From Escherichia coli (GTDB lineage: Bacteria > Pseudomonadota > Gammaproteobacteria > Enterobacterales > Enterobacteriaceae): 64,000 nucleotides of DNA. This document shows positions 1-64,000 of the stretch, piece by piece (within the stretch, counting starts at the first letter, position 1; the number at the start of each line of letters is the position of its first letter). The translations under genes were made by a program, and so were the position numbers. Below the pieces are notes generated by a model, which made no database searches, was not told where the DNA came from, and saw only the letters and a list, made by a program, of their open reading frames with translations. The stretch is taken from NCBI RefSeq assembly GCF_029227855.1, contig NZ_CP074356.1, one strand, 5' to 3'.

Positions 1-672
1 CGAAAGCGTGGCTGGTTTGGCGACAATCTCCTGATGTTCGCTGACCAGATCCGGCGTCTTAACCTGCAACACCGCACGCGCAATAACCGGTTCGCTGTCC
101 GGCACTTTTTCCGTTTTACGCTCGACCTGCGGGCGCGCGTTCACACGGGTTAGTTCAGGTTTCGGGCGAGCTGGCTGTGTTGAGACGCGCGGCTGCGTCG
201 GTGCAATGGCATGTAAATCTTCACTGGCGTAAGTCGCCAGTCTGGCCTGCTGTTCAGGTTTCGCCTGCGGCAACTGACTGATCAGCTCCTGCAACTGCGG
301 CGGCAACGGCGTGAGTTCCTGCTGCTGCGTCGGGCGTTGCGCCGCGTTTTGCACCACCGCTTTCGTCAATTGCTGGATAACCGGCGATGTTGCGACGTTT
401 CGCGGCTGCGGCGTGTCCTGATGCGGCGCGGCAGGTTGCGGAAGTAACAGCGCCATTAGCGCCTGCATCGCCACCGGATCGTTCTCCTGCGGGCGCGTCG
501 CCTGTTGCTGACTGGTTTTTGCGCTATGAACGCGCTCCGCCACCGCCGCGACCGCCATTTTCGGCAGGGTAAACGCGGGCGCGTTTTCACCGCTCACCGG
601 CGGTAAAATATCCGCTTTCAGCGACGCTGTTTCCGCAAGCGTTCCGAGCGTGGCAAGCAATGCCGGATTCAT
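1..672 (-). CDS. lafE: hook-length control protein FliK-like (Flag-2 LafE), N-terminal part only; gene runs off the window start
   Basis: Hand translation of the minus strand from ATG at 672-670 (overlapping the TGA of the upstream fliT-like gene) is open for 224 codons to position 1 (MNPALLATLGTLAE...), Pro/Gln-rich as in FliK N-termini; not in the ORF track because no stop lies inside the window. Assignment by position after fliS/fliT and composition. Confidence 0.5.
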   Translation of the reverse strand, partial: MNPALLATLGTLAETASLKADILPPVSGENAPAFTLPKMAVAAVAERVHSAKTSQQQATRPQENDPVAMQALMALLLPQPAAPHQDTPQPRNVATSPVIQQLTKAVVQNAAQRPTQQQELTPLPPQLQELISQLPQAKPEQQARLATYASEDLHAIAPTQPRVSTQPARPKPELTRVNARPQVERKTEKVPDSEPVIARAVLQVKTPDLVSEHQEIVAKPATLS

Positions 673-980
673 GACTTCTCCGAAAGTAAATTAACAATTG
701 AGTAGGCGAGCACACCTTCCTGATGCCGCTGATGCTGTTCCATACGCGCTTTCAACACTTCTGCGCGCTGCTCGCGCCGTTTAATCAGGGCATTAAACGC
801 GCCGTACAGCTGTGCCTTCACCGCATCCAACTGCGCCGCGTCGGTTTCCGCCGCCGCGTAATCGTGAAACTGGCGCATCAACTGCTGATGCAGTGCCGGA
901 AGGCGTCGCCAGCGTTGCTTGTCGAGGGCTTCATTCATCGCCTCGACCAATGCGAAAAGTTGCCTGCGTTGTTTTTCCAT
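669..980 (-). CDS. lafD: FliT-like flagellar export chaperone (Flag-2 LafD), 103 aa
   Basis: ORF track; small helical protein immediately downstream of fliS in the fliD-fliS-fliT order; start/stop overlap with neighbours. Assignment mainly positional. Confidence 0.45.
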   Translation of the reverse strand: MEKQRRQLFALVEAMNEALDKQRWRRLPALHQQLMRQFHDYAAAETDAAQLDAVKAQLYGAFNALIKRREQRAEVLKARMEQHQRHQEGVLAYSIVNLLSEKS

Positions 981-984
981 CGTC

Positions 985-1377
985 TTAACCCAGCTTGCCC
1001 GAAAGCCCTTCCCAGCCTTCGCGCAGGTTGCTTAAGATCAGCATCACTTCATCGATTTTCTCTGCCGACAATTCGCCGCTGGCTTCATACAATCGGTAAA
1101 CGCAGTGGTCATAGAGTCGCGAAAGGTTCACCACCAGCTCGCCGCCAGTTTCAAACTCCAGCGAACTGGTGAGCGCATTGAGAATGTCGATGCATTTATT
1201 GATGCTCTGGGCTTTCTTCTCGAAACGCCGCCCTTCAATATGGCTTTTGGCGCGTTCCAGCTCGTCCATCAGGCCAGAAAACAGCACCAGCACCAGTTCC
1301 AGAGGCGATGCCGCCGCAGTACGCGCCGCGAGATCGATCTCTTTATATTGCGAATAGCCGTCCTGTACTTGGTACAT
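985..1377 (-). CDS. lafC: flagellin-specific chaperone FliS (Flag-2 LafC), 130 aa
   Basis: ORF track protein MYQVQDGYSQYKEIDLAARTAAASPLELVLVLF... matches the FliS family by eye; located after fliD. Confidence 0.85.
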   Translation of the reverse strand: MYQVQDGYSQYKEIDLAARTAAASPLELVLVLFSGLMDELERAKSHIEGRRFEKKAQSINKCIDILNALTSSLEFETGGELVVNLSRLYDHCVYRLYEASGELSAEKIDEVMLILSNLREGWEGLSGKLG

Positions 1378-1399
1378 CTTTAGGGATATTCCTTCTGAG

Positions 1400-2716
1400 T
1401 TACGCGAATGCCGCCATGCTGGCTTTCATGGTGTACACCTCGACCAGCGTGTTGGTGTACTCCTCGAGATAACGGTCGTAGTTGGCGTTATAGGTATCAG
1501 TAAGCTGATCGCCTTCGTCCTGAATTTTGCTCATCTGATCGTCAATGTTCTGCTGGCGCAGGGTGATGATGCCGTTGCTGGAGTCCGTGTAGGTGTTAAT
1601 CAGGTCGTCCATCTGCGCTACCATGCTGTTGTCGCCAACGAAAATAGAGGTCAGACCGTCAGGATTTTTCGCCATTTCGTCGTTGAACTGGTCGGAGTCA
1701 ATCTGTAAGTGGCCGTGAGAATCGAGGGTGATGCCATAGTCAACAATCGACACGCCGTTGTAGCTGACATGGGCGATGTCATCGAGCTGGTTCGCCAGTG
1801 AACTGAGTCCGGCGTCGCCTGCAAATACCCCGGCGCTGGTACTGTCATCACCGTGAGTGGTTAGCGAATCAACCGTATCGATCAGGGTGTTATAGGCATC
1901 GACAAAGGTCTGCACTTTCTCCTGGCTGGCGCTGGAATCTTCGCTAATGTTAAAGGTAGTGAGGTCGCTGTCAGAATCGCTGACTTCGGTGAAAGTCATG
2001 GTGACGCCGGGGATCACATCATCAAACGTATTGCTGCTGTTTGTGATCTCAGGCCCCGTGGCGCTGCCAAGATGAATAATCGCGTCCTGAGCGGAGGAAA
2101 CATCCGTGGCAACGGGCGCGCTGGTGCTATCGTTGCTGCCGTCATGCCCCGTTACGCTCACCGAAAATGCGCTCTGCGCCCCGGTGCTATCGGAGGTGAG
2201 CATAATCGTGGTGGTGCCGTCGGTTTTTACCAGTGCCGCCGACACGCCCGGATTGTCATCAGAGTCGTTAATCGCATTCACCAGCTCGCTGGCGTCGATA
2301 AAACCGTCGCCGTCACCGTTCTGATCTGCCGCCGACAGATCAATATCCATGGTGCTGTCGCCCATCGTCAGTTCAAAAGTGCCGGTGGCGGAAAAGGTGT
2401 CGTCGCCCATACTGAACGTGGTTTGCTGCCCCTGCGCCAGTTGCTCAACGAAAAACGAGTAGCTTCCCGCCTGTGCCTGCGAGTTAGCGGAAACGGTCGC
2501 CGAGTCATTATTGCTGGTGGCGGCAAACGTCACCGGGCCGTCAGTATCGCTGTTCAGCGCGTCAACGGCGCTCTGAAAATCGCTCAACGCTGAGCTGAGC
2601 GAGTCCAGGCCGCTGCTTTCAGCGTCCAGCTCGGTCTGCTTCTCCTGCAAATTTGCCGCCTGGGTGGCGACATCCGCATAAGCAATTTCTTGCGCAATGG
2701 TTCTTGGGTTAATCAT
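1400..2716 (-). CDS. lafB: filament cap protein FliD/HAP2 (Flag-2 LafB), 438 aa
   Basis: ORF track; N- and C-terminal axial-protein heptads, Ser/Thr/Asp-rich central domain; GGAG Shine-Dalgarno before ATG at 2716. Confidence 0.8.
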   Translation of the reverse strand: MINPRTIAQEIAYADVATQAANLQEKQTELDAESSGLDSLSSALSDFQSAVDALNSDTDGPVTFAATSNNDSATVSANSQAQAGSYSFFVEQLAQGQQTTFSMGDDTFSATGTFELTMGDSTMDIDLSAADQNGDGDGFIDASELVNAINDSDDNPGVSAALVKTDGTTTIMLTSDSTGAQSAFSVSVTGHDGSNDSTSAPVATDVSSAQDAIIHLGSATGPEITNSSNTFDDVIPGVTMTFTEVSDSDSDLTTFNISEDSSASQEKVQTFVDAYNTLIDTVDSLTTHGDDSTSAGVFAGDAGLSSLANQLDDIAHVSYNGVSIVDYGITLDSHGHLQIDSDQFNDEMAKNPDGLTSIFVGDNSMVAQMDDLINTYTDSSNGIITLRQQNIDDQMSKIQDEGDQLTDTYNANYDRYLEEYTNTLVEVYTMKASMAAFA

Positions 2717-2747
2717 TGATGACTCCGGGTAACGATGTCAGGTTAAT

Positions 2748-2763
2748 GGCAAAAGGCGTGCCA
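2748..2763 (-). promoter_or_regulatory. candidate sigma54 (-24/-12) promoter for the lafB (fliD) operon
   Basis: Minus-strand sequence TGGCACGCCTTTTGCC matches TGGCACG-N4-TTGC; lies about 30 nt upstream of the lafB start codon. Confidence 0.5.
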
Positions 2764-2850
2764 ATATTTTTTATGTGAATAATCAATAGATTGAAAAACA
2801 GGCGGAAATGACGTTTCCGGTCTGGCGGAAAAAAGCCTGCCGCAGAAAGC

Positions 2851-2876
2851 ACAACACCGCCTGCAGGCGGTGTTGT
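2851..2876 (-). terminator. hairpin downstream of flagellin gene (possible intrinsic terminator)
   Basis: Perfect 11-bp inverted repeat acaacaccgcc/ggcggtgttgt with 4-nt loop; on the minus strand a T6 run follows about 14 nt after the stem, so the U-tract is not immediately adjacent. Confidence 0.4.
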
Positions 2877-2920
2877 TCGTGGCCGGGTAAGGCGTTTACG
2901 CCGCATCGGCAAGTCCGCCA

Positions 2921-3835
2921 TTACTGCAGCAGGCTGGAAACCATGCTGGACATGCTGTTGGACTGTTTCAGCATGGTGATGCCGGTCTGCATCAGCACCT
3001 GTTGTTTGGTCATGTTGGACGCTTCCGTCGCGTAGTCGGTATCCATGATGTTACCGATAGCAACTTCGGTGTTGTCCTGCATGCTGGTCAGGTTATTAGC
3101 CGTGTCGTTCAGACGGTTGATAGACGCACCCAGTTTGGACTGGATCTGAGACACGTCATCCATCGCGGTAGAGATGCTGGTGATCATCTGGTTAGCCGAG
3201 CCAGACGCAGTCAGCTCAGTACCGCCAGAAACGCCTGCGGTGCCCGTGGTGTCAGCCTGATCCGCACTAAAGGAGCTGCTGATAGCAGAAAGATCAGTCA
3301 CCAGGGTATTCAGCTGGCTTGAAATATTCACGGTCATGGTGTCGGAAGATTCCGCGCCCACCTGGAAAGTTACCGCGCTCTGGAACAGACCGTCAGTACC
3401 GGTGTTGCTGGTGCCGGAAACACCGAACAGGTTGGTGCCGCCGTAAGTGGTGTTTTGCAGCATGTCAGACATCTGCTGGCCCAGTTCGTCGTATTCGTCC
3501 TGCATCGCCTGCAGGTCGTCGTCGCTGTAGGTGCCGTTCGCTGCCTGAGTTGACAGGTCTTTCATACGACCCAGCACGTCAGACATTTCGTCGAACATGC
3601 TGTCAGCGGTTTGCAGCATCGCGGTGGCATCATTGATGTTGCTCAGCGCCACCCCCATACCGCTGGACTGTGCTGTCAGACGGTTAGCAATTTGTTTGCC
3701 TGCGGCGTCATCGGCAGAAGAGTTAATCCGGTTACCTGTCGCCAGGCGTTCCATAGATGTAGACAGAGAAGAGCTGCTTTTGCTGATTGCATTAACGGCG
3801 GCCATTGAGGCGTTATTGGTGTTAATAGATAACAT
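2921..3835 (-). CDS. lafA: lateral-type flagellin (Flag-2 LafA), 304 aa
   Basis: ORF track; start placed at internal ATG giving MLSINTNNASMAAVNAI... (flagellin N-terminus) with AGGAG Shine-Dalgarno; ends ...SSLLQ; the longer track ORF (from 3901) is an upstream in-frame extension. Confidence 0.9.
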   Translation of the reverse strand: MLSINTNNASMAAVNAISKSSSSLSTSMERLATGNRINSSADDAAGKQIANRLTAQSSGMGVALSNINDATAMLQTADSMFDEMSDVLGRMKDLSTQAANGTYSDDDLQAMQDEYDELGQQMSDMLQNTTYGGTNLFGVSGTSNTGTDGLFQSAVTFQVGAESSDTMTVNISSQLNTLVTDLSAISSSFSADQADTTGTAGVSGGTELTASGSANQMITSISTAMDDVSQIQSKLGASINRLNDTANNLTSMQDNTEVAIGNIMDTDYATEASNMTKQQVLMQTGITMLKQSNSMSSMVSSLLQ

Positions 3836-4271
3836 GATACTGCTCCTTGGGATTAATCGTTTTCGTTTCGATACCCTGTAAAAACGACACCTCGGGAGCA
3901 AACTTAAAACCGCCGTTAAAATTTTTTCGCCACGTATTATCCGATGCCACTTTTAGCTAAAAAAAAACAGAGTTTAAATTCAGATAAAAAGATTATTAGC
4001 AATATCTGCCACATGGCCAGGTATCAAAATATGTCTTTATCAATTGCTTGATATAGTTAAGATTATCATCAATTACCGCGTTTTCTTATCAATGTACTGA
4101 TGCCAAAATTTACATTGCGTTGCAAATAGTACACATTTGGCTATTGTACCTGTCCTGTCATTTCGTTACATTTCCACGCTATATAGTGATTAAGAATAAT
4201 CTTATCACCATAAAATTATTAATTATCACGCAGAAAAATCATCTTCTCAGGGACGTATAAGACTGTGCTTT

Positions 4272-5165
4272 ATGCAAAGCACTATCAGGAAACATTTATC
4301 CCTTGCTAAGGTAAACTCAACTATGAGTATTATTATCAACAACTGGCGGATGGACCCGTCGCTTAATGCCTTAATACATTGCGAAACGGGTGAAACACGT
4401 CGTCTCGGCGAATACCATTTTATTTTGCTGGAAACATTAGCAAAAAATGCCGATGTGGTTTTATCGCGATCTTATTTATGTGCCGAAGTATGGAAGAACC
4501 GCATTGTCGGCGGTAACAGCCTGCCGACGGCGATCCACGCTCTGCGCGTTGCCATTGATGATGACGGCAAGCAACAGAACATTATTAAAACTATCCCGAA
4601 AAAAGGGTACCTGTGCAATAAAGAGTATGTGTCTTTGCCGGAGTCATCGCCTGCGGAAGCGCTGATTATTACCGACCAGATACAGGAAACAGTACCAGAA
4701 GAGATATCTTCTACAACACCGCCTGTGCCTGTTAGAAAAAAACATAAAGGACTGATGGGGTTAGCGTTGACCGCGGCTGTTATATTTATTGGCTCGACCG
4801 TGGGGTATTCACACTTGAAAAGTACACCTGACGCCCCGCAACTGGTAAAAGAGTCAATTAACAGTCCAAGAATAAAAATATTTCATCTTAGTTCTGGAAA
4901 AGAAAATAATTCCGCACCGTTACTGTCACAAACCCTCGCACCAGGAAAAGACAAACTCGATAATTTATTGTCAGCGCATAATATGACAATGACAACCTAT
5001 TATAAATATGTTCGTAACCGACTGGAGAGTGATATTGTTCTGCGCAACCAGTGCAATGGTAGCTGGCAATTAACCTTTAATGTGGATGAGTGGCAGAATA
5101 GCGATATTAATAGCGCGATGTATCAGAATTTAGAGAAGTTGTTAAATACTGTGCAGAAATGCTGA
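4272..5165 (+). CDS. ToxR/CadC-like membrane-anchored transcriptional regulator (winged-helix OmpR-type DNA-binding domain, one TM segment, periplasmic domain); possibly the Flag-2 lafZ
   Basis: ORF track; N-terminal region ...YLCAEVWKNRIVGGNSLPTAIHALRVAIDD... resembles trans_reg_C winged helix; hydrophobic stretch GLMGLALTAAVIFIGSTVGY; AT-rich gene and upstream region. The true start may be the ATG at 4323. Confidence 0.6.
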   Translation: MQSTIRKHLSLAKVNSTMSIIINNWRMDPSLNALIHCETGETRRLGEYHFILLETLAKNADVVLSRSYLCAEVWKNRIVGGNSLPTAIHALRVAIDDDGKQQNIIKTIPKKGYLCNKEYVSLPESSPAEALIITDQIQETVPEEISSTTPPVPVRKKHKGLMGLALTAAVIFIGSTVGYSHLKSTPDAPQLVKESINSPRIKIFHLSSGKENNSAPLLSQTLAPGKDKLDNLLSAHNMTMTTYYKYVRNRLESDIVLRNQCNGSWQLTFNVDEWQNSDINSAMYQNLEKLLNTVQKC

Positions 5166-5180
5166 CGAGTGCCAATATCA

Positions 5181-5213
5181 GCCGGATGCGACGCTAAAGG
5201 CGTCTTATCCGGC
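5181..5213. repeat. REP (repetitive extragenic palindromic) element
   Basis: gccggatgcgacgctaaaggcgtcttatccggc, close to the enterobacterial REP consensus; sits between convergent genes. Confidence 0.6.
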
Positions 5214-5219
5214 TGATAA

Positions 5220-6197
5220 TTACCCCAATAAATTCCTCACCGTCTGACTGGAAATTCGCGCCTGACCATTCACCGCCTGCAATAAAACTTGATAGTTATG
5301 ATTGGCGCTATCCAGCACGCCGCCGAGATTTTCCGACGCCTGCACGGCGCTTTCCGTTTGCGGGAAGCGCGACATGCCGTCGATCAACTGCCGCGCCTTT
5401 TCCTGCTGTACCGCCATCTGCACACGCTGCTGATTAATGCTTTCTAACGTCTGAGAAATCCCCGCTCCGCCCTGTTGCAGGCTTTGCACTAAGCGGTCCG
5501 CCTGCGACGGTTCGGCAAAGGTTTTTAGTGGCATAAACGCTGATTTATCACCATCGGTGCGCACGCTTAGGGTGCTTTCAATGTTGGGCCACTGTTTTTC
5601 AGTGGTGGAGAAACTTATACCATCGGCGTTTTGATGCATCTGCACGCCCACGCGGCGCAGGGCGTTGGTCAGCCGCGTCTGGTACTGCCCAGCGCTGTCA
5701 TCCTCAGACAGCATCACCGCCGAAAGCTGAGTCTGCCGCCCGTCAGAGACGCTGAACATGCGCGTTCCCGGCGTGGGATTGTGTACGAGATTCGCCAGAT
5801 CCGGCGAGTGAAAAGTCACCCGCGCTTCCCCCTGCAACACTGGCTGCAACTGGCGGTCCACCGCACCGCCGGAAAGCGCGGTGCGTTTGTCCAGCATCTG
5901 CATCAGCGCCGAACTCTGCGCCTGCCCGCCCTTACGCTGGCTATGACGATAATCGAGCAACTGCTGCTCCAGTTGCCCGAGATAGTGATCCGCCTGCTGC
6001 AACGTGGTGAGCTGGTCGTTAAGCTGCACGCTGTAACGCTGCGGGCGAGTGGTAATCAGCGGCGAGGCCGGATATTCACTCGCCGTCGCCGGGAGTTTTT
6101 GCCGCACCTCCTGAGTGGGCGCAACGGTTGACGACGATACCGCAACGCTATGCGCGCCGCCGGTGGCGAGTGACGAAGATGTAAATCCGACCTGCAT
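5220..6197 (-). CDS. hypothetical Flag-2 protein, 325 aa, with flagellar axial-protein-like C-terminus (possibly lafW)
   Basis: ORF track; C-terminus ...NHNYQVLLQAVNGQARISSQTVRNLLG resembles the C-terminal helix of flagellar export substrates; directly downstream of flgL in the same orientation. Confidence 0.4.
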   Translation of the reverse strand: MQVGFTSSSLATGGAHSVAVSSSTVAPTQEVRQKLPATASEYPASPLITTRPQRYSVQLNDQLTTLQQADHYLGQLEQQLLDYRHSQRKGGQAQSSALMQMLDKRTALSGGAVDRQLQPVLQGEARVTFHSPDLANLVHNPTPGTRMFSVSDGRQTQLSAVMLSEDDSAGQYQTRLTNALRRVGVQMHQNADGISFSTTEKQWPNIESTLSVRTDGDKSAFMPLKTFAEPSQADRLVQSLQQGGAGISQTLESINQQRVQMAVQQEKARQLIDGMSRFPQTESAVQASENLGGVLDSANHNYQVLLQAVNGQARISSQTVRNLLG

Positions 6198-6213
6198 ACT
6201 GTTCCTGAAAGAG

Positions 6214-7143
6214 TTAGAGAACGCTGAACAAATTCAACTCACTCACTTTCGAGTAAGTCTTGAGGGTAGCTTCCATTGCTACTTCCAGTCCGGTAAAGGT
6301 GATCGACGCCGGGCCGTAATCGAGATCCTGTAATGAACCAATCAGCTCATCATTAGAGGTAGAGATATCGGTCTGCGCATCGCTCAACATCGACATGGTG
6401 TTCTGCGTCTCGCCGAGCGACGCAATCGAGGCGTTGAGGTTATCCGAGGCGGTGTCCACCACATCAACGGCGTTCTGAATATCGCTCTGCACCTGCGGAT
6501 CGGCCGGGTCAACGTTTGGGTCTTGCAACTCCTGGGAGAGCGAATTGAGCGTGTTGAGCACATCTAAATTGCTGCCGAAGAAATCGCTCGCCGCCACGTT
6601 GGTATCCACTTCCACGCCGTTCGACACCGTGGTCTGGCGGTGGTCGCTGTTGCCCTGATAGCTGTAGCTATCGGTCACGCCGTCGCCGTCATCGTCCACC
6701 GCCACAATCGGCGGCTGATCGTTGATAGTGCCGCCAAACACGTAGTGCCCGTCTTCGTCCTGATAGTTCAGCGCCGCGACCATTGATTCGGTGAGCGACT
6801 CAATATCCTGCCCGAGACTTGCGAGCGAATCGGCGGTATTGGTGCCATTCGCCGCTTCCAGCAGGTCGTCGCGCACCGCCAGCAGGCTGTTGTTGACGCC
6901 ATCAAGGATTGATTCCTGCTGACTTAACCCCGCCGACGCGGAGTCGATATTGCTCTGATACTGCTCAATCGCCGACTGTTGGCGGTTCAACTGGGTGATG
7001 CGCGTGGCGGCGATCGGGTCATCCGACGGCTGCAAAATCTGCTTGCCGGTTGCCATCTGCTCGACCACATGCGCCAGATCGCCGGAGAGATTATTAAAAC
7101 TTTGCGTCATCGAGACGTAGGTTTGTTGGGTGGTTACTTGCAT
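6214..7143 (-). CDS. lfgL: hook-associated protein FlgL/HAP3 (Flag-2 LfgL)
   Basis: ORF track; start moved to the internal ATG (MQVTTQQTYVSM...) preceded by a GGGAG Shine-Dalgarno, 14 bp after the flgK stop. Confidence 0.8.
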   Translation of the reverse strand: MQVTTQQTYVSMTQSFNNLSGDLAHVVEQMATGKQILQPSDDPIAATRITQLNRQQSAIEQYQSNIDSASAGLSQQESILDGVNNSLLAVRDDLLEAANGTNTADSLASLGQDIESLTESMVAALNYQDEDGHYVFGGTINDQPPIVAVDDDGDGVTDSYSYQGNSDHRQTTVSNGVEVDTNVAASDFFGSNLDVLNTLNSLSQELQDPNVDPADPQVQSDIQNAVDVVDTASDNLNASIASLGETQNTMSMLSDAQTDISTSNDELIGSLQDLDYGPASITFTGLEVAMEATLKTYSKVSELNLFSVL

Positions 7144-7157
7144 TTTCGCGCTCCCGC

Positions 7158-8534
7158 TTAGCTGCACATTTCCAGCACCGAATCGAAAATCTCGGCCCCG
7201 GCGGAAATGACTTTCAGATTGGCTTCATAAATTTGTTGATAGGTGATCAGGTTAACCGCCTCTTCGTCCATGCTGACGCCGCTGACGCTGCTCTGCTGGT
7301 TTTGCGCTGCGGAATAGACATTGGACGCGGCATCGACTTCCGTCTGGTTTTGCTGGCTGTAAATGCCGATATTGCTGATGATTGACGAGCACGCCTGCCC
7401 GACCGTCACGCTGCCGAGGTTGGCTATTTCCAGCGGTTCGGTGGAGATATTGATCAGCGCCTGGAGGTTGTCGCTGTTGCCGCTTTCGTCCGGCGAACTG
7501 GAGAACGCCAGCTCATCGGCGGTGATATCCGGGTTAACGGTCAGCGGGCCATCGGCGTTGCTGGCGTCATAAATAAACAGCGGCTCGCCGGGGTTACCGT
7601 TGAGATCGTAGCCCTGCGCCAGCTGGTTGTTAACCGCATCGGCGAACTGCGACGCCATACTGTTGATGGTGTCGGTCAGCGGCGTCAGCACGTCGTTTTG
7701 ATAATCAAACAGTGCGCCTAATGAACCGCCGGTGTCGGTAGTCATCGTCGAGGTGGTGCCAGCGAAAGTCAGCGACATGGTCGGCGTGCCGTCGGCGTTG
7801 GTTTCCAGCTCGATGGTCGAGCTTTGCTGCCCGCTCACCAGCGGTTGACCGTTTTTCAGGGTAACGTTGTAGTTGCCCTGGTCGTCGATATTGACCTGCA
7901 CATCCATCATGCCGCTCAGTTCTTCCACCATCTGATCGCGGGCGTCGTACAGCGCGGAGGCGTTATCGCCGTTGGCTTCGGCCTGAGCGATTTGCTGGTT
8001 ATAGCTGGCGATGCCGCTGGTGAGCGTGTTGATTTGCGACACCATTGCCTGCTGCTGGCTGATGAGTTCCGTGCTTTGCGAGTCGATGTAATCCAGCGTG
8101 TTGTCGATACGCAGCGACAGCGCCCCGGCTTCGCTGATCACCTGCTCGCGCAGGGCGGAATCATCGGGGCTGGTGGTCGCTTCGTTAAGGGCGGCGAAGA
8201 AGTTATCGAACCCGCCGCTCAGGCTGCTGTTATCGTCGTTCAGTACCGCTTCCAGTTGCGTGAGATACCCCTGCTGGGTGCTGTAATAGCCGTAATCACT
8301 GGCGGCATACCACACCTGATTCACCTGATACTGGTTAGAGACGCGGCGAATGCTGTCGACCTGCACGCCGTTACCGGCGCTGTTCGGCGAACCACCGCTG
8401 GCGCCGATGGTGCTGATCTCCGCCACCTGGCGGGTGTAGCCCGTGGTCATGGCGTTGGCGGTGTTTTGCGCCGTGACGTTCAGCTCCACCTGCGCGGTTG
8501 ATGCGCCGCTGTAGCCGATGTTAATCATATCCAT
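7158..8534 (-). CDS. lfgK: hook-associated protein FlgK/HAP1 (Flag-2 LfgK)
   Basis: ORF track, 458 aa; axial-protein N-terminus (...GASTAQVELNVTAQNTANAMTTGY) and C-terminal heptads. Confidence 0.85.
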   Translation of the reverse strand: MDMINIGYSGASTAQVELNVTAQNTANAMTTGYTRQVAEISTIGASGGSPNSAGNGVQVDSIRRVSNQYQVNQVWYAASDYGYYSTQQGYLTQLEAVLNDDNSSLSGGFDNFFAALNEATTSPDDSALREQVISEAGALSLRIDNTLDYIDSQSTELISQQQAMVSQINTLTSGIASYNQQIAQAEANGDNASALYDARDQMVEELSGMMDVQVNIDDQGNYNVTLKNGQPLVSGQQSSTIELETNADGTPTMSLTFAGTTSTMTTDTGGSLGALFDYQNDVLTPLTDTINSMASQFADAVNNQLAQGYDLNGNPGEPLFIYDASNADGPLTVNPDITADELAFSSSPDESGNSDNLQALINISTEPLEIANLGSVTVGQACSSIISNIGIYSQQNQTEVDAASNVYSAAQNQQSSVSGVSMDEEAVNLITYQQIYEANLKVISAGAEIFDSVLEMCS

Positions 8535-8610
8535 GTTGGATCCTTACCGGTAAATCGTGCCGGTTAAAAGCGGCGTTAGGTTGGGGATTCTTAAGTGGGA
8601 GGTGGTGCCC

Positions 8611-8910
8611 TCATTTATGCTTCGGCGACAACTGCTTCACAATCATCGCCGCGATCCCAATCCCGTGCTGCTGCGCCAGGGTGTTACACAACTCATCGTC
8701 ATAAAACCCCTGCATCATGCGCGCCGAATCGCTGTTAAACGGGTTATCTTTTGAATCAAACAACTCGTTGGTTTTACGCATCTCTTTGAGCATATTGCGT
8801 AAAAAAATCGCCTCAAACTGTTCGGCGGCCTGCCTGATATCATTGGCCTGAACCTTCGGCCCCATTAACGCATCGCTGCCGTCAATCCCGCCGCTGCCGT
8901 TAACTTTCAT
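8611..8910 (-). CDS. lfgJ: FlgJ rod-binding domain only (Flag-2 LfgJ), 99 aa; no muramidase domain
   Basis: ORF track; ...FEAIFLRNMLKEMRKT...MMQGFYDDELCNTLAQQHGIGIAAMIVKQL matches the FlgJ N-terminal rod-binding domain. Confidence 0.7.
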   Translation of the reverse strand: MKVNGSGGIDGSDALMGPKVQANDIRQAAEQFEAIFLRNMLKEMRKTNELFDSKDNPFNSDSARMMQGFYDDELCNTLAQQHGIGIAAMIVKQLSPKHK

Positions 8911-10025
8911 CAGATCACCTCCAGGTCGGCATCCAGCGCGCCCGCCTCATGCAGCGCCTGCAAAATCGACATAATGTCATCCGGCGTCGCGCCTAAACTG
9001 TTCAGCGCATTGACCAGCGTTTTCAGGCTGCTCGACTCCGGCAAACTCACCACGCCCGGACGGGCATGATTCACCGCGATATTGCTCTGCGGCGTTACCG
9101 CCGTGCGCCCGCCCGCAAACGCATTCGGCTGGCTGACGTTGCTGGTTTCGTTAATCGAGACGGTCAAACTGCCGTGCGACACCGCCGCCGCGTGCAGCGC
9201 GACGCCATCGCCCATCACCACCGTGCCGGTACGCGAGTTAAACACCACGCGGGCGTGGATTTTCTCCGCCTGCACCTGTACGTCATCCAGTTGCGACATA
9301 AACGCCACCCGCGCGCCGGGGCTGGTCGGCGCACGCACAGTAACGTTGGTGGAACTCTGCGCCGTGGCAATGCCGCCAAACGAGGCGTTGATCGCCGCCG
9401 CAATGTTGTTGGCGTCTTTAAACGACGGGCGTTTCAGGTTGAGGGTGATGGTATCGCCCATCTGAAAATCGCTGGGGATCTCGCGCTCCACCGTTGCGCC
9501 GTTAGGAATTAACCCGGCGGTTGGTGTATTAACCGTTACGCTCGAGCCGCTTGCCCCGGTGGCATTCATCCCACCCACCACCACGCTGCCCTGCGCCAGG
9601 GCATATACTTCGCCATCCGCGCCGTGCAACTGCGTAAGCAATAAAGTGCCGCCGCGAATACTTTTGGCATCTCCAATCGACGAAACGGTGACATCAATAG
9701 TCTGCCCGCGCGAGTACATCGGCGGCAATGTGGCGCTCACCGCCACTGCGGCGACGTTTTTCACCTTCGGGTCGATTTTATTCGGCAACTGCACGCCAAA
9801 CTGGCGCAGCATATTGGTGATGGTCTGGTTGGTGAATTTGACCTGGTTTTTATCACCGGTACCGTCGAGGCCGACCACCAGGCTGTAGCCGACCAGTTGG
9901 TTTTCACGCACGCCCTGTACGTTAACCAGCGACTCCAGCGATTGCGCCAGCGCCACGCCGGGCAGCGTCAGACTTACGGCGATCGCTGCGGCCTTTATCC
10001 AGTTTTGCATTGCACTCTCCGGCAT
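8910..10025 (-). CDS. lfgI: flagellar P-ring protein FlgI (Flag-2 LfgI)
   Basis: ORF track, 371 aa with signal peptide; FlgI family by eye; start/stop overlaps with neighbours. Confidence 0.9.
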
Positions 10026-10690
10026 TAAATCGGGAACAGAGGATGGTTAAACAACCGCGTCAGCCAGCCTGCGGCGTTGGCGTCGCTTAACGCGCCGCGT
10101 CCGGCATAGGAGATGCGGGCGTCGGCGATCCGCTGGGAGGAAACCGAGTTATCGTTCTGGATATCATCGGCGCGCACAAGGCCGCTTAAACGGATGTACT
10201 CATCGCCCTGGTTGAGGGTGAGCCATTTTTCGCCGCGAATTTCCAGGATGCCGTTGGGCTGCACCGCATGGACGGAAACAGTGATCTCCCCGCGCAGGCT
10301 GTTCTGCTGCTGGGAAGTGGCGCTGCCGTCAAAGTCGCGGTTCGCGTCGATGGAGCCGGAAAGCTTATCTTTGGTGTGACCAAAAATCGTCGGCGCGCCG
10401 ATGTTGACGGTGTTGTTTTTGCCGAAGTTGGTTTTCGCCTGTTTGCTCGACTGGGTGGATTCTTCGAGGATCACCGTCAGGATATCGCCCACGCGGTAAG
10501 CTCGCCGGTCGGCGGTGAGCGACCAGTTGTAGCCGGTTTCAAACACGCCCCCGGCACGCCCGTCTGCCGGAGGCGGCTCTTCGGTTTTCGGTGGCGCAAA
10601 GTATGCGTCGTCTTTTTTGACCAGAATGGCCTGCGATTCACACCCGCTAAGCAGGGGAAACAGCGCCACCAGCCAGAGATAATTTTTCAC
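10025..10690 (-). CDS. lfgH: flagellar L-ring lipoprotein FlgH (Flag-2 LfgH)
   Basis: ORF track, 221 aa; lipobox LLSGC; FlgH family. Confidence 0.9.
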
Positions 10691-10731
10691 GTTCTGCCTG
10701 TTTTAAATACAGTGAGTTATGCGCTTTTGTA

Positions 10732-10763
10732 GGTCGGATAAGACGCGTCAGCGTCGCATCCGA
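10732..10763. repeat. REP-like palindromic element in the flgG-flgH intergenic space
   Basis: ggtcggataagacgcgtcagcgtcgcatccgac; reverse complement resembles the REP consensus. Confidence 0.5.
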
Positions 10764-10772
10764 CATTTCGCC

Positions 10773-11558
10773 TTACAGCGTCTGGCTGATGTACTGCAAC
10801 ATATCGTCCGCCGCCGACACCATTTTGGCGTTCATCTCGTACGCGCGTTGCACCGTAATCATCGCCACCATTTCGTTGACGATATCCACGTTCGATCCTT
10901 CCAGCGCGTTGTCCTGCAAGGTGCCAAGCCCATCTTCACCCGGCACCCCTTCGGTCGGCTGGCCGCTGGCGGCGGTTTCCAGATAGAGGTTGTCACCCTC
11001 GGCAGAAAGCCCCGCCGGGTTAGCGAAGTTAACCAGCGTCAGTTGCCCTAACTCGGTCACGTCGCTGTCGCCAGGTAAGATCGCCGTCACCGTGCCGTCC
11101 TCACCAAAAGCAACATTAGTCGCCCCCGCCGGAACGTCGATTTCCGGCTGTAACGGCAAGCCTTGCGAGTTGGTCAGCACGCCGTCGGCGTTCACCTGCA
11201 AGTTGCCGTCGCGGGTATAGGCGATATCGCCGTTGGCCTTTTGCACCTGCAAAAACCCCTGCCCCATAATGGCGACATTCATCGCGTTGTCGGTGGTTTC
11301 AACGTTGCCTTCGGTGAAGGTTTTCTGAGTGCCGACAATGCGCACGCCGCTACCGAATTGCAGCCCGGTCGGCATGATGTTGTTCTGGTCGAGCATCGCG
11401 CCCGGCGCTTCCTGGGTCTGGTAGAACAGATCCTGAAACATCACCCGGTCGCGCTTGAAGCCGGTGGTGTTAACGTTGGCGATGTTGTTGGCAATCGCGC
11501 TCATTTCAGCATCCTGCGCCGAGAGGCCGGTTTTGCTGATCCATAATGCTGCGTTCAT
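10773..11558 (-). CDS. lfgG: distal rod protein FlgG (Flag-2 LfgG)
   Basis: ORF track, 261 aa; MNAALWISKTGLSAQDAEMSAIANNIANVNTTGFK... typical FlgG. Confidence 0.9.
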   Translation of the reverse strand: MNAALWISKTGLSAQDAEMSAIANNIANVNTTGFKRDRVMFQDLFYQTQEAPGAMLDQNNIMPTGLQFGSGVRIVGTQKTFTEGNVETTDNAMNVAIMGQGFLQVQKANGDIAYTRDGNLQVNADGVLTNSQGLPLQPEIDVPAGATNVAFGEDGTVTAILPGDSDVTELGQLTLVNFANPAGLSAEGDNLYLETAASGQPTEGVPGEDGLGTLQDNALEGSNVDIVNEMVAMITVQRAYEMNAKMVSAADDMLQYISQTL

Positions 11559-11584
11559 GGTGGTTTATTCCCTGGTGTCTGTTA

Positions 11585-12322
11585 TCACGAGCCGCGCAAT
11601 AAGCGGTTGCCCGCGTCGCTGATATCTTCGGCGGTTTTCATCATCTTGATCTGCGCCTCAAACTGGCGGTTCATGGCGATGGACGACATCATTTCGCTCA
11701 CCGCCGAGACGTTGCTGCCTTCGAGAAAACCGCCACTGACTTTGATATTTTCATCGCGCTGGGCCGGAACGCCGTCGGCAGTTATCAGCATCCCTTCAGG
11801 ATTTTTCGCCAGGTTAGCAACCGGAATATCCACCAGCTTCAGGCGGTCGATATCCATCGTCGCGGTCACGTCGCCGTCATCGGGCGTCACCGACAGCGTG
11901 CCGTCGCTGCCAAACGAGGCGATGGCGTTCGGCGGCAGAATGATCGGCCCGTTATCCCCCAGCACCAGATTGCCGTCGATGGTCAGTTGCCCCTGGTCAT
12001 CCTGCTGAATGTTGCCGTTGCGGGTGTAGACTTCGTTGCCGTTTTTATCCTGCACCGCAATGTAACCCGCGCCCTGAATCGCCACGTCCAGCGGGCGTTC
12101 GGTTTTCTCCGCAACACCGGTGCTGTCGTTCACGCCGCTGGCCCCTTCCTGCGCCATATAGCGCGTGTCGAAGCCGCCGCCTTTCACCTTGTCGTTGGTC
12201 GCCATCGCCATATCGGCACGAAAACCATTGGTGTTGACGTTCGCCAGGTTATTGGCGCTAATTTGCTGCTCGTACAGAGTCTGAGAAGCCCCACTCAGGG
12301 CGGTATAAATCAGGCGATCCAT
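11585..12322 (-). CDS. lfgF: proximal rod protein FlgF (Flag-2 LfgF)
   Basis: ORF track, 245 aa; rod-protein N-terminal motif. Confidence 0.85.
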   Translation of the reverse strand: MDRLIYTALSGASQTLYEQQISANNLANVNTNGFRADMAMATNDKVKGGGFDTRYMAQEGASGVNDSTGVAEKTERPLDVAIQGAGYIAVQDKNGNEVYTRNGNIQQDDQGQLTIDGNLVLGDNGPIILPPNAIASFGSDGTLSVTPDDGDVTATMDIDRLKLVDIPVANLAKNPEGMLITADGVPAQRDENIKVSGGFLEGSNVSAVSEMMSSIAMNRQFEAQIKMMKTAEDISDAGNRLLRGS

Positions 12323-13524
12323 TACATTGCCTGGAACAGCGCGTCATCGAGCTGCGTGCTGGTAGCGATAACTTTGGTGTTGGCCTGATAGTTACGCTGG
12401 GCGGTCATCAGGTTGACCAGTTCGCTGGTGATATCGACGTTAGAGCTTTCGAGCACGCCGGACGACAGCGTGCCGCAGGTGCCGGAGCCGGGAACGCCAA
12501 TCAGCGGGGTGCCGGACTCGCCCGTTTGTACCCACGCGGTGCCGCTCACTGCCTCCAGGCCGTTTTCATTCGGGAAAGTCGCCAGCACCACCTGCCCCTG
12601 CAACATGCGCTCGCCGTTGCTGTAGGTGGCGTAAACTTTGCCATCGTCATCAACCTGCACACCGTTTTGCGTTGCGGAGGCGTAGCCGTTGGCAGCGTTG
12701 GTGGTGACCGAGAAGTCCGAGCCGTATTGCGTACAAGTGGTGTAATCGACGGTTAAGTCGATGGGTGCGGCGGCGTCGGTCTGAAACTCAATGGTCTGTG
12801 GCGTGGTTGGCGAGGTCAGCTTCCCGGTATTCGGGTCGAAAGTTAAGGTCGTCGCCGGAACGCCAGTCTGCTGCTGACCGTCGAAGGTGTACTGCACTTC
12901 CCAGGTGTTTTCGCTGGTTTTGGTGAAATACTGGCATACCGAGTGTTCGTTACCTAATGAGTCATACACCGTGGTGGTGTAGCTGTCGGTGTACGAGCTG
13001 CTGTTGGTGGCGTCGAACGGTACGGTTGTACGGTCGATAGCTTCATCGCTGGCGTTGAAGTTAGCGGTAAAGGTCAGGCTGCTGCTGGCCTGCGCCGGGA
13101 TATTGCCGGTTTTGATCTGGATATCGGTGACCGTACCGGTTTGCAAAGTGCCGCTGTCATCGACCGGATACCCCTGCAAATAAGCGCCCGAGGCGTTGAC
13201 GATATAGCCGTTTTTGTCGGTTTCAAACGATCCGGCGCGGGTATAAGAAATGTTGCCCGCGCTGTCGCAGGTAACAAAAAAGCCATCGTTGTTAATCGCT
13301 AAATCGAGCGCGTTACCGGTGGAGACCAGCGAACCGCCACGCGAAATGCTCTGCGCGGTGCCTGCCACGCTGACGCCCATCGCCTGACTTCCGGCATACA
13401 TGGCGGAAAACTGGGTGGTCATCGACTTATAGCCCACCGTTCCGGCGTTGGCGATGTTGTTACTGATCCCGTCCAGCTGTTCGTTAACGGCATTCAGCCC
13501 CGTTGCGGCAATTTCATAACTCAT
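12322..13524 (-). CDS. lfgE: hook protein FlgE (Flag-2 LfgE)
   Basis: ORF track, 400 aa; axial N/C termini; position between flgD and flgF. Confidence 0.85.
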   Translation of the reverse strand: MSYEIAATGLNAVNEQLDGISNNIANAGTVGYKSMTTQFSAMYAGSQAMGVSVAGTAQSISRGGSLVSTGNALDLAINNDGFFVTCDSAGNISYTRAGSFETDKNGYIVNASGAYLQGYPVDDSGTLQTGTVTDIQIKTGNIPAQASSSLTFTANFNASDEAIDRTTVPFDATNSSSYTDSYTTTVYDSLGNEHSVCQYFTKTSENTWEVQYTFDGQQQTGVPATTLTFDPNTGKLTSPTTPQTIEFQTDAAAPIDLTVDYTTCTQYGSDFSVTTNAANGYASATQNGVQVDDDGKVYATYSNGERMLQGQVVLATFPNENGLEAVSGTAWVQTGESGTPLIGVPGSGTCGTLSSGVLESSNVDITSELVNLMTAQRNYQANTKVIATSTQLDDALFQAM

Positions 13525-13547
13525 TGTTTCGTCCTGTTAATTGATTC

Positions 13548-14261
13548 TTACGCCACATCACTGTCGGCATCGGGTACGCCAAACTGGCTAATCATGGTGA
13601 ACGGCACTTCGCCCACGCCTGCAACATTGAGCACCGGAGAGCTGCCGTCGAGCGGGATGCGTACATCTTCCACTTCGCCGGAAACTTCAATCGGCACCTC
13701 TTCTTCCCCGGTGTTGGTCACCACCGAGACGTCGTAATCACCCGGCGGGATACCGTAATCCGCCGGATTAATCGAGAAATCCACCTGGCCTGGCCCGACG
13801 GACGAACTGCCTTCCGGGATCAGCGACACCGTATAGTCATCGCCTGCGGCATCGGTAAAGTGGAGATCGGCGGTGGTACAGGCGTCGTCAAGCGTGGCGC
13901 GACCATTAATGGTCTGGTCGCTCACCTGCAAGGCGGTGGTCTGCACCATAATGTCGTCACCCACCAGGTTGCCGAGCGCCATTACCTGAATGTTGCTCAT
14001 CAGCACCGCGTTGGTGTTGGCCTGCACGCTCATCTCTTCCATCATCGCCACCTGCGCCATCGACGAAAGCTGGTCGATGTATTCGGTGGCGTCAGTCGGG
14101 TCGGTCGGGTCCTGGTTTTGGATCTCGGCGACAAACAGCGTCAGGAAGGTATCGACGGGCGAGCTATCGCTGCTGCTTGTCGTGTCGCTGGCCGCCACGT
14201 TGTTGCTTTCCGCCGTGGCGGTCGGCTGCGGCGATTGCGCATTCAGCGCCAGGGTATTCAT
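13548..14261 (-). CDS. lfgD: hook capping/assembly protein FlgD (Flag-2 LfgD)
   Basis: ORF track, 237 aa; FlgD-like N-terminus (…FLTLFVAEIQNQDPTDP…). Confidence 0.8.
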   Translation of the reverse strand: MNTLALNAQSPQPTATAESNNVAASDTTSSSDSSPVDTFLTLFVAEIQNQDPTDPTDATEYIDQLSSMAQVAMMEEMSVQANTNAVLMSNIQVMALGNLVGDDIMVQTTALQVSDQTINGRATLDDACTTADLHFTDAAGDDYTVSLIPEGSSSVGPGQVDFSINPADYGIPPGDYDVSVVTNTGEEEVPIEVSGEVEDVRIPLDGSSPVLNVAGVGEVPFTMISQFGVPDADSDVA

Positions 14262-14692
14262 CAGGCTTCTCCCAGTTTCAGCAGGCTTTGCTGCATACTT
14301 TTCACGTTGTTGAGCACATCGACGTTGGTTTCAAAATCGCGCGAGGCCGACATCATGTCCGCCATCTGTTCCACCACGTTGACGTCGGGATACCAGACAT
14401 CTCCGTTAGCATCCGCCAGCGGCGAATGCGGTTCATAGCGTTTCACCGCCCCGCCGGTTTGCAGCACGTCCTGCACCTGCACGCTGGCACCGTCAATGGC
14501 ATGGCGATGTGTACCCGCCAGCAAGCTGTGGTGATACACCGCCGCAAACACCGGGCTGCGCGCTTTATACGCCTGCGCCTCGCTGCTGGCGGGTGCATTG
14601 GCATTCGCCAGGTTACTGGCAACGGTATTCAGACGTAGCGTTTGCGCTGTCATCGCCGAACCGGAAATCTGATAGATATCAGTAAATGACAT
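14261..14692 (-). CDS. lfgC: rod protein FlgC (Flag-2 LfgC), apparently intact
   Basis: ORF track, 143 aa, MSFTDIYQISGSAMTAQTLRLNTVASNLANA...; no frameshift visible. Confidence 0.9.
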   Translation of the reverse strand: MSFTDIYQISGSAMTAQTLRLNTVASNLANANAPASSEAQAYKARSPVFAAVYHHSLLAGTHRHAIDGASVQVQDVLQTGGAVKRYEPHSPLADANGDVWYPDVNVVEQMADMMSASRDFETNVDVLNNVKSMQQSLLKLGEA

Positions 14693-14694
14693 GC

Positions 14695-15030
14695 TTATTT
14701 CCCTTCAATGGCCTCTCTGATGCCGCTGATTTGCAGATTCAGGAAGGTCAGACTGCTTTGATAATCCATACTATTTTGTGAAAACCGCGCCTGTTCGCTG
14801 TTCAGCTCCACGGTGTTGCCATCTTCCGACGGCTGCATCGGCACGCGGTACTGGACATCCACCGCCGCGTTATTTGCCCGTTGCATCTCCCTGGCAAAAT
14901 CAATATCTTTAGCCTTGAAATTTGGCGTATCGACGTTCGCCAGATTCGCAGTCAGTAGCTCGGTCCTCTCAAGACGTAACTTCACTGCCTGCGGATGTAC
15001 TCCCAATGCCTGTTGAAAACTGATCCCCAT
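14695..15030 (-). CDS. lfgB: rod protein FlgB (Flag-2 LfgB)
   Basis: ORF track; start moved to the internal ATG at 15030 (MGISFQQALG...) because the predicted sigma54 promoter would place the transcription start near the first ATG at 15060. Confidence 0.8.
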   Translation of the reverse strand: MGISFQQALGVHPQAVKLRLERTELLTANLANVDTPNFKAKDIDFAREMQRANNAAVDVQYRVPMQPSEDGNTVELNSEQARFSQNSMDYQSSLTFLNLQISGIREAIEGK

Positions 15031-15066
15031 TTCCTGCGTCACTCCTGCTTCAATCCGCATACGCTA

Positions 15067-15082
15067 GGCAATTACCGTGCCA
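15067..15082 (-). promoter_or_regulatory. candidate sigma54 (-24/-12) promoter for the flgB operon
   Basis: Minus-strand sequence TGGCACGGTAATTGCC matches TGGCACG-N4-TTGC; in the short divergent flgB/flgA intergenic region. Confidence 0.55.
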
Positions 15083-15111
15083 TTTTTTAAGTGACTGATG
15101 AGAAAGGGTTT

Positions 15112-15849
15112 ATGAGTTTTCAATTTTGCAGGCGGAAGTTTTATTTCCTCCTGGCGCTGGCCTTACCGGGCTACGCCGCCGTCTACCCCGTGCAACACAG
15201 CGCGCGGGAACAAGTCAACGCCCAGGTGCTGAATGCCGCGAGCCAGCAGATTGAATCGCTGGCGCAGCAGCGGCAGTGGCATGACTATCGCTACACCTTT
15301 AAGGTCTACATTCCCTCGCAGATTGCGACCGCTGCGCCCTGTGCTGCGGCACCCGGCGTCACGCTGACGTCGCCTGTGGACATCGCCCTCAACCGCATGA
15401 ACTTCACCGTCAGTTGCCCGCAAAGCTGGCAGATGAACGTGGCGGTGCGCCCGGATGTGCTGGTGCCGGTGGTGATGACAAAGTCACTGGTTGCCCGCGA
15501 TACGCCGCTCACGGCGAATGATGTGGAGCTGAAGCCCTACAACGTCAGCGCCCAGCGTCGCGATGTGTTGATGGAGCTTGATGACGCAATTGGTTTAAGC
15601 AGTAAGCACGCGCTGCAGCCGGGCAGGCCAATCACCAAAGAAGAGCTGGTCTCTCCGGTACTGATCGAGCGCGATCAGCCGGTGATGATTGTTTACCAGA
15701 ACGCGGGGATCACCGCCTCGATGCCCGGCGTGGCGCTGAAAAATGGCCGCAAAGGCGAGATGGTGAAAGTACGTAACGCAAGCAGCCAGCGGGTCATCAG
15801 CGCGATGGTGGCGGAAAGCGGCGTGGTGACAACGGTAAGCGCGGAGTAA
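15112..15849 (+). CDS. lfgA: P-ring assembly chaperone FlgA (Flag-2 LfgA)
   Basis: ORF track; start set at the ATG at 15112 (MSFQFCRRKFYFLLALALPGYAA, signal-like); divergent from flgB. Confidence 0.7.
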   Translation: MSFQFCRRKFYFLLALALPGYAAVYPVQHSAREQVNAQVLNAASQQIESLAQQRQWHDYRYTFKVYIPSQIATAAPCAAAPGVTLTSPVDIALNRMNFTVSCPQSWQMNVAVRPDVLVPVVMTKSLVARDTPLTANDVELKPYNVSAQRRDVLMELDDAIGLSSKHALQPGRPITKEELVSPVLIERDQPVMIVYQNAGITASMPGVALKNGRKGEMVKVRNASSQRVISAMVAESGVVTTVSAE

Positions 15850-15929
15850 TTTGCGCAGGCGATTAAAGTTTTGCCGCCTGTTAACCGCTTTACCGGAGTA
15901 ACACACCTTCAAACAGAGACGAGGTTGCG

Positions 15930-16205
15930 ATGAAAATCACCCCGACTATGCCAGGCAATCGCCCGACAGCCACAACGGCAGGCTCCAGCCAGCCGAGCAA
16001 AACTACGGCGACCACCACGACGCTGAGCGCCGACGACATTACCCAGGCGGGATTGCAGTCTGCCCAGCAAACGCTGAACGACCAGCAAGAGAGCGATATC
16101 GACAGCGATAAAGTGGCGCAAATGCAGGCGATGCTGGCCTCCGGCAGCCTGCAAGTGGACACCGAACAGTTAGCCAGCGACATGCTGAGTTTTTTCCAGA
16201 ACTAA
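15930..16205 (+). CDS. lfgM: anti-sigma-28 factor FlgM (Flag-2 LfgM)
   Basis: ORF track, 91 aa, Thr/Ser-rich N-terminus and FlgM-like C-terminus; between flgA and flgN. Confidence 0.75.
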   Translation: MKITPTMPGNRPTATTAGSSQPSKTTATTTTLSADDITQAGLQSAQQTLNDQQESDIDSDKVAQMQAMLASGSLQVDTEQLASDMLSFFQN

Positions 16206-16217
16206 GAGGCCGATGAA

Positions 16218-16646
16218 GTGAGTATCCGGTTACAACAGGTGAAGGCGTTGTTGCAGGGAATTCGTGACGATGACGCGCTGTATGATTCCCTGCGCGAACT
16301 TCTCCAGCGTCAGCGGATCTGCATGATTCGCCGCGCCAGCGAAGAGCTGCTGGCGGTAAACGAGGAGATAACCCATCACTATGAGCAGTTGCATGGGCAT
16401 AGCCATCAGCGGCACAGCCTGCTGAAAATGCTTAATGTCAGTGTAAATCGTGACGGTCTGGCGCAGGTTTTTGCCTGGCTTCCGGCGGTACAAAAAGCGG
16501 CAGCACAACAGTTGTGGCAACGCCTTGAGCAAAAAGCGGAACGCTGCAAAGCCTACAACGACAAAAACGGCGAGCTGTTGATTCGCCAGTATGAATTTAT
16601 TCAGTCTTTTTTAGGTAGCGAAGCTGATTTTCTCTATCAGGAATAA
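16218..16646 (+). CDS. lfgN: FlgN-like export chaperone (Flag-2 LfgN)
   Basis: ORF track, 142 aa; GTG start 9 nt after an AAGAGG Shine-Dalgarno; helical, positioned after flgM. Confidence 0.7.
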   Translation: MSIRLQQVKALLQGIRDDDALYDSLRELLQRQRICMIRRASEELLAVNEEITHHYEQLHGHSHQRHSLLKMLNVSVNRDGLAQVFAWLPAVQKAAAQQLWQRLEQKAERCKAYNDKNGELLIRQYEFIQSFLGSEADFLYQE

Positions 16647-16773
16647 CGCGAATACCTTCCCCCATCGCGGAAATGGATTTTCCGCCTGATTCACAATCCT
16701 TTGTTTTTGATTATAAAAATTCCCGGCACGCTTATTGCACATTCCGCAAAGTAATAAAGACTGGAAGCCACCT

Positions 16774-17703
16774 ATGAGTTTTATTGAATGTTACGAACCG
16801 GAATACGTGCGCAATTTTATGACGCAATATCCCGATTCGCCTTTGTACATCCGCAAGGTGTGGAAAAACGAGATTCGCCAGAGCCTGATGCTGACAGAGC
16901 CAGAAAGCTGCGAAGCGGTGCTCAACGATGCCAGGGCCTTTGATTTACAGCTCACCTACCGCCCGGCGGAAGATAATGCCGCAGAACTCTCCGCGCGCGA
17001 TGCGATAGTAAACCAGGTCATTTTGAGCACCCTTACGCTCCCCGATTTACCCCCGGAGCTTTCACTGTACGCCGTCGGGATTTTGCTCTCCCGCGCCAGC
17101 AAAATGCCGGGCAGAGACGGAGATATTCTTGCCCGCTTGACGACGCTGCCACAGGCGCTGGCCGCTCATGCACAAAAAGGCACGCTACAGGCACAGTTCG
17201 CCCAGTTGCCGCCTGTACCACAGCTGGCGCGCCAACTGGTGACGCTGCTCGGCAGTTGTGCGTTTGACTGGTCGATTCTGCCGGAAAGCCCGCGCAAAAC
17301 TTCCCTGCCGTTGCAGATGCCTTTGCTGGCGCTACATGACGCCAACAGCGAAGCCCTGTTGCAACAGCAGCTTCAGGCACAGTGGCAAACCACCTGGCAA
17401 CAGCATTTTGCCACCGCGCCCTGGATGATGTGTAACTGGCTGATTTACCGCGTTTACCATGAGGTGATTGGACAGGCAGACGGAGCAGATTATTGCCCGC
17501 TGGTGTGCGATTTTTATTTTATCCGCACGTTAATCAGTTTATGGACGCTGGATGGTTCTCCGCTGCGGAAGGAGGATATTTTCGCCCTTTTTGCGGTGTT
17601 TGAACGCTGGCGAGAGAGTGAAAATGCGCTGTTTATTCGCCAGCAAATTCAGTCGTTATGTGCCGCCGACCCGCTGCTTTCAGCGTTTTCGCTGCTGACG
17701 TGA
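16774..17703 (+). CDS. hypothetical protein, about 309 aa, in the flgA-flgM-flgN operon context
   Basis: ORF track (16735-17703); start placed at the ATG at 16774 (MSFIECYEPEY...) with a GGAAG Shine-Dalgarno; I recognise no family. Confidence 0.5.
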   Translation: MSFIECYEPEYVRNFMTQYPDSPLYIRKVWKNEIRQSLMLTEPESCEAVLNDARAFDLQLTYRPAEDNAAELSARDAIVNQVILSTLTLPDLPPELSLYAVGILLSRASKMPGRDGDILARLTTLPQALAAHAQKGTLQAQFAQLPPVPQLARQLVTLLGSCAFDWSILPESPRKTSLPLQMPLLALHDANSEALLQQQLQAQWQTTWQQHFATAPWMMCNWLIYRVYHEVIGQADGADYCPLVCDFYFIRTLISLWTLDGSPLRKEDIFALFAVFERWRESENALFIRQQIQSLCAADPLLSAFSLLT

Positions 17704-17717
17704 AGCCGCTCTCGATC

Positions 17718-17753
17718 GGTCCCCTCGCCCCTTCGGGGAGAGGGTGAGGGGCA
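17718..17753. repeat. GC-rich imperfect palindromic intergenic repeat, copy A
   Basis: ggtcccctcgccccttcggggagagggtgaggggca; its reverse complement aligns closely with the copy at 27433-27474. Confidence 0.6.
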
Positions 17754-17809
17754 AAGCACGCACAGCCCTCCTTACCCATCAAATTAACCCCTTAACTCAC
17801 CTAAACACC

Positions 17810-20281
17810 ATGCCAACACCAACCCTCATCAAAACACTCGCCACTCACCGCGAAAAACCGTTCGTCAGCGTCGTCACGCCCACATGGAACCGTAGCGCAT
17901 TCCTGCCGTACCTGCTCTATATGTACCGCTATCAGGATTACCCGGCAGACCGCCGCGAACTGGTCATCCTCGACGACTCGCCGCAAAGCCATCAACACAT
18001 CATCGACCGCCTGACCAATGGCACACCGGAAGCCTTTAACATCCGCTATATTCATCACCCGGAAAAACTGCCACTGGGCAAAAAACGCAACATGCTCAAC
18101 GAACTGGCGAGCGGCGAATACATCCTCTGCATGGACGATGACGACTACTACCCGGCAGATAAAATCTCTTACGCCATCGCCATGATGCAAAAACACCGGG
18201 CGCTCATCTCCGGTTCCGACCAGATCCCCATCTGGTACAGCCACATCAATCGCATCTTCCAAAGCCGCAGCTTTGGCTCACATAACATCCTCAACGGCAC
18301 CTTTTGCTATCACCGTAACTACCTGAAAAAGCACCGTTACGACGATGATTGTAATTTAGGCGAAGAGAAAAGTTTCACCAACAATTTCAGCGTTAACCCG
18401 CTACAACTGCCCGGCGAGCGCACGATTCTGTGTATCTCGCACAGTCACAACACCTTTGATAAAGATTTTATTCTCGGGGCTAGCACGCCAGTAAACGCGG
18501 CGCTTACGGATATCGTCCGCGATCCGCTGCTGCGCAATGCTTATCTGAGTCTGCATAACGCCACTCATCACCAGGCGATCGATCAGGTCGTACTGATCAA
18601 TCTGGATAAACGCCCGGATCGCTTACAGCAGATCCGTGAAGAACTCACATTGCTGTATATTCCGCCTGAGAAGATCACCCGCCTTGCCGCCAGTGAAAAT
18701 GAAAACGGTCAACGGGGTCGCCGCCAGTCACACTTGCAGGCGCTGCGCCTGGCGCAACAGCACGGCTGGCAAAACTACCTGCTGCTGGAAGATGACGCAG
18801 TTATTCTCAAGCAGGAGAAACATATTCAGGTACTGAACACGCTGCTCGCGAGCCTGGCGAAAATTCCCTGGCAGGTGATGATCCTTGGCGGCGAAATTTC
18901 GCAGGGAACGATGCTAAAAAGTTTGCCGGGGCTGGTGCACGCGCGGGACTGCCGCAAAGTGTGCGCTTATCTGGTGAACAGTCGCTACTACCCGCAACTG
19001 GCGCAGCAGATGAGCCACAATGAACACTCGCTGGAAGACGGCTGGCAGCCGCTGCTACGCGCCGACAAATGGCTGGCCTGTTACCCGAGCCTTAGTTATC
19101 AGCGACCGGGCTTTAGTGATATCGAGAAAAAAGTGACCGACAACATTGCTCACTATTTCAATAAGTTACCCGTTATCACAAAGCCATCCGCATTACCCAT
19201 CGCCGACACCATCGGCTTTTTTATGGAAACCTCCTTCCACTACGCGCTCTACCGCCCAATCATCACTGCTCTACAGGTGCAGGGGCAGAGCTGCACGCTG
19301 GTGATCAATGACCGCGTGTTTAAACCGTTTCTTGATGAGATGCTGGAAACACTGAAAAACATCGACGATCCGCAGCTTAAAGGAATGCGCTTATCTGAAA
19401 TGCAGGCACACGGTCAGCGGGTGAAATGCCTGGTCAGCCCCTACCACACGCCCGCGCTCAATGGCCTGGCAGCGGTGAACGTTCGCGCCATGTACGGCTT
19501 AGCCAAAGAGACGTGGAACCACGCCGACTGGAACCGTTTTTATCAACGCATTTTGTGTTACAGCCACTACAGCCAGCGGGCGCTGGCGCATTTCGGCAAT
19601 GCAAAAGCAGTCGGCAACCCGCGCTTCGACGCCTGGCATAACGGCACGTTTGCCCGCACTCTGCCGGAAAATATTCAACCCGATTCCCGTAAACCTACGG
19701 TGCTCTATGCCCCCACGTTTGGCGCATTAAGCTCCCTGCCCCACTGGGCAGAAAAATTAGGCCGCTTAAGTGGCAATGTGAATCTGATTTGCAAACTGCA
19801 CCACGGCACCTGCTCGCGCCCGGAAGAAGCGGCATCGCTGGCCCTGGCGCGCAGGCATTTAAAACAGCGCACCGACTCCGCCCGCCACACGCTGGCGCTG
19901 CTGGCAAAGGCCGATTACGTGCTGACCGATAACAGCGGCTTTATTTTCGATGCTATTCACGTTGATAAGCGGGTGATCCTGCTCGACTTTCCGGGCATGG
20001 CAGCGTTGCTCGACGGTGAGAAAAGTTACTCCACGCCGGAGAGCGCCGATCAGCAAATCCGCGAAATATTGCCGGTGGCTCATGATATGGCAGAGTTGCG
20101 TTACTTGTTGTCAGAGGCGTTTGACTGGGGGGCGGTGCAGGCGCGGCTTACGAAGATTCGCCATCACTATTGCGATGCGTTTATGGATGGCAAAGCGGGA
20201 GAACGGGCGGCGATGGTGATTGTGGAGGCGCTGGCGGACAAGGAATCGTCAGGGATATGTCGATATAATTCGATTTTTTAA
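17810..20281 (+). CDS. multidomain glycosyltransferase, about 823 aa: N-terminal GT2-like, central GT25-like, C-terminal CDP-glycerol glycerophosphotransferase (TagB/TagF-like)
   Basis: ORF track (17744-20281); start set at ATG 17810 (MPTPTLIK...). N-terminus VSVVTPTWNRSAFLP...LDDSP...CMDDDDYY (DXD motif); middle VVLINLDKRPDRLQQI...LLLEDDAVI; C-terminus TVLYAPTFG...KLHHGT...VLTDNSGFIFDAIHVDKRVI. Domain calls by eye, unverified. Confidence 0.7.
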   Translation: MPTPTLIKTLATHREKPFVSVVTPTWNRSAFLPYLLYMYRYQDYPADRRELVILDDSPQSHQHIIDRLTNGTPEAFNIRYIHHPEKLPLGKKRNMLNELASGEYILCMDDDDYYPADKISYAIAMMQKHRALISGSDQIPIWYSHINRIFQSRSFGSHNILNGTFCYHRNYLKKHRYDDDCNLGEEKSFTNNFSVNPLQLPGERTILCISHSHNTFDKDFILGASTPVNAALTDIVRDPLLRNAYLSLHNATHHQAIDQVVLINLDKRPDRLQQIREELTLLYIPPEKITRLAASENENGQRGRRQSHLQALRLAQQHGWQNYLLLEDDAVILKQEKHIQVLNTLLASLAKIPWQVMILGGEISQGTMLKSLPGLVHARDCRKVCAYLVNSRYYPQLAQQMSHNEHSLEDGWQPLLRADKWLACYPSLSYQRPGFSDIEKKVTDNIAHYFNKLPVITKPSALPIADTIGFFMETSFHYALYRPIITALQVQGQSCTLVINDRVFKPFLDEMLETLKNIDDPQLKGMRLSEMQAHGQRVKCLVSPYHTPALNGLAAVNVRAMYGLAKETWNHADWNRFYQRILCYSHYSQRALAHFGNAKAVGNPRFDAWHNGTFARTLPENIQPDSRKPTVLYAPTFGALSSLPHWAEKLGRLSGNVNLICKLHHGTCSRPEEAASLALARRHLKQRTDSARHTLALLAKADYVLTDNSGFIFDAIHVDKRVILLDFPGMAALLDGEKSYSTPESADQQIREILPVAHDMAELRYLLSEAFDWGAVQARLTKIRHHYCDAFMDGKAGERAAMVIVEALADKESSGICRYNSIF

Positions 20282-20359
20282 ACATGTCGTTGGAATACGT
20301 TTATGCCATCGACATGTTTTAGGGATATGTCGAAAAAACGCGATTTTTTAAACATATTT
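20251..20359. other. structured intergenic element: two ~39-bp direct repeats bracketing a 10-bp-stem hairpin, between convergent glycosyltransferase and cytidylyltransferase genes
   Basis: Direct repeats agggatatgtcga...cgattttttaaacat at 20251-20289 and 20321-20359; inverted repeat aaacatgtcg (20280-20289) / cgacatgttt (20310-20319) with 20-nt loop. Confidence 0.6.
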
Positions 20360-20410
20360 AACATAGCCAAACGGCAGACGGCATCATCTTCTCTCACCGC
20401 GGGAATTAAA

Positions 20411-20815
20411 TCAGTAGGTGGCTGATTTACCCCTAATCACCTCAATGATCCCCGTCGTCGATACCGATGGCGTACGGGGAAAATAGACCACCTCACAGAC
20501 ACACGAGAAATCGTCAAACTTCCCCGCCCAGTCATCGCCCATCACCAAAATATCCGCACCGTACCCCCGCAAATACTCCGCTTTCTGCTCCAGCGATTCC
20601 TCCAGAAATACGCCCTCCACGCACGCCAGCCCGGCGATAATCGCCATGCGGTCATCCTGATGGTAAACCGGTGCCCTGCCCTTTTTGGCGATGTTCAAGG
20701 CATCGGACGATACGCCGACCAGCAACCGTTCGCCCAGCGTGCGGGCGCGTTGTAAAAGGCGCAGATGACCGACGTGAAACACATCAAAGGTGCCGAAGGT
20801 GATGACCGTTTTCAT
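20411..20815 (-). CDS. glycerol-3-phosphate cytidylyltransferase (TagD-like), 134 aa
   Basis: ORF track; MKTVITFGTFDVFHVGHLRLL... (HxGH motif) and ...MGDDWAGKF...CEVVYFPRT..STTGIIE closely resemble TagD-type cytidylyltransferases; last gene of the fliE-fliJ operon. Confidence 0.8.
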   Translation of the reverse strand: MKTVITFGTFDVFHVGHLRLLQRARTLGERLLVGVSSDALNIAKKGRAPVYHQDDRMAIIAGLACVEGVFLEESLEQKAEYLRGYGADILVMGDDWAGKFDDFSCVCEVVYFPRTPSVSTTGIIEVIRGKSATY

Positions 20816-20817
20816 CG

Positions 20818-21252
20818 CTACTCCGCTAATTTATGCCGTAGCCAGCACTGAACGGCAATGTCATCCACCGCTTTTTGCGCTTTCGCCGTGGCGCTTTCCT
20901 GCTGCTCGCGGCGTTTGTCGTCCAGCGTCAGGACCACCACTTTCTCTTCGCACGCCGCCGCCGTCAGGTTTTTCTGCATTCGCGTGGCTTTGATGTTAGC
21001 CAGCGTTTTTTCCTGTTCCTGCCAGGCGATCACCTTGCGCAGGGTGCCTTTGTAGCCGCTGACGTTTTTCAGTGATTCCACCGACGCCGCCGCGCCCGCA
21101 GACGTTTTCTCTACCAGGTAGCCTAACGCCTTGATATTGTTGTCATAGCCCGCGCAGATCTGTTTTTGCTTTGCCAGCTCGACAGTTTTGTCTTTGACCG
21201 ATTTATCCCGCAGGCGCTGCAACTGCGCCAGGGTGTCGATGATTTGTCGCAT
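20818..21252 (-). CDS. lfiJ: FliJ-like export apparatus protein (Flag-2 LfiJ)
   Basis: ORF track, 144 aa coiled-coil protein downstream of fliI. Confidence 0.65.
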   Translation of the reverse strand: MRQIIDTLAQLQRLRDKSVKDKTVELAKQKQICAGYDNNIKALGYLVEKTSAGAAASVESLKNVSGYKGTLRKVIAWQEQEKTLANIKATRMQKNLTAAACEEKVVVLTLDDKRREQQESATAKAQKAVDDIAVQCWLRHKLAE

Positions 21253-21254
21253 GG

Positions 21255-22592
21255 TTACTGTTCTGCCTTTTTGGCACCAGGAAAGAGGATTTGCAGGCGG
21301 CTTTGCACCAGTTCCAGGGAGGCGGGTTCGCGCATCTCCTGGCGCAAAAATCGCTCGATAGCCGGGAACATTTTTACCGCTTTGTCGACGCTGGCGTCGG
21401 CACCTGCCACGTAGCCGCCGAGCGGGATCAGCGGTTTGATCTCCATATACGCGGCGTAGTTTTGCTTTAACGCACGGGCGGATTGCTGATGTTCCAGGCT
21501 GGTCACCTGATTCATGCAGCGGCTGATCGACTGGCCGATATCAATGGCCGGATAGTGCCCCGCTTCCGCCAGTTTGCGGGTTAATACGATATGCCCGTCC
21601 AGCACCGCACGGGCGCAGTCGACAATCGGATCTTGCTGGTCGTCGCCTTCCGCCAGCACGGTGTAGATTGCGGTCATCGATCCCGTGCTTTCGTTGTTGC
21701 CTGCGCTTTCGACCAGCTTGGGGATCATGCCGAATGCCGATGGCGGATAACCTTTGGTGGCGGGCGGTTCGCCGAGCGAGAGGGCAATTTCCCGCTGCGC
21801 CATCGCGTAGCGGGTCAGGGAATCCACCAGCAGTAAAACGTGATGCCCACGGTCGCGAAACCAGGCGGCGATGGAGTGGCACAGTTCGGTGGCTTTCAGG
21901 CGCATCAGCGGCGATTCATCGGCGGGCGCGACAACAACGATAGACTTTGCCAGCCCGTCCGCGCCCAGCGAGTGGTCGATAAACTCTTTCACTTCGCGCC
22001 CGCGTTCGCCAATCAGCCCGACCACCACAATGCCGGCTTTGGTCTGGCGGGTGATCATCCCCAGCAGCACGCTTTTCCCGACGCCACTGCCCGCCATCAG
22101 CCCGACGCGCTGGCCTTTGCCGATGGTCAGTAGGCCGTTGATCGCTTTCACGCCCACGTCCAGCGGTTCGTCCACTGAACGGCGGGTTAAGGGATTAACC
22201 GAGGGCGGTAGCGGCGGCAGAAGGTCGTTGCCGTTCAGGCGGCCTTTGCCATCCAGCGGTTCGCCGAGGCCATTCACCACGCGGCCTAACCAGCTTTCGC
22301 CAATCAGGATGTCGTGGGCTTTTTCTTCCGGGAAGACGCGCGCCCCCGCCATCAGGCCGACCGGCTGTTTAAAGGGCATTAAGTAGGTGATATCGCGATT
22401 AAAGCCCACGGCCTGCGCGTCGATAAGCGTGTGATTGGCGCTTTCGATGCGGCACAGCTGCCCGGTCATTAGCGGGCAGCCGACACTCTCCAGCAGGATG
22501 CCGTTTAGGCGCACCAGCCGCCCGGCGACGCGGGCCAGCGGGATCGACTCCAGCGAGCGCAGCGCGTTATCGAAAGCGGAAAAATCACTCAC
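21255..22592 (-). CDS. lfiI: flagellar export ATPase FliI (Flag-2 LfiI)
   Basis: ORF track, 445 aa; Walker A GSGVGKS and F1/T3SS-ATPase-like sequence. Confidence 0.9.
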   Translation of the reverse strand: MSDFSAFDNALRSLESIPLARVAGRLVRLNGILLESVGCPLMTGQLCRIESANHTLIDAQAVGFNRDITYLMPFKQPVGLMAGARVFPEEKAHDILIGESWLGRVVNGLGEPLDGKGRLNGNDLLPPLPPSVNPLTRRSVDEPLDVGVKAINGLLTIGKGQRVGLMAGSGVGKSVLLGMITRQTKAGIVVVGLIGERGREVKEFIDHSLGADGLAKSIVVVAPADESPLMRLKATELCHSIAAWFRDRGHHVLLLVDSLTRYAMAQREIALSLGEPPATKGYPPSAFGMIPKLVESAGNNESTGSMTAIYTVLAEGDDQQDPIVDCARAVLDGHIVLTRKLAEAGHYPAIDIGQSISRCMNQVTSLEHQQSARALKQNYAAYMEIKPLIPLGGYVAGADASVDKAVKMFPAIERFLRQEMREPASLELVQSRLQILFPGAKKAEQ

Positions 22593-23295
22593 CCTGAGAC
22601 TCCGGCGTTAGGGTTTCTTTCAGTGCGGTCATGCACTGTTCCAGGCGATGCTCGCAGCCGATATCCAGTTCTGATTTATCAGTGATCACCCGGCATTCCC
22701 CCGGCGGCAGATCCGGCGAAGGCGTCAGCCCCCATTCACTGACCTTTTCCGGCACCGCGTCGCGCAGGCGGTTAAATTCTTCCGTGCTCAGCATTACTTG
22801 CAGGGTCTCCGGCATCGCCGGGAAGGCCGCCAGTGCCTCTTCCACCAGCGCCAGCAACTGCGTCGGTTGCAGCGCCAGTTCGCAGCGGATCACCTGGCGG
22901 GTGACTTTTTCCACCAGTTGCAACAAATCTTCCCGCTGTTTACGTTCGATATGGGCGAGGAAGTCGTTCACTTTTCCGGTGATGGCTTCCAGCGGCTGCG
23001 CCGCCTCAACAAACTGTTTGCGCCCTTCATGCTGCCCGGCGAGGCTGCCTTCGGTGTAACCCTGGCGTCGCCCCTCGGCAAAACCTTGCTGATGACCTTC
23101 GCTAAAGCCCTGCTCCTGACCTTCGGTCATTCCCTGAGCAAAGCCTTTTTGCAGCCCTTCCTGAAAACCGTCCATCAACTGGCGCTGGTAATCGGCGGCG
23201 CTGATGCTGGCGGTGAGCGGTTCTCCGGTCACCGCACGCTGGCGCGGCGGGAAACGATGCAGGCGATAGCGCCCGCGCAGTGTTTCAATGGTCAT
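22585..23295 (-). CDS. lfiH: FliH export regulator (Flag-2 LfiH)
   Basis: ORF track, 236 aa; contains GFxEG-type repeats (GFQEGLQKGFAQGMTEGQEQGFSEGHQQGFAEG) typical of FliH; overlaps the fliI start. Confidence 0.7.
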   Translation of the reverse strand: MTIETLRGRYRLHRFPPRQRAVTGEPLTASISAADYQRQLMDGFQEGLQKGFAQGMTEGQEQGFSEGHQQGFAEGRRQGYTEGSLAGQHEGRKQFVEAAQPLEAITGKVNDFLAHIERKQREDLLQLVEKVTRQVIRCELALQPTQLLALVEEALAAFPAMPETLQVMLSTEEFNRLRDAVPEKVSEWGLTPSPDLPPGECRVITDKSELDIGCEHRLEQCMTALKETLTPESQGE

Positions 23296-23298
23296 GGG

Positions 23299-24309
23299 TT
23301 ACTCCGCCGTCTGTTCCGCAAAGAGCTGTAGCTGAATTTCGCCCGCCTCTTCCAGTTCACGGGCGATGCCCATGATTTCGCGGCGGATCTGTTCGATACG
23401 GCTGACCGGTACCGGCCCCAGACGCGCGGTAATGGCTTCCAGTTGCTGCGCCTGACGTTTTGGCATTACCGCGTAAATCGAGCGGCGCAGCAGGGCTTCG
23501 GTGCCTTTCAGCGCCACCGCCCAGTCTTCCATCGGCACTTCGTCAAGCAGACGTCGACGCACCTCTTCGTTCTGGCGGCTGAGGATAAAGAAGTCGTACA
23601 TCTCATCCTGAAGCTGCTCCAGCACCTCTTCGTCGCGCTCGCGCATCTGGTCGAGGATCACCTGCTGGTTGCCCTGGAAGCGGTTGACGATATCCGCCGC
23701 CTGTTTGATGCCTTTCACCTTCGAGCCGTGTTCCGAAAGCACCGACAGGCCGCGTTCGATCAGCCTGTCCAGTTCATCCACCACGTCGCGGTTGACGTCG
23801 TTGAGTTTCGCCACCCGATAGAGAATTTCGTTTTGCACCGATTCATTGAGATACGAGAGCACCGCCGCCGAGATTTCCGGCGTCAGAAACGCGAGGAACA
23901 CCGCCTGCAATTGCAGATGCTCTTCGGAAATCAGCATCGCTAACTGGCGCGGTTCCACCCATTGCAGGCGCGCCATCCGCGAGCGGATCTCATCGCCGTA
24001 GATGCCATTGATCACGCTGCTGGCGATCTCGGTGCCGAGGGCTTTGTTAAGAATGCCCTGCAACATGGATCGCGATGCGCCGTTGATCCCGCTCTGTTCG
24101 CGGAACTCGTCAAAGAAGTTATTGATCACTTTGCGCGCCATGCTGGTTTTAACGCCGGAAAGCCGCGCCATGTTTTCGCTCAGGCGCACCACTTCTTCGC
24201 GGCTGAGTTTTTGCATCACCGTCGCCGCCGCTTCTTCGCCAAGGCACAGCAGCAGGATCGCCGCCTGTTCCAGGTAGCTGTTGCTCTTATTTGTTGTCAA
24301 TTCGCTCAT
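23299..24309 (-). CDS. lfiG: rotor/switch protein FliG (Flag-2 LfiG)
   Basis: ORF track, 336 aa; FliG family by eye; overlaps the fliF end. Confidence 0.85.
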   Translation of the reverse strand: MSELTTNKSNSYLEQAAILLLCLGEEAAATVMQKLSREEVVRLSENMARLSGVKTSMARKVINNFFDEFREQSGINGASRSMLQGILNKALGTEIASSVINGIYGDEIRSRMARLQWVEPRQLAMLISEEHLQLQAVFLAFLTPEISAAVLSYLNESVQNEILYRVAKLNDVNRDVVDELDRLIERGLSVLSEHGSKVKGIKQAADIVNRFQGNQQVILDQMRERDEEVLEQLQDEMYDFFILSRQNEEVRRRLLDEVPMEDWAVALKGTEALLRRSIYAVMPKRQAQQLEAITARLGPVPVSRIEQIRREIMGIARELEEAGEIQLQLFAEQTAE

Positions 24310-25933
24310 TGCTGGTGATCCATTGTCTGAGAACTTCGGCTACGCGATCGGTGTCGCTCATGGCCAGTTTTTGCAGGAACTCGAGTTTCACTTCGAGGCC
24401 GGAACTCTGGGACGGCAGGCTGTCATCGCCGGGCAGCGACGGCAGGTCGACGTTTTTGCGCTCCTCTTCCGGCATGGCAATCCACGGTTCGCTGACAGCT
24501 TCCGGTTCTGGTGTGATAACCGGCGCACGCACCGCCGTCAGGCGTTTCATTACCGGGCGCACCACAAAGAACAGCAACAACAGCGCCAGCAGGCCGCAGC
24601 CAATCAGGCGTACCCAGGCCAGCACGCTGTCATCTTTCCACAGCGGAATAATTGGTTCGACCGGCACCGCCTGCGGGACAAAGTTAAGCAGCGATAAGGT
24701 GAGATTGTCACCGCGCTGGACGTCGATCCCGGCGGCATTGTTCAGCAACGCGGTCAGTTGCGCAGTCTGCTCCGGCTTCCAGTTTTTCAGCGCCGGGGCG
24801 TTTTGATTGAGCACCACCGCCACGTTGAGGCGTTTCACCGCAAAACCAGGATGCTGAATATGCTGGACGCTGCGGTCGTAAGAGTAATCGCGCTTGCTTT
24901 CGCTGTGTTTGGATAACGCTTCCGGTGAGCGGTTTTCTTCCGTACCGTTGGTCATCTGATTCGCCGCAACTGGCGGACGGTTGCTGAGTGAACCGGGCAC
25001 GCCCATCGCCACCTGATTGGTGTCGCTGTCCAGCACGCTCTCTTCGCGGTTGATTTTCGGCGCGTCGCCGTAGTGTTCCTGGGTTTCGTCGATGGTACTG
25101 AGGTCGAGATCCGGCATCACGCTGACGCGGTAATTCCCCGTACCAACCAGCGAATCCAGCACGTTCGCCACGCTGGCGCGGGTTTTGTCCTGAATATCTT
25201 TGAGGATCTGATCGCGTTTACGGGTTGCGGCAGAAACCGCCTCGCCTGCGCCAATGCCGTCGGTCAGCAGATTTCCCGCCTGATCGACGACGCTGACTTT
25301 GCTGGCCTGTAGCCCCGGAATACTGCCGGACACCAGATGCATAATGGCGTTGACCTGGTCCATATTCAGCTTCGCGCCATAGTGCAGGCGCACCACTACC
25401 GAGGCGCTGTTTTGTGGCTCATCGCTGACCACAAACGAGCTTTCTTCGTTGAGCGCCAGATGCACCCGTGCGCTCTCCACCGCGTCCAGCGACATAATGC
25501 TCTGCGCCAGCTCCCCTTCGAGGCTGCGTTTGTAGCGCACGTTCTGCACGAACTGGCTGCTGCCGAGCACTTCGTCTTTGTCCATCAGCTCGTAGCCGCT
25601 GGGCAATATCGCCTGCACACCTTTGGCGGCAAGGGTCATGCGCGTTTTCGACAGTTCACCTTCCGGCACCAGTATCTGCCCGCTCTGCGGGTCGATGCGA
25701 TAGCTGAGCTTTTCGCCGTCCAGCACGGTGACAATCTGCGACACGGGCAGATTTTCCTGGCGTCCGTAGAGCGAGACGTAGCCGCGATTACCGGTCCACA
25801 GCACACTAACGATAATCGCCGTTGCCGCCACGGCAAGCCCCACTCCCGCCATCAACGCCCAGCGTTTGTTATCTGCGAGGCGCAGTCGAAACGCCGGAAA
25901 CGCCTGGGTTAACTTCTTTATTTGTGCATTCAT
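24287..25933 (-). CDS. lfiF: MS-ring protein FliF (Flag-2 LfiF)
   Basis: ORF track, 548 aa; N-terminal TM segment, FliF family. Confidence 0.9.
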   Translation of the reverse strand: MNAQIKKLTQAFPAFRLRLADNKRWALMAGVGLAVAATAIIVSVLWTGNRGYVSLYGRQENLPVSQIVTVLDGEKLSYRIDPQSGQILVPEGELSKTRMTLAAKGVQAILPSGYELMDKDEVLGSSQFVQNVRYKRSLEGELAQSIMSLDAVESARVHLALNEESSFVVSDEPQNSASVVVRLHYGAKLNMDQVNAIMHLVSGSIPGLQASKVSVVDQAGNLLTDGIGAGEAVSAATRKRDQILKDIQDKTRASVANVLDSLVGTGNYRVSVMPDLDLSTIDETQEHYGDAPKINREESVLDSDTNQVAMGVPGSLSNRPPVAANQMTNGTEENRSPEALSKHSESKRDYSYDRSVQHIQHPGFAVKRLNVAVVLNQNAPALKNWKPEQTAQLTALLNNAAGIDVQRGDNLTLSLLNFVPQAVPVEPIIPLWKDDSVLAWVRLIGCGLLALLLLFFVVRPVMKRLTAVRAPVITPEPEAVSEPWIAMPEEERKNVDLPSLPGDDSLPSQSSGLEVKLEFLQKLAMSDTDRVAEVLRQWITSNERIDNK

Positions 25934-25937
25934 AGGG

Positions 25938-26279
25938 TTAGATCGACATACTCATCAGATCGTTAAATCCGGTGGCGATTTTGTTGCGCACCTGCACCAG
26001 CGCGGAGAACGAGAGCGACGCCTGCTGGCTGGCGATCATCGCACCTGCCAGGTCATCACTTTTGCCCGTGTCGACAGCCGTTTGCTGCTGCTCTGCCACC
26101 TGCTGGAACTGGTCTACGTGACCGAGCGCGCCACTCATAATGCGGTTAAACGAAACGTCAGGATTGGTGGAACTGAAGGTCATGGCGGGCAGCACCGGCG
26201 CCTGGGCGTTGGCCTGCATCCGCTGCACGTCCTGCATGATTTGCGCCTGCATGGTGCTGTTGATTGTGGTAATGCTCAT
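25938..26279 (-). CDS. lfiE: hook-basal body protein FliE (Flag-2 LfiE)
   Basis: ORF track, 113 aa; position upstream of fliF; FliE-like C-terminus. Confidence 0.75.
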   Translation of the reverse strand: MSITTINSTMQAQIMQDVQRMQANAQAPVLPAMTFSSTNPDVSFNRIMSGALGHVDQFQQVAEQQQTAVDTGKSDDLAGAMIASQQASLSFSALVQVRNKIATGFNDLMSMSI

Positions 26280-26293
26280 TTTTAACTTCCGGG

Positions 26294-27280
26294 TCAGGAG
26301 AAAACTTCGATACCTTGCTTGCGCATGGAGGCCAGTCGATAGCGCAGTGCGCGCGGGGTAATGCCTAACAGGTTGGCGATTTTGCTGCGGTTGCCCTGAT
26401 ATTTACGCATCAGGTCGGCGATATATTGATATTGCGCGCTTCGTCCGTGCTGGCCTAAATCGCAGGTTTCAGCAATGTGGACGGCGGGCTGAACAGGCCA
26501 TTGCAGTTCGCTGCGGTCGGCAACGTCCGTTTCCGGCAGGCCTAAGGCGTCCGGGTAAATTACGCCGTCGCGGTTTAAAATCATTCCCCGCTGAATGGCG
26601 TTCTCCAGCTGGCGCACGTTGCCGGGCCAGCGGTAATTGAGCAGCGCCCGGCGGGTAGATTCTGAAAGGGTGATATTTTTCACCAGCACCGTGGAGTATT
26701 TTTTAATAAATGACTCTGCCAGCGGAATAATATCGTTCAGACGTTCACGCAGCGGCGGCATGGTAATAGGGATTACCGCAAGACGATAATAGAGATCTTC
26801 ACGAAAACGCCCTTCGGCGACTTCCTGCTCAAGGTTTTTATTGGTACAGGCAATCAGGCGAAAATTGAGTTTAATTTGTCGGTTGCTGCCTAATCGCTCA
26901 ACCTGCTGTTCCTGCAATACGCGTAATATTTTGACCTGTAGCGCCAGCGGCATATCGCCAATTTCATCGAGCAATAAGGAGCCGTTATTCGCCAGTTCCA
27001 TTTTTCCTGGCACGCTGGCAATTGCGCCGGTAAATGCACCTTTGTCGTAGCCAAATAAGGTAGATTCCAGCATATTTTCCGGGATCGCCGCGCAGTTCAC
27101 GCCGACATAGGGTGCGCTTTCATTTTCACCAAAGGCTACGGTGTGAATATATTTTGCCACGCACTCTTTGCCCGCGCCGGTTTCGCCCTGAATGAGCACC
27201 GGCACGTTAAAGGCGGCGACACGCTTTGCCAGAGTAAAAGCGTTAATGCTGGAAGCGGCAGTTGCAATAAGTTCAGACAT
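26294..27280 (-). CDS. lafK: sigma54-dependent transcriptional activator without receiver domain (LafK-like)
   Basis: ORF track, 328 aa; AAA+ sigma54-interaction domain (GETGAGKE Walker A, GAFTGA-type loop) and C-terminal HTH; divergent from the fliM operon. Confidence 0.85.
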   Translation of the reverse strand: MSELIATAASSINAFTLAKRVAAFNVPVLIQGETGAGKECVAKYIHTVAFGENESAPYVGVNCAAIPENMLESTLFGYDKGAFTGAIASVPGKMELANNGSLLLDEIGDMPLALQVKILRVLQEQQVERLGSNRQIKLNFRLIACTNKNLEQEVAEGRFREDLYYRLAVIPITMPPLRERLNDIIPLAESFIKKYSTVLVKNITLSESTRRALLNYRWPGNVRQLENAIQRGMILNRDGVIYPDALGLPETDVADRSELQWPVQPAVHIAETCDLGQHGRSAQYQYIADLMRKYQGNRSKIANLLGITPRALRYRLASMRKQGIEVFS

Positions 27281-27432
27281 AGGGTGAACGATATAAGTAG
27301 CGACAGAAAACAGGATGTTCTGAAGCGTATCACCGGCGGGATTAACAAGTTCGAATTAAACGATAATAAAAATATTATTTGATGGTAAACAATGAGTTAG
27401 ATATTAATACTGTTAATTGCGACATCTGTGAT

Positions 27433-27474
27433 GCCCCCTCACCCTAACCCTCTCCCCGGATGGGGCTAGGGGAC
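27433..27474. repeat. GC-rich imperfect palindromic intergenic repeat, copy B (inverted relative to copy A)
   Basis: gccccctcaccctaaccctctccccggatggggctaggggac aligns with the reverse complement of 17718-17753, with small insertions. Confidence 0.6.
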
Positions 27475-27652
27475 AGACCGCAGACTGATTGGCGAAAATC
27501 ACTCCCATTAAGCAATTAATCGATTAATTATTTTTTCATCCTATTAATAATTTGCCCCTTTCACTCCCCCTCTATTTAATACCTCACCTTGTGTCACTGC
27601 CGGATTTGCGTGCACAAAATCGCCCATACCATTACAGCAGAGAAAGTAAGCC

Positions 27653-28504
27653 ATGCTGAAGTACAGTAAAACGCCAGGCATCTTTAAATTAGAAGGTAAT
27701 CGGCTCGGACGCCCCTACCATCGCCTGCCGACCCTGTTTACGGGGAATTTTGACGTGATTGATTCGCATCTGGGCAGCTACTTTCTCAAAAAGCATCGCA
27801 GCAATATCACCTTAAAAAAGATTGGCTGCGAAATGGATATTATTAATAAAAACGCCGAACTGATGGTTTCCCAGGTCGGGCATCTGGCGTTTGATATTGA
27901 TCGCTCCTTGCTGTTAATGCTGCTGGGCAATTTTTATGGTCTGGAGTCGTCTCTTGAAGAGGCGAAAGCCCATAACGGGTTGCCGACCAAAACCGAAACG
28001 CGTTTAAAAAACCGTCTGGCGCTGGATATCTGCACGCTGATATTTAATCTGCAAACCTCCGGTATTGCGCTGAAATTAAAACTGGACAGCAGCACGGTGA
28101 TTACCCACTGGGCGTATCAATTAACCTTTACCCTTGCGGACGATGAAGAGAGCAGTTTTCGTATTTTGCTCGACGACGCCCACACCGATTTTATTTTGAA
28201 TCTGATCCGCCACAGCGAGCACAGTAAACCGCAGCAGGTGGCGAAATCCGTTAATAAACCGGCCCTGATTAAAGAAATCATCCGCTCCCTGCCGCTGACC
28301 CTGAACGTCAAAATCGCCGAACTGTCGCTGAATGTCGCGGATCTCACGCAGATAAAAGCCGGGGATATTTTACCCATCTCGCTGGGAGAAACGTTCCCGG
28401 TGGCGATTGGGCAATCTGAATTATTTAGCGCCCTGATTGTGGAAGACAAAGACAAACTGTTTTTGTCGGAGCTGGCGGGCAAAAATGAGAATAGCCATGA
28501 GTAA
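27653..28504 (+). CDS. lfiM: flagellar switch protein FliM-like (Flag-2 LfiM), 283 aa
   Basis: ORF track; precedes fliN with an 8-bp overlap; C-terminal SpoA-like segment; shorter than E. coli FliM. Confidence 0.65.
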   Translation: MLKYSKTPGIFKLEGNRLGRPYHRLPTLFTGNFDVIDSHLGSYFLKKHRSNITLKKIGCEMDIINKNAELMVSQVGHLAFDIDRSLLLMLLGNFYGLESSLEEAKAHNGLPTKTETRLKNRLALDICTLIFNLQTSGIALKLKLDSSTVITHWAYQLTFTLADDEESSFRILLDDAHTDFILNLIRHSEHSKPQQVAKSVNKPALIKEIIRSLPLTLNVKIAELSLNVADLTQIKAGDILPISLGETFPVAIGQSELFSALIVEDKDKLFLSELAGKNENSHE

Positions 28505-28868
28505 GCAAGAAGATATTTTAGCCGGGGATTTTGGCCTCACCGATGAAGTTGCGCCTGTCGCGAAATCCGCCGACGCTGAAACGCTGGTCACCCGCCTGGA
28601 AGACCGCTTTTCCGACTCGATGACGCTGTTGAAACGCATTCCGGTGACCTTAACGCTGGAAGTGTCGTCGGTGGAAATTATGTTAGCCGACCTGCTAAAC
28701 ATCGACGACGACACGGTGATTGAGCTGGATAAACTCGCCGGGGAGCCGCTGGATATTAAAGTGAACAATATCCTGCTGGGCAAAGCAGAAGTGGTGGTGG
28801 TCAACGAGAAGTACGGCCTGCGCGTGCTGGAGTTTAACACCCGCGATATCAACGACCTGGCACCATGA
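28497..28868 (+). CDS. lfiN: flagellar switch protein FliN (Flag-2 LfiN), 123 aa
   Basis: ORF track (28437-28868); start set at ATG 28497 (MSKQEDILAG...); SpoA domain ...VELDKLAGEPLDIKVNNILLGKAEVVVVNEKYGLRV. Confidence 0.8.
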   Translation: MSKQEDILAGDFGLTDEVAPVAKSADAETLVTRLEDRFSDSMTLLKRIPVTLTLEVSSVEIMLADLLNIDDDTVIELDKLAGEPLDIKVNNILLGKAEVVVVNEKYGLRVLEFNTRDINDLAP

Positions 28869-29617
28869 AACGCCGCACTCAACTGACGCTCGGCCTTGGG
28901 CTGCTGGCGCTTGCGCCGCTGGCGTTAGCCCAGGGTGGCGATATTGCGCTGCTTAACGTGGTCACCCACGGCAACACTCAGGAGTACAGCGTCAAAATCC
29001 AGGTGCTGATTCTGATGACCCTCGTCGGTTTGCTGCCGACGATGGTGCTGATGATGACCTGCTTTACGCGCTTTATTATCGTGCTGTCGCTGCTGCGCCA
29101 GGCGCTGGGGCTGCAACAAACGCCGCCAAACCGCATTCTGATTGGTATTGCGCTCTCCCTCACCATGCTGGTGATGCGCCCTATTTGGCTCAATATTTAC
29201 GACCACGCGGTGGTGCCGTTTGAAAACGATCAGATTACCCTAACCGATGCGTTAAACACCGCCGCGACGCCGCTGAAACGCTTTATGCTGGCGCAGACCG
29301 ACAAAAAAGCGATGGCGCAAATCATGACCATCGGCGGCGCGAAGGGCAATGCCGCCGACCAGGATCTCACGATTGTGGTGCCTGCCTATGTGTTGAGCGA
29401 ACTGAAAACCGCTTTCCAGATTGGCTTTATGATTTACATCCCGTTTCTGGTTATCGACCTGATTGTCGCCAGCGTACTGATGGCGATGGGGATGATGATG
29501 CTGTCGCCGCTGATTGTTTCGCTGCCCTTTAAACTGATGCTGTTTGTGCTGATCGACGGCTGGTCGCTGACCATCGGCACGCTCACCACCAGCATTCGCG
29601 GGCTGGGGCTGGGCTGA
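28865..29617 (+). CDS. lfiP: export apparatus protein FliP (Flag-2 LfiP)
   Basis: ORF track, 250 aa; signal peptide plus conserved FliP transmembrane regions. Confidence 0.9.
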   Translation: MKRRTQLTLGLGLLALAPLALAQGGDIALLNVVTHGNTQEYSVKIQVLILMTLVGLLPTMVLMMTCFTRFIIVLSLLRQALGLQQTPPNRILIGIALSLTMLVMRPIWLNIYDHAVVPFENDQITLTDALNTAATPLKRFMLAQTDKKAMAQIMTIGGAKGNAADQDLTIVVPAYVLSELKTAFQIGFMIYIPFLVIDLIVASVLMAMGMMMLSPLIVSLPFKLMLFVLIDGWSLTIGTLTTSIRGLGLG

Positions 29618-29619
29618 TT

Positions 29620-29892
29620 ATGTTGACCGTAGACGTAGCCGCCGACATTGTCGCCAGCGGCATTAAAGTAGTGATTTTGCTGGTTTCGGTACTGGTAGTG
29701 CCAAGCTTGCTGGTTGGCCTGCTGGTGAGCGTGTTCCAGGCGGTGACGCAGATTAACGAACAGACCCTGAGTTTTTTGCCGAGGCTGATTGTCACGCTGG
29801 TGGTGCTGGGCGTGTGCGGTAAATGGATGATTATCCAGTTGCATGATCTGTGCATTCATCTGTTTACCCAGGCCGCCCTGCTGGTGCATTAA
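29620..29892 (+). CDS. lfiQ: export apparatus protein FliQ (Flag-2 LfiQ)
   Basis: ORF track, 90 aa, two TM helices; between fliP and fliR. Confidence 0.85.
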   Translation: MLTVDVAADIVASGIKVVILLVSVLVVPSLLVGLLVSVFQAVTQINEQTLSFLPRLIVTLVVLGVCGKWMIIQLHDLCIHLFTQAALLVH

Positions 29893-29893
29893 G

Positions 29894-30676
29894 ATGCGCA
29901 CAAGCGACGTTACGCAACTGATGGATCTGGCGCTGGGGCTGTGGTTTCCCTTCGTGCGCATTATGGCGTTTCTGCGCTATGTGCCGGTGCTGGATAACAG
30001 CGCCCTGACCGTGCGCGTGCGGATTATTTTGTCGCTGGCGCTGGCAATCATCATCACGCCGTTGATCCCCCATCCCATTCCCCACGATCTGCTTTCACTC
30101 AACAGCCTGATCCTGACGGTGGAGCAAATTTTATGGGGCATGTTGTTCGGGCTGATGTTTCAGTTTCTGTTTCTCGCGCTACAACTGGCCGGACAAATTC
30201 TCTCGTTCAATATGGGGATGAGCATGGCGGTGATGAACGACCCGAGCAGCGGCGCATCGACCACCGTGCTGGCGGAGTTAATCAACGTCTATGCGATCCT
30301 GCTGTTTTTTGCCATGGACGGGCATCTGCTGCTGGTAAGCGTGCTGTATAAGGGCTTCACCTACTGGCCGATTGGTAACGCGCTGCATCCGCAAACCCTG
30401 CGCACCATCGCGCTGGCCTTTAGCTGGGTGCTGGCGTCCGCATCACTGCTGGCGCTGCCGACCACCTTCATCATGCTGATTGTGCAGGGCTGCTTTGGCC
30501 TGCTCAACCGCATCGCGCCGCCGCTGAACCTCTTTTCGCTCGGCTTTCCCATCAACATGCTGGCGGGGCTGGTTTGCTTTGCCACCCTGCTCTACAACCT
30601 GCCGGATCACTATCTGCATCTGGCGAATTTTGTGTTGCAGCAACTCGACGCGCTGAAAGGTCACTATGGCGGATAG
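29894..30676 (+). CDS. lfiR: export apparatus protein FliR (Flag-2 LfiR)
   Basis: ORF track (29843-30676); start at ATG 29894 immediately after the fliQ stop; polytopic membrane protein. Confidence 0.85.
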   Translation: MRTSDVTQLMDLALGLWFPFVRIMAFLRYVPVLDNSALTVRVRIILSLALAIIITPLIPHPIPHDLLSLNSLILTVEQILWGMLFGLMFQFLFLALQLAGQILSFNMGMSMAVMNDPSSGASTTVLAELINVYAILLFFAMDGHLLLVSVLYKGFTYWPIGNALHPQTLRTIALAFSWVLASASLLALPTTFIMLIVQGCFGLLNRIAPPLNLFSLGFPINMLAGLVCFATLLYNLPDHYLHLANFVLQQLDALKGHYGG

Positions 30677-31805
30677 CAGCAGCGAAGAAAAAACAGAGAA
30701 ACCCTCGGCGCAAAAGCTGCGTAAAGCGCGTGAAGAGGGGCAACTGCCGCGCTCGAAGGATATGGGGCTGGCAGCGAGCCTGTTTGCAGCGTTTGTGGTG
30801 ATCTCCAGCAGTTTTCCGTGGTATGCCGATTTTGTGCGCGAGAGTTTTATCAGCGTGCATCAGTACGCGCAGGAGATTAATAACCCGCAGGTGATCGGTC
30901 AGTTTCTGCGCCACCACCTGTTAATTCTCGGCAAGTTTATCCTTACGTTGCTGCCGATGCCCGCCGCCGCGCTGCTCTCTTCGCTGGTGCCGGGCGGCTG
31001 GCTGTTTCTGCCGAAAAAAATCCTCCCGGATTTCAGCAAAATTAGCCCGTTAAAAGGCATTGGGCGTCTGTTTTCCAGTGAACATCTGGCGGAAACGGGA
31101 AAGATGACGGTGAAGTCTGCCGTGGTGCTGGTGATGCTGTGGGTAAGCCTGCGCAATAACTTTGCCGCCTTTCTCGGCCTGCAGGCGCTGCCGTTCAAAC
31201 TGGCGATGAATGACGGTTTGTCGCTCTACGCCAGCGTGATGCGCAACTTTGTCATCCTGTTTATTTTCTTTGCGCTTCTCGACGTGCCGCTGGCGAAAGC
31301 CCTGTTCACCAAAGGGCTGAAGATGACCAAACAAGAACTGAAAGAAGAGTACAAAAATCAGGAAGGCAAGCCGGAAGTGAAGGCGCGCGTGCGGCGGCTG
31401 CAACGGCAGCTGGCGATGGGGCAAATTCGCAAAGTGGTGCCAAAGGCCAACGTGGTGATCACCAACCCGACCCACTACGCCGTGGCGTTGCAGTATGACC
31501 AGTCGCGTGCCGCCGCGCCGTTTGTGGTGGCGAAAGGCACCGATGAAATCGCCCTCTATATTCGCCAGGTCGCTGCTGAAAGTCAGGTGGAAGTGGTCGA
31601 GTTCCCGCGGCTGGCGCGCTCGGTTTACTATACCACTCAGGTGAATCAGCAAATTCCTTTTCAGCTTTACCGGGCTATCGCCCACGTTCTGACCTACGTC
31701 CTGCAAATGAAACACTGGCGCGAGGGCGCACAGCCGCGCCCGGCCCTGAACAGACATATTTCCATTCCCAAAGAGGTGCTTAAACTGGATGGCGAAAACA
31801 ACTAA
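30666..31805 (+). CDS. lfhB: export apparatus protein FlhB (Flag-2 LfhB)
   Basis: ORF track, 379 aa; conserved NPTH autocleavage motif (…VVITNPTHYAVAL…). Confidence 0.9.
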   Translation: MADSSSEEKTEKPSAQKLRKAREEGQLPRSKDMGLAASLFAAFVVISSSFPWYADFVRESFISVHQYAQEINNPQVIGQFLRHHLLILGKFILTLLPMPAAALLSSLVPGGWLFLPKKILPDFSKISPLKGIGRLFSSEHLAETGKMTVKSAVVLVMLWVSLRNNFAAFLGLQALPFKLAMNDGLSLYASVMRNFVILFIFFALLDVPLAKALFTKGLKMTKQELKEEYKNQEGKPEVKARVRRLQRQLAMGQIRKVVPKANVVITNPTHYAVALQYDQSRAAAPFVVAKGTDEIALYIRQVAAESQVEVVEFPRLARSVYYTTQVNQQIPFQLYRAIAHVLTYVLQMKHWREGAQPRPALNRHISIPKEVLKLDGENN

Positions 31806-33882
31806 ATCGTTCCTCGCGCTGCTGCGCGGCGGCAATCTCGGCGTGCCGCTGGTCATTCTATGCATTCTGGCAATGGTTATTCTGCCGCTGCCGCCTGCGC
31901 TGCTGGATATTCTGTTCACCTTCAACATTGTGCTGGCGGTGATGGTGCTGCTGGTGGCGGTGTCAGCGAAAAGGCCGCTGGAATTCAGCCTGTTCCCGAC
32001 CATTTTGCTGATCACCACCTTAATGCGCCTGACGCTCAACGTTGCTTCTACGCGCGTGGTGTTGCTGCACGGGCATCTCGGCGCGGGCGCGGCGGGTAAG
32101 GTGATTGAGTCATTTGGTCAGGTGGTGATTGGCGGCAACTTTGTCGTCGGCTTCGTGGTGTTTATCATCCTGATGATCATCAACTTTATCGTCGTCACCA
32201 AAGGGGCCGAGCGTATTTCCGAGGTTTCTGCCCGCTTTACCTTAGACGCGATGCCTGGCAAACAGATGGCGATTGACGCCGATCTTAACGCCGGGTTGAT
32301 CAACCAGGCGCAGGCGCAAACCCGGCGCAAAGATGTTGCCAGCGAGGCCGATTTCTACGGCGCGATGGACGGGGCATCGAAGTTTGTGCGCGGGGATGCC
32401 ATCGCCGGGATGATGATTCTGGCGATCAACCTGATCGGCGGCGTCTGTATCGGGATCTTCAAATACAACCTGAGCGCCGACGCCGCCTTCCAGCAGTATG
32501 TACTGATGACCATCGGCGACGGGCTGGTGGCGCAGATCCCTTCTCTGCTGCTCTCCACCGCAGCGGCGATTATCGTCACCCGCGTCAGCGACAACGGCGA
32601 TATCGCCCATGATGTGCGCCACCAGCTGCTGGCAAGCCCGTCGGTGCTCTACACCGCCACCGGGATCATGTTTGTGCTGGCGGTTGTGCCGGGGATGCCG
32701 CATCTGCCGTTTTTGCTGTTCAGCGCCCTGCTTGGTTTTACCGGCTGGCGGATGAGCAAACGCCCGCAGGTGGCGGAGGCGGAAGAGAAAAGCCTCGAAA
32801 CACTGACCCGAACCATCACCGAAACCAGCGAGCAACAGGTCAGTTGGGAAACTATTCCGCTGATCGAGCCCATCAGCTTAAGCCTCGGCTACAAGCTGGT
32901 GGCGCTGGTGGACAAAGCACAGGGTAACCCGCTCACCCAGCGGATTCGCGGCGTGCGGCAGGTGATTTCTGACGGCAACGGCGTGCTGCTGCCGGAGATC
33001 CGCATTCGGGAAAACTTCCGCCTCAAGCCCAGCCAGTACGCCATTTTCATCAATGGCATTAAGGCTGATGAAGCGGATATTCCGGCGGATAAACTGATGG
33101 CCCTGCCCTCCAGCGAAACCTACGGCGAGATTGACGGCGTGCTGGGGAACGACCCGGCGTACGGGATGCCGGTGACCTGGATCCAGCCCGCGCAGAAAGC
33201 GAAGGCGCTGAATATGGGGTATCAGGTGATCGACAGCGCCAGCGTGATTGCCACCCATGTGAACAAGATTGTCCGCAGCTATATTCCTGATTTGTTTAAC
33301 TATGATGACATCACGCAGTTGCATAACCGTTTGTCGTCGATGGCACCGCGCCTGGCGGAAGATTTGAGCGCGGCGCTCAATTACAGCCAATTGCTGAAAG
33401 TGTACCGGGCGCTGCTGACCGAAGGCGTTTCCCTGCGCGATATTGTCACCATCGCCACCGTGCTGGTCGCCAGTAGTGCGGTGACCAAAGATCATATTCT
33501 GCTGGCGGCAGATGTGCGCCTGGCGCTGAGGCGCAGCATTACCCATCCGTTCGTTCGCAAGCAGGAGCTGACGGTGTATACGCTGAATAATGAGCTGGAA
33601 AATCTGCTGACCAACGTAGTGAATCAAGCGCAACAGGCCGGCAAAGTGATGCTCGACAGTGTGCCGGTGGACCCGAATATGCTTAACCAGTTCCAGAGCA
33701 CGATGCCGCAGGTAAAAGAGCAGATGAAAGCGGCGGGGAAAGACCCGGTGCTGCTGGTGCCGCCGCAACTGCATCCATTGCTGGCGCGCTATGCAAGGTT
33801 GTTTGCGCCGGGGCTGCATGTGCTGTCGTATAACGAAGTGCCGGATGAGCTGGAGTTGAAGATTATGGGGGCGCTGAGTTGA
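31789..33882 (+). CDS. lfhA: export apparatus protein FlhA (Flag-2 LfhA), full length
   Basis: ORF track, 697 aa; FlhA family N-terminal TM region and cytoplasmic domain. Confidence 0.9.
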   Translation: MAKTTKSFLALLRGGNLGVPLVILCILAMVILPLPPALLDILFTFNIVLAVMVLLVAVSAKRPLEFSLFPTILLITTLMRLTLNVASTRVVLLHGHLGAGAAGKVIESFGQVVIGGNFVVGFVVFIILMIINFIVVTKGAERISEVSARFTLDAMPGKQMAIDADLNAGLINQAQAQTRRKDVASEADFYGAMDGASKFVRGDAIAGMMILAINLIGGVCIGIFKYNLSADAAFQQYVLMTIGDGLVAQIPSLLLSTAAAIIVTRVSDNGDIAHDVRHQLLASPSVLYTATGIMFVLAVVPGMPHLPFLLFSALLGFTGWRMSKRPQVAEAEEKSLETLTRTITETSEQQVSWETIPLIEPISLSLGYKLVALVDKAQGNPLTQRIRGVRQVISDGNGVLLPEIRIRENFRLKPSQYAIFINGIKADEADIPADKLMALPSSETYGEIDGVLGNDPAYGMPVTWIQPAQKAKALNMGYQVIDSASVIATHVNKIVRSYIPDLFNYDDITQLHNRLSSMAPRLAEDLSAALNYSQLLKVYRALLTEGVSLRDIVTIATVLVASSAVTKDHILLAADVRLALRRSITHPFVRKQELTVYTLNNELENLLTNVVNQAQQAGKVMLDSVPVDPNMLNQFQSTMPQVKEQMKAAGKDPVLLVPPQLHPLLARYARLFAPGLHVLSYNEVPDELELKIMGALS

Positions 33883-33918
33883 TGCCTTTTAAGAAACACA
33901 ATACGATGACATCAATTT

Positions 33919-34314
33919 ATGACGTCAGGGATTGATAAGATGATGAAAACGCGTTTATTAATATCTCAAGCATCGAACATTATCACCATTAAAGGTCAAC
34001 CAGCCGCAGTGACATTTGAAGCCGATATCAACGCATTTCGCGGCAAATTTCTCAATGTAAATGGTTATTGCGACTTTGTAGCGACAAGCATTGAGGCGTT
34101 ATACCGGGAAGGTGAAAGTGCGCTGGATGAGTGGATGGCGGATTGTGAAGAGGACGGCATTGCCCCTTTTCGTGAAGAAGAGCAAAAACGCCTGACGCTT
34201 CGTGTTCCTCATCACATCGATTCACGACTGACCATTGTCGCCAGACAACATTCCATTTCAAAAAATCAGCTCATTGTTGATGTATTAGAACGTGAGTTTT
34301 CATCCCAGATGTAA
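33919..34314 (+). CDS. HicB-like/ribbon-helix-helix small protein (orphan antitoxin-like), 131 aa
   Basis: ORF track; C-terminal ...RLTLRVPHHIDSRLTIVARQHSISKNQLIVDVLERE resembles RHH (CopG/Arc) DNA-binding motifs fused to a HicB-like fold; no HicA-like partner seen nearby. Confidence 0.45.
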   Translation: MTSGIDKMMKTRLLISQASNIITIKGQPAAVTFEADINAFRGKFLNVNGYCDFVATSIEALYREGESALDEWMADCEEDGIAPFREEEQKRLTLRVPHHIDSRLTIVARQHSISKNQLIVDVLEREFSSQM

Positions 34315-34319
34315 ACAGG

Positions 34320-34348
34320 TCGGATGCCGTGTGGCATCCGATTTTTTT
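34320..34348 (+). terminator. Rho-independent terminator
   Basis: Hairpin tcggatgcc-gtgt-ggcatccga followed by ttttttt directly after the 131-aa ORF stop. Confidence 0.8.
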
Positions 34349-34370
34349 CCTGATCGTCAGTATTCTCCGT

Positions 34371-35129
34371 TTACAAAATCGTCTCTTCCGTCAAAATCCT
34401 GCGCGCGCCTAAAAAATGATCCTGCCAGAAAGGCTCAGCTAACCGACTTACCCGAATGGTTTCCCCCGTGCGCGGCGACTCGATAAACTGACCGTCTCCC
34501 AGATACACGCCCATATGATCGGCTATCTCGCGGCTGTGGATATGGAAAAACAGCAAATCTCCCCGGCGCAGGTCGTTGTTCGCCACAATCGTTGCCCGAT
34601 GGTAGTGATACATCTCATTAGCCGTACGCGGGAGCTTCGCCTCGAGGATCTTGTTGTAGGCATAAAAAACCAACCCGCTACAGTCGAAGCCTTGATCAGG
34701 CCGCGTGCCGCCCCAGACGTAAGGTTTGCCAAGCTGCTGCTCCAGGCGGTGAATCGCCACTTCGGTGATGTTGTGTAGATGGTCGCTGCTTAAGAAATGG
34801 TTGTTCTCCGCCAGCGCCTGCCAGCGTCTGTCACTCGCCTTGAGCGGCGCAGGAAACCATTCTGGATGCTGTTTTATCTGTTCGCGGTTGTGCTGGCGCA
34901 GCGCCTTTCTGCTTTCGGCATTGCCTTCCACAATGTAGCTGGCCTGCTTTTTCAGATGGGTTTGGTACTGTTTTAATAAACGCGCCCGGTTTTGCATCCG
35001 CTGGCGGGCGGCGTAGCTGAAAGAGATATGTGATGTGGTGGCGCTGGCGAGTAAAGGGAGCAAAACGCATAACGAAAACACGCCTGGATGCAGAAATCTG
35101 CCGTGAAAGAACGAAGACATGAAGGACAT
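34371..35129 (-). CDS. yafL: NlpC/P60-family peptidase YafL
   Basis: ORF track, 252 aa; signal peptide; NlpC/P60 catalytic region with Cys motif ...GFDCSGLVFYAY... Confidence 0.8.
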   Translation of the reverse strand: MSFMSSFFHGRFLHPGVFSLCVLLPLLASATTSHISFSYAARQRMQNRARLLKQYQTHLKKQASYIVEGNAESRKALRQHNREQIKQHPEWFPAPLKASDRRWQALAENNHFLSSDHLHNITEVAIHRLEQQLGKPYVWGGTRPDQGFDCSGLVFYAYNKILEAKLPRTANEMYHYHRATIVANNDLRRGDLLFFHIHSREIADHMGVYLGDGQFIESPRTGETIRVSRLAEPFWQDHFLGARRILTEETIL

Positions 35130-35420
35130 AAACTAGCTGAATGAAGGAGAGAATTTTAAAAGGTTGGGGGAGTAAACGGGATTATTAATTGCTTATTTGC
35201 ATATTAGTTACGAGGTTTCATAATCTTAGGAAATAAGTGATACATGCGCTTTTCGGACTAATGAAAACTGCCCCTGTGCTAAATTTGTAAACCCTGCGCC
35301 GACAGGCTTGCGTAAAACTCTTTTGGTGATAATGTGAGCCTTCCAAATCCAGACTATTCCGATTTGGGATCCATTTTGCCGTCCTGGCGTGTGTAACCGT
35401 TTTATCAAGGAATAAGCAGT

Positions 35421-36161
35421 ATGCGTAAAATCGCATTAATTCTTGCGATGTTGTTGATCCCGTGCGTTTCGTTTGCCGGTTTGCTGGGCAGCAGTAGCTC
35501 AACCACGCCAGTGAGCAAAGAGTATAAGCAGCAGTTGATGGGATCCCCTGTCTACATCCAGATCTTCAAGGAAGAACGTACGCTCGATCTCTACGTCAAA
35601 ATGGGCGAGCAATATCAGCTGCTCGACAGTTATAAAATCTGTAAATATTCCGGCGGCTTAGGGCCAAAACAGCGTCAGGGCGATTTCAAAAGCCCGGAAG
35701 GGTTTTATAGCGTCCAGCGTAATCAGTTAAAACCAGACAGCCGTTACTACAAAGCAATTAATATTGGATTCCCCAATGCCTATGACCGTGCGCATGGTTA
35801 TGAAGGGAAATACCTGATGATCCACGGCGATTGTGTTTCCATCGGCTGCTACGCGATGACCAATCAGGGTATTGATGAGATCTTCCAGTTCGTTACTGGT
35901 GCGCTGGTTTTTGGTCAGCCGAGCGTGCAAGTGAGTATTTACCCGTTCCGCATGACCGACGCCAATATGAAGCGCCATAAATATTCCAACTTTAAGGACT
36001 TCTGGGAGCAGCTGAAGCCAGGTTACGACTACTTTGAGCAAACCCGTAAGCCACCGACCGTTTCTGTGGTCAATGGTCGTTACGTGGTCAGCAAGCCGTT
36101 AAGCCACGAAGTTGTGCAGCCACAGCTGGCATCAAACTACACGCTCCCCGAGGCAAAATAA
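35421..36161 (+). CDS. yafK: L,D-transpeptidase-family periplasmic protein YafK
   Basis: ORF track, 246 aa, [20 protein letters not shown]...; YkuD-like catalytic region (…[14 protein letters not shown]…). Confidence 0.9.
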
Positions 36162-36899
36162 GCGCCATTCGCCTGGCATAATCTTTTGCCAGGTTTCATT
36201 GCCCGTCAGCGGCTGTGTTGCAATCACCGTGACCACATCATTCGGTGTGGTCTGCGAGCTGAAGTCGATTTCCACATCCTGATCCAGCAACGTTGCCACG
36301 CCAAACGGCGCACGACGGGTGATCCAGTGTAAATTAGTCGAGCAATACGCCATTACATAGCGCCCGTCAGAAAGCAGCATGTTGAAAACGCCCTTCTGCC
36401 GCAGTTCATCCGCCAGTGAGGCGATATATTTAAACACTGCCGCCATGTTGCCCGGTGTGCGCGGGTAACGCTGCGTTAATTTATGCAGGAGCCAGCAGAA
36501 GGCTTTTTCGCTGTCGGTTTCACCGACCGGGCGGAAGTTGCCGGTTTCCAGTGATTTATAGCCCGTCAGTTGCCCATTATGGGCATAAGTCCAGTTACGC
36601 CCCCATAACTCGCGGGTAAACGGGTGAGTATTTTCCAGCGCCACCTCGCCCCGATTCGCCTGGCGAATATGAGCCACCACCGAACAGGATTTTATCGGGT
36701 AGTCCTGGACAAGTTTGGCGATGGGGGAATTAAAGCTGGGTTGCGGATCTTTAAATGTGCGACAGCCTTTACCTTCGTAAAAGGTAATGCCCCAGCCATC
36801 TTTATGTGGCCCGGTTCCACCACCACGCTGTACAAGTCCGGTGAAACTAAAGCAGATATCGGTAGGGACGTTGGCGCTCATCCCGAGCAATTCGCACAT
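36132..36899 (-). CDS. yafJ: class II glutamine amidotransferase YafJ
   Basis: ORF track (36132-36914); start set at MCELLGM (N-terminal Cys nucleophile after Met); 3' end overlaps yafK convergently. Confidence 0.85.
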
Positions 36900-36960
36900 G
36901 GGTAACCTCCACAACAGCGGGAGCGCATGGCCCCCGGCGAAGATTGATTTAAGTATTTTC

Positions 36961-36997
36961 AGGTCGGATGCGGCGTAAACGCATTATTCGGCCTACG
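36961..36997. repeat. REP-like element
   Basis: aggtcggatgcggcgtaaacgcattattcggcctacg, close to the REP consensus; in the yafJ-gmhA intergenic region. Confidence 0.6.
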
Positions 36998-37003
36998 CCA
37001 GAC

Positions 37004-37582
37004 TTACTTAACCATCTCTTTTTCAATTAACTGGATCAGGATATGGATAACTTTAATGTGGATCTCCTGAATGCGGTCGGCATAACCAAAGTGCGGTACG
37101 CGAATTTCGATATCCGCTGTGCCAGCCATTTTACCGCCGTCTTTACCGGTCAGGGTGATCACTTTCATCCCCTTCTCACGCGCCGCCGCGATCGCTTTGA
37201 TCACGTTTGCAGAGTTACCGGAGGTGGAGATCCCCAGCAGTACATCGCCTTCGCGACCTACCGCTTCAACGTAACGGGAGAAAATATCATTGAAACCAAA
37301 ATCGTTACCGACGCAGGAAATATGACTAACGTCAGAAATGGCAATCGCCGGGTAGCCCGGACGGTTTTCACGGTAGCGACCGGTCAACTCTTCGGCAAAG
37401 TGCATAGCGTCGCAATGGGAGCCGCCGTTGCCACAGGAAAGCACCTTGCCACCGGCTTTAAAGCTGTCTGCTAACAGGACCGCCGCGCGCTGAATGGCGT
37501 GAATATTGGCGTCATCTTTTAAAAAGTTAGCCAGCGTTTCCGCCGCTTCGTTCAGTTCGTTACGAATAAGATCCTGGTACAT
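37004..37582 (-). CDS. gmhA: phosphoheptose isomerase GmhA
   Basis: ORF track (37004-37744); start set at [17 protein letters not shown]... (192 aa), SIS domain; the upstream in-frame extension is not real. Confidence 0.9.
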
Positions 37583-37821
37583 GAGGATATCCTTCAGCAT
37601 AAATGTAATAGACAAAATGCAGTGTACCGGATACCGCCAAAAGCGAGAAGTACGGGCAGGTGCTATGACCAGGACTTTTTGACCTGAAGTGCGGATAAAA
37701 ACAGCAACAATGTGAGCTTTGTTGTAATTATATTGTAAACACATTGCTAAATGTTTTTACATCCACTACAACCATATCATCACAAGTGGTCAGACCTCCT
37801 ACAAGTAAGGGGCTTTTCGTT

Positions 37822-40266
37822 ATGATGATTTTGAGTATTCTCGCTACGGTTGTCCTGCTCGGCGCGTTGTTCTATCACCGCGTGAGCTTATTTATCAGCA
37901 GTCTGATTTTGCTCGCCTGGACAGCCGCACTCGGCGTTGCTGGTCTGTGGTCGGCGTGGGTACTGGTGCCTCTGGCCATTATCCTCGTGCCATTTAACTT
38001 TGCGCCTATGCGTAAGTCGATGATTTCCGCGCCGGTATTTCGCGGTTTCCGTAAGGTGATGCCGCCGATGTCGCGCACTGAGAAAGAAGCGATTGATGCG
38101 GGCACCACCTGGTGGGAAGGCGATTTGTTCCAGGGCAAGCCGGACTGGAAAAAGCTGCATAACTATCCGCAGCCGCGCCTGACCGCAGAAGAGCAAGCGT
38201 TTCTCGACGGCCCGGTAGAAGAAGCCTGCCGGATGGCGAATGATTTCCAGATTACTCATGAGCTGGCGGATCTGCCGCCGGAGTTGTGGGCGTACCTTAA
38301 AGAGCATCGTTTCTTCGCGATGATCATCAAAAAAGAGTACGGCGGGCTGGAGTTCTCGGCTTATGCCCAGTCTCGCGTGCTGCAAAAACTCTCCGGCGTG
38401 AGCGGGATCCTGGCGATTACCGTCGGCGTGCCAAACTCATTAGGTCCGGGCGAGCTGCTGCAACATTACGGCACTGACGAGCAGAAAGATCACTATCTGC
38501 CGCGTCTGGCGCGTGGTCAGGAAATCCCTTGCTTTGCACTGACCAGCCCGGAAGCGGGTTCCGATGCAGGCGCTATCCCGGATACCGGGATTGTCTGCAT
38601 GGGCGAATGGCAGGGCCAGCAGGTGCTGGGAATGCGTCTGACCTGGAACAAACGCTACATTACGCTCGCACCGATTGCGACCGTGCTTGGTCTGGCGTTT
38701 AAACTCTCCGACCCGGAAAAACTGCTGGGTGGCGCAGAAGATTTAGGTATTACCTGTGCGCTGATCCCGACCACCACGCCGGGCGTGGAAATTGGTCGTC
38801 GCCACTTCCCGCTAAACGTACCGTTCCAGAACGGACCGACGCGCGGTAAAGATGTCTTCGTACCGATCGATTACATTATCGGCGGACCAAAAATGGCCGG
38901 GCAAGGCTGGCGGATGCTGGTGGAGTGCCTCTCGGTAGGCCGCGGCATCACCCTGCCTTCCAACTCAACCGGCGGCGTGAAATCGGTAGCGCTGGCAACG
39001 GGTGCGTATGCGCACATTCGCCGTCAGTTCAAAATCTCTATCGGTAAGATGGAAGGGATTGAAGAGCCGCTGGCGCGTATTGCCGGGAATGCCTACGTGA
39101 TGGATGCTGCGGCATCGCTGATTACCTACGGCATTATGCTCGGTGAAAAACCCGCCGTGTTGTCGGCTATCGTTAAGTATCACTGTACCCACCGGGGGCA
39201 GCAATCGATTATTGATGCGATGGATATCACTGGTGGCAAAGGCATTATGCTCGGGCAGAGCAACTTCCTGGCGCGTGCTTACCAGGGCGCACCGATTGCC
39301 ATAACCGTTGAAGGGGCTAACATTCTGACCCGCAGCATGATGATCTTCGGACAAGGAGCGATTCGTTGCCATCCGTACGTGCTGGAAGAGATGGAAGCGG
39401 CGAAGAACAATGACGTTAACGCGTTCGATAAACTGCTGTTCAAACATATCGGTCACGTCGGCAGTAACAAAGTTCGCAGCTTCTGGCTGGGCCTGACGCG
39501 CGGTTTAACCAGCAGCACGCCAACCGGCGATGCCACTAAACGCTACTATCAGCACCTGAACCGCCTGAGCGCCAACCTCGCCCTGCTTTCTGATGTCTCG
39601 ATGGCTGTGCTGGGCGGCAGCCTGAAACGTCGCGAGCGTATCTCGGCACGTCTGGGGGATATTTTAAGCCAGCTTTACCTCGCCTCTGCCGTTCTGAAGC
39701 GTTATGACGACGAAGGCCGTAATGAAGCCGATCTGCCGCTGGTGCACTGGGGCGTACAGGATGCGCTGTATCAGGCTGAACAGGCGATGGACGATTTACT
39801 GCAAAACTTCCCGAACCGCGTGGTTGCCGGGCTGCTGAATGTAGTGATCTTCCCGACCGGACGTCATTATCTGGCACCGTCTGACAAGCTGGATCATAAA
39901 GTGGCGAAGATTTTACAAGTGCCGAACGCCACTCGCTCACGTATTGGTCGCGGTCAGTACCTGACGCCGAGCGAGCATAATCCGGTTGGCTTGCTGGAAG
40001 AGGCGCTGGTGGATGTGATTGCCGCCGACCCGATTCATCAGCGGATCTGTAAAGAGCTGGGTAAAAACCTGCCATTTACCCGTCTGGATGAACTGGCGCA
40101 CAACGCGCTGGCGAAGGGGCTGATTGATAAAGATGAAGCCGCTATTCTGGTGAAAGCTGAAGAAAGCCGTCTGCGCAGTATTAATGTTGATGACTTTGAT
40201 CCGGAAGAGCTGGCGACGAAGCCGGTAAAGTTGCCGGAGAAAGTGCGGAAAGTTGAAGCCGCGTAA
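37822..40266 (+). CDS. fadE: acyl-CoA dehydrogenase FadE
   Basis: ORF track (37744-40266); start set at [20 protein letters not shown]... (814 aa). Confidence 0.9.
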
Positions 40267-40274
40267 TTGAATAA

Positions 40275-40299
40275 CGGAGCCGAAAGGCTCCGTTTCTTT
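40275..40299 (+). terminator. Rho-independent terminator after fadE (between convergent fadE and ivy)
   Basis: Hairpin cggagcc-gaaa-ggctccg followed by tttcttt. Confidence 0.75.
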
Positions 40300-40308
40300 A
40301 TCCGCTAA

Positions 40309-40782
40309 TTATTTAAAATTAAAGCCATCCGGATGGTTTTCCAGGCTGCCGGTCAACGCCGCGAACAGCACCGTTTTACCATCAATCGAAAGCGCATCGT
40401 TCACATTCAACCAGGTGAGTTTCTCTTGCGACGTTTTCTCATCAATGGTCGAGAACAGCCCCGTCATCTGATTAGATTTCTCGGACCACATCACAGCGAT
40501 ACGTTGCGAGCCACAGTCATGCGGTTTGCACGCGCTCATCACCTGATACGTCTCATCTCCCAACGTTACGGTTTGTGCAGGGGTATAAGTACCGCCTTTC
40601 ATCACCCAGGCAGGCAGCTTATGCCCTTGCACCATCTGATTAAACGCAGCTTTGGTGGTTTCGCCCTTTGCAAGGCTGCTAATGGTTAAATCATCCTGCG
40701 CCATTGCACTGGTGGCGATGACCAGAGCGGCGACTGTCGTTATTGCCTTAAACATCATTCCTCCCGAGCTTATCCTGCCCAT
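40309..40782 (-). CDS. ivy: inhibitor of vertebrate lysozyme Ivy
   Basis: ORF track, 157 aa, MGRISSGGMMFKAITTVAALVIATSAMA... with the CKPHDC motif. Confidence 0.85.
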   Translation of the reverse strand: MGRISSGGMMFKAITTVAALVIATSAMAQDDLTISSLAKGETTKAAFNQMVQGHKLPAWVMKGGTYTPAQTVTLGDETYQVMSACKPHDCGSQRIAVMWSEKSNQMTGLFSTIDEKTSQEKLTWLNVNDALSIDGKTVLFAALTGSLENHPDGFNFK

Positions 40783-40935
40783 GTTATTAACCTCCTAAAG
40801 CCTGGCGATAACACGATAATTTGCAAATCAGATATTTCCAATATCAGCATTTGTTATCAATTTATTCTGCGCTAAGGCAACTGCCTGATAAGGTGTTAGA
40901 GTTATAAAACCCTTCGCATAAAGGAGTTGTACACC

Positions 40936-41706
40936 GTGTCTGGTTTGAAGATTACGCTTTTACAGCAACCACTGGTGTGGATGGATGGTCCTGCCAACCT
41001 GCGTCATTTTGATCGTCAACTGGAAGGTATTACCGGACGCGATGTGATCGTTCTACCGGAGATGTTTACCAGCGGCTTTGCCATGGAAGCGGCAGCTTCG
41101 TCGCTAGCACAAGATGACGTAGTGAACTGGATGACAGCCAAAGCGCAGCAGTGCAATGCGCTGATTGCAGGCAGTGTTGCATTACAAACGGAGTCTGGTT
41201 CGGTTAACCGCTTTTTGCTGGTTGAGCCGGGCGGCACGGTACATTTTTATGATAAGCGTCATCTGTTCCGCATGGCAGATGAGCATCTACATTATAAAGC
41301 GGGCAATGCGCGAGTGATTGTGGAATGGCGCGGCTGGCGTATTTTGCCGCTGGTGTGCTACGACTTACGTTTTCCGGTGTGGTCGCGCAATCTCAACGAT
41401 TATGACCTCGCCATCTACGTTGCCAACTGGCCTGCTCCGCGCTCTCTGCACTGGCAGGCATTGCTGACGGCCCGCGCGATTGAGAATCAGGCGTATGTGG
41501 CGGGATGCAATCGCGTCGGCAGCGATGGCAACGGCTGCCATTATCGCGGTGACAGCCGGGTGATTAATCCACAGGGCGAGATTATCGCTACTGCCGACGC
41601 GCATCAGGCAACGCGCATTGATGCGGAGCTGTCGATGGTGGCATTGCGGGAATATAGAGAAAAGTTTCCGGCATGGCGGGATGCGGATGAGTTTAGGTTG
41701 TGGTGA
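40936..41706 (+). CDS. yafV: nitrilase-superfamily omega-amidase YafV
   Basis: ORF track (40927-41706); GTG start at 40936 nine nt after AAGGAG; carbon-nitrogen hydrolase family by eye. Confidence 0.8.
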   Translation: MSGLKITLLQQPLVWMDGPANLRHFDRQLEGITGRDVIVLPEMFTSGFAMEAAASSLAQDDVVNWMTAKAQQCNALIAGSVALQTESGSVNRFLLVEPGGTVHFYDKRHLFRMADEHLHYKAGNARVIVEWRGWRILPLVCYDLRFPVWSRNLNDYDLAIYVANWPAPRSLHWQALLTARAIENQAYVAGCNRVGSDGNGCHYRGDSRVINPQGEIIATADAHQATRIDAELSMVALREYREKFPAWRDADEFRLW

Positions 41707-41744
41707 GTGGGTGTTGTGTTTAGGGGCGGGGTAAGACTACGGGT

Positions 41745-41767
41745 CAGGGCAAGATTACGAAAGCCCG
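41745..41767. repeat. 23-bp direct repeat, left copy, flanking the IS256-family fragment
   Basis: cagggcaagattacgaaagcccg; 22/23 identical to 42121-42143. Confidence 0.6.
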
Positions 41768-41800
41768 GAGCCTGTCCATCATTCTGTGTAAATGCCTTTC

Positions 41801-42043
41801 TCAGAAGTGACCGTCAAGGCGGTCACCGAACTCGATAATAAAGCGACTCATCCCTATCCGCCAGTCCTGAAGTGGCATCGTCCATTTTTGCGACGCTGAC
41901 TGGAAAGCCAGCCACACCACTTTTTTCACCGACTCATCTGTCGGGAACACTTTCCGTTTCTTTATCGCATGTGTGATGATGCTATTCAGCGATTCGATTG
42001 CGTTAGTGGTGTAGATAACCTTGCGGATCGCCTCCGGGTACAC
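41801..42043 (-). pseudogene. C-terminal fragment of an IS256-family (Mutator-type) transposase
   Basis: ORF track 80 aa ...YTTNAIESLNSIITHAIKKRKVFPTDESVKKVVWLAFQSASQKWTMPLQDWR... matches the conserved C-terminus of IS256-family transposases; the N-terminal ~300 aa are absent. Confidence 0.6.
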
Positions 42044-42120
42044 GAAGAATGTGGCAACATTCGGCCAGTTTGCCCGCCAGCTGCGACTTATCTGCGGGTA
42101 CCGTGCATCCCATTCCTTCC

Positions 42121-42143
42121 CAGGGAAAGATTACGAAAGCCCG
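42121..42143. repeat. 23-bp direct repeat, right copy
   Basis: cagggaaagattacgaaagcccg. Confidence 0.6.
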
Positions 42144-43263
42144 CTCCCCGCAAGGACTGACGCCAGATAGTTTCTGTCCATGGCTGCTTTTCGCATCTTA
42201 CGTCTTAACCCTGCCTTGAATACCTTATCATTCGTCAAAATATTAATAGCGATGTGCCGTATCCCTGAAAATAATTCTGCTGCATTTCCTCTTCTTATTT
42301 TGCAGTCGTCTTCATTCATTACCACGTCCAGACGCCAGTGCAGCTTATTCTCCACGTGCCAGTGGTTTCGGATTGCTGTGGCGAACTTCTCTGCGGTTAA
42401 ATCAGCAGAACTAATATAATATCTGACCGCCATTTCTGGCTCTTTCTTTTGTTCTGCTATTATTGACCGAAAGGAGACTGCCACGCATAATTTCTTCAGA
42501 CCTTTCCATTCAAACGTGAAATCAATAAGTTCATCAGGGACATCGCAAACAATGTGAAGACGGATTTCTTCTCTGCCGTGACTCTTTTCACTCATTGCGT
42601 AACTGTCATGCTCTGGATTATTTAATTCTTTCAGCGGAAATTCTCGAAGGCTTTATTTAGCCGCCCCTGGTTTCCTTTTACAGCGAATAAATAATCACCT
42701 CCCTGTTTTTGTATCTTCTCTGCAATATCTTTCTGGCAACCCATCGCATCAGTTGTGATGATTTTTCCTTTAATATCCAGCATGTTAAGAAGTTCTGGGA
42801 TAGCTGTAATTTCATTGGATTTCTCATCCGTCCTGATCTGTCCGATGACCAGACTGTGCATTGTTGAGAACGCACTAATGACATGAATCGCTCCCTTGCG
42901 GCGACTCTTGTCATAAGAATGCCGGAGTGTTTTTCCATCAATTGCGATGACGTCTTTATCATCTGAAGTATGGCAATCTCGCATCCAGTTAATAAAGCAC
43001 TCGTGAAATTTTGCAGGACTGATACAGGATACAACTCTGGCGATGGTATCGTGAACAGGAATACCATTTTAAAAATCACCGTATTGTTTTAAAAAATCGA
43101 GATGTGTTTCCCCAAAATCCTCTATATCTTCCCAACCTTCCGCACCCGAAATAACAGCACAAATAGTCAACAGTAGAATATCCGATAATTTATGTTCCAC
43201 TTTCCAGGCTTGTCTGTAATCGGGGATAATAGAAATATGCCCCATCAATTTTTTAAGTTCTAT
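42131..43263 (-). mobile_element. ISAs1-family (H-repeat) transposase gene, inactivated
   Basis: Track ORFs 42631-42984 and 42131-42595 are consecutive parts of an ISAs1/H-rpt transposase in different frames; hand translation of 43263-42985 gives the N-terminus with ATA in place of the first ATG (an in-frame Met codon remains at 43245-43243), and an in-frame TAA at 43071-43069. Confidence 0.8.
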
Positions 43264-43483
43264 TTTGTTCTCCTTAATTATGTAAGGAGTATTTGATCAT
43301 GTATAAGCAATAAAAAACAGCTTTAGGTAATGAGGAATATCTCAATTTTTAAGCATAAAATGCGAATTATTTAGTACAAAAAAGCAGCGTTACGTGATCT
43401 TTCCCTGCACTTCACCCTAACTTTAATTTAACTTCAAGAAGTATTAAGGCCTCAATAGCGAACTTAATACTTCTTAAAGAATA

Positions 43484-43861
43484 TCACTCCTGACCAAAAT
43501 CTTTCCACACTAATGCATGAGACTTTGATTTATCACCCAAAAATTTACTTACATCTTTCCAAAGTAAAGAATTGCTATCGGTCGCAGTGACTATTGCCTC
43601 TATAAGCCCTGTAGCTACAACTGTGGCCAATTCATCATCAATCGAGACCATACCATCTTCGACATGTTTAAATATTTTTTCTCTTTCAATATCACCCATT
43701 TCATAAAAATTTTTTACAATCGTTTTTCCAATCTGAGAGAACAACATAACCACCGGTGGAGTTTCTGGATGCCAGTATTCATTAGCTAATGAGACTGTCT
43801 CAGACAAAACAGTGGAAAACGATGCCATTTTTTCTATATAATTAGCAATATATTGGTTCAT
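43484..43861 (-). CDS. putative immunity protein for the Rhs C-terminal toxin, 125 aa
   Basis: ORF track; small AT-rich ORF whose ATG overlaps the rhs stop codon; classic effector-immunity arrangement; family unknown. Confidence 0.5.
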   Translation of the reverse strand: MNQYIANYIEKMASFSTVLSETVSLANEYWHPETPPVVMLFSQIGKTIVKNFYEMGDIEREKIFKHVEDGMVSIDDELATVVATGLIEAIVTATDSNSLLWKDVSKFLGDKSKSHALVWKDFGQE

Positions 43862-46800
43862 TACTTGCCTCCCAAAGCATTCTGTAAATCCTGAAGAACG
43901 TTTTCTGCTGCTGCTCGATCCCCTGGAGATGCTGTTGGATTCTTATCCAACCAATCCTGTAAAGCCCTTGTATAATCCTGTGCTTTCAATACATGTCCTC
44001 TACCACCAACTTTTTCACCTGTGGCCAATTCATAACGAACAGCATCTGCTGTGCTTCCACTTCCTACTTTTGCATTTGGCCGATAAAGATCGTCTATAAT
44101 ATTTTTCAAATTTGAATCTGTAACGTCAGGTTTTCCCATCTTCTGTCGCAATTCATCTTTATACCGTTCATGCTGCATACGATCTCTTGCGCTATTCTCA
44201 TCTTCTGGTCCCCATCCTCCCGGGCTTCCCGTACTGCCACCACCCAGGCAGTTCTTCTCTTCCTCCGTCAAATCCTTCCCGACATTTGGATTCTCTTTTG
44301 ATGAATCATCATTTCCAAACACGCTGGAAAAAGCACCATAGGGATCTCGCCAGAATTCCATTTGACTTTGTGCATTTAATAATTCGGCTTCACCCTGCAT
44401 CTCCATACTTTTCTCAATCGCGTCCCCAACAGCCTCGCGATTGTTGTATATTATTATACCACCACCAATAACCACCGTACCGACTGCCGCACCGACTAAC
44501 ATCCCCGGAGGGCCTCCTACCGAACCGATCTCTGTACCTACTTCAGAACCAGTTCCCATGGCAGTTAATGCTCCTGCGCCCAACGCCGCACTTAATCCCA
44601 GCGGATCCAGCCGTTGCACCGGGTTCAGTGGATACGCATACAGGTTCCATCCCCCCTTCAGCCCAATCGGATCCTGGGTGATATACCTCCCCTGTAGCGG
44701 GTCATAGTACCGGTGACGGTTGTAGTACAGCCCCGACTCCTCATCATACTGCTGCCCCGGCAGACGGAGTGACTGTTGAAGGTGCTGCGTGCTTTCCTCT
44801 CCCAGCAGGTTTCCCCACTCGTCATACTCCCCGCGCCACGCCGTTTCCCCTTCCGGGCTGATAAGCGCCTGCGGCAGCCCACGGTGGTCACAGTGGTAAA
44901 GATGAAGTTTCCTCTCCGGGATGTATTCCGCCTCCAGTTGCGCCGCCATCTGTTCCGCCGTCAACCCACACTGTGCAAGCCACTGCTGGCTTTCTTCACT
45001 CACGCTGCCCTGCCGCAGTTCCCGCTCCAGCCTCCCCAGCATCACCGCCAGCTCCGCCGGTAGCGTCACACCCGTGTCCTCCTGCAACACCTCCGCCAGG
45101 CTACGGTGCCGCGCCTTCGCCTGTTCGCCATTCTCTGTTTCGATTCTCAGGAGCGGCGTGAAGCTCCCCGGCTGGTATACCGTCTGGATACGCGTGGTGT
45201 CGGTCTGTACCGTCGTCAGCCTGTCGCCGTCCCACCCGTACCAGGTCACCTCCGGTTTACGCGACAGCGACATCCACCCCGTCAGGTCACGCTCCCGCCG
45301 CCACACCCGTTTTCCCGTCCGGCGGCCCAGCGGGTCATAGAGGTAGCGGCTCTCCACCTGTGGCTCGCCGTGCTGTATCCGCGTGTAGAACACCAGGCGG
45401 TGCTGGCTGTCGTAATGGTAGTGGTGCGTCCGCTCGTCGTGCATCCGTATCACCCCTTCCGGGATACGGTCCGTCTTCTCCGCCAGCCTGCCGTATTCAT
45501 CGTAGCGGTAGACATAGTGCGCATCTTCCGTGATGCGGTTATCCGGCCACGCCGTGAGGGTGCTGTCCGGGTGCAGTTCCGGGTCCGGCAGCCGGTTTCC
45601 TGCCGGGTCCGTCGCATACGGGATATCAATGTCCAGGTTCGCTGCCGTGGTGTGGACGCCCGTCAGCCTTCCCGTGTCGCTGTAACGGTACTCCCGGCTC
45701 TCCTGCGGGCCGCTGATGCGAATTAGCTGTCCGTTGTCGTTCCAGTCGTAGTCACGGTCAAGCTGCGGAAGGTTCAGGTGCCTGCTCCGGAGCTGGCCGC
45801 TGGTATTCCAGGCGGTGGCAAGCTCATATGCCTCCCCGCCGAAGCTGCGGGCCGTCTCACGGTGCAGCCGGTCCCGCGTGTACTCGACCAGTGGCGTACC
45901 ACCCAGCTTCATTCCCGCAAGATAACCGCTGCCATACGTCAGCCACTCCACCGGCGGCAGACCGTCCAGCTCCTGACGGGTCGCCAGCCCCTGTTCGCTG
46001 TACGCGTGCTTCGTCTCATGCTCCCACAGCATCTCCCCCGTCTCCGGGTTCTCCACCGTCTGCCGTTCGCCCGTCAGGCGGCCTTTATCGTCGTGGCCGT
46101 AGTGGACCGCCACACGGTGGCCTTCGCTGATATGGCTGATTTCTGTCAGCCAGCCGTGCTCATCATACTGCCACTGCTCCGCCGGGTCGCCGTTCACCGT
46201 CCGGTGCGTGATGCGGTCCGACGCATCGTAATGCCAGAGGGTGATAAGTCCCTCGTCTTCACTGTGGACAAGCTGCCCTGTGGCGCTGTACCGGTAACGC
46301 TGCGTCCTGCCGTCAAAGCCGCGCTGCTCCGTCAGCCTGTCCACCGGGTCATACCGGAACGTGGACTGGCTGCCGTTCTCGTTGGTCAGCACGGTGATGC
46401 GCCCGGCAGCGTCATACCCCATGCTGCGCGTCAGACCGCCTTCCGTCACACTCACCGGACGCCCGCGTTTATCATATTCGATGGTGCTGCGTTTACCGTC
46501 CGGTGATATCGTTGCTGTCAGGTCGCCTGCGGCGCTGTACTCATAACGGGTTTCACGCCCCTGCGCATCCTTCTGACTGACCAGTTGGCCTCGCGGGTTA
46601 TAACTGCTGTAAGTGCTGATGCCTTCCTCCCGGTGAACGGCGATTTGTTGACCGTACCGGTCATACTCATACCGCGTCATGTACCCCGAGCAGTCCGTGA
46701 AGGCCCGAAGCTGACCGTACCGGTTTCGCGTTATTCTCCGCGTCACCCCGATTCCGTCTTCCACCGCGCCGGGCAGGCTACTGCGGGGGGAGTCATAAAA

Positions 46801-48360
46801 CCAGCGCGTAATGTTACCGTTGCGCGAGATCTCTTCTGCCAGTCGGCCCTGACGGTCATATTTCCGGCTGCTGCGTAAACCATCCGGATATGTCACTGAA
46901 GTCAGTTGCAACTGGCTGTTGTAACCATACCGTACCGTCCTGCCGTCCGGCAGTATCACTGAAGTCAGCTTTCCAGACGCCATATGCAGCCGGTACTCCG
47001 TCCGCCGTCCTGCCGCATCCGTCTGCGCCTTCAGCCTCCCCGCCTCATCATACTCGCTGCGGGTGATGCTCCCGTCGGCATGCTCCTTCTTCACCACACG
47101 CTTCAGGCCACCCCCGCCTTCCGTGTACAGCACCTCCCGCCGGTTCAGGCTGTCCGTGATGGTCACACGGTCCTGCCCGTACTCAAAGCGGTAGTCCAGC
47201 CCCTCCGGGTTGACCTGCTCCGTCACCCGCCCGGTATCATCATACCGGTAGCGGCTCTCCGGCCTCCCTGCATAATGGTGCGCCACCATCCGCCCGGCGT
47301 GCTCCGCATCATAAGTAAACCCGCGCACCTGCGTCCCGCTGCGGTCATACACCGCCCGCAGTTCTCCGCTGGCCGTGTACGTATAGCGCGCCAGCGGCGC
47401 AGTCGGCTGTTCATCCGGGTATGCCGGGTCGTGTGTCAGCCACACCGCCTCCAGCCGGATACCGTTATCGGCACCGTATTCTGTACCGGCGGGCAGCGTA
47501 TCGGGGAAAACCTGAGAAGAGGAAACAGAACGGGGACCGGCTGGAGAAGATAAAGAAGAGGCGCGCTGTTTACGGAAGGCTTCCGCCCGCTGCGCCTGCG
47601 TGCTCAGCGCCAGGTGAAAACAGCGGCCCGCGCCGTCCGTCACCCCCGTCACCGCACCCGCCACGTCACCCTCTGCCGCCCGGTGGAAGGCCAGCGTCCG
47701 CCCGAAGCCGTCCACCACGCCCGTCAGCACCCGGTATGCGGGCGGCTCCGGCGGCAGCACCTCGTCCGCCCCCGGCACCCGCTCCGGCCAGCCGAGCACC
47801 AGCCACTGCCCGGTTGTGCTGGCAGCCATCATATAGATGTGTGGACTCAGACGGACCGCTTCCGGCAACGCCCGCCAGAGCCGCGCAAGCGGGTGGCCTT
47901 TGTGCTGTTTCAGCACCCCGCACCGCGCCAGCCAGAACGACTCGCTGCGGCTGTAGCTTATCTCGCCGGGAAACAGGGGTTCAAAGTGAATGCTCCTGCC
48001 GCCGCTGTCGTTGAGTATCAGGCCTTCATCGCGTATCTGTAAGCGGATATCGAAGGGGGCTTTCCAGCCGGGACCAAACACCCCCACCGGCGCGGGCGTC
48101 CTGGTCCGGTAGCTGCTGTAGGCGCGGAAAAGAACAAACGGCAGCGGGCCGGACAGTGCCAGGTCGGTTTCAGCAGGCAGCACCTTCGCTCCCAGCAGCG
48201 GGTTTACCGGATTGCCATATTTCGGCGTGGCTTCCCCTGTGGGACACACCGAGCAGGCCACACCGGTTGGCGCACCTATCAGCACCCCTGCTGAACCCTG
48301 CACAATATCCAGTCCCTTGCGGGTCATGTCACCCTGCCGCGCCGCCGGTTTTCCACCCAT
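43861..48360 (-). CDS. rhs: PAAR-domain Rhs (YD-repeat) polymorphic toxin, 1499 aa, with variable C-terminal toxin domain
   Basis: ORF track; N-terminal PAAR motif ([11 protein letters not shown]...), long YD-repeat core, DPLGL core-end motif at 44593-44607 followed by a ~243-aa C-terminal domain of lower GC. Confidence 0.9.
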
Positions 48361-48435
48361 GAATCAATTCCTTCTGCTTTTAATATGGTTTATCTGGTCA
48401 CTGCACCAGTTCCGTTTTAATTTTTTGCACCTGAC

Positions 48436-50577
48436 TCAAAATTGCCGCATATCCGGCATTCCGGGGGGTAAATCTTTCGGCACAGGCGCATCCGGTACAG
48501 GTTGTGTGGCACCACAGTTCCAGTTAATCACCGGCGCATCACCGTTCACATCCGACTCTCCTTCCAGATGAATGTGCGTACCATTGAGAAATATGCTTCC
48601 GTCCTTCGTCAGCACCAACCTTGCCTTACCGCAGCAGAGTTCCAGATGCTCACCGGCAGAATAAACTGCTGTTTGTCCGGTGTTTTCCTTCATCGTCTTG
48701 CCCACCGAGAAGGTGACGTTATTCCCTACATTGACGCTGTAGCCCATTCCCACCATCAGTGATTTATGCAGCCCTACCTGTGAGGACTGCAACAACGCCA
48801 CCGAGGTATTCATGATGCCGCCTACCGTCGTCTGGTAAGCCACGCCCACCGTCAGCGCACGAATGATCCCCACCTTTTCAACCTGGTTTGAACCCACTTT
48901 GACAATCTGGTTGCTGCCTACCGTTTCCACCTGGTTGACACCAACCGTCTGTATCTGATTAACGCCAATGTTCTGGATCTGGTTATTGGTAACGGTGATC
49001 GCCTGGTTGTTACCTATTTTTTCGGCATGGTTGTTTATCACATCAGTGGTACGGTTATTCAGCACCTCGGTGTTCATGTTCTTCTGCGCGTGGATGTAGA
49101 CCTGTTCTTTCCCTGTCGCATCGTCAAACTTCAGTTCATTAAACCCGCTGCCCTTATAGGTTTTTGAACGAATGGTCATCTGCGTCTTTGTTCCCGGCAG
49201 GCTGCCGGGGGTGCGGTTTTCCTGGTGGTAGGTGCGCCCCATAATAATCGGCTGGTCCGGATCGCCGTTGAGGAAGTCCACAATGACTTCCTGACCCACA
49301 CGCGGTATCGCCAGGTTGCCAAAGCCGGTGCCTGCCCACGCCTGTGCCACACGGATCCAGCATGAACTGTCCTGGTTTGACGGGTTATAGCGGTCCCAGT
49401 TAAATTTCACCCGCACGCGGCCATGTTCATCACAGAAGATTTCTTCTCCTGCCGGTCCCGTCACGACGGCGCTCTGCGGGCCGTCCACCAGCGGTTTCAG
49501 CAACGGCTGTGGCCGCCATGTTCTGTCTGCCGGTATTACCGCAAAGTGGTTATTCAGCGTGGTACCTGAACCCCTGCGTCCCGGCACCGCCTGCGGCTGC
49601 TCGCCGTGCAGTTCACTTGCCACCACCTGCCATTCCCGGTTCAGGTTCGCCTGCGGATGCCCCGTCAGCGCAATTCGCCGTCCCGGCCATATCTCCGGCG
49701 AACGGCTTGTTCCGCGCGCCACTTCTGCGTTGTTTCGCCAGCCATCCATCTGCCAGCAGGCAAAGTTCTGCCCGTGGGCACCCTTGAAACGTCCGGGGTA
49801 GTCATACACTTCATACTGTGTGCGCTGGTAATCCTGGTGCTGGCCTTCCTGATCAAAACGCCCTGCCCAGCCGGGTCGTTTAAAGGTGTAGTCTTTGGTC
49901 ACCACGGAAGATGGGCGGATTTGTGCGCTGTAGAGGAACTGGCTGATGCATAGGGTGCTCACCTCGGTACGGGTGTTCGGATTCCAGGGGATCTCAAAGG
50001 ACTCCGGCAGATAACGCACGGTGTCGCACAGGACCAGGCTCTGGTCGGTACTTTTTTGCGCGTGCTCCTCATAAAAGAAGATGCCTTCCTCCGCCGCCAT
50101 CCGGCACAGGAAATCGTAATCGGTTTCGCCGTACTGGACACAAAACTCACGGGAAGGATGCGGCTCGCTGAACAGCGGACTCCACTCGGTCACCCCGTTT
50201 TCTTTCAGGATCGTCGCGAGTATGCTTTCGATGTCCTCATTCTGGAAGATACGGAAGTTCTGGCGCAGCCCTGTGCGCCACAGCGGTGGGCACACCTTCA
50301 TGCTGTACAGCATCTGGTTTTTGTCGTTCTCCCCCAGTTCAAACCAGGTCACCACACCTTTCACCCGGCGCTGTACGTCATCGCCCTGCCATACCGTCAG
50401 GTAGGCCATTTTGTCCAGCACCTGCGCAAATTCAAGGGAGAGAAACTGCTGGCTGACCAGAGAGAGATCGAGGGAAAAGAGCGAAGAGAGTGACTGGTTC
50501 AGATGAAAGGAGACCACCGCAAACGCGTCCGGTGGCAGGCCGTCCACTTCCAGCGTGAAACGTAATCCGGTTGACAT
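48436..50577 (-). CDS. vgrG: T6SS spike protein VgrG (TssI)
   Basis: ORF track, 713 aa; gp27/gp5-like sequence and beta-helix repeats (…VGSNQIVKVGSNQVEKVG…). Confidence 0.9.
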   Translation of the reverse strand: MSTGLRFTLEVDGLPPDAFAVVSFHLNQSLSSLFSLDLSLVSQQFLSLEFAQVLDKMAYLTVWQGDDVQRRVKGVVTWFELGENDKNQMLYSMKVCPPLWRTGLRQNFRIFQNEDIESILATILKENGVTEWSPLFSEPHPSREFCVQYGETDYDFLCRMAAEEGIFFYEEHAQKSTDQSLVLCDTVRYLPESFEIPWNPNTRTEVSTLCISQFLYSAQIRPSSVVTKDYTFKRPGWAGRFDQEGQHQDYQRTQYEVYDYPGRFKGAHGQNFACWQMDGWRNNAEVARGTSRSPEIWPGRRIALTGHPQANLNREWQVVASELHGEQPQAVPGRRGSGTTLNNHFAVIPADRTWRPQPLLKPLVDGPQSAVVTGPAGEEIFCDEHGRVRVKFNWDRYNPSNQDSSCWIRVAQAWAGTGFGNLAIPRVGQEVIVDFLNGDPDQPIIMGRTYHQENRTPGSLPGTKTQMTIRSKTYKGSGFNELKFDDATGKEQVYIHAQKNMNTEVLNNRTTDVINNHAEKIGNNQAITVTNNQIQNIGVNQIQTVGVNQVETVGSNQIVKVGSNQVEKVGIIRALTVGVAYQTTVGGIMNTSVALLQSSQVGLHKSLMVGMGYSVNVGNNVTFSVGKTMKENTGQTAVYSAGEHLELCCGKARLVLTKDGSIFLNGTHIHLEGESDVNGDAPVINWNCGATQPVPDAPVPKDLPPGMPDMRQF

Positions 50578-50746
50578 AGCAACCTCCGGGTTTAAGGAAA
50601 AACAGACAGTTCGCTGTTAAAGCGGCTGTAACAGTACAGTGTTACGCTTGCGTTCAGGCACGCTACCGCCGAAGTTTCCGGCATCCGCCATCTCCCGTGA
50701 ACGTAACCCCTTACTGACAACCTTTCTTTTTACGGCGTAATACAAA

Positions 50747-50778
50747 AACAGCATCCGGCCTAATAGCCGGATGCTGTT
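50747..50778 (-). terminator. Rho-independent terminator downstream of hcp
   Basis: 13-bp perfect inverted repeat aacagcatccggc / gccggatgctgtt with loop ctaata; on the minus strand it is followed by a T-rich run. Confidence 0.7.
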
Positions 50779-50786
50779 GGCTTAAC

Positions 50787-51305
50787 TTATGCTTCCAGCG
50801 GTGCGCGCCAGTCGTCGGCACCGGAGGTGCCAGACTTGACGTGTTCCCACTCTATTTTGCGGTAGGCCAGTGAAACTTCGAGCAACTGGGTGAACTCGCG
50901 TTTCGCCGGATCCTGGCAATGCGGCATATGCAGTTTCATATCGACAATCGTCGAATCGGTCAGGCGGGTGGTGAAATAATGCTCCTGTTTGCCTTCCACA
51001 GAGGTACGCCACCAGTGAAGTTCAGTGGTTGGCAGCATTTCGCCGGAGGCCAGTGCGTTGTACATCAGCGGAACAGCTTTGTTCAGCGCCACGGTAAAAA
51101 TGAACGGCTTGTGAGCACGCTGACCCGCAGGCTGGCCGGACTGAGGATCGGTCGGGACAGTAACGTTATGCAGGAATTCCTGCACCAGCATCTCGTCTTC
51201 GTGCCCCTGCACATAGATGTTGCCGACAGAATCAGCGGTAAATGCACCTGCAGTAATATTTCCCTGGGTCTGACCAGTGATGGAGATATAACACGGTGTT
51301 GGCAT
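50787..51305 (-). CDS. hcp: T6SS tube protein Hcp (TssD)
   Basis: ORF track, 172 aa, MPTPCYISITGQTQGNITAGAF... Confidence 0.9.
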   Translation of the reverse strand: MPTPCYISITGQTQGNITAGAFTADSVGNIYVQGHEDEMLVQEFLHNVTVPTDPQSGQPAGQRAHKPFIFTVALNKAVPLMYNALASGEMLPTTELHWWRTSVEGKQEHYFTTRLTDSTIVDMKLHMPHCQDPAKREFTQLLEVSLAYRKIEWEHVKSGTSGADDWRAPLEA

Positions 51306-52001
51306 TTGTAAACTCCTTGTTAACGTGGTTAATTACTACTTACAATGACCTGCCGTTAATCCCAGACAGGCAGATGCAGCTCACTTCACGGAACCGCATC
51401 ATTTTTCAGTATTTTTTACATACAAACCGAGCTAGAATTTACGGTTGTCGTAAAAACTATTTTTAAAATCATTAAATCTCTTATTCAGCAATAAGTTAAT
51501 AATATATATCTGGATAACCACACCCAACTATTCAAAGTCCGTATTGCCTCCATAAAATGGCCAAAGCTGAATCATGAATAAATATTGTATTTATCCTTTC
51601 TGAATTATCATTTTGATAATTTTTGAGATATTCCTTAAAAATACCCACTTAATCAATCACAAAACAAATATATAAACAAGCAATCATCAGATTAGCTTAT
51701 GTTTAATGAAATTATTTTATAATTCAATAAGTTACACAAAGTCTCTGTATTTAAATTATTGCCATAATACACCTGACGCGAATTGCACAGGTTCACACAA
51801 TCTATTTAACGCTTGCAGAATACCCCTCTTTACGATCGATAAAAAGTCCTTTTCTTATTTATTTTGAAGCGTAGAATGCGGGGTGATGAAGGAGTGGTGA
51901 TTTTATTTTCACCGCCATTATGGCGGCATTGCCGATATTTTTTTGCGGTACAAATATGCCGTGTTCATGGCCTGTACGAGATAACATGACGGATCACTTT
52001 T
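51306..52001. promoter_or_regulatory. AT-rich divergent control region between hcp and tssB
   Basis: About 700 bp, strongly AT-rich, between divergently transcribed hcp and tssB; GATC sites at 51835 and 51991; specific promoter elements not resolved. Confidence 0.4.
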
Positions 52002-52502
52002 ATGAGCAAAAAATTTGAAGGCAGCGTCGCGCCTCGCGAGCGTATTAATATATCGTATGTCCCAAAAACAGATGGCCAGACGGCTGAAGTTGAACTTCCG
52101 CTTAACATGCTCGTTGTCGGCGATACCGGAAATACGCAGGAAACATCCCCACTGGATGAACGTCAGGCAGTTTCCGTTAACAAGCACAATTTCGGTGCAG
52201 TGATGGCTGAAGCAGCCATTGGCCTCAATTTTACTGTCCCCGCCACGCTGAAGGGAAGCACAACAGACGATGAACTGAATGTGGCGCTGAATATCAAATC
52301 ACTGGATGATTTTTCACCAGATAGCGTGGCCCGGCAGGTTCCGGAAGTGAATAAATTGCTGGAACTGCGTGAAGCACTGACTGCACTGAAGGGGCCGATG
52401 GGTAACCTTCCGGCATTCCGTACCCAGCTCCAGGCATTGCTGGAAAATGAAGAGTCCCGCGAGCAGTTGCTCAAAGAAATCGGCCAGGTGAGCAATAAAT
52501 AA
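52002..52502 (+). CDS. tssB: T6SS sheath small subunit TssB (VipA)
   Basis: ORF track, 166 aa, MSKKFEGSVAPRERINISYVP... Confidence 0.9.
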   Translation: MSKKFEGSVAPRERINISYVPKTDGQTAEVELPLNMLVVGDTGNTQETSPLDERQAVSVNKHNFGAVMAEAAIGLNFTVPATLKGSTTDDELNVALNIKSLDDFSPDSVARQVPEVNKLLELREALTALKGPMGNLPAFRTQLQALLENEESREQLLKEIGQVSNK

Positions 52503-52537
52503 CCACCACTATTTCATTAAACAGGGGTTATCCAGGC

Positions 52538-52762
52538 ATGACGGCACACAAAAATATCTCCGGGACATACCACCTCTCTGTTGCAGACATTCTGCAGGTG
52601 GTTTACCAGGTATGTTTCAGCCCGTCCGTTGAAATCAACCAGGATGGTGTGGCTGCGCTGATTACAACACTGGATCGCCGTATCAGTGATCTATTGGATG
52701 AGATTATCCATTTTTGTGAGTTTCAGCAGAGCGCGTCGCACTGGCAGCGCGTACTTCACTGA
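52538..52762 (+). CDS. 74-aa ORF resembling the N-terminal segment of TssC (possible gene fragment or small paralog)
   Basis: ORF track; ...ITTLDRRISDLLDEIIHFCEFQQSASHWQRV parallels tssC ...IADIDERISRQMDVIIHAPAFQQVESFWRSL; weak Shine-Dalgarno; coding status uncertain. Confidence 0.3.
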   Translation: MTAHKNISGTYHLSVADILQVVYQVCFSPSVEINQDGVAALITTLDRRISDLLDEIIHFCEFQQSASHWQRVLH

Positions 52763-52812
52763 TGGCGAAAAGCCGGTTTCAGAAACACAGCTAAAACAGA
52801 AGGATTTTCAGT

Positions 52813-54288
52813 ATGTCTTTACAGGAAGAGGAACTCGTTTCCAGTCATGCCGGGCAGCCTGAGCAGGCATCGTCGCTGCTTGATCAAATCATGGCACAGA
52901 CCCGTATTCAGCCCGGTTCGGAAGGTTATGACGTTGCCCGCCAGGGTGTGACAGCCTTTATTGCCAGCATCCTGCAATCCACTGCATCTGCCGAACCGGT
53001 CAATAAACTGGCCGTGGACAGCATGATTGCAGATATTGATGAACGCATCAGCCGCCAGATGGATGTCATCATCCATGCGCCTGCCTTTCAGCAGGTCGAG
53101 TCGTTCTGGCGCTCACTGAAAACCATGGTGGATCGCGTTGATTTCCGTGAAAACATCAAGGTCAACGTGCTTCATGTCACCAAGCAGGAACTTCTGGAAG
53201 ACTTTGAGTTTGCGCCAGAAATTATTCAGTCCGGATTTTATAAGCACGTTTATTCGTCCGGTTTCGGACAGTTTGGCGGTGAACCCATCGCTGCCGTGCT
53301 GGGCGCTTATGAGTTCAAAAATACCGCGCCTGACATGAAACTGCTGCAATACGTCAGTGCCGTGGGCGCAATGGCGCACGCACCGTTCCTGTCCTCCGTT
53401 TCCCCGGAGTTTATGGGGCTGAACTCGTGGACCGAACTGCCTAATATCAAAGATCTTTATGCCATCTTTGAAGGTCCGGCCTACACCAAATGGCGCGCCC
53501 TGCGAGACTCGGAAGATTCGCGCTATTTAGGGCTTACGGCACCCCGCTTCCTGCTTCGCCAGCCTTATTCACCAACAGATAACCCTATTAAGAACTTTAA
53601 CTATCACGAAGATGTCAGCCGGAACCACGAAGATTATCTGTGGGGTAATACGGCCTGGATGCTGGCGTGCAATGTCGCAGACAGTTTTGCCAAATACCGC
53701 TGGTGTCCAAATATCATCGGTCCGCAAAGCGGCGGCGCAGTGAAAGATCTGCCGGTGCATCTGTTCGAAACGATGGGTCAGATTCAGGCCAAAATCCCAA
53801 CCGAGGTGCTGGTCACCGATCGCCGCGAATTTGAACTGGCTGAAGAGGGTTTTATCACCCTTACCATGCGTAAAGACTCTGATAATGCAGCCTTTTTCTC
53901 TGCAAACTCTGTACAAAAACCGAAGCACTTTCCGGGCAAAGACGCAGAAACCAACTATAAGTTGGGTACGCAGCTTCCTTATCTCTTCATCATCAATCGG
54001 TTAGCGCACTACATCAAGGTGTTGCAGCGTGAACAACTGGGGTCATGGAAAGAAAGGAGCGACTTAGAGAGGGAGCTTAATACCTGGATCCGTCAGTATG
54101 TTGCCGACCAGGAAAACCCGCCTGCGGACGTGCGCAGCCGCAAGCCTCTGCGTGCTGCCAGAGTTGAGGTTATGGATGTGGAAGGCGAACCCGGCTGGTA
54201 CCAGGTCGCGCTGAGCGTGCGGCCCCATTTTAAATTTATGGGGGCAAACTTTGAGCTTTCCCTGGTTGGCCGGTTAGACAGGGAGTAA
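52813..54288 (+). CDS. tssC: T6SS sheath large subunit TssC (VipB)
   Basis: ORF track, 491 aa. Confidence 0.9.
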   Translation: MSLQEEELVSSHAGQPEQASSLLDQIMAQTRIQPGSEGYDVARQGVTAFIASILQSTASAEPVNKLAVDSMIADIDERISRQMDVIIHAPAFQQVESFWRSLKTMVDRVDFRENIKVNVLHVTKQELLEDFEFAPEIIQSGFYKHVYSSGFGQFGGEPIAAVLGAYEFKNTAPDMKLLQYVSAVGAMAHAPFLSSVSPEFMGLNSWTELPNIKDLYAIFEGPAYTKWRALRDSEDSRYLGLTAPRFLLRQPYSPTDNPIKNFNYHEDVSRNHEDYLWGNTAWMLACNVADSFAKYRWCPNIIGPQSGGAVKDLPVHLFETMGQIQAKIPTEVLVTDRREFELAEEGFITLTMRKDSDNAAFFSANSVQKPKHFPGKDAETNYKLGTQLPYLFIINRLAHYIKVLQREQLGSWKERSDLERELNTWIRQYVADQENPPADVRSRKPLRAARVEVMDVEGEPGWYQVALSVRPHFKFMGANFELSLVGRLDRE

Positions 54289-54294
54289 CACGCC

Positions 54295-54708
54295 ATGATA
54301 CCGGATCGGGAAAGAACCACAGGTTCTCTTTTTGAGCGTATGGAAGCCTCACCGGCCAGAAACTGGCAAGGAAGCAGTATTCATGCGCTCAGGCAGTCCA
54401 TTCGCCAGAACCTGCGAAACATTCTTAATACCCGATCCGGTAGTTGCCGGGGTGCGCCTGAACTGGGCATTGATGAACCTGAAGGGGCTGAAAACTTCCG
54501 CGAATCAATGAGTCTGGCCATCGCGCAATGTATAGAACGCTATGAACCCCGGATCTCACACGCTGAAGTGCAGGCTGTGGTTTCATCCGCCGCCAGCCCG
54601 CTGGATATGACGTTTCGTATTACAGCCTGGGTGACATTTAACGAAACGCATGAGGTGCTTGAATTTGATATGGCACCGAATGGCAGCCAGCATTACCGGG
54701 TGGACTGA
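54295..54708 (+). CDS. tssE: T6SS baseplate protein TssE (gp25-like)
   Basis: ORF track, 137 aa; position after tssC. Confidence 0.8.
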   Translation: MIPDRERTTGSLFERMEASPARNWQGSSIHALRQSIRQNLRNILNTRSGSCRGAPELGIDEPEGAENFRESMSLAIAQCIERYEPRISHAEVQAVVSSAASPLDMTFRITAWVTFNETHEVLEFDMAPNGSQHYRVD

Positions 54709-54711
54709 CAA

Positions 54712-56562
54712 ATGGAATTTGAAGAACGCTATTTCCGGGAAGAACTCGATTACCTGCGCCAGCTTAGCAAGCTGCTGGCAACGGAAAAACCCCATCTGGC
54801 CCGCTTCCTGGCCGAAAAAGATGCAGATCCGGATATTGAACGCCTGCTGGAAGGGGTGGCTTTTCTTACCGGCAATCTCCGCCAGAAAATTGAGGATGAA
54901 TTCCCAGAACTGACGCACGGGCTTATTAAGATGCTATGGCCTAATTACCTGCGTCCGGTTCCGGCAATGACCCTTATTGAATATACGCCGGATATGGATA
55001 AGTCTTCTGTACCGGTGTTAATCCCCCGTAATGAGCAGTTTACAACCAACGCCGGGGAAATCAGAGTTGATGAAGTGCTGCCCTCTGATGCTAAAAAGGA
55101 GGAGCCTCCTCCCTGTACCTTCACCCTCTGCCGGGATATCTGGCTGCTGCCCGTTCGCCTGGAGCAGATTGAAAACCGCAGTACGCCCCGTAATGGTGTT
55201 ATCAACATCACCTTTTCGGTCGCACCGGGAACGGACTTCCGCACGCTGGATCTGAACAAACTTCGCTTCTGGCTCGGCAATGACGACAACTATACCCGTG
55301 ACCAGCTTTATTTATGGTTCTGTGAATACTTGCAGGGTGCCGACCTGACTGTGGGTGAACAGCATATTCGCCTGCCTGAGTTTATGCTGAAAGCTGTCGG
55401 TTTTGAGCCGCAGGATGCCATGCTGCCCTGGCCGAAAAACGTCCACAGCGGCTACCGGATCCTTCAGGAGTATTTCTGTTACCCCGATGCGTTTCTCTTT
55501 TTTGATCTTTGTGGTTGTCCGGCTTTGCCTGACGGATTGCAGGCGGAATTCTTTACCCTGCAACTGCGTTTTTCGCGCCCTTTGCCCGTGGACATCCGGC
55601 TGCGCCGCGATTCCCTGCGCCTGTATTGCGCACCTGCCATTAATTTATTTATCCACCATGCAGAAGCCATCACGCTGGACAACCGGCGGGCAGACTATCC
55701 GCTGGTTCCCAGCCGCCATTACCCACAACATTACGATGTATTTTCCGTTAACAGTGTGGTGAGCCAGGTCCAGGATATGTTCAGGAAAAAAGATCTGGGG
55801 CGTCCTGTTTCGACGCAGGCCGCGCGCCAGTGGCCAGCCTTTGAAAGTTTCAGCCATCAGATGGAATACAGCCGGAAGCGGGAAGTGGTGTACTGGCATC
55901 ACCGGACCAAAACATCCCTGTTCCATCGCGGCTTTGATCATACTCTTGCCTTTATACATGCTGATGGCAGTTATCCGTCAGATGAATCTCTGCTCAGTAA
56001 TGAAGTGGTTTCGGTATCGCTGACCTGTACCAACCGTGAGCTTCCGTCACAAATTCGTTCCGGCGATATCACCGGCACAACCGGTAAAAATGCGGCTGTT
56101 GCTTCATTTCGCAACATTACCCGCCCGACGCAACCACTCTGGCCGGTCATTGATGGCAGCCTGCACTGGTCCCTACTCTCCGCCATGAACCTGAATTATC
56201 TGTCATTACTGGATACGGACGCGCTGAAGCAGGTCATCGCCAACTTTGATCGCCACGCAATCCATCATCCGCAGACGGCGCGGCTGTCACAACAAAAGCT
56301 GGATGCCATTGAGCGTCTGGAGACTCGCCCTGTCGACCGCCTGTTTACGGGCATTCCCGTCCGGGGGCTGGCCTCCACGCTGTATCTGCACCCGGAGCCG
56401 TTTGTCTGTGAAGGGGAAATGTATCTGCTCGGTACGGTGCTTTCGCATTTTCTGTCGCTGTACGCCAGCGTTAACTCATTCCACATGCTGACCGTTGTGA
56501 ACACAGAAAGCCAGGAGACATGGAAATGGACGGAAAGAACCGGGCAGCATCCTCTTATCTGA
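54712..56562 (+). CDS. tssF: T6SS baseplate protein TssF
   Basis: ORF track, 616 aa. Confidence 0.85.
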   Translation: MEFEERYFREELDYLRQLSKLLATEKPHLARFLAEKDADPDIERLLEGVAFLTGNLRQKIEDEFPELTHGLIKMLWPNYLRPVPAMTLIEYTPDMDKSSVPVLIPRNEQFTTNAGEIRVDEVLPSDAKKEEPPPCTFTLCRDIWLLPVRLEQIENRSTPRNGVINITFSVAPGTDFRTLDLNKLRFWLGNDDNYTRDQLYLWFCEYLQGADLTVGEQHIRLPEFMLKAVGFEPQDAMLPWPKNVHSGYRILQEYFCYPDAFLFFDLCGCPALPDGLQAEFFTLQLRFSRPLPVDIRLRRDSLRLYCAPAINLFIHHAEAITLDNRRADYPLVPSRHYPQHYDVFSVNSVVSQVQDMFRKKDLGRPVSTQAARQWPAFESFSHQMEYSRKREVVYWHHRTKTSLFHRGFDHTLAFIHADGSYPSDESLLSNEVVSVSLTCTNRELPSQIRSGDITGTTGKNAAVASFRNITRPTQPLWPVIDGSLHWSLLSAMNLNYLSLLDTDALKQVIANFDRHAIHHPQTARLSQQKLDAIERLETRPVDRLFTGIPVRGLASTLYLHPEPFVCEGEMYLLGTVLSHFLSLYASVNSFHMLTVVNTESQETWKWTERTGQHPLI

Positions 56563-57608
56563 GTCCGGGAAATCCCCCGGCAGATAAAGAGCAGAATGAT
56601 CCGCTGGCACAGGTTTTTCATAACGCCTGCTCTTACAATTTTTTTGCGATGGCGGAGCTGTTGCACCGCCTGGCACAGGGTGAAAAGGGGACGCCGGAAT
56701 TATCCCTGCGCGACGATCCGGCACAGGAAACCCTGCGTTTCAGCGCCGATGCCAGCCTTGCGTTTCCCCTGAGTGATATAAGTGCGCTGAAACGGGATAC
56801 GTCAGGGGCATTCAGGATGACCACTACCTTTATGGGGTTACAGGGGAGCCAGTCGCCTCTCCCCGGTTATTACCTCGATCACCTGGCCTGGAAAGCGGTA
56901 CATGAACAAAGTCCGGTAGGTGATTTTCTGGATATGTTCAGCCACCGCCTGACCCAGTTTGTCTGGCATATCTGGCGTAAGTACCGCTATCACATCAGTT
57001 TTCGTAACGGCGGTGTGGATGCGTTCTCGCAGCGCATGTACTCCCTTGTTGGGCTGGGCCACCGCCAGCTTCGCGATAAGCTGGCGATTAATCACAGCAA
57101 AATGCTGGCGTATTCCGGGATCCCGGCAAATCCGGGACGATCCCCGGAAATAATCTGCGGTCTGGTGTCCCACTGTTTTGATTTGTCAGACGTGACGCTG
57201 CAAAACTGGCAACGTCGCAAGGTGGATATTGAACCGGATCAGCAAAATAGCCTGGGGAGTTATTCACTTAAAAATGGCGAAAAACTGGCAGGAAGATCGG
57301 TACTGGGCAACTTTGTTCTGGGTACACGGGTGCCCGATCTCAGCGGAAAATTCCAGCTCAGTATTACCAGCCTGACCCGAAAACAGTTCCTCTCTTTTCT
57401 GCCGTCCGGCGAAAACTTCCTGCCACTGACGATGTTTGTGTCCTTCATCCTGCGCGATCAGCTTGCCTGGGACTTACATCTGGGGCTGGCGCCGGAGCAG
57501 GTGGGCGCAATGCGCCTGGGCGATAACAAAAGTGCGCTGCTGGGCTGGACCAGCTTCCTCGGCACACCGGAAGAACGACCTTCAGTCACCATCAGGGTAC
57601 GGTCGTAA
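56520..57608 (+). CDS. tssG: T6SS baseplate protein TssG
   Basis: ORF track, 362 aa; overlaps the tssF 3' end; exact start uncertain. Confidence 0.8.
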   Translation: MEMDGKNRAASSYLSPGNPPADKEQNDPLAQVFHNACSYNFFAMAELLHRLAQGEKGTPELSLRDDPAQETLRFSADASLAFPLSDISALKRDTSGAFRMTTTFMGLQGSQSPLPGYYLDHLAWKAVHEQSPVGDFLDMFSHRLTQFVWHIWRKYRYHISFRNGGVDAFSQRMYSLVGLGHRQLRDKLAINHSKMLAYSGIPANPGRSPEIICGLVSHCFDLSDVTLQNWQRRKVDIEPDQQNSLGSYSLKNGEKLAGRSVLGNFVLGTRVPDLSGKFQLSITSLTRKQFLSFLPSGENFLPLTMFVSFILRDQLAWDLHLGLAPEQVGAMRLGDNKSALLGWTSFLGTPEERPSVTIRVRS

Positions 57609-57632
57609 ATTATGATAATCACGGAGCAGAAT

Positions 57633-58913
57633 ATGCCGGAAGAGAAACTACAGACGCTTTCATTGCAGGTCATTAACGGCAGTGAGCTGGAAAGCGGGCG
57701 GGCGGCGCGCTGTCTGTTCACACAGCAGGGAAATGTCGGCCATGGCCCCGAATGCCACTGGTCGGTACAGGATCGTCAGCAGAGCATTCCGGCTCAGGCT
57801 TTTACCGTTATCCTGCACGATGGCACATTTTGTCTGCGCCCGCAGACGGCACAACTGTGGCTGAACCAAGCAAAAGTCACAGCAACATCAGACCTGATAC
57901 AGCTGCGCCAGGGCGATGAGATCCAGATAGGGCGTCTGATGGTGAGGGTTCATCTGAACCGGGGAGATATCCCCCATTACGATGAGGAAATGGCCACTCC
58001 CGAAACCATCGTCACCAATCGCGATATGCTCACGGATACCCTGCTGTCAACGGAGGGTGCGCCACACTATCCGGGAATGACTCACCGGCATCAGCTTGCA
58101 GACACCGTGGTAAACGGTTTTTCTGCCGATCCACTCCAGGCTCTTCAGTCCGAAAGCCTGATTACCACGGGCGATCCGCTTTCAGGCATTGCGGCTGTCC
58201 GGCCATCGGCACCGCTGTCCGATCCGGCAAGTAATGGGGGGATCAATACGCCGTTTATGGATCTGCCGCCCATTTATGCCAGCCCCGGCGATCGTAATGA
58301 TGACGTCTCTGTGGCAGAAATGGCGCAACGCCACCTTGCGGTCACCCCCTTACTGCGCGGTCTCGGCGGTTCGCTTACCGTGAGCAATTCCGACGATGCG
58401 GATGATTTTCTGGAAGAGGCCGGACGAACGTTACAGGCCGCAATAAAAGGTCTGCTCGATTTGCAGCAACAGCGTAACAGCCTCTCAGACAAACATTTGC
58501 GCCCGCTGGAAGATAACCCGCTGCGCCTGAACATGGATTACGCCACCGCGCTCGACGTGATGTTTGCCGAAGGTAAAAGTCCGGTACATCTGGCGGCTCC
58601 CGCCGCTGTCAGTGAAAGCCTGCGCAATGTCCGCCACCACGAAGAAGCTAACCGGGCAGCGATTGTGGAGTCGCTTCGTGTCCTGCTGGATGCTTTCTCA
58701 CCACAAAATCTGCTGCGCCGCTTTGTGCAGTACCGCCGCAGCCATGAACTGCGCCAGCCGCTGGATGATGCCGGAGCATGGCAAATGTACAGCCATTATT
58801 ACGAAGAACTGGCCTCCGATCGCCAGCAGGGGTTTGAGATGCTGTTTAACGAGGTCTACGCCCAGGTCTATGACCGGGTGCTTCGTGAAAAACAGCGGGA
58901 GCCGGAAGCATGA
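57633..58913 (+). CDS. tagH: T6SS-associated FHA-domain protein (TagH/Fha)
   Basis: ORF track (57612-58913); start set at ATG 57633 after GGAG; N-terminal FHA-like domain. Confidence 0.7.
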   Translation: MPEEKLQTLSLQVINGSELESGRAARCLFTQQGNVGHGPECHWSVQDRQQSIPAQAFTVILHDGTFCLRPQTAQLWLNQAKVTATSDLIQLRQGDEIQIGRLMVRVHLNRGDIPHYDEEMATPETIVTNRDMLTDTLLSTEGAPHYPGMTHRHQLADTVVNGFSADPLQALQSESLITTGDPLSGIAAVRPSAPLSDPASNGGINTPFMDLPPIYASPGDRNDDVSVAEMAQRHLAVTPLLRGLGGSLTVSNSDDADDFLEEAGRTLQAAIKGLLDLQQQRNSLSDKHLRPLEDNPLRLNMDYATALDVMFAEGKSPVHLAAPAAVSESLRNVRHHEEANRAAIVESLRVLLDAFSPQNLLRRFVQYRRSHELRQPLDDAGAWQMYSHYYEELASDRQQGFEMLFNEVYAQVYDRVLREKQREPEA

Positions 58914-59434
58914 ACAGGAAGGCGTTTCTGGCCTGCGTGCTGATGTGCGTCATATTAACCGGCTGCGAAACGGCGAAAAAAATCAGCGAGGTGATCAAAA
59001 ACCCGGATATCCAGGTCGGGAGCCTGAAGGAGCAACCTTCGGAAATAACCGTCACCCTGCTGACCGAACCGGACACCAATACCAATGCGGAGGGTGAATC
59101 AGCCGCCGTGGATGTGCAACTGGTGTACCTGACTGACGACTCAAAATTGCTGGCAGCCGACTATGACCAGATAGCCAGTACGCCGCTACCGGATGTGTTG
59201 GGTAAAAACTATATCGACCACCAGGATTTCAACCTGTTGCCGGACACCATCAAAACCCTGCCGCCGGTAAAGCTGGATGAGAAAACGCAGTTTATTGGTG
59301 TCGTGGCCTATTTCTCCGATGACCAGGCCACTGAATGGAAACAAATCGAGACGGTGGAAGGAACCGGCCACCATTACCGCCTGCTGGTGCATGTACGTCA
59401 AAGCAGCATCGAAATGAAAAAAGAGGATGAATAA
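58910..59434 (+). CDS. tssJ: T6SS outer-membrane lipoprotein TssJ
   Basis: ORF track, 174 aa; lipobox LTGC; ATGA overlap with the upstream gene. Confidence 0.75.
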   Translation: MNRKAFLACVLMCVILTGCETAKKISEVIKNPDIQVGSLKEQPSEITVTLLTEPDTNTNAEGESAAVDVQLVYLTDDSKLLAADYDQIASTPLPDVLGKNYIDHQDFNLLPDTIKTLPPVKLDEKTQFIGVVAYFSDDQATEWKQIETVEGTGHHYRLLVHVRQSSIEMKKEDE

Positions 59435-59436
59435 TT

Positions 59437-60768
59437 ATGGCAACCACCCGCAACAAGGTGATGTGGCAGGAAGGGATGCTGATGCGCCCACACCATTTCC
59501 AGCAACAGCAGCGTTACAACGACTACCTGGATAACCAGCGTTTCCGGGCCATGAATGATTTATCCTGGGGATTTACCGAACTCACCCTCAACAATGAACT
59601 GCTGGCGCAGGGTAAGATCATGATTGACAGCGCGTCAGGCACACTGCCCGACGGCACCGTCTTTTCTATCCCCGACCAGGACGCACTGCCCGATCCGCTG
59701 CACCCGCAACATTTTCCGGACGAAAGAAGCCGCAATATTTACCTCGCTCTGCCGGTCGCCAGTGATGTGAGAAATGAAATCAGCGACGGGCGGCGAATCG
59801 GGCGTTACCGGCTGAATTATGCCGATGTCCGGGATCTGCATTCAGAAGAAGGTGACGCGCGAACACTGACGCTGGGTCAACTGACGCCGCGCATTATGAG
59901 CGGTGCAGAAGATATGAGCGCCTATATTACGCTCCCGCTTTGCCGTATCAGCGATCGCCATGCCGACGGCTCCCTGACGCTGGATGACGATTTTATCCCC
60001 TCCTGCCAGAATATTCAGGTCAGTAAGAAACTGCGTGTTTATCTCAAAGAGGTACAGGGGGCCATTGGCGGACGGGCAAGCGATCTGGCAAACCGCATTG
60101 GCTCTCCGGCGCAGAGCGGCATCGCGGATGTGGCGGAATTTATGATGTTGCAGTTACTTAACCGTAACCAGACCCGGTTTACCCATCGCGCTCGTCGATC
60201 CCAGCTCCACCCGGAAGATTTCTACCTTGATCTTGCCGGGTTGCTGGGTGAACTGATGACCTTTACCGAGCCGTCGCGCCTGCCCTGCCCGCTTGATGTG
60301 TATGATCATCATGACCTGACCAAAACATTTAAAACGCTGTTACCGGAAGTCAAACGGGCGCTGCATACCGTACTGTCGCCAAGAGCCGTTAATCTGCCGC
60401 TGCATCTGCGTGACGGTATCTGGCAGGCCGATATCCATGACACAGAACTGCTGCAATCTGCCACCTTTGTGCTGGCCGTGGCGGCAAACATGCCGGTCGA
60501 TCAGATCCAGCGCCAGTTTATCCAGCAGTCGAAAATTTCCTCGCCGGAAAAAATCCGCAATATGGTCAGTGTGCAGATACCCGGCATTCCATTGCGTGCC
60601 CTGATGGTGGCTCCCCGCCAGCTTCCTTACCATTCCGGGTTCAGCTATTTCGAACTCGACAAGAGCGGCCAGGCCTGGACAGAAATGGCTGCCGCCGGGG
60701 CCGTTGCACTGCATGTATCCGGCAGTTTCCCGGATCTGAACATGCAACTGTGGGCGATAAGAGGGTAA
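59437..60768 (+). CDS. tssK: T6SS baseplate protein TssK
   Basis: ORF track, 443 aa. Confidence 0.85.
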   Translation: MATTRNKVMWQEGMLMRPHHFQQQQRYNDYLDNQRFRAMNDLSWGFTELTLNNELLAQGKIMIDSASGTLPDGTVFSIPDQDALPDPLHPQHFPDERSRNIYLALPVASDVRNEISDGRRIGRYRLNYADVRDLHSEEGDARTLTLGQLTPRIMSGAEDMSAYITLPLCRISDRHADGSLTLDDDFIPSCQNIQVSKKLRVYLKEVQGAIGGRASDLANRIGSPAQSGIADVAEFMMLQLLNRNQTRFTHRARRSQLHPEDFYLDLAGLLGELMTFTEPSRLPCPLDVYDHHDLTKTFKTLLPEVKRALHTVLSPRAVNLPLHLRDGIWQADIHDTELLQSATFVLAVAANMPVDQIQRQFIQQSKISSPEKIRNMVSVQIPGIPLRALMVAPRQLPYHSGFSYFELDKSGQAWTEMAAAGAVALHVSGSFPDLNMQLWAIRG

Positions 60769-60772
60769 GACG

Positions 60773-61534
60773 ATGGATGAGGGGTCACTGTCTCTGCCAC
60801 CATTTACCGGACACCACGAAAAAAGCCAGCGCGACTATCATCTCGCGCTTCGTGGCAACAGCCTGAATCCGATGATCGACGCAGCCACGCCGCTCCTCGG
60901 TATGGTGATGCGCCTTTCAACCATGAACAGTCAGACGATGCCGGAGCATCTTTTTGCTCAGGTGGTGACAGATGTTCAGGCCGTGGAGCAACTGCTTCAG
61001 GAGCAGGGCTACGAACCGGGCGTGATTATCTCGTTTCGCTACATCCTCTGCACGTTTATTGATGAAGCGGCGCTCGGTAACGGCTGGTCGAACAAGAACG
61101 AGTGGATCAAGCAGTCATTGCTGGTCCATTTCCACAACGAAGCCTGGGGTGGAGAGAAAGTTTTCATCCTGCTGGAGCGCCTGATCCGTGAACCCAAACG
61201 TTACCAGGATCTGCTGGAATTTCTCTGGATCTGTTTTTCTCTGGGATTTCGCGGGCGCTACAAAGTGGCAGCACAGGATCAGGGGGAATTTGAGCAGATC
61301 TACCGCCGTCTGTACCACGTTCTGCATAAACTGCGCGGCGATGCCCCTTTCCCGCTGTTACACCAGGACAAAAAAACCCAGGGCGGGCGTTATCAGCTCA
61401 TCAGTCGCCTGACTGTTAAACATATTTTTTGTGGTGGCGTTGTCGTGCTGGCGTTGTTTTACCTGTTCTATCTGTTGCGGCTGGACAGCCAGACGCAGGA
61501 CATCCTGCACCAGCTAAACAAATTACTTCGATAA
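60773..61534 (+). CDS. tssL: T6SS membrane complex protein TssL (DotU-like)
   Basis: ORF track, 253 aa; C-terminal TM anchor. Confidence 0.8.
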   Translation: MDEGSLSLPPFTGHHEKSQRDYHLALRGNSLNPMIDAATPLLGMVMRLSTMNSQTMPEHLFAQVVTDVQAVEQLLQEQGYEPGVIISFRYILCTFIDEAALGNGWSNKNEWIKQSLLVHFHNEAWGGEKVFILLERLIREPKRYQDLLEFLWICFSLGFRGRYKVAAQDQGEFEQIYRRLYHVLHKLRGDAPFPLLHQDKKTQGGRYQLISRLTVKHIFCGGVVVLALFYLFYLLRLDSQTQDILHQLNKLLR

Positions 61535-61542
61535 GGACGTTT

Positions 61543-64000
61543 ATGATCCAGATTGATCTTCCCACGCTGGTAAAACGGCTGAACCTGTTCTCCCGCCAGG
61601 CGCTGGAGATGGCCGCCTCTGAATGTATGAGTCAGCAGGCAGCGGAAATTACCGTCAGCCATGTGCTTATTCAGATGCTCGCCATGCCACGCAGCGACCT
61701 GCGGGTTATTACCCGCCAGGGCGATATTGGCATGGAAGAGTTGCGCCAGGCGCTGACGGTGGAGAACTACACAACTGCCCGTTCTGCGGACAGCTACCCG
61801 GCATTTTCCCCGATGCTGGTTGAGTGGCTGAAAGAGGGCTGGCTGCTGGCGTCGGCTGAGATGCAGCACAGCGAATTGCGTGGCGGCGTGTTGCTGCTGG
61901 CCCTGCTGCATTCGCCGCTGCGTTATATACCGCCTGCTGCCGCCCGGTTGTTGACCGGCATTAACCGTGACCGTCTGCAACAGGACTTTGTACAGTGGAC
62001 ACAGGAGTCGGCGGAATCAGTCGTGCCGGATGCAGACGGTAAAGTCGCAGGCACACTGACGGACGCTGCTGACACCCTGCTTGCCCGCTACGCCAAAAAC
62101 ATGACCGCAGACGCCCGTAACGGCAGGCTTGACCCGGTACTGTGCCGCGACCACGAAATCGACCTGATGATCGACATTCTCTGCCGCCGCCGCAAGAACA
62201 ACCCGGTGGTGGTGGGCGAAGCAGGCGTGGGTAAAAGTGCCTTAATCGAAGGGCTGGCGCTGCGCATCGTGGCAGGCCAGGTGCCGGACAAACTGAAAAA
62301 CACCGATATCATGACCCTTGACCTAGGCGCATTGCAGGCCGGGGCGTCGGTGAAGGGCGAATTCGAAAAACGCTTCAAGGGGCTGATGGCGGAGGTCATT
62401 TCCTCTCCGGTGCCGGTCATTCTGTTTATTGACGAAGCACATACCCTGATTGGCGCGGGCAACCAGCAGGGCGGGCTGGATATCTCCAACCTGCTCAAAC
62501 CGGCGCTGGCGCGCGGCGAACTGAAAACCATCGCCGCCACCACCTGGAGCGAATACAAAAAATACTTCGAGAAAGATGCCGCCCTGTCGCGCCGCTTCCA
62601 GCTGGTGAAGGTCAGCGAACCCAACGCCGCCGAAGCCACCATTATTCTGCGTGGTCTGTCGGCGGTCTATGAACAGTCTCACGGCGTGCTGATTGATGAT
62701 GACGCCTTGCAGGCCGCAGCAACGCTGAGCGAACGTTATCTCTCCGGGCGTCAGTTGCCGGACAAAGCCATTGATGTGCTGGATACCGCCTGCGCCCGCG
62801 TCGCCATTAACCTTTCCTCGCCGCCGAAGCAAATCTCGGCGCTGACCACTCTGAGCCACCAGCAGGAGGCGGAAATTCGCCAGCTTGAGCGCGAGCTTCG
62901 CATCGGGCTGCGTACCAACACCTCACGGATGACCGAGGTGCTGGTGCAGTACGATGAAACGCTGACGGCGCTGGATGAACTGGAAGCGGCCTGGCATCAG
63001 CAGCAGGCGCTGGTCCGGGAGATTATCGCGCTGCGCCAGCAGTTGCTGGGCGTGGCAGAAGACGATGCGGCGTCGTTGCCGGACGCAGATGCCGCGGAGG
63101 ATACGCCGCCAGAGTCAGAGTCAGAGTCAGAGTCAGAGTCAGAGTCAGAGTCAGAACAGGATAATACCGGTGCCGTACCGGCTGATGAGGCCGACAGAGA
63201 ACAGCCGGAAGAGACCGCTGAAACAGTTTCCCCGGTACAGCGGCTGGCCCAGCTCACTGCCGAACTGGACGCCCTGCATAACGACCGGTTGCTGGTCTCC
63301 CCGCACGTCGATAAAAAACAGATTGCGGCGGTGATTGCCGAATGGACCGGCGTGCCGCTCAACCGCCTGTCGCAGAATGAAATGTCGGTCATCACCGACC
63401 TGCCGAAATTGCTGGGCGACACCATCAAAGGCCAAGACCTGGCGATTGCCAGCCTGCATAAGCATCTACTGACCGCACGCGCCGACCTGCGTCTTCCGGG
63501 ACGCCCGCTCGGTGCGTTCCTGCTGGCTGGCCCCAGCGGTGTGGGTAAAACCGAAACCGTCCTGCAACTGGCAGAGCTGCTCTACGGCGGTCGCCAGTAC
63601 CTGACCACCATCAATATGTCCGAATTCCAGGAGAAACACACCGTCTCGCGGCTGATTGGTTCGCCTCCGGGCTACGTTGGCTACGGTGAAGGCGGCGTAC
63701 TGACCGAAGCGATTCGCCAGAAACCCTACTCGGTAGTACTGCTCGATGAAGTGGAAAAAGCGCACCCGGATGTGCTCAACCTGTTCTACCAGTCGTTCGA
63801 TAAGGGCGAAATGGCAGACGGTGAAGGCCGCCTGATTGACTGCAAAAATATCGTCTTCTTCCTGACGTCCAACCTCGGCTACCAGGTAATAGTCGAGCAC
63901 GCCGATGACCCGGAAACCATGCAGGAAGAACTGTATCCGGTGCTGGCCGACTTCTTCAAACCTGCCCTGCTGGCGCGTATGGAAGTGGTGCCGTATCTGC
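61543..64000 (+). CDS. clpV: T6SS AAA+ ATPase ClpV (TssH), 5' part; gene runs off the window end
   Basis: ATG at 61543 after AAGGA; hand translation begins MIQIDLPTLVKRLNLFSRQALEMAA...; Walker A motifs GEAGVGKSA (~62215) and GPSGVGKTE (~63530); not in the ORF track because no stop lies in the window. Confidence 0.85.
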   Translation, partial: MIQIDLPTLVKRLNLFSRQALEMAASECMSQQAAEITVSHVLIQMLAMPRSDLRVITRQGDIGMEELRQALTVENYTTARSADSYPAFSPMLVEWLKEGWLLASAEMQHSELRGGVLLLALLHSPLRYIPPAAARLLTGINRDRLQQDFVQWTQESAESVVPDADGKVAGTLTDAADTLLARYAKNMTADARNGRLDPVLCRDHEIDLMIDILCRRRKNNPVVVGEAGVGKSALIEGLALRIVAGQVPDKLKNTDIMTLDLGALQAGASVKGEFEKRFKGLMAEVISSPVPVILFIDEAHTLIGAGNQQGGLDISNLLKPALARGELKTIAATTWSEYKKYFEKDAALSRRFQLVKVSEPNAAEATIILRGLSAVYEQSHGVLIDDDALQAAATLSERYLSGRQLPDKAIDVLDTACARVAINLSSPPKQISALTTLSHQQEAEIRQLERELRIGLRTNTSRMTEVLVQYDETLTALDELEAAWHQQQALVREIIALRQQLLGVAEDDAASLPDADAAEDTPPESESESESESESESEQDNTGAVPADEADREQPEETAETVSPVQRLAQLTAELDALHNDRLLVSPHVDKKQIAAVIAEWTGVPLNRLSQNEMSVITDLPKLLGDTIKGQDLAIASLHKHLLTARADLRLPGRPLGAFLLAGPSGVGKTETVLQLAELLYGGRQYLTTINMSEFQEKHTVSRLIGSPPGYVGYGEGGVLTEAIRQKPYSVVLLDEVEKAHPDVLNLFYQSFDKGEMADGEGRLIDCKNIVFFLTSNLGYQVIVEHADDPETMQEELYPVLADFFKPALLARMEVVPYL
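63112..63153 (+). repeat. in-frame hexanucleotide tandem repeat (GAGTCA)x7 inside clpV, encoding (Glu-Ser)7
   Basis: Seven perfect GAGTCA units, in frame with clpV from 61543. Confidence 0.9.

Follow-up and report, generated by a model that had tools for sequence, protein, structure and literature searches.

The Laf systems of Vibrio parahaemolyticus and Aeromonas hydrophila and the flag-2 systems of Plesiomonas shigelloides and Yersinia enterocolitica are each encoded by a separate, full set of flagellar genes. They share with Flag-2 of Escherichia coli a regulatory logic based on LafK (sigma-54) and LafS (sigma-28), and a cluster that lacks flhDC and che genes; the homology of E. coli Flag-2 to Laf systems is taken here from the literature (PMC6993521, PMC3032704). 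Swarming has been shown experimentally for the Vibrio, Aeromonas, Plesiomonas and Yersinia systems, whereas E. coli Flag-2 is not known to act in swarming, to make flagella or to confer motility (PMC4637896). V. parahaemolyticus requires MotY(L) and A. hydrophila requires Maf-5; E. coli Flag-2 contains neither motY nor maf-5 (PMC3032704).

In E. coli, Flag-2 is almost certainly an ancestral gene cluster for a second flagellum, of the lateral type, and about 76% of strains have lost it by deletion (PMC6993521). The reference copy is that of enteroaggregative strain 042 (Ren et al. 2005; NC_017626.1 284682-323159). Flagellin-modification genes in a variable region (VR1) between lfgN and lfiJ have been described for enterobacterial Flag-2 (PMC6993521), and lfgC is reported intact in E. 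coli W, Crooks and EC958 (PMC3032704, PMC4637896). Published work already covers Flag-2 itself, its presence in about a quarter of strains, its set of genes with the modification cassette, and copies whose lfgC is intact.

Results

An unbroken Flag-2 locus

All annotated Flag-2 proteins of 042 served as tblastn queries against the 64,000-nucleotide stretch of E. coli DNA analysed here (the window), and family roles were assigned by NCBIfam and Pfam profiles with curated cut-offs. Each gene gave a single full-length alignment, the exceptions being lafE, which meets the window edge, and lfgC, which is frameshifted in 042 itself. Positions 1-33882 hold 37 complete Flag-2 genes and the first 224 codons of lafE (Table 1). 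All 37 complete genes are full length, free of frameshifts and internal stops, and 93.5-100% identical to 042 at the protein level; no CDS translation in the window contains an internal stop. The 28 genes compared with the enterobacterial Flag-2 locus (Ren 2005; De Maayer 2020) are represented by single full-length alignments and by family matches. Of the Flag-2 markers without a Flag-1 counterpart, lafK, lafW and lafZ are present, as is the gene for lateral flagellin LafA. A preliminary description, made from the letters of the sequence, had listed the genes of a Flag-2-like locus at this position and had seen no frameshift or premature stop among them. Both statements hold for the complete genes, and alignment to 042, which it had proposed as a check, gave ~96.5% DNA identity with the same gene order. 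Its list omitted five genes: lafZ, lafW, lafV, and those for the GT2 glycosyltransferase and the TagD-like cytidylyltransferase.

The standard Flag-2 site extends from the yafL/rayT side to the dinB side, where K-12 carries an lfhA'/lafU' scar. In the window, lfhA is followed by hicB and then by yafL, dpaA, yafJ, gmhA and fadE; the dinB side, outside the window, was observed in relatives only. Only the adjacent pseudogenes lfhA (1713 bp) and lafU (756 bp) are left in K-12 MG1655, as the preliminary description had stated, and the scar corresponds to a deletion spanning window positions 1 to ~32169. Because DNA identity and gene order match 042, and the flanks and the mapping of the K-12 scar agree, we identify positions 1-33882, with near certainty, as the chromosomal Flag-2 (lateral-type) flagellar locus.

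This segment encodes the full export gate (LfhAB, LfiPQR), the C-ring (LfiGMN), the MS-ring and the ATPase complex, together with the rod, hook, L and P rings, junction proteins, cap, chaperones and lateral flagellin. It also encodes a flagellin-modification cassette (LafV, the GT2 glycosyltransferase and the TagD-like enzyme), located in VR1 between lfgN and lfiJ, as described for enterobacterial Flag-2. Of cluster 3 (lafW, Z, A, B, C, D, E, F, S, T, U), the window contains lafW to lafD unbroken and part of lafE; lafF, lafS, lafT and lafU fall outside it, before position 1. No MotY- or Maf-like gene was found among the ORFs of 1-33882, each of which is assigned otherwise.

Table 1. Genes and promoter-like elements of the Flag-2 locus, in window coordinates.
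Feature	Position	Strand	Evidence or remark
lafE, FliK-type hook-length control, codons 1-224 of 353	1-672	-	95.5% identity to 042 LafE; RefSeq name
lafD, FliT position, 103 aa	669-980	-	full length vs 042, 95.1%; label from synteny
lafC, FliS export chaperone	985-1377	-	TIGR00208, 79 bits, above cut-off
lafB, FliD filament cap	1400-2716	-	NF005955, 1e-44; full length vs 042
sigma-54 -24/-12 motif GGCAC-N5-TTGC, upstream of lafB	2749-2762	-	also conserved in 5 further genomes
lafA, lateral flagellin, 304 aa	2921-3835	-	NF033376
sigma-28-like motif TTAAGTTT-N11-GTCGTTTT, upstream of lafA	3881-3907	-	
lafZ, ToxR/CadC-like membrane-anchored winged-helix regulator	4323-5165	+	hydrophobic segment ~residues 143-162
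lafW, Flag-2-specific, hook-associated-protein-like; window-private A30E	5220-6197	-	alignment to 042
lfgL, hook-filament junction	6214-7143	-	TIGR02550/TIGR02492 (lfgL and lfgK), above cut-off
lfgK, hook-filament junction	7158-8534	-	TIGR02550/TIGR02492 (lfgL and lfgK), above cut-off
sigma-28-like motif TTAAGAAT-N12-GCCGCTTT, upstream of lfgK	8567-8594	-	
lfgJ, lfgI, lfgH, lfgG, lfgF, lfgE, lfgD, lfgC, lfgB, rod/ring/hook operon	8611-15030	-	
lfgC, intact, 143 codons	14261-14692	-	
sigma-54 motif GGCAC-N5-TTGC, upstream of lfgB	15068-15081	-	042 and 2/0 match the pattern exactly
lfgA	15112-15849	+	TIGR03170/TIGR03824 (lfgA and lfgM)
sigma-28-like motif TAAAGTTT-N12-ACCGCTTT, upstream of lfgM	15864-15891	+	
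lfgM, anti-sigma-28	15930-16205	+	TIGR03170/TIGR03824 (lfgA and lfgM)
lfgN	16218-16646	+	named by RefSeq only
sigma-54 motif, upstream of lafV	16725-16738	+	
VR1, lafV and glycosyltransferase	16774-20281	+	flagellin modification, described in PMC6993521
lafV, lysine-N-methylase-like	16774-17703	+	
glycosyltransferase, 823 aa	17810-20281	+	GT2 N-terminal and weak TagB/F-like C-terminal domain
TagD-like glycerol-3-phosphate cytidylyltransferase (VR1)	20411-20815	-	TIGR01518, 112 bits, under cut-off 165
lfiJ, lfiI, lfiH, lfiG, lfiF, lfiE, lafK	20818-27280	-	profile matches, motifs
lafK, sigma-54 activator	26294-27280	-	Walker A at residue 32, GAFTGA at 81
lfiM, lfiN, lfiP, lfiQ, lfiR, lfhB, lfhA, C-ring/export gate	27653-33882	+	

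Family matches

With NF033376 ('lateral flagellin LafA'), LafA scored 664 bits, above the cut-off of 440; with a second lateral-flagellin model, NF038071, it scored 281 bits, under the cut-off of 365. FlgC matched TIGR01395 at 132 bits (cut-off 102), and 14 more proteins scored above their curated cut-offs: FliS, FlgM, FliJ, FliE, FlgL, FlgK, FlgI, FlgH, FlgG, FlgF, FlgE, FliI, FliH and FliF. For FlhA, FlhB, FliN and FliQ the expected family was the best match, with scores slightly under cut-off. The FliI P-loop reads AGSGVGKS, LfhB carries NPTH at residue 267, and LafK has no receiver domain. Searches of NCBIfam and Pfam found no family match for lafD ('fliT'), the N-terminal part of lafE ('fliK-like') or 'flgN', so these three labels derive from synteny and RefSeq naming only.

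Promoter-like motifs and proposed regulation

The pattern GGCAC-N5-TTGC occurs three times in the 64 kb, and all three matches (lafB, lfgB and lafV) are intergenic and correctly oriented. The sigma-28-like motif was defined post hoc from the three sites upstream of lafA, lfgK and lfgM themselves; at these sites the -35 and -10 elements are invariant in six genomes, with substitutions confined to the spacers. The regions upstream of lfiM and lafK showed neither motif. LafK, LfgM and the conserved promoter-like motifs would be parts of a putative sigma-54/sigma-28 cascade, with LafS encoded outside the window.

In the cascade that we propose, LafK, as a sigma-54 activator without a receiver domain, would turn on the sigma-54 promoters of lfgB, lafB and lafV. 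Completion of the hook-basal body would allow export of the anti-sigma factor LfgM, and this in turn would release the sigma-28 factor LafS, whose gene is predicted to lie just outside the window. Free LafS would then transcribe lafA, lfgKL-lafW and lfgMN from the sigma-28-like promoters. The stator would consist of LafT and LafU, both encoded outside the window.

Comparison with other Flag-2 loci

The 042 locus occupies the same site, with the same gene order and names, and differs from the window in several respects. A private 2-bp insertion frameshifts lfgC in 042 (RefSeq flag 'frameshifted'), a RelE/HTH toxin-antitoxin pair lies between lafW and lafZ, rayT follows lfhA where the window has an orphan hicB, and the spacers at lfgF/lfgG, lfgG/lfgH and lfgJ/lfgK are longer. 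E. coli W, Crooks and ST131 EC958 (PMC3032704, PMC4637896), together with 2/0, O178:H19 2012C-4431, A41 and E148, share with the window an unbroken lfgC, the absence of a toxin-antitoxin pair from the interval between lafW and lafZ, and conserved genes that are all intact. The window carries the common form of Flag-2, which lacks the RelE/HTH pair. VR1 content and neighbouring toxin-antitoxin genes vary, with extra VR1 genes in 2/0, and hicAB and dinJ-yafQ in the O178:H19, A41 and E148 genomes. Private to the window are a 15-bp in-frame deletion in the glycosyltransferase gene (at 18572), LafW A30E and LfhA A328V. Both lafT and lafU are intact in 2/0, O178:H19, A41 and E148.

Of 5426 complete E. 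coli genomes, 1265 (about a fifth) carry at least 80% of window positions 1-25000. Fully intact loci, without any pseudogene, were found in 4 of 5 sampled complete genomes; in strain MB22 an additional loss, independent and mediated by IS5, was seen. The preliminary description had set the intact 143-aa lfgC against the frameshifted 042 gene. Both halves of that comparison are correct, but the contrast loses its interest: the 042 allele occurs in 1 of 1100 genomes, 042 itself, so an intact lfgC is the norm. With about a fifth of E. coli carrying the cluster and most sampled copies unbroken, the finding is an ordinary one.

Selection and the nearest clone

Concatenated Flag-2 genes gave a dN/dS of 0.069 against 042 (dS 0.125) and 0.058 against strain 2/0 (dS 0.21), values that indicate purifying selection. 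Flag-2 dS resembles that of flanking core genes, which fits vertical inheritance.

The nearest complete genome, JNEC-KY178 (NZ_AP045174.1), matches the window from end to end at 99.95% identity and agrees with it in flanks and gene content; two identical assemblies are the only other genomes this close, and lafF, lafS and lafT are intact in them. However, a 1-bp deletion frameshifts lfhB in JNEC-KY178, whereas lfhB in the window is intact. In addition, lafU, the MotB-type stator gene, carries W33* (TGA) in JNEC-KY178 and in the two independently assembled identical runs, which removes residues ahead of the membrane helix bearing the conserved Asp. Among 1074 complete genomes a single one has this stop, and the next-nearest relatives lack it. 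Because the lfhB frameshift is not common to both, the window and JNEC lineages are separate, and the window strain need not share lafU W33*. Isolated SNPs between the window and JNEC outside Flag-2 are all nonsynonymous, as are those within it, so Flag-2 shows no relaxation of its own.

Discussion

Intact open reading frames are not equivalent to function. The account that best explains the data as a whole combines the identity of the locus, its coding content, a LafK/LafS cascade and a conditionally functional state; we put its probability at about 0.6. Against it count the deletion of Flag-2 from about 76% of strains, the missing motY and maf-5, the regions upstream of lfiM and lafK that show neither motif, and the derivation of the sigma-28-like motif from the very sites to which it is applied. 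For lineages with an intact Flag-2, a conditionally expressed functional system appears the most likely state, given that the locus is kept under purifying selection. A substantial, though lesser, possibility is that the ORFs are intact and the motility system of this strain nevertheless does not work, either through a lafU stop or because a silent cluster is in early decay. The lesions in JNEC-KY178 and its identical assemblies point this way, as do the private glycosyltransferase deletion and nonsynonymous LafW and LfhA changes, the IS5-mediated loss in MB22, and EC958, in which LafA could not be detected and mutation of fliC left the cells non-motile (PMC4637896). Yet the rarity of the lafU stop and the separation of the two lineages weaken the case that this strain has inherited it, a long-term dN/dS of 0.06 contradicts prolonged neutrality, and the nonsynonymous SNPs extend beyond Flag-2.

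Purifying selection on structural and export genes in a species with no known Flag-2 motility phenotype (PMC4637896) could also reflect a role other than locomotion, such as adhesion, invasion or type III export of non-flagellar cargo. Suggestions of this kind are collected in PMC6993521, where such roles are proposed for Y. enterocolitica Flag-2 and VR2 cargo genes, and the LafA protein is identical in 042, 2/0, O178:H19 and A41. We consider such a role improbable, as the window gives no hint of non-flagellar cargo, every ORF in 1-33882 having a flagellar or flagellin-modification function, and the rod, hook, ring and junction genes are equally conserved, as for a rotating organelle. Returning to a conditionally functional state, purifying selection, conserved promoter elements with drifting spacers and the commonness of intact loci suggest, tentatively and against some odds, that Flag-2 of E. 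coli is a working second flagellar system, induced by a signal yet to be found. LafZ, membrane-anchored and ToxR-like, is perhaps the sensor of that signal.

The find itself carries little weight, and its residual value is as supporting data on the role of Flag-2 in E. coli. Loss of Flag-2 in single strains is illustrated by the nearest clone, with its lafU stop and its frameshifted lfhB. The signature of selection and the conserved promoter elements argue against Flag-2 as a dead relic, and a working E. coli Flag-2 could be demonstrated in a strain of this kind, provided that its lafU is unbroken.

Gene content of the Flag-2 locus

Part or all of the first 25 kb of the window was matched in 4209 of the 5426 complete E. 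coli genomes searched, and at least 80% of this segment was covered in 1265/5426; the window comes from the E. coli chromosome. Its nearest genome, JNEC-KY178 (NZ_AP045174.1), is 99.9-100% identical over the parts compared, and RefSeq annotation of both JNEC-KY178 and EAEC 042 shows a second set of flagellar genes here, with lafA, motA and lafU at the end. The annotated Flag-2 genes of 042 were all translated and used as tblastn queries against the window. This alignment to the 042 locus, which the preliminary description had called for, gave a single full-length match for each gene from lfhA through lafD (93.5-100% identity); lafE aligned over residues 1-224, with the remainder cut off by the window start. 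All 37 complete coding sequences lacked internal stops on translation (37/37), which upholds the earlier claim that no frameshift or premature stop is visible.

Protein family searches (NCBIfam/Pfam) agreed with these assignments. LafA scored 664 bits against the NCBIfam model for lateral flagellin LafA (NF033376; cut-off 440), FlgC scored 132 bits (cut-off 102), and FliS, FlgM, FliJ, FliE, FlgL, FlgK, FlgI, FlgH, FlgG, FlgF, FlgE, FliI, FliH and FliF also exceeded their family cut-offs. FlhA, FlhB, FliN and FliQ had the expected family as best match, with scores slightly below the cut-offs. LafD, LafW, LafV, LfgN and the N-terminal part of LafE had no match in NCBIfam, and LafD, LafW and LafV had no significant match in Pfam; the names of these five (LafD being the "fliT" of the locus) come from synteny and RefSeq annotation only. 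With the 042 proteins and the family models, the flagellar genes first listed for positions 1-33882 are thus present. Functional motifs include NPTH at residue 267 of FlhB, the P-loop AGSGVGKS in FliI, and both Walker A and GAFTGA in LafK.

The CheY-binding motif at the N-terminus of E. coli FliM is LSQAEIDALL; LfiM (27653-28504) begins MLKYSKTPGIFKLEG... and has no obvious counterpart. G+C content across positions 1-34000 is ~0.54-0.61, higher than in the adjacent core genes (34000-42000, ~0.49-0.53), with AT-rich exceptions at the regulatory regions lafA-lafZ (~0.46) and lafK-lfiM (~0.50). Searches of the 64 kb detected no RNA families (Rfam) and no tRNA genes (ARAGORN), and a repeat search of the window returned short, chance-level repeats only. 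Since che genes are absent from the locus, chemotactic control of the Flag-2 motor is doubtful.

Predicted promoters and regulators

The 64 kb contain three matches to the sigma-54 core GGCAC-N5-TTGC, against 1.26 expected, and all three are intergenic and point toward the adjacent operon (Table). The lafB and lafV sites were kept in 5/5 of the genomes compared with the window; at lfgB, 042 and 2/0 also show the exact pattern, and their spacer differs. The window has just three sigma-28-like sites (T[AT]AAG-N14-16-YCGYTTT), one each upstream of lafA, lfgK and lfgM, a count that is not an independent test because the motif was derived from these same three sites. Across six genomes their -35 and -10 elements were invariant and substitutions were confined to the spacers. 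When the canonical FliA consensus of E. coli (TAAAG-N13-16-GCCGATAA) was used for the scan, only near-matches turned up, all intragenic, and the sequences upstream of lfiM and lafK showed neither a sigma-54 nor a sigma-28 motif.

LafK has no receiver domain, its AAA+ domain beginning at the N-terminus. In LafZ, an OmpR/CadC-type winged helix precedes a single hydrophobic segment, a predicted ToxR-like layout. We infer a cascade, parallel to those of published lateral flagellar systems, in which LafK and sigma-54 would act first, the hook-basal body would be made next, LfgM would then be exported, LafS/sigma-28 would become active, and LafA would come last.

Predicted regulatory sites, changes private to the window, and features of the type VI secretion island (window coordinates)
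Feature	Position	Strand	Remark
Predicted sigma-54 site, lafB upstream	2749-2762	-	GGCAC-N5-TTGC
Predicted sigma-54 site, lfgB upstream	15068-15081	-	GGCAC-N5-TTGC
Predicted sigma-54 site, lafV upstream	16725-16738	+	GGCAC-N5-TTGC
Predicted sigma-28-like site, lafA upstream	near 3881-3907
Predicted sigma-28-like site, lfgK upstream	near 8567-8594
Predicted sigma-28-like site, lfgM upstream	near 15864-15891
+T, 1-bp insertion, lafA-lafZ intergenic	4216		private to window
LafW A30E	6109		private to window
15-bp in-frame deletion in glycosyltransferase	18572		between CAGGCGATC repeats; private to window
LfhA A328V	32771		private to window
Degraded ISAs1-family transposase genes	~41.8-43.1 kb
Small ORF	43484-43861
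Rhs core protein	43861-48360		runs into low-GC stretch
VgrG	48436-50577
Hcp	50787-51305

Intact copies and routes of loss

In K-12 MG1655, as stated in the preliminary description, only lfhA (1713 bp) and lafU (756 bp) pseudogenes are retained, adjoining each other between rayT and dinB. The junction corresponds to deletion of positions 9367-44182 of the JNEC-KY178 locus, with a 12-bp overlap, so that in K-12 the whole of the window up to ~32169 is missing. The frameshift reported for 042 lfgC was likewise borne out: the gene aligns to the window in two frames because of a 2-bp insertion in 042 that the window does not have. Of 1100 genomes having that part of lfgC, 042 was the only one with this allele. 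An intact lfgC, in a locus lacking the lafW/lafZ toxin-antitoxin pair, had been reported for E. coli W and Crooks (PMC3032704) and for ST131 EC958 (PMC4637896).

Five complete genomes were picked from an evenly spread list and judged by NCBI annotation. All Flag-2 genes were intact in four (2/0, O178:H19 2012C-4431, A41 and E148); in the fifth, MB22, a deletion associated with IS5 runs from lafS to yafQ. In the MB22 locus (NZ_CP073974.1; 2018-3141 of our extract), ISKpn26 (IS5-like) abuts a lafS fragment, and lafT and lafU are intact. The MB22 deletion is a second, independent route of Flag-2 loss, unlike the classical lfhA'/lafU' scar. Among 100 E. coli strains, De Maayer et al. detected flag-2 in 24 and the lfhA/lafU scar in the remaining 76; they reported all 39 conserved genes in ~78% of enterobacterial flag-2 loci, and had already described the cassette of GT2 glycosyltransferase, TagD and LafV seen in VR1, the variable region between lfgN and lfiJ of the window (PMC6993521).

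An intact Flag-2 copy is not unusual, and the first interpretation, right about identity, overstated its significance. The system had been described before, and the window shows it in the state most often seen, so the locus is of low interest. Among the papers searched, none demonstrated flagella made by an E. coli Flag-2; in EC958 LafA was undetectable and motility was conferred by Flag-1 only (PMC4637896), and swarming in W and Crooks was not Flag-2-specific (PMC3032704).

lafU and the nearest clone

Beyond the window start, lafF, lafS and lafT are all intact in JNEC-KY178. Its lafU, a MotB-like stator gene, has TGA in place of TGG at codon 33 (9423-9425 of the locus extract), a Trp codon in 042, and the stop precedes the membrane helix bearing the conserved Asp. 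The allele was unique among 1074 complete genomes, and lafU is intact in the next-nearest relatives (98.6-99.2% identical). A sequencing error was ruled out, as two independently assembled public runs, SRR14933785 and SRR18105866, carry the same stop and match JNEC-KY178 without a difference over 19.4 and 11.5 kb. Low-level UGA readthrough by tRNA-Trp is known in E. coli, and here it would restore the original residue 33. The odds that the window's genome shares the stop are roughly even.

Differences between the window and JNEC-KY178 were polarised with outgroups. The window has four derived changes that are private against all nine or ten comparison genomes (Table), and a frameshift in lfhB is private to JNEC-KY178; the two are thus distinct members of one clone. 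By exact-protein look-up, the LafW of the window had no record, and its LafB was returned only from contigs identical to JNEC-KY178 and from more distant ones. In the Rhs gene, four SNPs between the window and JNEC-KY178 fall within 16 bp (46830-46845) and look like a short recombination tract, and a (CAGAGT)n repeat in tssH (63110) differs by 6 bp in length from that of JNEC-KY178.

Neighbouring genes

After lfhA lies an orphan hicB antitoxin gene (33885-34314). The hicA toxin gene is missing, ~380 bp being replaced by 83 bp, whereas O178:H19, A41 and E148 have hicA at this spot. K-12, O178:H19, A41 and E148 have a dinJ-yafQ toxin-antitoxin pair between yafL and dpaA; the window (35057-35280) and 042 lack it. 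A type VI secretion island occupies 41800-64000, with G+C of ~0.40 at 42-44 kb beside Rhs. Hcp is followed by tssB, C, E, F, G, tagH, tssJ, K, L and the start of tssH; the aspV tRNA is absent from the window.

Selection on Flag-2

Nei-Gojobori estimates were made on 37 concatenated Flag-2 genes. The window gave dN/dS of 0.069 against 042 (dS 0.125) and 0.058 against 2/0 (dS 0.21). LafA is identical (WP_000949083.1) in 042, 2/0, O178:H19 and A41; the window lafA (2921-3835) differs from it by one residue, with dN/dS of 0.01-0.02. Relaxed selection specific to Flag-2 in the recent changes of the clone was considered and rejected, as isolated SNPs elsewhere (vgrG, tssC, tssG) were likewise all nonsynonymous. 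Because dN/dS is low and dS resembles that of the flanking yafL and dpaA, the data fit a vertically inherited Flag-2 locus on which purifying selection has been sustained, rather than one that died long ago.

What the first reader, a model, noticed from the sequence alone, without database searches (positions are those of the whole stretch)
2748..2763. Consensus sigma54 promoter upstream of the fliD-fliS-fliT-fliK operon
The minus-strand sequence TGGCACGCCTTTTGCC fits TGGCACG-N4-TTGC at the right distance from the lafB start, with a hairpin just upstream that could end flagellin transcription. This fits a hierarchy in which the locus-encoded sigma54 activator (26294-27280) drives the late operon.
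Basis: seen in the sequence. Interest (0 to 1): 0.4.

Follow-up and report, generated by a model that had tools for sequence, protein, structure and literature searches.

The report
Sigma-54 promoter of E. coli lafB operon
This is a real and strongly conserved sigma-54 promoter in front of the lafB operon of the E. coli second (Flag-2, lateral-type) flagellar system; it has already been noted in print, so it is ordinary, although a conserved activator-binding-like repeat just upstream of it appears not to have been described.

Summary
The 16-mer TGGCACGCCTTTTGCC is at 2763..2748 (minus strand), 31 nt before the lafB (fliD-like) ATG. The window is the E. coli Flag-2 lateral-flagella locus. Only three 11/12 matches to TGGCACG-N4-TTGCW occur in the 64 kb (0.9 expected). 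All three lie directly upstream of Flag-2 transcription units: lafB, lfgB and a FliB-like/glycosyltransferase pair. The box is invariant in divergent E. coli alleles and present at the same place in all 23 other enterobacterial Flag-2 loci examined, and in Pantoea/Erwinia, Pseudomonas fragi and (weaker) Vibrio lateral loci. The locus encodes LafK, a 328-aa AAA+/HTH activator with GAFTGA. The operon continues to lafS (sigma-28) and the motor genes, making it the middle tier that enables sigma-28-dependent lafA, not a 'late' operon. The promoter was already reported in silico (PMC4578781, 2015), and the homologous V. parahaemolyticus site is published. I did not find in the literature a GGAA-N7-TTCC dyad 53-57 or 65-68 bp upstream of nearly every such box (33 of 38 boxes; 0.09 expected), with an IHF-like core between. 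It is probably the LafK enhancer. No experiment was available.

The parts
2748..2763 (-). Sigma-54 -24/-12 promoter element TGGCACGCCTTTTGCC (GG 2762-2761, GC 2750-2749) of the lafB operon
   Evidence: sequence; rarity; invariant in 9 E. coli alleles except one spacer base; TGGCA and TTGC invariant in 24/24 distinct sequences from 24 loci
2736..2739 (-). Predicted transcription start (about 12 nt downstream of the GC); inferred, not mapped
   Evidence: Inference from the established geometry of sigma-54 promoters applied
2723..2726 (-). Shine-Dalgarno GGAG, 6 nt before the lafB ATG (2716)
   Evidence: GGAG conserved in the aligned loci
2781..2793 (+). IHF-core-like sequence AATCAATAGATTG (WATCAANNNNTTR) between dyad and -24 box
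   Evidence: 21/35 distinct spacers have at most 1 mismatch, against 5.1 in shuffles (max 12 of 300), at fixed positions. Assignment to IHF is inference
2804..2818 (-). Proximal dyad GGAAACGTCATTTCC (GGAA-N7-TTCC), centre 2811, about -74 from the predicted start; candidate LafK enhancer (UAS)
   Evidence: 3 exact GGAA-N7-TTCCGCCTG sites in window, all at sigma-54 boxes; half-sites fixed, centre variable
2827..2841 (-). Distal degenerate copy GGCAGGCTTTTTTCC, 23 bp upstream of the proximal dyad; its TTCC half is conserved in most species
   Evidence: E. coli O111 strain 7-54 carries two extra 23-bp copies of this unit (L008)
2851..2876 (-). G+C-rich hairpin ACAACACCGCC-TGCA-GGCGGTGTTGT, likely lafA terminator (weak U-tract)
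   Evidence: fold; conserved in E. coli alleles with loop variation
2879..2910 (-). REP-type repetitive extragenic palindrome directly after the lafA stop (2923..2921)
   Evidence: alleles show GCCGGATGCGGCGTAAACGCCTTATCCGGCCTAC; weak Rfam naRNA4 (REP-derived) hit 2881-2924, E=0.014; identification as REP rests on my knowledge of the consensus
1400..2716 (-). lafB (FliD-like filament cap), first gene of the operon
   Evidence: FliD_N, FliD_C; RefSeq annotation
985..1377 (-). lafC (FliS chaperone)
669..980 (-). lafD (FliT-position protein, no Pfam hit)
1..672 (-). 5' part of lafE (FliK-like); the window ends inside it. The operon continues with lafF (fliL), lafS (sigma-28), lafT (motA), lafU
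   Evidence: annotation of the 100%-identical record; gaps between fliD and motA are at most 22 nt
26294..27280 (-). lafK: 328-aa sigma-54 activator, AAA+ plus HTH_8, no sensory domain, GAFTGA present
   Evidence: LafK classed as a type Ic EBP lacking a signal domain in PMC3162934
15067..15148 (-). Sister promoter of lfgB: box TGGCACGGTAATTGCC (15082..15067) plus dyad GGAAATAAAACTTCC (15148..15134, inside the start of divergent lfgA)
   Evidence: conserved in 5 of 6 other genera with exact dyad at -66..-68, and with a 1-mismatch dyad in the sixth
16669..16739 (+). Third sigma-54 promoter: dyad GGAAATGGATTTTCC (16669..16683) plus box CGGCACGCTTATTGCA (16724..16739), upstream of a FliB-like gene (16774..17703) and a GT2 glycosyltransferase (17744..20281)
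   Evidence: orthologous FliB_C genes in Leminorella and C. freundii also have box plus dyad
3881..3907 (-). lafA promoter of sigma-28 type, TTAAGTTT-N11-GTCGTTTT (the tier below lafB/lafS)
   Evidence: (conserved across species)

Best explanation
The site at 2763..2748 is the sigma-54 (RpoN)-dependent promoter of the lafBCDEFSTU operon of the E. coli Flag-2 lateral-type flagellar locus. Proposed mechanism: RNA polymerase carrying sigma-54 binds the GG/GC elements and forms a closed complex that cannot open by itself. LafK is the locus-encoded AAA+ activator with no sensory domain, so it is probably controlled by its own abundance. It binds the GGAA-N7-TTCC dyad centred about 74 bp upstream of the start, with a weaker copy 23 bp further up. 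An IHF-type bend or the A-tract between dyad and box brings LafK to the polymerase. ATP hydrolysis and the GAFTGA loop then remodel sigma-54, and transcription starts near 2737. The transcript encodes the filament cap, chaperones, hook-length control, FliL, the sigma-28 factor LafS and the stator. This promoter is therefore the link from the LafK/sigma-54 tier to the sigma-28 tier that transcribes flagellin lafA. Shown here: the sequence elements, their rarity, their positional conservation across about 30 species, the domain content of LafK, and the operon content. Inferred: binding of LafK to the dyad, IHF involvement, the start site, and dependence on rpoN and lafK.
For: Exact motif and geometry. 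There are 2 exact and 3 near-exact matches in 64 kb, all directly upstream of Flag-2 units. The box is invariant in 9 E. coli alleles whose flanks differ by up to about 20%. A box scoring 10-12 of 12 lies 44-59 nt before lafB in 23/23 other enterobacterial loci with LafB identity 54-99%. It is also present in Pantoea/Erwinia (12/12) and Pseudomonas fragi (11/12), and is weaker (9/12) in Vibrio alfacsensis. LafK has Sigma54_activat, AAA_lid, HTH_8 and GAFTGA. For the dyad, 33 of 38 boxes scoring at least 11/12 in 457 kb carry it at -70..-52 against 0.09 expected, in two offset classes one helical turn apart. The operon contains the sigma-28 gene, and lafA has a conserved sigma-28-type promoter and no sigma-54 box. 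Literature: sigma-54 sites upstream of lfgB and lafB were noted in E. coli PCN033 (PMC4578781). In V. parahaemolyticus, lafBCD is down in an rpoN mutant and a predicted RpoN site lies at lafB (PMC9817140). Class II genes, including the sigma-28 gene, are LafK-dependent (PMC4481668). Aeromonas PflgB drops from 970 to 20 MU in a lafK mutant (PMC5013049).
Against: There are no transcription-start, reporter, ChIP or binding data for E. coli Flag-2. In V. parahaemolyticus, purified RpoN alone did not shift the lafB promoter fragment (PMC9817140), although sigma-54 alone is a poor test. The loci compared are orthologous, so the counts are not independent events. The dyad-LafK link is by association only. 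The lafA terminator has a weak U-tract, so some read-through from the lafA promoter into lafB is possible. Whether Flag-2 is expressed at all in this strain is unknown.
Confidence: 0.88

Rival explanations
1. lafB is mainly transcribed by another route, either read-through from the sigma-28-dependent lafA promoter across a leaky terminator or its own sigma-28 or sigma-70 promoter. On this view the sigma-54 box is minor or vestigial.
For: The hairpin after lafA (2876..2851) is followed by a poor U-tract, GCUUUCUG. In the primary enteric flagellar system, fliDST has both class 2 and class 3 promoters (established knowledge). A sigma-70-like match exists at 2741..2712.
Against: No sigma-28 (LafS)-type motif occurs in 2717..2920 at up to 3 mismatches, while the lafA promoter is found perfectly. 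The sigma-70-like match overlaps the start codon itself. A vestigial box would not stay invariant across species whose flanks are unalignable. The sigma-28 gene lies inside this operon, so sole dependence on sigma-28 would be circular.
Confidence: 0.07
2. The GGAA-N7-TTCC element next to the promoter is an RNA hairpin (a second terminator for lafA, as the scanner suggested), not a protein-binding enhancer.
For: The terminator scan flags CGGAAACGTCATTTCCG followed by CCTGTTTTTC at 2819..2803. The RNA fold forms this small stem. It lies downstream of lafA and, in the third promoter, downstream of lfgN.
Against: Only 4 bp per arm are conserved across species, which is too weak for a terminator. 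The same element precedes lfgB, where no co-directional gene ends and where it lies inside the divergent lfgA coding start. Its distance to the sigma-54 box is fixed in two classes about 11 bp apart, which makes sense for a DNA-bound activator and not for a terminator. It is present in P. fragi upstream of lafB, where the preceding gene is flgN rather than flagellin.
Confidence: 0.08
3. The match is a chance occurrence without function.
For: One-mismatch matches to TGGCAC-N5-TTGC are no more frequent than chance in the window: 10 observed, 8.45 expected.
Against: The high-scoring matches are few, all correctly placed, and conserved over 54-99% protein divergence and beyond.
Confidence: 0.02

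Closest known systems
Sigma-54 sites reported upstream of lfgB and lafB in the Flag-2 locus of E. coli PCN033 (PMC4578781, 2015)
   Same: This is the same locus, the same two genes and the same motif definition (TGGCAC-N5-TTGC), so the finding is the same promoter seen in another strain.
   Different: That report is one sentence of in-silico observation. It gives no conservation analysis, no third promoter, no upstream dyad and no placement of the operon in the cascade.
Vibrio parahaemolyticus lateral flagellar hierarchy (LafK/sigma-54 class II, including fliDSTKLA-motAB; sigma-28 class III lafA)
   Same: The gene order lafB-C-D-E-F-S-T-U is the same, the activator is likewise a LafK lacking a sensory domain, a sigma-54-like site is predicted upstream of lafB, and lafBCD is reduced in an rpoN mutant.
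   Different: The host differs (Enterobacteriaceae, with peritrichous Flag-1 as the primary system). The E. coli box is much closer to consensus than the V. parahaemolyticus or V. alfacsensis sites. No expression data exist for E. coli.
PspF-dependent pspA promoter of E. coli (sigma-54 promoter with UAS, IHF site and a sensor-less activator)
   Same: It has the same architecture: an activator consisting only of AAA+ and HTH domains, upstream dyad sites, an IHF-type site between enhancer and -24/-12 box, and control presumably by activator availability rather than a sensory domain (established knowledge; LafK and PspF are grouped as type Ic in PMC3162934).
   Different: The recognition sequence is different, and the enhancer is closer to the promoter (centre about -74 or -85). 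No PspA-like negative regulator has been identified.

Membership tests
Sigma-54 (RpoN) -24/-12 promoter | GG and GC doublets exactly 10 bp apart within TGGCAC-N5-TTGCW | tested here: met
   TGGCACGCCTTTTGCC scores 11 of 12 consensus positions; the only deviation is C instead of A/T after TTGC
Sigma-54 (RpoN) -24/-12 promoter | Located upstream of, and oriented towards, a gene with a plausible leader | tested here: met
   The box ends 31 nt before the lafB ATG, GGAG lies 6 nt before the ATG, and the predicted leader is about 21 nt. The box lies 44-59 nt (box start to ATG) before lafB in 23 other loci
Sigma-54 (RpoN) -24/-12 promoter | A cognate bacterial enhancer-binding protein with AAA+ domain and GAFTGA loop is available | tested here: met
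   LafK 26294..27280: Sigma54_activat E=6.9e-64, HTH_8, GAFTGA, Walker A and B
Sigma-54 (RpoN) -24/-12 promoter | Upstream activator-binding sequence (enhancer) | tested here: inconclusive
   A conserved GGAA-N7-TTCC dyad lies at phase-locked distances, but binding by LafK is not shown
Sigma-54 (RpoN) -24/-12 promoter | Transcription start about 12 nt downstream of GC, and dependence on rpoN and on ATP hydrolysis by the activator | not testable with these tools
   No transcript or mutant data for E. coli Flag-2 were found in the searchable literature
Lateral-flagellar class II (LafK-dependent) operon, V. parahaemolyticus type | Operon lafB-C-D-E-F-S-T-U containing the sigma-28 gene | tested here: met
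   RefSeq annotation of the identical record; the same order occurs in Vibrio, Pantoea/Erwinia and P. fragi loci
Lateral-flagellar class II (LafK-dependent) operon, V. parahaemolyticus type | The downstream tier (flagellin lafA) has a sigma-28-type promoter, not a sigma-54 one | tested here: met
   TTAAGTTT-N11-GTCGTTTT at 3907..3881 is conserved across species, and there is no sigma-54 box upstream of lafA
Lateral-flagellar class II (LafK-dependent) operon, V. parahaemolyticus type | Expression lost in lafK and rpoN mutants | not testable with these tools
   Shown only for relatives: V. parahaemolyticus and Aeromonas PflgB
Intrinsic (Rho-independent) terminator after lafA | G+C-rich stem-loop immediately followed by a U-run | tested here: inconclusive
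   An 11-bp G+C-rich stem is present at 2876..2851, but the tail GCUUUCUG has only 3 consecutive U, and the consensus scanner did not call it
IHF-binding site | Core WATCAANNNNTTR with an A/T-rich flank, placed between enhancer and promoter | tested here: inconclusive
   The core matches perfectly at 2781..2793 and is enriched at a fixed position across loci. The core is short, and IHF binding is not testable here

The most novel reading that the evidence does not exclude
GGAA-N7-TTCC is the hitherto undescribed DNA recognition site (enhancer) of the lateral-flagellar master activator LafK. It is conserved from Enterobacteriaceae to Erwiniaceae, Pseudomonas and Vibrio, and sits on one face of the helix 53-57 or 65-68 bp upstream of the sigma-54 box, with an IHF-type bend between. 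It defines a compact LafK regulon of three promoters in E. coli Flag-2: lafB, lfgB and the flagellin-modification genes. The basal-body/export operons and lafK itself are outside it, since no sigma-54 box lies in 27281..27652. Copy number of the 23-bp dyad unit varies between E. coli strains and could tune output.
Probability: 0.45. Interest if true: 0.4.

Novelty: already known. Interest (0 to 1): 0.2.

Why it matters
As given, the finding adds little. A sigma-54 site upstream of lafB in E. coli Flag-2 is already in print, and it follows the V. parahaemolyticus paradigm. Its value is confirmatory. The promoter is under strong purifying selection in a locus often assumed to be cryptic in E. 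coli, although about a quarter of complete genomes carry it. It is also the step that couples the LafK/sigma-54 tier to sigma-28 and flagellin. The by-product could be more useful. A precise candidate LafK operator and a three-promoter regulon make the regulation of Flag-2 directly testable with a handful of reporter and footprinting experiments. They also give a sequence signature for finding LafK-controlled genes in other genomes.

Tried and rejected
(1) A 26-sequence LafB alignment at about 30% identity was too diverse for the locus scan. A 7-sequence alignment worked but reached only Enterobacteriaceae. Distant systems were reached instead through representative proteins and exact-protein look-ups.

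(2) The primary papers were not held: Ren et al. 2005, Stewart and McCarter 2003, and Kim and McCarter 2004. I therefore cannot say whether Ren et al. already listed this promoter or any upstream element.

(3) The generic E. coli sigma-28 consensus scan at 3 mismatches was uninformative, with 89 hits. A lafA-derived motif was used instead.

(4) The Y. pseudotuberculosis RpoN ChIP-seq paper does not mention lateral/Flag-2 genes in its main text.

(5) Rfam found nothing at gathering threshold.

(6) The plus-strand 'terminator' call at 2747..2763 is just the partial palindrome inherent in the sigma-54 box, and no plus-strand gene ends there. It was rejected.

(7) The sigma-70-like hit at 2741..2712 overlaps the start codon and was rejected.

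(8) Pfam gave no family for the 309-aa product of 16774..17703. Its FliB-like identity rests on precomputed FliB_C hits to the syntenic genes in other loci.

(9) I did not run a metagenome pattern scan for dyad plus box. It would mostly re-find the loci the pattern was derived from.

Full report
**What is there.** On the minus strand the window reads ...CACATAAAAAATAT TGGCACGCCTTTTGCC ATTAACCTGACATCGTTACCCGGAGTCATCA ATG. The 16-mer occupies 2763..2748 exactly as reported. The GG is at 2762-2761 and the GC at 2750-2749. The ATG at 2716 opens a 438-aa protein with FliD_N and FliD_C domains. It is followed by a FliS gene (985..1377), a small gene in the FliT position (669..980) and the beginning of a FliK-like gene that runs off the window. 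Upstream is a flagellin gene (2921..3835; Flagellin_N/C).

**Origin of the window.** The window is E. coli. The 2.5-kb lafA-lafB segment is 100% identical to strain JNEC-KY178 and is present in 1282 of 5426 complete genomes. RefSeq labels the genes lafA, fliD, fliS, hypothetical, FliK, FliL-family, FliA/WhiG sigma factor, motA and lafU, with gaps of at most 22 nt from fliD to motA. This is the Flag-2 lateral-type flagellar locus described for strain 042 and surveyed across Enterobacterales (PMC6993521).

**Is the match more than chance?** One-mismatch matches to TGGCAC-N5-TTGC are at chance level: 10 observed, 8.45 expected. Exact matches are not: 2 observed, 0.39 expected. In a graded scan that requires GG and GC and scores 12 consensus positions, only three sites reach 11/12, against 0.91 expected:

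- 2763..2748, before lafB;
- 15082..15067, before lfgB (FlgB-like);
- 16724..16739, before a gene starting at 16774.

All three are intergenic, point at the adjacent gene and lie inside the flagellar locus. None is found in the 30 kb of backbone and type VI secretion genes on the right of the window.

**Conservation within E. coli.** I aligned nine alleles of the lafA-lafB spacer spanning 100% to about 80% identity. The box is unchanged except for one spacer base in one strain, while the surrounding sequence carries substitutions, a REP-element insertion and a 46-bp duplication.

**Conservation across species.** A protein-anchored scan of one genome per species returned 23 enterobacterial Flag-2 loci with LafB 54-99% identical. 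They came from Citrobacter, Pseudocitrobacter, Phytobacter, Leminorella, Pseudescherichia and unnamed Enterobacteriaceae. Every one has a box scoring 10-12 of 12, beginning 44-59 nt before the lafB start. Four distant non-lateral FliD loci have none. Anchored on the box, TGGCA and TTGC are invariant in 24 of 24 distinct sequences, whereas most flanking columns carry little information.

Three far more distant lateral systems, with LafB about 31-33% identical and the same lafB-C-D-E-F-sigma28-motA-motB order, were then examined:

| Locus | Box |
|---|---|
| Pantoea/Erwinia | TGGCACGCAGTTTGCT (12/12) |
| Pseudomonas fragi | TGGCACCGGTTTTGCT (11/12) |
| Vibrio alfacsensis | TGGCGTACATTTTGCT (9/12) |

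**The activator.** The ORF at 26294..27280 has Sigma54_activat (E=6.9e-64), AAA_lid_14 and HTH_8 domains and no N-terminal sensory domain. Its sequence contains Walker A (GETGAGKE), Walker B (LLLDEIGD) and the GAFTGA loop. LafK has been classed with PspF and HrpR/S as an activator lacking a signal-recognition domain (PMC3162934).

Each of the three promoters carries the same sequence upstream: GGAA-N7-TTCCGCCTG. It has exactly three perfect matches in the window, and they are these three. The window holds only four GGAA-N7-TTCC sites in all.

- **Position:** the dyad starts 55 bp before the box at lafB and at the 16774 gene, and 66 bp before it at lfgB.
- **Variation within E. coli:** the half-sites are fixed while the four central bases vary. 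One O111 strain has two additional 23-bp copies of the unit.
- **Across species at lafB:** all 23 enterobacterial lafB promoters have an exact GGAA-N7-TTCC 53-57 bp before the box, with unrelated N7 and flanks.
- **Across species at lfgB and the FliB-like gene:** five of six additional genera have an exact dyad 66-68 bp before the lfgB box, and the sixth has a one-mismatch version at -68. Two FliB-like gene promoters also have it.
- **Distant systems:** Pantoea/Erwinia has an exact dyad at -57. P. fragi has an exact dyad at -100 and a one-mismatch dyad at -58. Vibrio has an exact dyad at -66.
- **Pooled statistics:** over 457 kb, 33 of 38 boxes scoring at least 11/12 have an exact dyad at -70..-52 against 0.09 expected. 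Offsets fall into two classes, -53..-57 and -65..-68, about one helical turn apart. Of all 59 dyads, 35 are box-associated. These counts are inflated by shared ancestry, but the pattern of fixed half-sites, free spacer and phase-locked distance is what a dimeric DNA-binding protein would impose.
- **IHF-like core:** between dyad and box, the lafB promoter has AATCAATAGATTG (2781..2793), a perfect IHF core. Cores with at most 1 mismatch occur in 21 of 35 distinct spacers against 5.1 in shuffles, at fixed positions.

I found no description of a LafK binding site in the searchable literature. The key primary papers were not available to me.

**Hairpins.** The region after lafA folds well (z = -3.3). 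Its dominant feature is an 11-bp G+C-rich stem at 2876..2851, followed by GCUUUCUG. The stem is conserved in E. coli alleles with loop changes. It is a plausible but not textbook terminator, so some read-through cannot be excluded. Between the lafA stop and this stem lies a REP-type element.

The small stem at 2819..2803 that the scanner calls terminator-like is the dyad itself. Only 4 bp per arm are conserved. The same element also precedes lfgB, where it lies inside the start of the divergent lfgA gene and no co-directional gene ends. A DNA-level role is therefore much more likely.

**Place in the hierarchy.** lafA has a different, conserved promoter, TTAAGTTT-N11-GTCGTTTT at 3907..3881. It resembles the sigma-28 consensus, is conserved across species, and has no sigma-54 box. 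No such motif exists between lafA and lafB. The sigma-28 gene sits inside the lafB operon.

The simplest scheme is LafK plus sigma-54 activating P-lafB (and P-lfgB and the modification genes), which yields LafS, which then activates P-lafA. This is the published V. parahaemolyticus scheme, in which class II genes, including the sigma-28 gene, depend on LafK (PMC4481668). The lafB operon is therefore the middle tier, not a late operon.

The divergent lafK / lfiM control region (27281..27652) has no sigma-54 box scoring at least 9/12. That fits a sigma-70-type top tier, as proposed for Aeromonas PfliM (PMC5013049).

[quoted passage not shown] For V. parahaemolyticus, a predicted RpoN site upstream of lafB is tabulated and lafBCD falls in an rpoN mutant, though RpoN alone did not shift that fragment (PMC9817140). 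The finding is thus already known as a prediction and follows a known paradigm. No experimental test in E. coli was found.

**Verdict.** Novelty is 'already known' and interest is low. The conserved dyad/IHF architecture and the third promoter are the only parts that may be new, and they need LafK binding and reporter experiments.

Noticed in passing
window 2804-2818, 15134-15148, 16669-16683 (and L010-L032, L038-L045): A GGAA-N7-TTCC dyad lies 53-57 or 65-68 bp upstream of nearly every lateral-flagellar sigma-54 box, from E. coli to Pantoea, Pseudomonas fragi and Vibrio. It is a candidate LafK enhancer and I did not find it in the searchable literature.
   Followed up: yes
window 16669-16739 (+), genes 16774-17703 and 17744-20281: A third sigma-54 box plus dyad sits in front of a FliB-like (flagellin lysine-methylase-type) gene and a GT2 glycosyltransferase in the variable region. 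This would put flagellin modification under LafK. The published note mentions only lfgB and lafB.
   Followed up: partly
L008 (E. coli O111:H8 strain 7-54 11A), aligned to window 2822-2845: This strain has a 46-bp insertion made of two extra copies of the 23-bp unit carrying the dyad, giving four tandem sites instead of two. This may be natural variation in enhancer copy number.
   Followed up: no
window 2879-2910; alleles L006/L007: A REP-type palindromic element lies directly after the lafA stop. Some E. coli alleles carry an additional REP-like insertion of about 45 bp there, and in some records lafA is not annotated next to fliD.
   Followed up: partly
window 27281-27652: The divergent lafK / lfiM control region is A+T-rich, has no sigma-54 box, and contains a G+C-rich imperfect palindrome (about 27430-27480, CCCCTCACCCTAACCCTCTCCCCGG...GGGGAC) that looks like an E. 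coli intergenic repeat. How lafK itself is switched on is open.
   Followed up: no
window 4272-5165 (+): A ToxR/CadC-like regulator (winged-helix Trans_reg_C domain) is divergent from lafA, in the LafZ position. The intervening 430 bp is very A+T-rich with several sigma-70-like hits. Its role in the cascade is unknown.
   Followed up: no
window 15030 vs 15060: The longest lfgB ORF starts at 15060, but RefSeq homologues are 111-116 aa and an AGGAG precedes the ATG at 15030. The true start is probably 15030, giving a leader of about 25 nt from the predicted sigma-54 start.
   Followed up: partly
L001 14377-14524 (outside the window, same genome): A 146-nt gap lies between motA and the annotated lafU start, and lafU is shorter (259 aa) than MotB-like homologues elsewhere (297-330 aa). 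The start may be mis-annotated or the 5' end damaged.
   Followed up: no
window 33919-34314 and 43861-56562: A HicB-family antitoxin gene lies next to lfhA. Further right is a type VI secretion cluster (Rhs 43861-48360, VgrG 48436-50577, TssC 52813-54288, TssF 54712-56562). No high-scoring sigma-54 box is associated with either.
   Followed up: no

Follow-up and report, generated by a model that had tools for sequence, protein, structure and literature searches.

Several bacterial sensor-regulators are encoded by two overlapping genes, a design described for vtrAC, tcpPH and psaEF (Kinch et al. 2022, PMC9214523). VtrA of the VtrA/VtrC pair of Vibrio parahaemolyticus (Li et al. 2016, PMC4933562) and ToxR are both bile sensors of Vibrio. 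VtrA depends on VtrC, and ToxR needs ToxS for full activity and stability. Known systems of this co-component superfamily regulate type III secretion systems (T3SS), pili and adhesins. Flagella and LafZ are unmentioned in Kinch et al. (PMC9214523), and the E. coli strains screened there are without Flag-2; the unnamed Yersinia pair BZ17_3283/3282 of that study could be a LafZ ortholog. In the flagellar literature, lafZ is the gene between lafW and lafA, a 'putative transmembrane regulator' that occurs in Flag-2 loci only and is without a primary-flagellar counterpart (PMC6993521, PMC7526173). It is regarded as a conserved Flag-2 marker, and the adjoining interval between lafW and lafZ was described as the 'VR2' cargo region, which is present in 81% of loci, averages 0.6 kb and holds one hypothetical protein (De Maayer et al. 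2020, PMC6993521).

The lafZ gene and its place in the Flag-2 locus

The window is the whole stretch of DNA analysed here, 64 kb of an E. coli chromosome, and the Flag-2 (lateral flagellar) locus fills its positions 1 to ~33,900. The region 3700-5400 is 99.9% identical to that of strain JNEC-KY178 and is matched in 1277 of 5426 complete E. coli genomes (~1/4). The gene order in the window, FlgL, LafW, lafZ on the opposite strand, LafA, FliD and FliS, is the same as in strain 042. The strain 042 gene at the lafZ position is also divergent from lafA and encodes a 280-aa product, identical to that of the window at 272 of 280 residues (97%) without gaps. This identity and the naming of the intervening gene in the literature establish that the gene at 4323..5165 is lafZ of the E. 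coli Flag-2 locus, a name that the first-pass annotation had offered uncertainly and that proves right (PMC6993521). The placement of the gene beside the flagellin gene, made in the same annotation, also holds, given the match of LafA to its lateral flagellin model (Table 1). lafZ itself is not new, having already been named; what the analysis adds, in a useful and testable form, is an assigned fold, another reading of the VR2 'cargo' gene and the finding that one lineage has lost a partner gene. The name has reportedly been in use since 2005, from Ren et al., and Flag-2 is said to have been defined in strain 042.

Strain 042 has a RelE/HTH toxin-antitoxin pair between lafW and lafZ, where the window contains only a REP-like hairpin, and its lfgC is frameshifted, whereas lfgC in the window is intact (14261-14692). 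All other Flag-2 genes are likewise intact in the window, including lfhB (30666-31805), which is frameshifted in the nearest RefSeq genome, KY178 (99.95% identical). Profile searches with LafW matched no Pfam or NCBIfam family, and the protein carries three RefSeq names in different genomes (flagellar hook-associated protein, hypothetical protein and FlhF). Although the mechanical ORF of lafA begins at TTG 3901, the gene truly starts at ATG 3835, which AAGGAG precedes; the alignment with the LafA model sets in at ORF residue 23. Elsewhere in the locus, the VR1 region (16774-20281, between lfgN and lfiJ) contains genes for a lysine-N-methylase and a ~830-aa glycosyltransferase, followed by a small FAD-synthase/cytidylyltransferase-like gene (names from the RefSeq annotation of a near-identical strain). 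These genes are presumably flagellin-modification machinery.

Table 1. Features in and around lafZ, in window coordinates (residue numbers refer to the 280-aa protein)
Feature	Position	Strand	Remarks
lafZ CDS	4323..5165	+	280 aa plus stop; maximal ORF from 4272, that ATG unconserved
lafA, lateral flagellin gene, divergent neighbour	2921..3835	-	NCBIfam lat_flg_LafA_1, 664 bits vs cut-off 440
lafW, convergent neighbour, 325 aa	5220..6197	-	Flag-2-specific protein; flgL, flgK and the remaining cluster genes come next
Shine-Dalgarno-like AAGG	4308..4311	+	Conserved among alleles; spaced 11 nt from ATG 4323
Cytoplasmic winged-helix (OmpR/CadC-type) DNA-binding domain (predicted), residues 3-98	4329..4616	+	PF00486; alignments with ToxR 8b4b and CadC 5ju7
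Juxtamembrane linker, residues 99-142	4617..4748	+	Hypervariable, disordered; ends in basic VRKKHK
Single transmembrane helix, residues 143-163	4749..4811	+	Hydropathy, homologs, AlphaFold
Periplasmic sensor domain (predicted), residues 164-280	4812..5162	+	beta2-alpha-beta3-alpha (VtrA/ToxR fold, from model)
Cys244 codon	5052..5054	+	beta4-beta5 turn; invariant in 48 homologs
Cys280 codon	5160..5162	+	Last residue; invariant in 48 homologs
AT-rich divergent control region, lafA to lafZ	3836..4322	.	About 34% GC
Candidate lafA promoter, TTAAGTTT-N11-GTCGTTTT	3881..3907	-	Both boxes invariant; 11-nt spacer variable between alleles
Conserved block B2, GATTATTAGCAATAT	3991..4005	+	Imperfect second copy at 4059-4073
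Conserved block B3, AAAATTTACATTGCGTTGCAAAT	4105..4127	+	Contains TTGC-GTT-GCAA
Conserved block B4, CATTTCGTTACATT	4159..4172	+	Repeats TTACATT of B3
REP-like palindromic hairpin, core GCCGGATGCGACGCTAAAGGCGTCTTATCCGGC	5176..5218	.	-31.8 kcal/mol, z -6.95; occupies the space between lafZ and lafW, which converge

Domain architecture and sensor fold of LafZ

The 297-aa ORF of the first-pass annotation is present exactly (4272..5165, plus strand); its start codon needs correction. The ATG at 4272 is unconserved: E. whittamii has ATA at this position and Pseudocitrobacter a deletion. In contrast, the alleles all retain AAGG-N11-ATG at 4323. The RefSeq start is also at 4323, and the alignment with the ToxR DNA-binding domain starts at residue 3 of the form that begins there. 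For these reasons, LafZ is most likely a 280-residue protein translated from ATG 4323.

LafZ consists of an N-terminal winged helix, a linker, one transmembrane helix and a C-terminal sensor domain. In formal domain prediction, the winged helix matched Pfam Trans_reg_C (ORF residues 42-114) with an E value of 1.5e-13 and 51.1 bits against a cut-off of 26.2, and AlphaFold modeled the domain with pLDDT above 90. The closest solved sequence is the DNA-binding domain of V. cholerae ToxR (E 3.6e-8), followed by CadC (2.2e-6); the earlier label 'ToxR/CadC-like' is therefore right at the class level. A reading of LafZ as a response regulator (OmpR/PhoB-type) was rejected, as the protein contains no receiver domain, the models align by their C-terminal effector part only and the winged helix is N-terminal. 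The linker is unalignable and varies in length among homologs, and its residues 117-140 have pLDDT below 50. Topology prediction yielded one hydrophobic segment, at ORF residues 160-178, with a Kyte-Doolittle mean of 1.85 over 19 residues; elsewhere in the protein, no such 19-residue mean exceeds 1.4. AlphaFold places a helix at residues 143-163 (Met18 numbering), and an equivalent hydrophobic segment above 1.6 is observed in 46 of 48 diverse homologs. Four K/R (VRKKHK) lie among the 15 residues that precede the transmembrane helix, and the 15 residues after it are net neutral. From this charge asymmetry, the N-terminus with its winged helix is predicted to be cytoplasmic and the C-terminal 117 residues periplasmic. 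The winged helix and the single transmembrane helix had thus been correctly recognized in the earlier reading; of its ~130-aa periplasmic domain, the location stands and the length is corrected to 117 residues (164-280).

The sensor domain matched no Pfam family and no PDB sequence, and the matches of LafZ to solved sequences are confined to the DNA-binding domain. A homolog search over 1.84 billion representatives found 47 relatives at E<=1e-30, and an alignment of 48 full-length members, with identity down to 27%, was built. The invariant positions among these 48 homologs are in the winged-helix core and at the periplasmic cysteines C244 and C280. The model of the sensor domain from the 48-member alignment (pLDDT 91.4, pTM 0.83) displays the order strand, strand, helix, three strands, helix. 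A Foldseek search with this model gave weak hits, with no match at E<=0.001 and with VtrA ranked second. On the modeled topology, the sensor domain has the VtrA/ToxR fold. HHalign detected no signal between the LafZ and YqeI sensors. The two invariant cysteines probably form a disulfide that stabilizes the periplasmic domain.

This architecture suggests how LafZ may operate. The cytoplasmic winged-helix domain would bind DNA, the disordered linker and the one transmembrane helix would tether the protein to the inner membrane, and the 117-residue periplasmic alpha/beta domain would set the activity or stability of LafZ according to a periplasmic or envelope condition. Apart from LafK and LafS, no protein has an obvious role in switching Flag-2 on. 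The only Flag-2-specific protein that appears built to read the periplasm is LafZ, which is therefore a natural candidate input for the timing of lateral flagella.

Flagellar association, composition and control region of lafZ

LafZ loci were surveyed with one genome per species, which gave 80 loci from Enterobacteriaceae, Erwiniaceae, Yersiniaceae and Budviciaceae. Flag-2 context is observed in 61 of them and a divergent adjacent lafA in 48. Across the four families, lafZ keeps one position and orientation, between lafW and a divergent lafA. In Silvania hatchlandensis (L054, 3692-8500), a cassette of LafZ and the partner gene described below lies between orthologs of LafK (58% identity) and LafS (48% identity), a sigma-54 activator and a sigma-28 factor, respectively, and flagellar structural genes are missing from the 6 kb to each side. 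This remnant suggests that LafZ belongs to the regulatory core of Flag-2. The remaining 19 family members, mostly from Erwinia, Pantoea and Winslowiella, lie outside flagellar loci, and 18 of them have the partner. Cassettes without flagellar context are those at L035-L037, L039, L041, L043, L044, L049, L051, L056, L057, L062, L064, L068, L071 and L080. The neighbors at the Erwinia locus L035 are cupin, ATP-grasp, GntR-aminotransferase and GGDEF-EAL genes, and the ORF at the lafW position there, considered as a LafW relative, is unrelated to LafW. At L036, L041, L043, L049 and L057, the LafZ frame extends beyond the usual C-terminal Cys.

The first-pass annotation had described the gene and its upstream region as AT-rich, and the composition bears this out. 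The GC content is 34.2% in the intergenic sequence 3836-4271 and 42.5% in lafZ (GC3 0.44), compared with 54-59% (GC3 0.68-0.73) in lafA, lafW, flgL and fliD. The lowest 500-nt window has a GC fraction of 0.34, against a mean of 0.546 (sd 0.06) for the whole window (z about -3.4), and the Flag-2 locus has no major low-GC island other than the lafA-lafZ block. Two more strongly AT-rich islands occur outside Flag-2 at 42200-44200 and 51150-52200 (minimum GC 0.32 and 0.30); the former covers the 3' end and downstream sequence of the gene for a 1499-aa Rhs core protein, and the latter lies in the adjacent type VI secretion cluster, between hcp and tssB. A low GC content is a family-wide trait: over 61 loci, lafZ is below the flanking flagellar genes by a mean of 7.8 points, with extremes in Escherichia and Citrobacter.

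Comparison with Pseudocitrobacter reveals a mosaic. LafA, FlgL and LafW are 92-99% identical between the two, in contrast to 62-66% for LafZ, and dS is 1.4-2.5 for lafZ and 0.19-0.43 for its flanks. The DNA identity (L012-L014) falls to 0.3-0.8 in a block at ~3900-5000 and is above 0.9 in the flanking genes; this divergent block coincides with the AT-rich block. Simple fast evolution accounts for this pattern less well than allelic replacement or an old polymorphism.

Low GC content and a synonymous divergence from Pseudocitrobacter 5-10 times that of the flanks would also be expected if LafZ were a mobile, fast-evolving ToxR/VtrA-type cassette lodged in the VR2 hot spot. Such a cassette could control non-flagellar genes for adhesins, secretion systems or envelope functions, in line with the targets of known co-component systems, with the members found outside flagellar loci among metabolic and c-di-GMP genes in Erwinia and with the signs of horizontal transfer described for VR2 (PMC6993521). 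We consider this explanation unlikely, as it sits poorly with the fixed position of lafZ across four families, its standing as a Flag-2 marker, the retention of LafZ with LafK and LafS in the Silvania remnant and the conservation of cis-elements in the region common to lafA.

These cis-elements were located by comparing alleles. The lafA-proximal segment 3820-3909 is invariant across alleles and contains the lafA ribosome-binding site and two conserved boxes, which constitute a candidate lafA promoter (Table 1); its motif has no recurrence in the window. A sigma-28 promoter at the same site (3907-3881) was rejected, since 11 of 16 positions agree with the E. coli consensus, which is the chance level and is reached by dozens of chance sites; it is conservation that supports the site as a candidate. 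No sigma-54 promoter was found in the lafA-lafZ intergenic region, and a scan for sigma-70 promoters and terminators returned 9 promoter-like sites, none compelling, against 4.2 expected, and no terminator. Farther from lafA, footprinting across alleles identified blocks B2, B3 and B4 as invariant inside otherwise scrambled sequence. In Citrobacter and Phytobacter, the B3 core recurs at the same distance and orientation in 10 of 10 loci and the B2 core in 9 of 10, against a background of ~1%. The three blocks are obvious candidate binding sites for LafZ or another regulator. A weak sigma-70-like pair (TTGCAA, 16 nt, TATTGT) at 4120-4147 overlaps B3 and might be the lafZ promoter.

Literature searches found no experimental work on LafZ and no H-NS or expression data for Flag-2. 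Genomic context makes control of Flag-2 the most likely function of LafZ, and the control region between lafA and lafZ would be the most plausible site. Its likeliest targets would be Flag-2 promoters, first of all in this AT-rich region common to both genes, where LafZ may counteract silencing, possibly in interplay with H-NS. Specific DNA blocks are now identified in the control region as sites at which this can be tested.

Loss of the partner gene and comparison with known sensors

Downstream of lafZ, 67 of the 80 loci contain a partner gene, which is annotated as 'hypothetical' in public records (L015-L029, L031, L033-L035, L037-L040 and most of L042-L087; for example, L017:6929-7408 and L007:1583-2041). 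In distant homologs, it is a 152-155-aa ORF that overlaps the lafZ stop codon and encodes an N-terminal membrane anchor and ~125 further residues. In ~50 loci, the partner starts at an ATG embedded in AATGAA, the conserved Asn-Glu codons of LafZ, and the invariant Cys follows five codons later. HHalign recognized the Yersinia/Enterobacter-type partner as a homolog of the Citrobacter-type one (96.4%, E 1e-9); two conserved cysteines are present in the Citrobacter type and none in the other. The partner protein matched neither Pfam nor any PDB sequence. Its position suggests that the VR2 'cargo' of most taxa is the partner gene, so that the commonest gene of this region appears to have been misread so far. 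In most Enterobacterales, LafZ would work with a membrane-anchored periplasmic partner, following the 'co-component' design of toxRS and vtrAC.

In Escherichia and Pseudocitrobacter, the partner gene is lost. LafZ of these genera ends in LLNTVQKC, without an embedded start codon, and the gap between lafZ and lafW is 55-61 nt (55 nt in the window). A tblastn search of the 64-kb window found no partner-like ORF, and a REP-like hairpin sits where relatives carry the partner gene; sequence resembling this hairpin occurs in ~1000 more E. coli genomes than those with Flag-2. The term 'one-component' in the first-pass annotation consequently applies to Escherichia only, because the LafZ family is a two-gene cassette in most genera. 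Two further loci, L030 (Enterobacteriaceae RIT691) and L032 (Citrobacter sp. 18056), have ~480 nt between lafZ and lafW, a spacing like that of loci with the partner, but an ORF scan and tblastn both detected none; the partner gene may have decayed there or may start in an unusual way.

Pairwise Nei-Gojobori comparison with other Escherichia and Pseudocitrobacter alleles gave dN/dS values of 0.08-0.20 for whole lafZ, 0.00-0.10 for the winged helix and 0.10-0.15 for the sensor domain. Since these alleles are partner-less, the values indicate that lafZ is under purifying selection after partner loss. The dominant LafZ protein cluster, with 2295 members, is intact at 280 aa; some shortened forms are present in databases.

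This constraint bears on whether lafZ of E. coli is a silent relic. On that account, the protein lost its stability or activity with its obligate partner, silencing, for example by H-NS, prevents expression of the AT-rich gene, and lafZ persists only since the locus is young or rarely expressed. The dependence of VtrA and ToxR on their second components, the hairpin in place of the partner gene, the strongly AT-rich composition and the shortened database forms agree with this account, and in several E. coli strains Flag-2 is commonly regarded as non-functional (PMC3032704). A relic is nonetheless improbable, given low dN/dS in both the whole gene and the sensor, retention of both cysteines and the winged-helix core, conservation of the upstream cis-blocks, the intact dominant cluster and a Flag-2 locus that is fully intact in the window. 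It is far less probable still that E. coli LafZ is half of a two-protein sensor with a partner encoded elsewhere, such as the VtrC-like lipocalin YqeJ or FidL: E. coli genomes have further co-component pairs (YqeI/YqeJ and GrvA/FidL) and the LafZ sensor remains constrained, but HHalign detected no sequence relation of YqeJ to the LafZ partner family (probability <=0.9%, an unsurprising value in a superfamily in which sensors and partners co-diverge rapidly), this co-divergence itself argues against a borrowed partner and the window contains none.

The explanation that we favor, and that we regard as reasonably probable as a whole, is that LafZ is a tethered regulator of the ToxR/VtrA class that senses the periplasm, acts on Flag-2 targets and, its partner gene being gone, works alone in Escherichia and Pseudocitrobacter. 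A broader proposal is put forward more tentatively. LafZ and its overlapping partner may form an unrecognized flagellar branch of the VtrA/VtrC-ToxR/ToxS sensors, a periplasmic heterodimer, possibly lipid- or envelope-sensing, that gates lateral-flagellar expression across Enterobacterales. The VR2 'cargo' would then be its second subunit, and Escherichia and Pseudocitrobacter would have become one-component by deletion of the partner while the VtrA-like domain stayed under selection. If so, the E. coli protein would be a natural experiment on co-component sensors without the ligand-binding half. The partner loss in Escherichia also allows a clean comparison with Citrobacter as to the contribution of the second subunit. 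The assignment to the VtrA/ToxR class leads to testable ideas, namely that LafZ depends on its disulfide, that it depends on a partner and that proteolysis controls its stability.

Among described systems, CadC lends its name to many database records of LafZ ('CadC family transcriptional regulator'), and this identity was rejected: LafZ scores 34.2 bits against a cut-off of 400 for the CadC model NF007540. The CadC sensor is ~3 times larger and has two subdomains, the second of which is helical, in contrast to the single 117-aa periplasmic domain of LafZ, and CadC is tied to cadBA, a link that LafZ lacks. LafZ as a ToxR ortholog was likewise rejected, as sequence similarity is found in the DNA-binding domain only and not between the sensors, and no downstream gene follows; unlike ToxR/ToxS of Vibrio, E. 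coli lafZ has no toxS-like gene after it. The ToxR disulfide joins the two helices of its sensor, whereas in LafZ a bond between the two cysteines would fasten the last residue to the beta4-beta5 turn.

The VtrA/VtrC-type co-component systems are closer in design. They share with LafZ an N-terminal CadC-like winged helix followed by a single transmembrane helix and, according to the LafZ model, a periplasmic beta2-alpha-beta3-alpha core. A conserved cysteine near the C-terminus is a general trait of the co-component superfamily, and LafZ has the C244 and C280 pair; VtrA is without cysteines. VtrA/VtrC is encoded in a T3SS island and lafZ in a flagellar locus, and the adjacent, usually overlapping downstream partner gene of VtrA/VtrC-type systems, for a protein with a lipocalin-like barrel, is missing from E. 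coli. Because its second component is absent there, E. coli LafZ would work like the co-component family while falling short of full membership. The most fitting description of LafZ is that of a membrane-tethered ToxR/VtrA-class transcription factor within the co-component superfamily that, in E. coli, stands without its second component.

Follow-up and report, generated by a model that had tools for sequence, protein, structure and literature searches.

The junction between the flagellar hook and the filament is regarded as a fixed adaptor of two proteins, FlgK and FlgL. In the Escherichia coli DNA analyzed here (NZ_CP074356.1; a stretch of 64,000 nucleotides, hereafter the window), the genes for the lateral forms of these two proteins are followed by a third gene, whose product the initial annotation had suggested might be an additional component of the hook-filament junction or of the filament. 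If a whole class of flagellar systems has a conserved third gene co-transcribed with flgKL, this would be a sign of an additional component at the junction or filament base, or of a new checkpoint in late export. What, then, is this protein, and does it act at the junction? The answer that we favor, tentatively, is that it is a putative late substrate of the Flag-2 export apparatus, inferred to serve at the hook-filament junction or the base of the filament, either as an adaptor present in low copy number or as an assembly factor.

The Third Gene Closes a Lateral-Type Flagellar Operon

The gene and its surroundings comprise the following features.

5220–6197, minus strand: lafW coding sequence, with an ATG start, 325 amino acids and a stop codon; the RefSeq coding sequence lies in the same place.
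6202–6206, minus strand: AGGAA ribosome-binding site of lafW, 4 nucleotides 5′ of the ATG, from reading the sequence.
6214–7143 (or 7167), minus strand: lfgL, lateral FlgL (HAP3), directly upstream of lafW; TIGR02550 (1.7e-57) and Flagellin_N matches; 309 amino acids in RefSeq.
7158–8534, minus strand: lfgK, lateral FlgK (HAP1); TIGR02492 (5.5e-105) and FlgK_D1 matches.
4272–5165 (RefSeq start ∼4323), plus strand: lafZ, convergent with lafW; regulator of the ToxR/CadC-like kind, in which Pfam Trans_reg_C (1.5e-13) marks a DNA-binding domain of OmpR type; the CadC match is weak.
5178–5216, no strand: REP-like palindrome of 39 nucleotides (TCAGCCGGATAAGACGCC...GCGTCGCATCCGGCTGA), between the convergent lafW and lafZ stops, from reading the sequence.
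1400–2716: LafB, the FliD of the locus, by domain match.

Read from the sequence, 16 nucleotides separate the TAA stop of lfgL (6216–6214) from the ATG of lafW (6197–6195), and the AGGAA element lies within this gap. With lfgK and lfgL on the same strand, the gene thus sits where it had been placed initially, 3′ of flgK-flgL in the same operon. Farther upstream on the lafW strand, the run of FlgF, FlgG, FlgH, FlgI, FlgJ, FlgK, and FlgL belongs to a lateral-type flagellar operon, in which FlgJ (99 amino acids) consists of the rod-binding part only. Beyond lafZ lie the lateral flagellin LafA (NF033376, 2.7e-200), FliD, FliS, and a small FliT-like open reading frame. Gene order in the window is lfgK, lfgL, lafW, convergent lafZ, and lafA-B-C-D, with the remaining Flag-2 locus downstream; lafW comes last in the lfgBCDEFGHIJKL-lafW operon, which belongs to the Flag-2 (lateral-type) locus of E. 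coli. Genes for flagellin modification are present elsewhere in this locus.

The REP-like palindrome is probably the stem-loop that ends the operon; it went uncalled by a simple terminator scan because it has no T-run. Near lafW, neither promoters nor terminators of use emerged from the simple scan, and no match to a sigma-28 consensus promoter (TAAA-N15-GCCGATAA type) was found in the window. The Flag-2 genes that were checked in the window, lfhB included, are intact. We considered a broken export gate and rejected it: flhB is annotated as frameshifted in the nearest RefSeq record, but the open reading frame in the window is intact at 379 amino acids.

The Gene Is lafW, Named and Uncharacterized

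The names of its homologs, together with Flag-2 gene order, identify the open reading frame as LafW. Orthology matches to E. coli entries range from E = 1e-190 to 1e-142, and a Yersinia rohdei entry carries the name lafW. Within E. coli, the window protein shares 95% identity with the main cluster, which carries the name “flagellar hook-associated protein,” and 94% with an entry called “lateral flagellar putative hook associated protein.” Published Flag-2 loci run lfgNMABCDEFGHIJKL and then lafWZABCDEFSTU, with LafW between lfgL and lafZ (PMC6993521, PMC7526173), and the position of lafW in the window, in the lfgL-lafZ interval, agrees with the Flag-2 layout of PMC6993521. LafW of the E. coli 042 Flag-2 locus is the same gene in the same lfgL-lafZ position (Ren et al. 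2005; De Maayer et al. 2020). Neither LafW nor LafZ has a Flag-1 counterpart, and the mean amino acid identity of LafW across Enterobacterales is only 44.6% (PMC6993521, PMC7526173); LafZ is described as a transmembrane regulator (PMC6993521). The 4.6-kb region around the gene (4000–8600) is 100% identical to the chromosome of E. coli JNEC-KY178 and was found in 1279 of 5426 complete E. coli genomes.

The labels attached to this gene are uneven. RefSeq calls the product “flagellar hook-associated protein” (WP_471724224.1), and in other strains the same open reading frame is annotated “hypothetical protein” or, wrongly, “FlhF.” The name “putative hook-associated protein” dates from Ren et al. 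(2005), as that work is cited in PMC6993521 and PMC7526173; the junction role suggested in the initial annotation is therefore a rediscovered hypothesis, published with the gene name in 2005 as a putative role. In the literature searched, we found no reports of LafW secretion, localization, or mutants. LafW is, in short, already known as a named, uncharacterized gene, and its RefSeq label rests on gene position, not on homology or experiment. The initial remark that no family could be named for it is accurate for domain databases (Pfam, NCBIfam, and PDB sequences gave no match) and inaccurate for the literature, where lafW has its name. A different label, “putative toxin/antitoxin system,” has been given to lafWZ (PMC4637896). 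We rejected it as unsupported because LafZ has the Trans_reg_C domain of OmpR/ToxR/CadC-type regulators and the two genes are convergent, not co-transcribed; LafW itself matches no family.

lafW Is Intact in the Window and under Purifying Selection

Compared at unsaturated divergence (dS 0.2–0.5) among Escherichia and close relatives, lafW has a dN/dS of 0.09–0.12, lfgL of 0.03–0.06, and lfgK of 0.02–0.06. A value of ∼0.1 indicates purifying selection on lafW, 2–4 times more relaxed than on lfgL and lfgK. Purifying selection, the gene's own ribosome-binding site, and 256 profile-matching cluster representatives establish that the open reading frame predicted at 5220–6197 is a real gene.

These data bear on the possibility that lafW in E. 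coli is decaying within a cryptic locus and no longer has a function. Several E. coli strains are reported to carry Flag-2 in a cryptic or unexpressed state; Flag-2 expression could not be shown in the ST131 strain EC958, and the locus has been called non-functional in some E. coli. Decay would also fit the faster non-synonymous evolution of lafW and the common truncated alleles, which form several E. coli clusters of LafW 214–263 amino acids long with tens to hundreds of sequences each. However, the allele in the window is, unlike those forms, full length at 325 amino acids, the intact 325-amino-acid cluster is dominant with 4363 member sequences, and the Flag-2 genes checked around it are intact. 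With purifying selection acting within Escherichia and close relatives, and a family conserved far beyond E. coli, we consider loss of function here quite improbable.

The LafW Family Is Widespread and Linked to flgKL

A word-indexed homolog search with LafW reached Enterobacterales only. An exhaustive HMMER search with a 28-sequence profile recovered 256 cluster representatives at E ≤ 1e-3, and 154 at E ≤ 1e-10, each representing a cluster at 50% identity; nearly all are 310–380 amino acids long. Outside Enterobacterales, members occur in Pseudomonas (P. alcaligenes and Pseudomonas sp. HR96), Trinickia mobilis (Burkholderiaceae), and Paludibacterium and Vogesella (Chromobacteriaceae), where almost all are annotated “hypothetical protein.” Further genera with members are Rosenbergiella, Tatumella, Pantoea, Enterobacter, Regiella, and Mangrovibacter. 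In a search of one genome for each species, a degenerate DNA pattern, which covers only the RY(N/S)VQLN.Q.T subgroup of the family, located 78 loci, almost all in Enterobacterales and including Yersinia pestis, Budvicia, Pragia, Regiella, and Fukatsuia. The initial suggestion that the protein could be specific to its own flagellar system does not hold, since a family spread over beta- and gamma-proteobacteria is not Flag-2-specific. LafW could be defined as a domain family.

Gene order is strictly maintained across this range. In all seven distant loci that we examined, the lafW homolog directly follows flgK-flgL in the same orientation and closes an flgD-E-F-G-H-I-J-K-L run. The genes 3′ of it are unrelated in five of the seven, from which it follows that the linkage is to flgKL and not to lafA. 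This wide distribution with strict flgKL linkage is new here.

LafW Lacks Detectable Sequence Homology to Axial Proteins

We next consider whether sequence comparison supports the hook-associated label. LafW of the window has no match in Pfam or NCBIfam, and searches of PDB sequences with the single sequence and with two profiles returned noise only. When 118 family members were searched individually, none matched Flagellin_N (PF00669), Flagellin_C (PF00700), Flg_bbr_C, FliD_C, or Maf at E ≤ 10. Weak Flagellin_IN matches appeared in six of the 118 members (best 0.0015) and FliD_N matches in four (0.3).

Profile comparison with FlgK, FlgL, and flagellin had been named beforehand as a test of the axial-protein proposal, and it gave no detectable homology. 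Three LafW alignments (28, 34, and 118 sequences) were compared by hhalign with FlgL, flagellin, FlgK, FliD, and FlgE alignments built from fetched loci, in local, global, and low-mact modes and with helix-only, N-only, and C-only LafW profiles. The P values (0.01–0.8) equaled those of reversed-sequence controls, and the positive controls were readily recovered (FlgL versus flagellin, 3e-18; FlgK versus FlgE, 2.5e-6). Enlarging the target profiles to 77 FlgL and 31 flagellin sequences and cutting out the central domain left the scores at the level of the reversed controls; a homolog search with LfgL returned close relatives only and brought no gain for profile building. Because reversed controls score equally high, we make no claim of sequence homology between LafW and axial proteins. 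By these comparisons, no sequence homology is detectable behind the “hook-associated” label, which is a new result of this analysis. A candidate correspondence of the N terminus (MQVGLNTSTLS) and a PASPLITTR motif to flagellin and FlgL was also rejected, since the offset-0 and offset-29 matches obtained with small profiles were gone with larger ones.

The same searches weigh on the idea that LafW is a flagellin-modification factor of the Maf type. The name maf-5 has been given, in Aeromonas and Plesiomonas, to the gene that lies between flgL(L) and lafA, and flagellin-modification genes do lie in the locus of the window. The Plesiomonas “maf-5,” a 349-amino-acid hypothetical protein in this position, is said to be without classical Maf domains and to resemble Maf-5 only minimally (PMC4481668). 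However, neither a Maf domain (PF01973, MAF_flag10) nor a glycosyltransferase was matched in Pfam or NCBIfam by any of the 118 members, no such structure is among the fold matches described below, and a nucleotide-sugar transferase fold would need more than the ∼120 residues of the central domain. A Maf-like function is very unlikely, to the point of being barely credible.

The Predicted Fold Is Flagellin-like, with a Conserved Outer Domain

An AlphaFold2 model of full-length LafW, made with a 28-sequence alignment, has a mean pLDDT of 74.6 and divides the chain into four regions.

6048–6197, minus strand: residues 1–50, rich in Ser, Thr, Ala, and Pro, predicted disordered from pLDDT (31–42) and composition, with no D0-type helix.
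5871–6044, minus strand: residues 52–109, predicted N-terminal half of a D1-like helical bundle, with the conserved motif RYSVQLNDQLTTLQQAD.YL.
5505–5870, minus strand: residues 110–231, predicted inserted α/β domain (AlphaFold, pLDDT ∼90), the most conserved part of the family.
5223–5504, minus strand: residues 232–325, predicted C-terminal helices (232–241, 247–276, 282–309, and 317–324) closing the bundle (AlphaFold).

The N-terminal half of the bundle is predicted to comprise one long helix (52–88) and two short ones (95–103 and 105–109). The last 55 residues, and with them the terminal helices 282–309 and 317–324, are modeled with only moderate confidence (pLDDT 62–74). When the full model was compared with the PDB by Foldseek, the 11 best matches were all flagellins (E = 4.8e-7 to 3e-4), among them Pseudomonas aeruginosa FliC (4.8e-7), Vibrio cholerae FlaA, FlaB, and FlaD, and flagellins of Sphingomonas and Stenotrophomonas. 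These matches have probabilities of 0.99–1.00 over 280–434 alignment columns, with TM-scores of only 0.21–0.29. The next matches are FliD, FlgL, FlgK, and the injectisome tip proteins IpaD and SipD. The structural comparison suggested at the outset gives a flagellin-like predicted build, which makes the initial proposal reasonable as a hypothesis.

In overall predicted topology LafW resembles FlgL and flagellin: helices from both ends of the chain would make up a D1-like bundle, and a further domain is placed between these helices. Modeled alone with its flanks (residues 92–246, 38 sequences), the central domain reaches a pLDDT of 93.4 and a pTM of 0.84. It is closest to flagellin D2 and to D2-D3 of FliD (HAP2, the filament cap), with modest scores that are enriched for flagellar outer domains, an enrichment that agrees with the weak Flagellin_IN matches. 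The likeness to FliD extends to those weak Flagellin_IN and FliD_N Pfam matches in a few members; the scores are modest, LafW has neither FliD_N nor FliD_C homology, and the locus has its own FliD, LafB. In the 118-sequence alignment, 10 of the 13 positions conserved at 90% or more fall in the inserted domain or just before it, from R105 to G216, and the helical parts diverge beyond recognition. Flagellins are the opposite in this respect, their outer domains being the most variable part. The conservation of the LafW outer domain suggests a fixed binding partner.

LafW also departs from FlgL and flagellin at its N terminus, where residues 1–50 are predicted to be disordered instead of forming a D0 helix, and where length and sequence vary across the family and complexity is low. 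To our knowledge, an N-terminal D0 helix is common to all known axial proteins; AlphaFold2 predicts none for LafW. The initial annotation had regarded a predicted structure devoid of axial-like terminal helices, together with a lack of secretion by the flagellar export system, as evidence against its proposal; the model has C-terminal helices of moderate confidence and lacks the helix at the N terminus. Also new here is this predicted combination: a flagellin-like build whose outer domain is conserved and whose N terminus lacks a D0 helix.

The remaining properties of the chain would fit a flagellar export substrate. LafW has no membrane segment (maximum 19-residue hydropathy 0.78), no signal-peptide core, and no cysteine; Gln, Ser, Thr, Ala, and Leu are abundant, as they are in flagellar export substrates, and the predicted disordered residues 1–50 are a candidate signal for the flagellar export apparatus. 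LfgL (309 amino acids) is similar in size, also lacks cysteine, and has a similar hydrophobic C-terminal end.

These features can be set against a cytoplasmic location, in which LafW would be an assembly or regulatory factor for late lateral proteins; it could, for example, be a co-chaperone, or control LfgK, LfgL, or LafA at the translational or post-translational level. Genes after flgL encode regulators in other bacteria, FliW/CsrA in Bacillus and FlaF/FlbT in alpha-proteobacteria, and the want of recognizable axial-protein sequence domains is as a cytoplasmic factor would have it. Yet the topology of helices, β-rich insert, and helices, together with the central domain itself, points to the extracellular outer domains of flagellin and FliD; a long disordered N terminus and the absence of cysteine are typical of exported substrates; and 325 amino acids is far above the size of known flagellar chaperones. 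We judge a cytoplasmic role unlikely.

The C Terminus Weakly Resembles Those of FlgL and FlgE

The initial annotation had likened the C terminus of the protein (...VLLQAVNGQARISSQTVRNLLG) to the C-terminal helix of flagellar export substrates. To assess this likeness, columns of axial-family profiles were slid ungapped along the LafW profile (∼310 offsets). The last 28 columns of the FlgL and FlgE profiles match best at the extreme C terminus of LafW in all three LafW alignments (z = 2.6–4.2), a position at which 1.5–4% of 3506 control windows, forward and reversed, land. A corresponding flagellin C-terminal match, and an apparent N-terminal one, depended on a flagellin profile of four sequences and were gone when 31 were used. 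Within the family, V320 and L324 are nearly invariant, in an end motif TV(R)nLL. The resemblance is thus real but weak, consisting of a short amphipathic terminal helix with a hydrophobic ...V..LL end, an LL ending also seen in axial proteins: the end-anchored match to FlgL and FlgE bears out the initial observation in part, and Flagellin_C and Flg_bbr_C go unmatched.

A Putative Export Substrate at the Hook-Filament Junction

In the model that we favor, LafW would be made together with the junction proteins LfgK and LfgL. Its disordered N terminus, and possibly its C-terminal helix as well, would be recognized by the Flag-2 type III export apparatus, and the protein would be exported as a late substrate. 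Its site of action outside the cell may be the distal hook end, where it would be either an assembly factor or an accessory or adaptor component of the junction or filament base. What the analysis shows is the identity of the gene, its place in the operon, conservation and synteny over beta- and gamma-proteobacteria, purifying selection, and the predicted fold; export, location, and role are all inferred. A low-copy adaptor on a conserved partner is likelier than a polymerizing subunit, given that no N-terminal D0 helix is predicted for LafW and that conservation is highest in its inserted domain.

A more specific version of this model is possible, although doubtful: LafW may be a third junction or filament-base protein in the lateral-type flagella of many beta- and gamma-proteobacteria, with a flagellin fold lacking the N-terminal D0 and docking through its conserved outer domain. 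If this were true, the two-protein junction of FlgK and FlgL would not be universal.

LafW might instead be exported without being structural, as a secreted flagellin-like protein or an export-coupled regulator. FliS and FlgN bind their substrates at the C-terminal helix, the part of LafW that resembles FlgL and FlgE. In one export-coupled form, the C-terminal helix of LafW would occupy the chaperone LfgN or LafC (FliS-type), and its export would report completion of the hook; chaperone binding by LafW is, however, hypothetical. The export-substrate-like features of the protein are compatible with such a role, and the missing N-terminal D0 helix speaks against its being built into the axial tube. 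Conservation of the inserted domain in beta- and gamma-proteobacteria fits a fixed flagellar partner better than a host-directed effector, and strict co-transcription with flgKL suggests amounts matched to those of the junction proteins. On balance, we regard a non-structural exported LafW as rather unlikely.

A comparison is offered by Campylobacter jejuni FlaC, which is recognizable as a flagellin by sequence and is not known to have outer domains. LafW is the reverse of FlaC, with a conserved outer domain and unrecognizable helical regions. [quoted passage not shown]

The lafZ Side of lafW

The gene convergent with lafW, the last gene after lfgK and lfgL in their operon, is lafZ, and a palindrome separates the two stop codons.

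4272–5165, + strand: lafZ, encoding a ToxR/CadC-like regulator with a Trans_reg_C domain at residues 42–114
5178–5216: REP-like palindrome (TCAGCCGGATAAGACGCC...GCGTCGCATCCGGCTGA), in the gap separating the stop codons of the convergent genes lafW and lafZ

LafZ has a hydrophobic stretch near residue 170, and its gene lies in a stretch of lower GC content (47.5% around lafZ versus about 57%). In L006, a distant metagenomic locus, the LafW homolog is followed by a similar gene (9401–10144), also convergent and encoding a Trans_reg_C domain. The stop-to-stop gap between lafW and lafZ is 54 nt and is mostly taken up by the palindrome, which was not called in our terminator scan because it lacks a T-run. 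The lafWZ pair has previously been labeled a “putative toxin/antitoxin system” in ST131 (PMC4637896); no evidence in the present analysis supports this label.

Truncated and Renamed LafW Homologs

Truncated E. coli LafW proteins of 214–263 aa make up five clusters of database homologs (P0011, P0013, P0015, P0017, and P0046), each containing from tens to hundreds of sequences. Their existence suggests that lafW decays recurrently in part of E. coli, with some of the short forms possibly being contig-end fragments. In Plesiomonas, a 349-aa hypothetical protein encoded between flgL(L) and lafA has been named “maf-5,” though it lacks Maf domains (PMC4481668), and may be a LafW homolog.

The lfgK Upstream Region and Lateral FlgJ

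8535–8610, − strand: 76-nt gap before lfgK
8611–8910, − strand: lateral FlgJ (99 aa), with a rod-binding domain and no muramidase domain

The gap before lfgK holds TTAAGAAT-N12-GCCGCTTT, which loosely resembles the sigma-28-type promoter TAAAGTTT-N11-GCCGATAA; a search with the strict sigma-28 consensus gave no match anywhere in the window. This candidate promoter could provide lfgK-lfgL-lafW with a late promoter of their own. FlgJ in the distant LafW loci ranges from rod-binding-only proteins of 104 to 175 aa up to the 380-aa protein of locus L002, which carries an SLT domain. The missing hydrolase is therefore not tracked by the presence of LafW.

The Wider Flag-2 Locus and Its Surroundings

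16735–20281, + strand, and about 20400–20830, − strand: cargo genes between lfgN and lfiJ
30666–31805: lfhB (Flag-2 flhB), an intact 379-aa open reading frame
About 33960–34320, + strand: HicB-family antitoxin gene at the Flag-2 locus edge, with lfhA directly before it
Within about 42100–64000: ISAs1 transposase remnants, past the housekeeping genes flanking Flag-2
43861–48360: Rhs core protein (1499 aa), in the same region
48436–50577: VgrG, after the Rhs gene
After Rhs, within about 42100–64000: Hcp, along with a cluster of type VI secretion genes (tssB, C, E, F, G, tagH, tssJ, K, and others)

The cargo genes encode a lysine-N-methylase (LafV/FliB-like), an 828–845-aa glycosyltransferase, and a small member of the FAD synthase family; this is the flagellin-modification set that has been described as “variable region 1” of Flag-2. 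In the nearest RefSeq record, NZ_AP045174.1, flhB is annotated as frameshifted (1139 nt), and the record differs by one base in length from window positions 4000–8600 despite a reported identity of 100.0%; these differences probably arise from homopolymer errors in its assembly, or because it represents a different isolate. The RefSeq record annotates no HicA partner adjoining the HicB-family gene. Further along, GC content falls to 40% at 42–44 kb and climbs to 64% within the Rhs gene.
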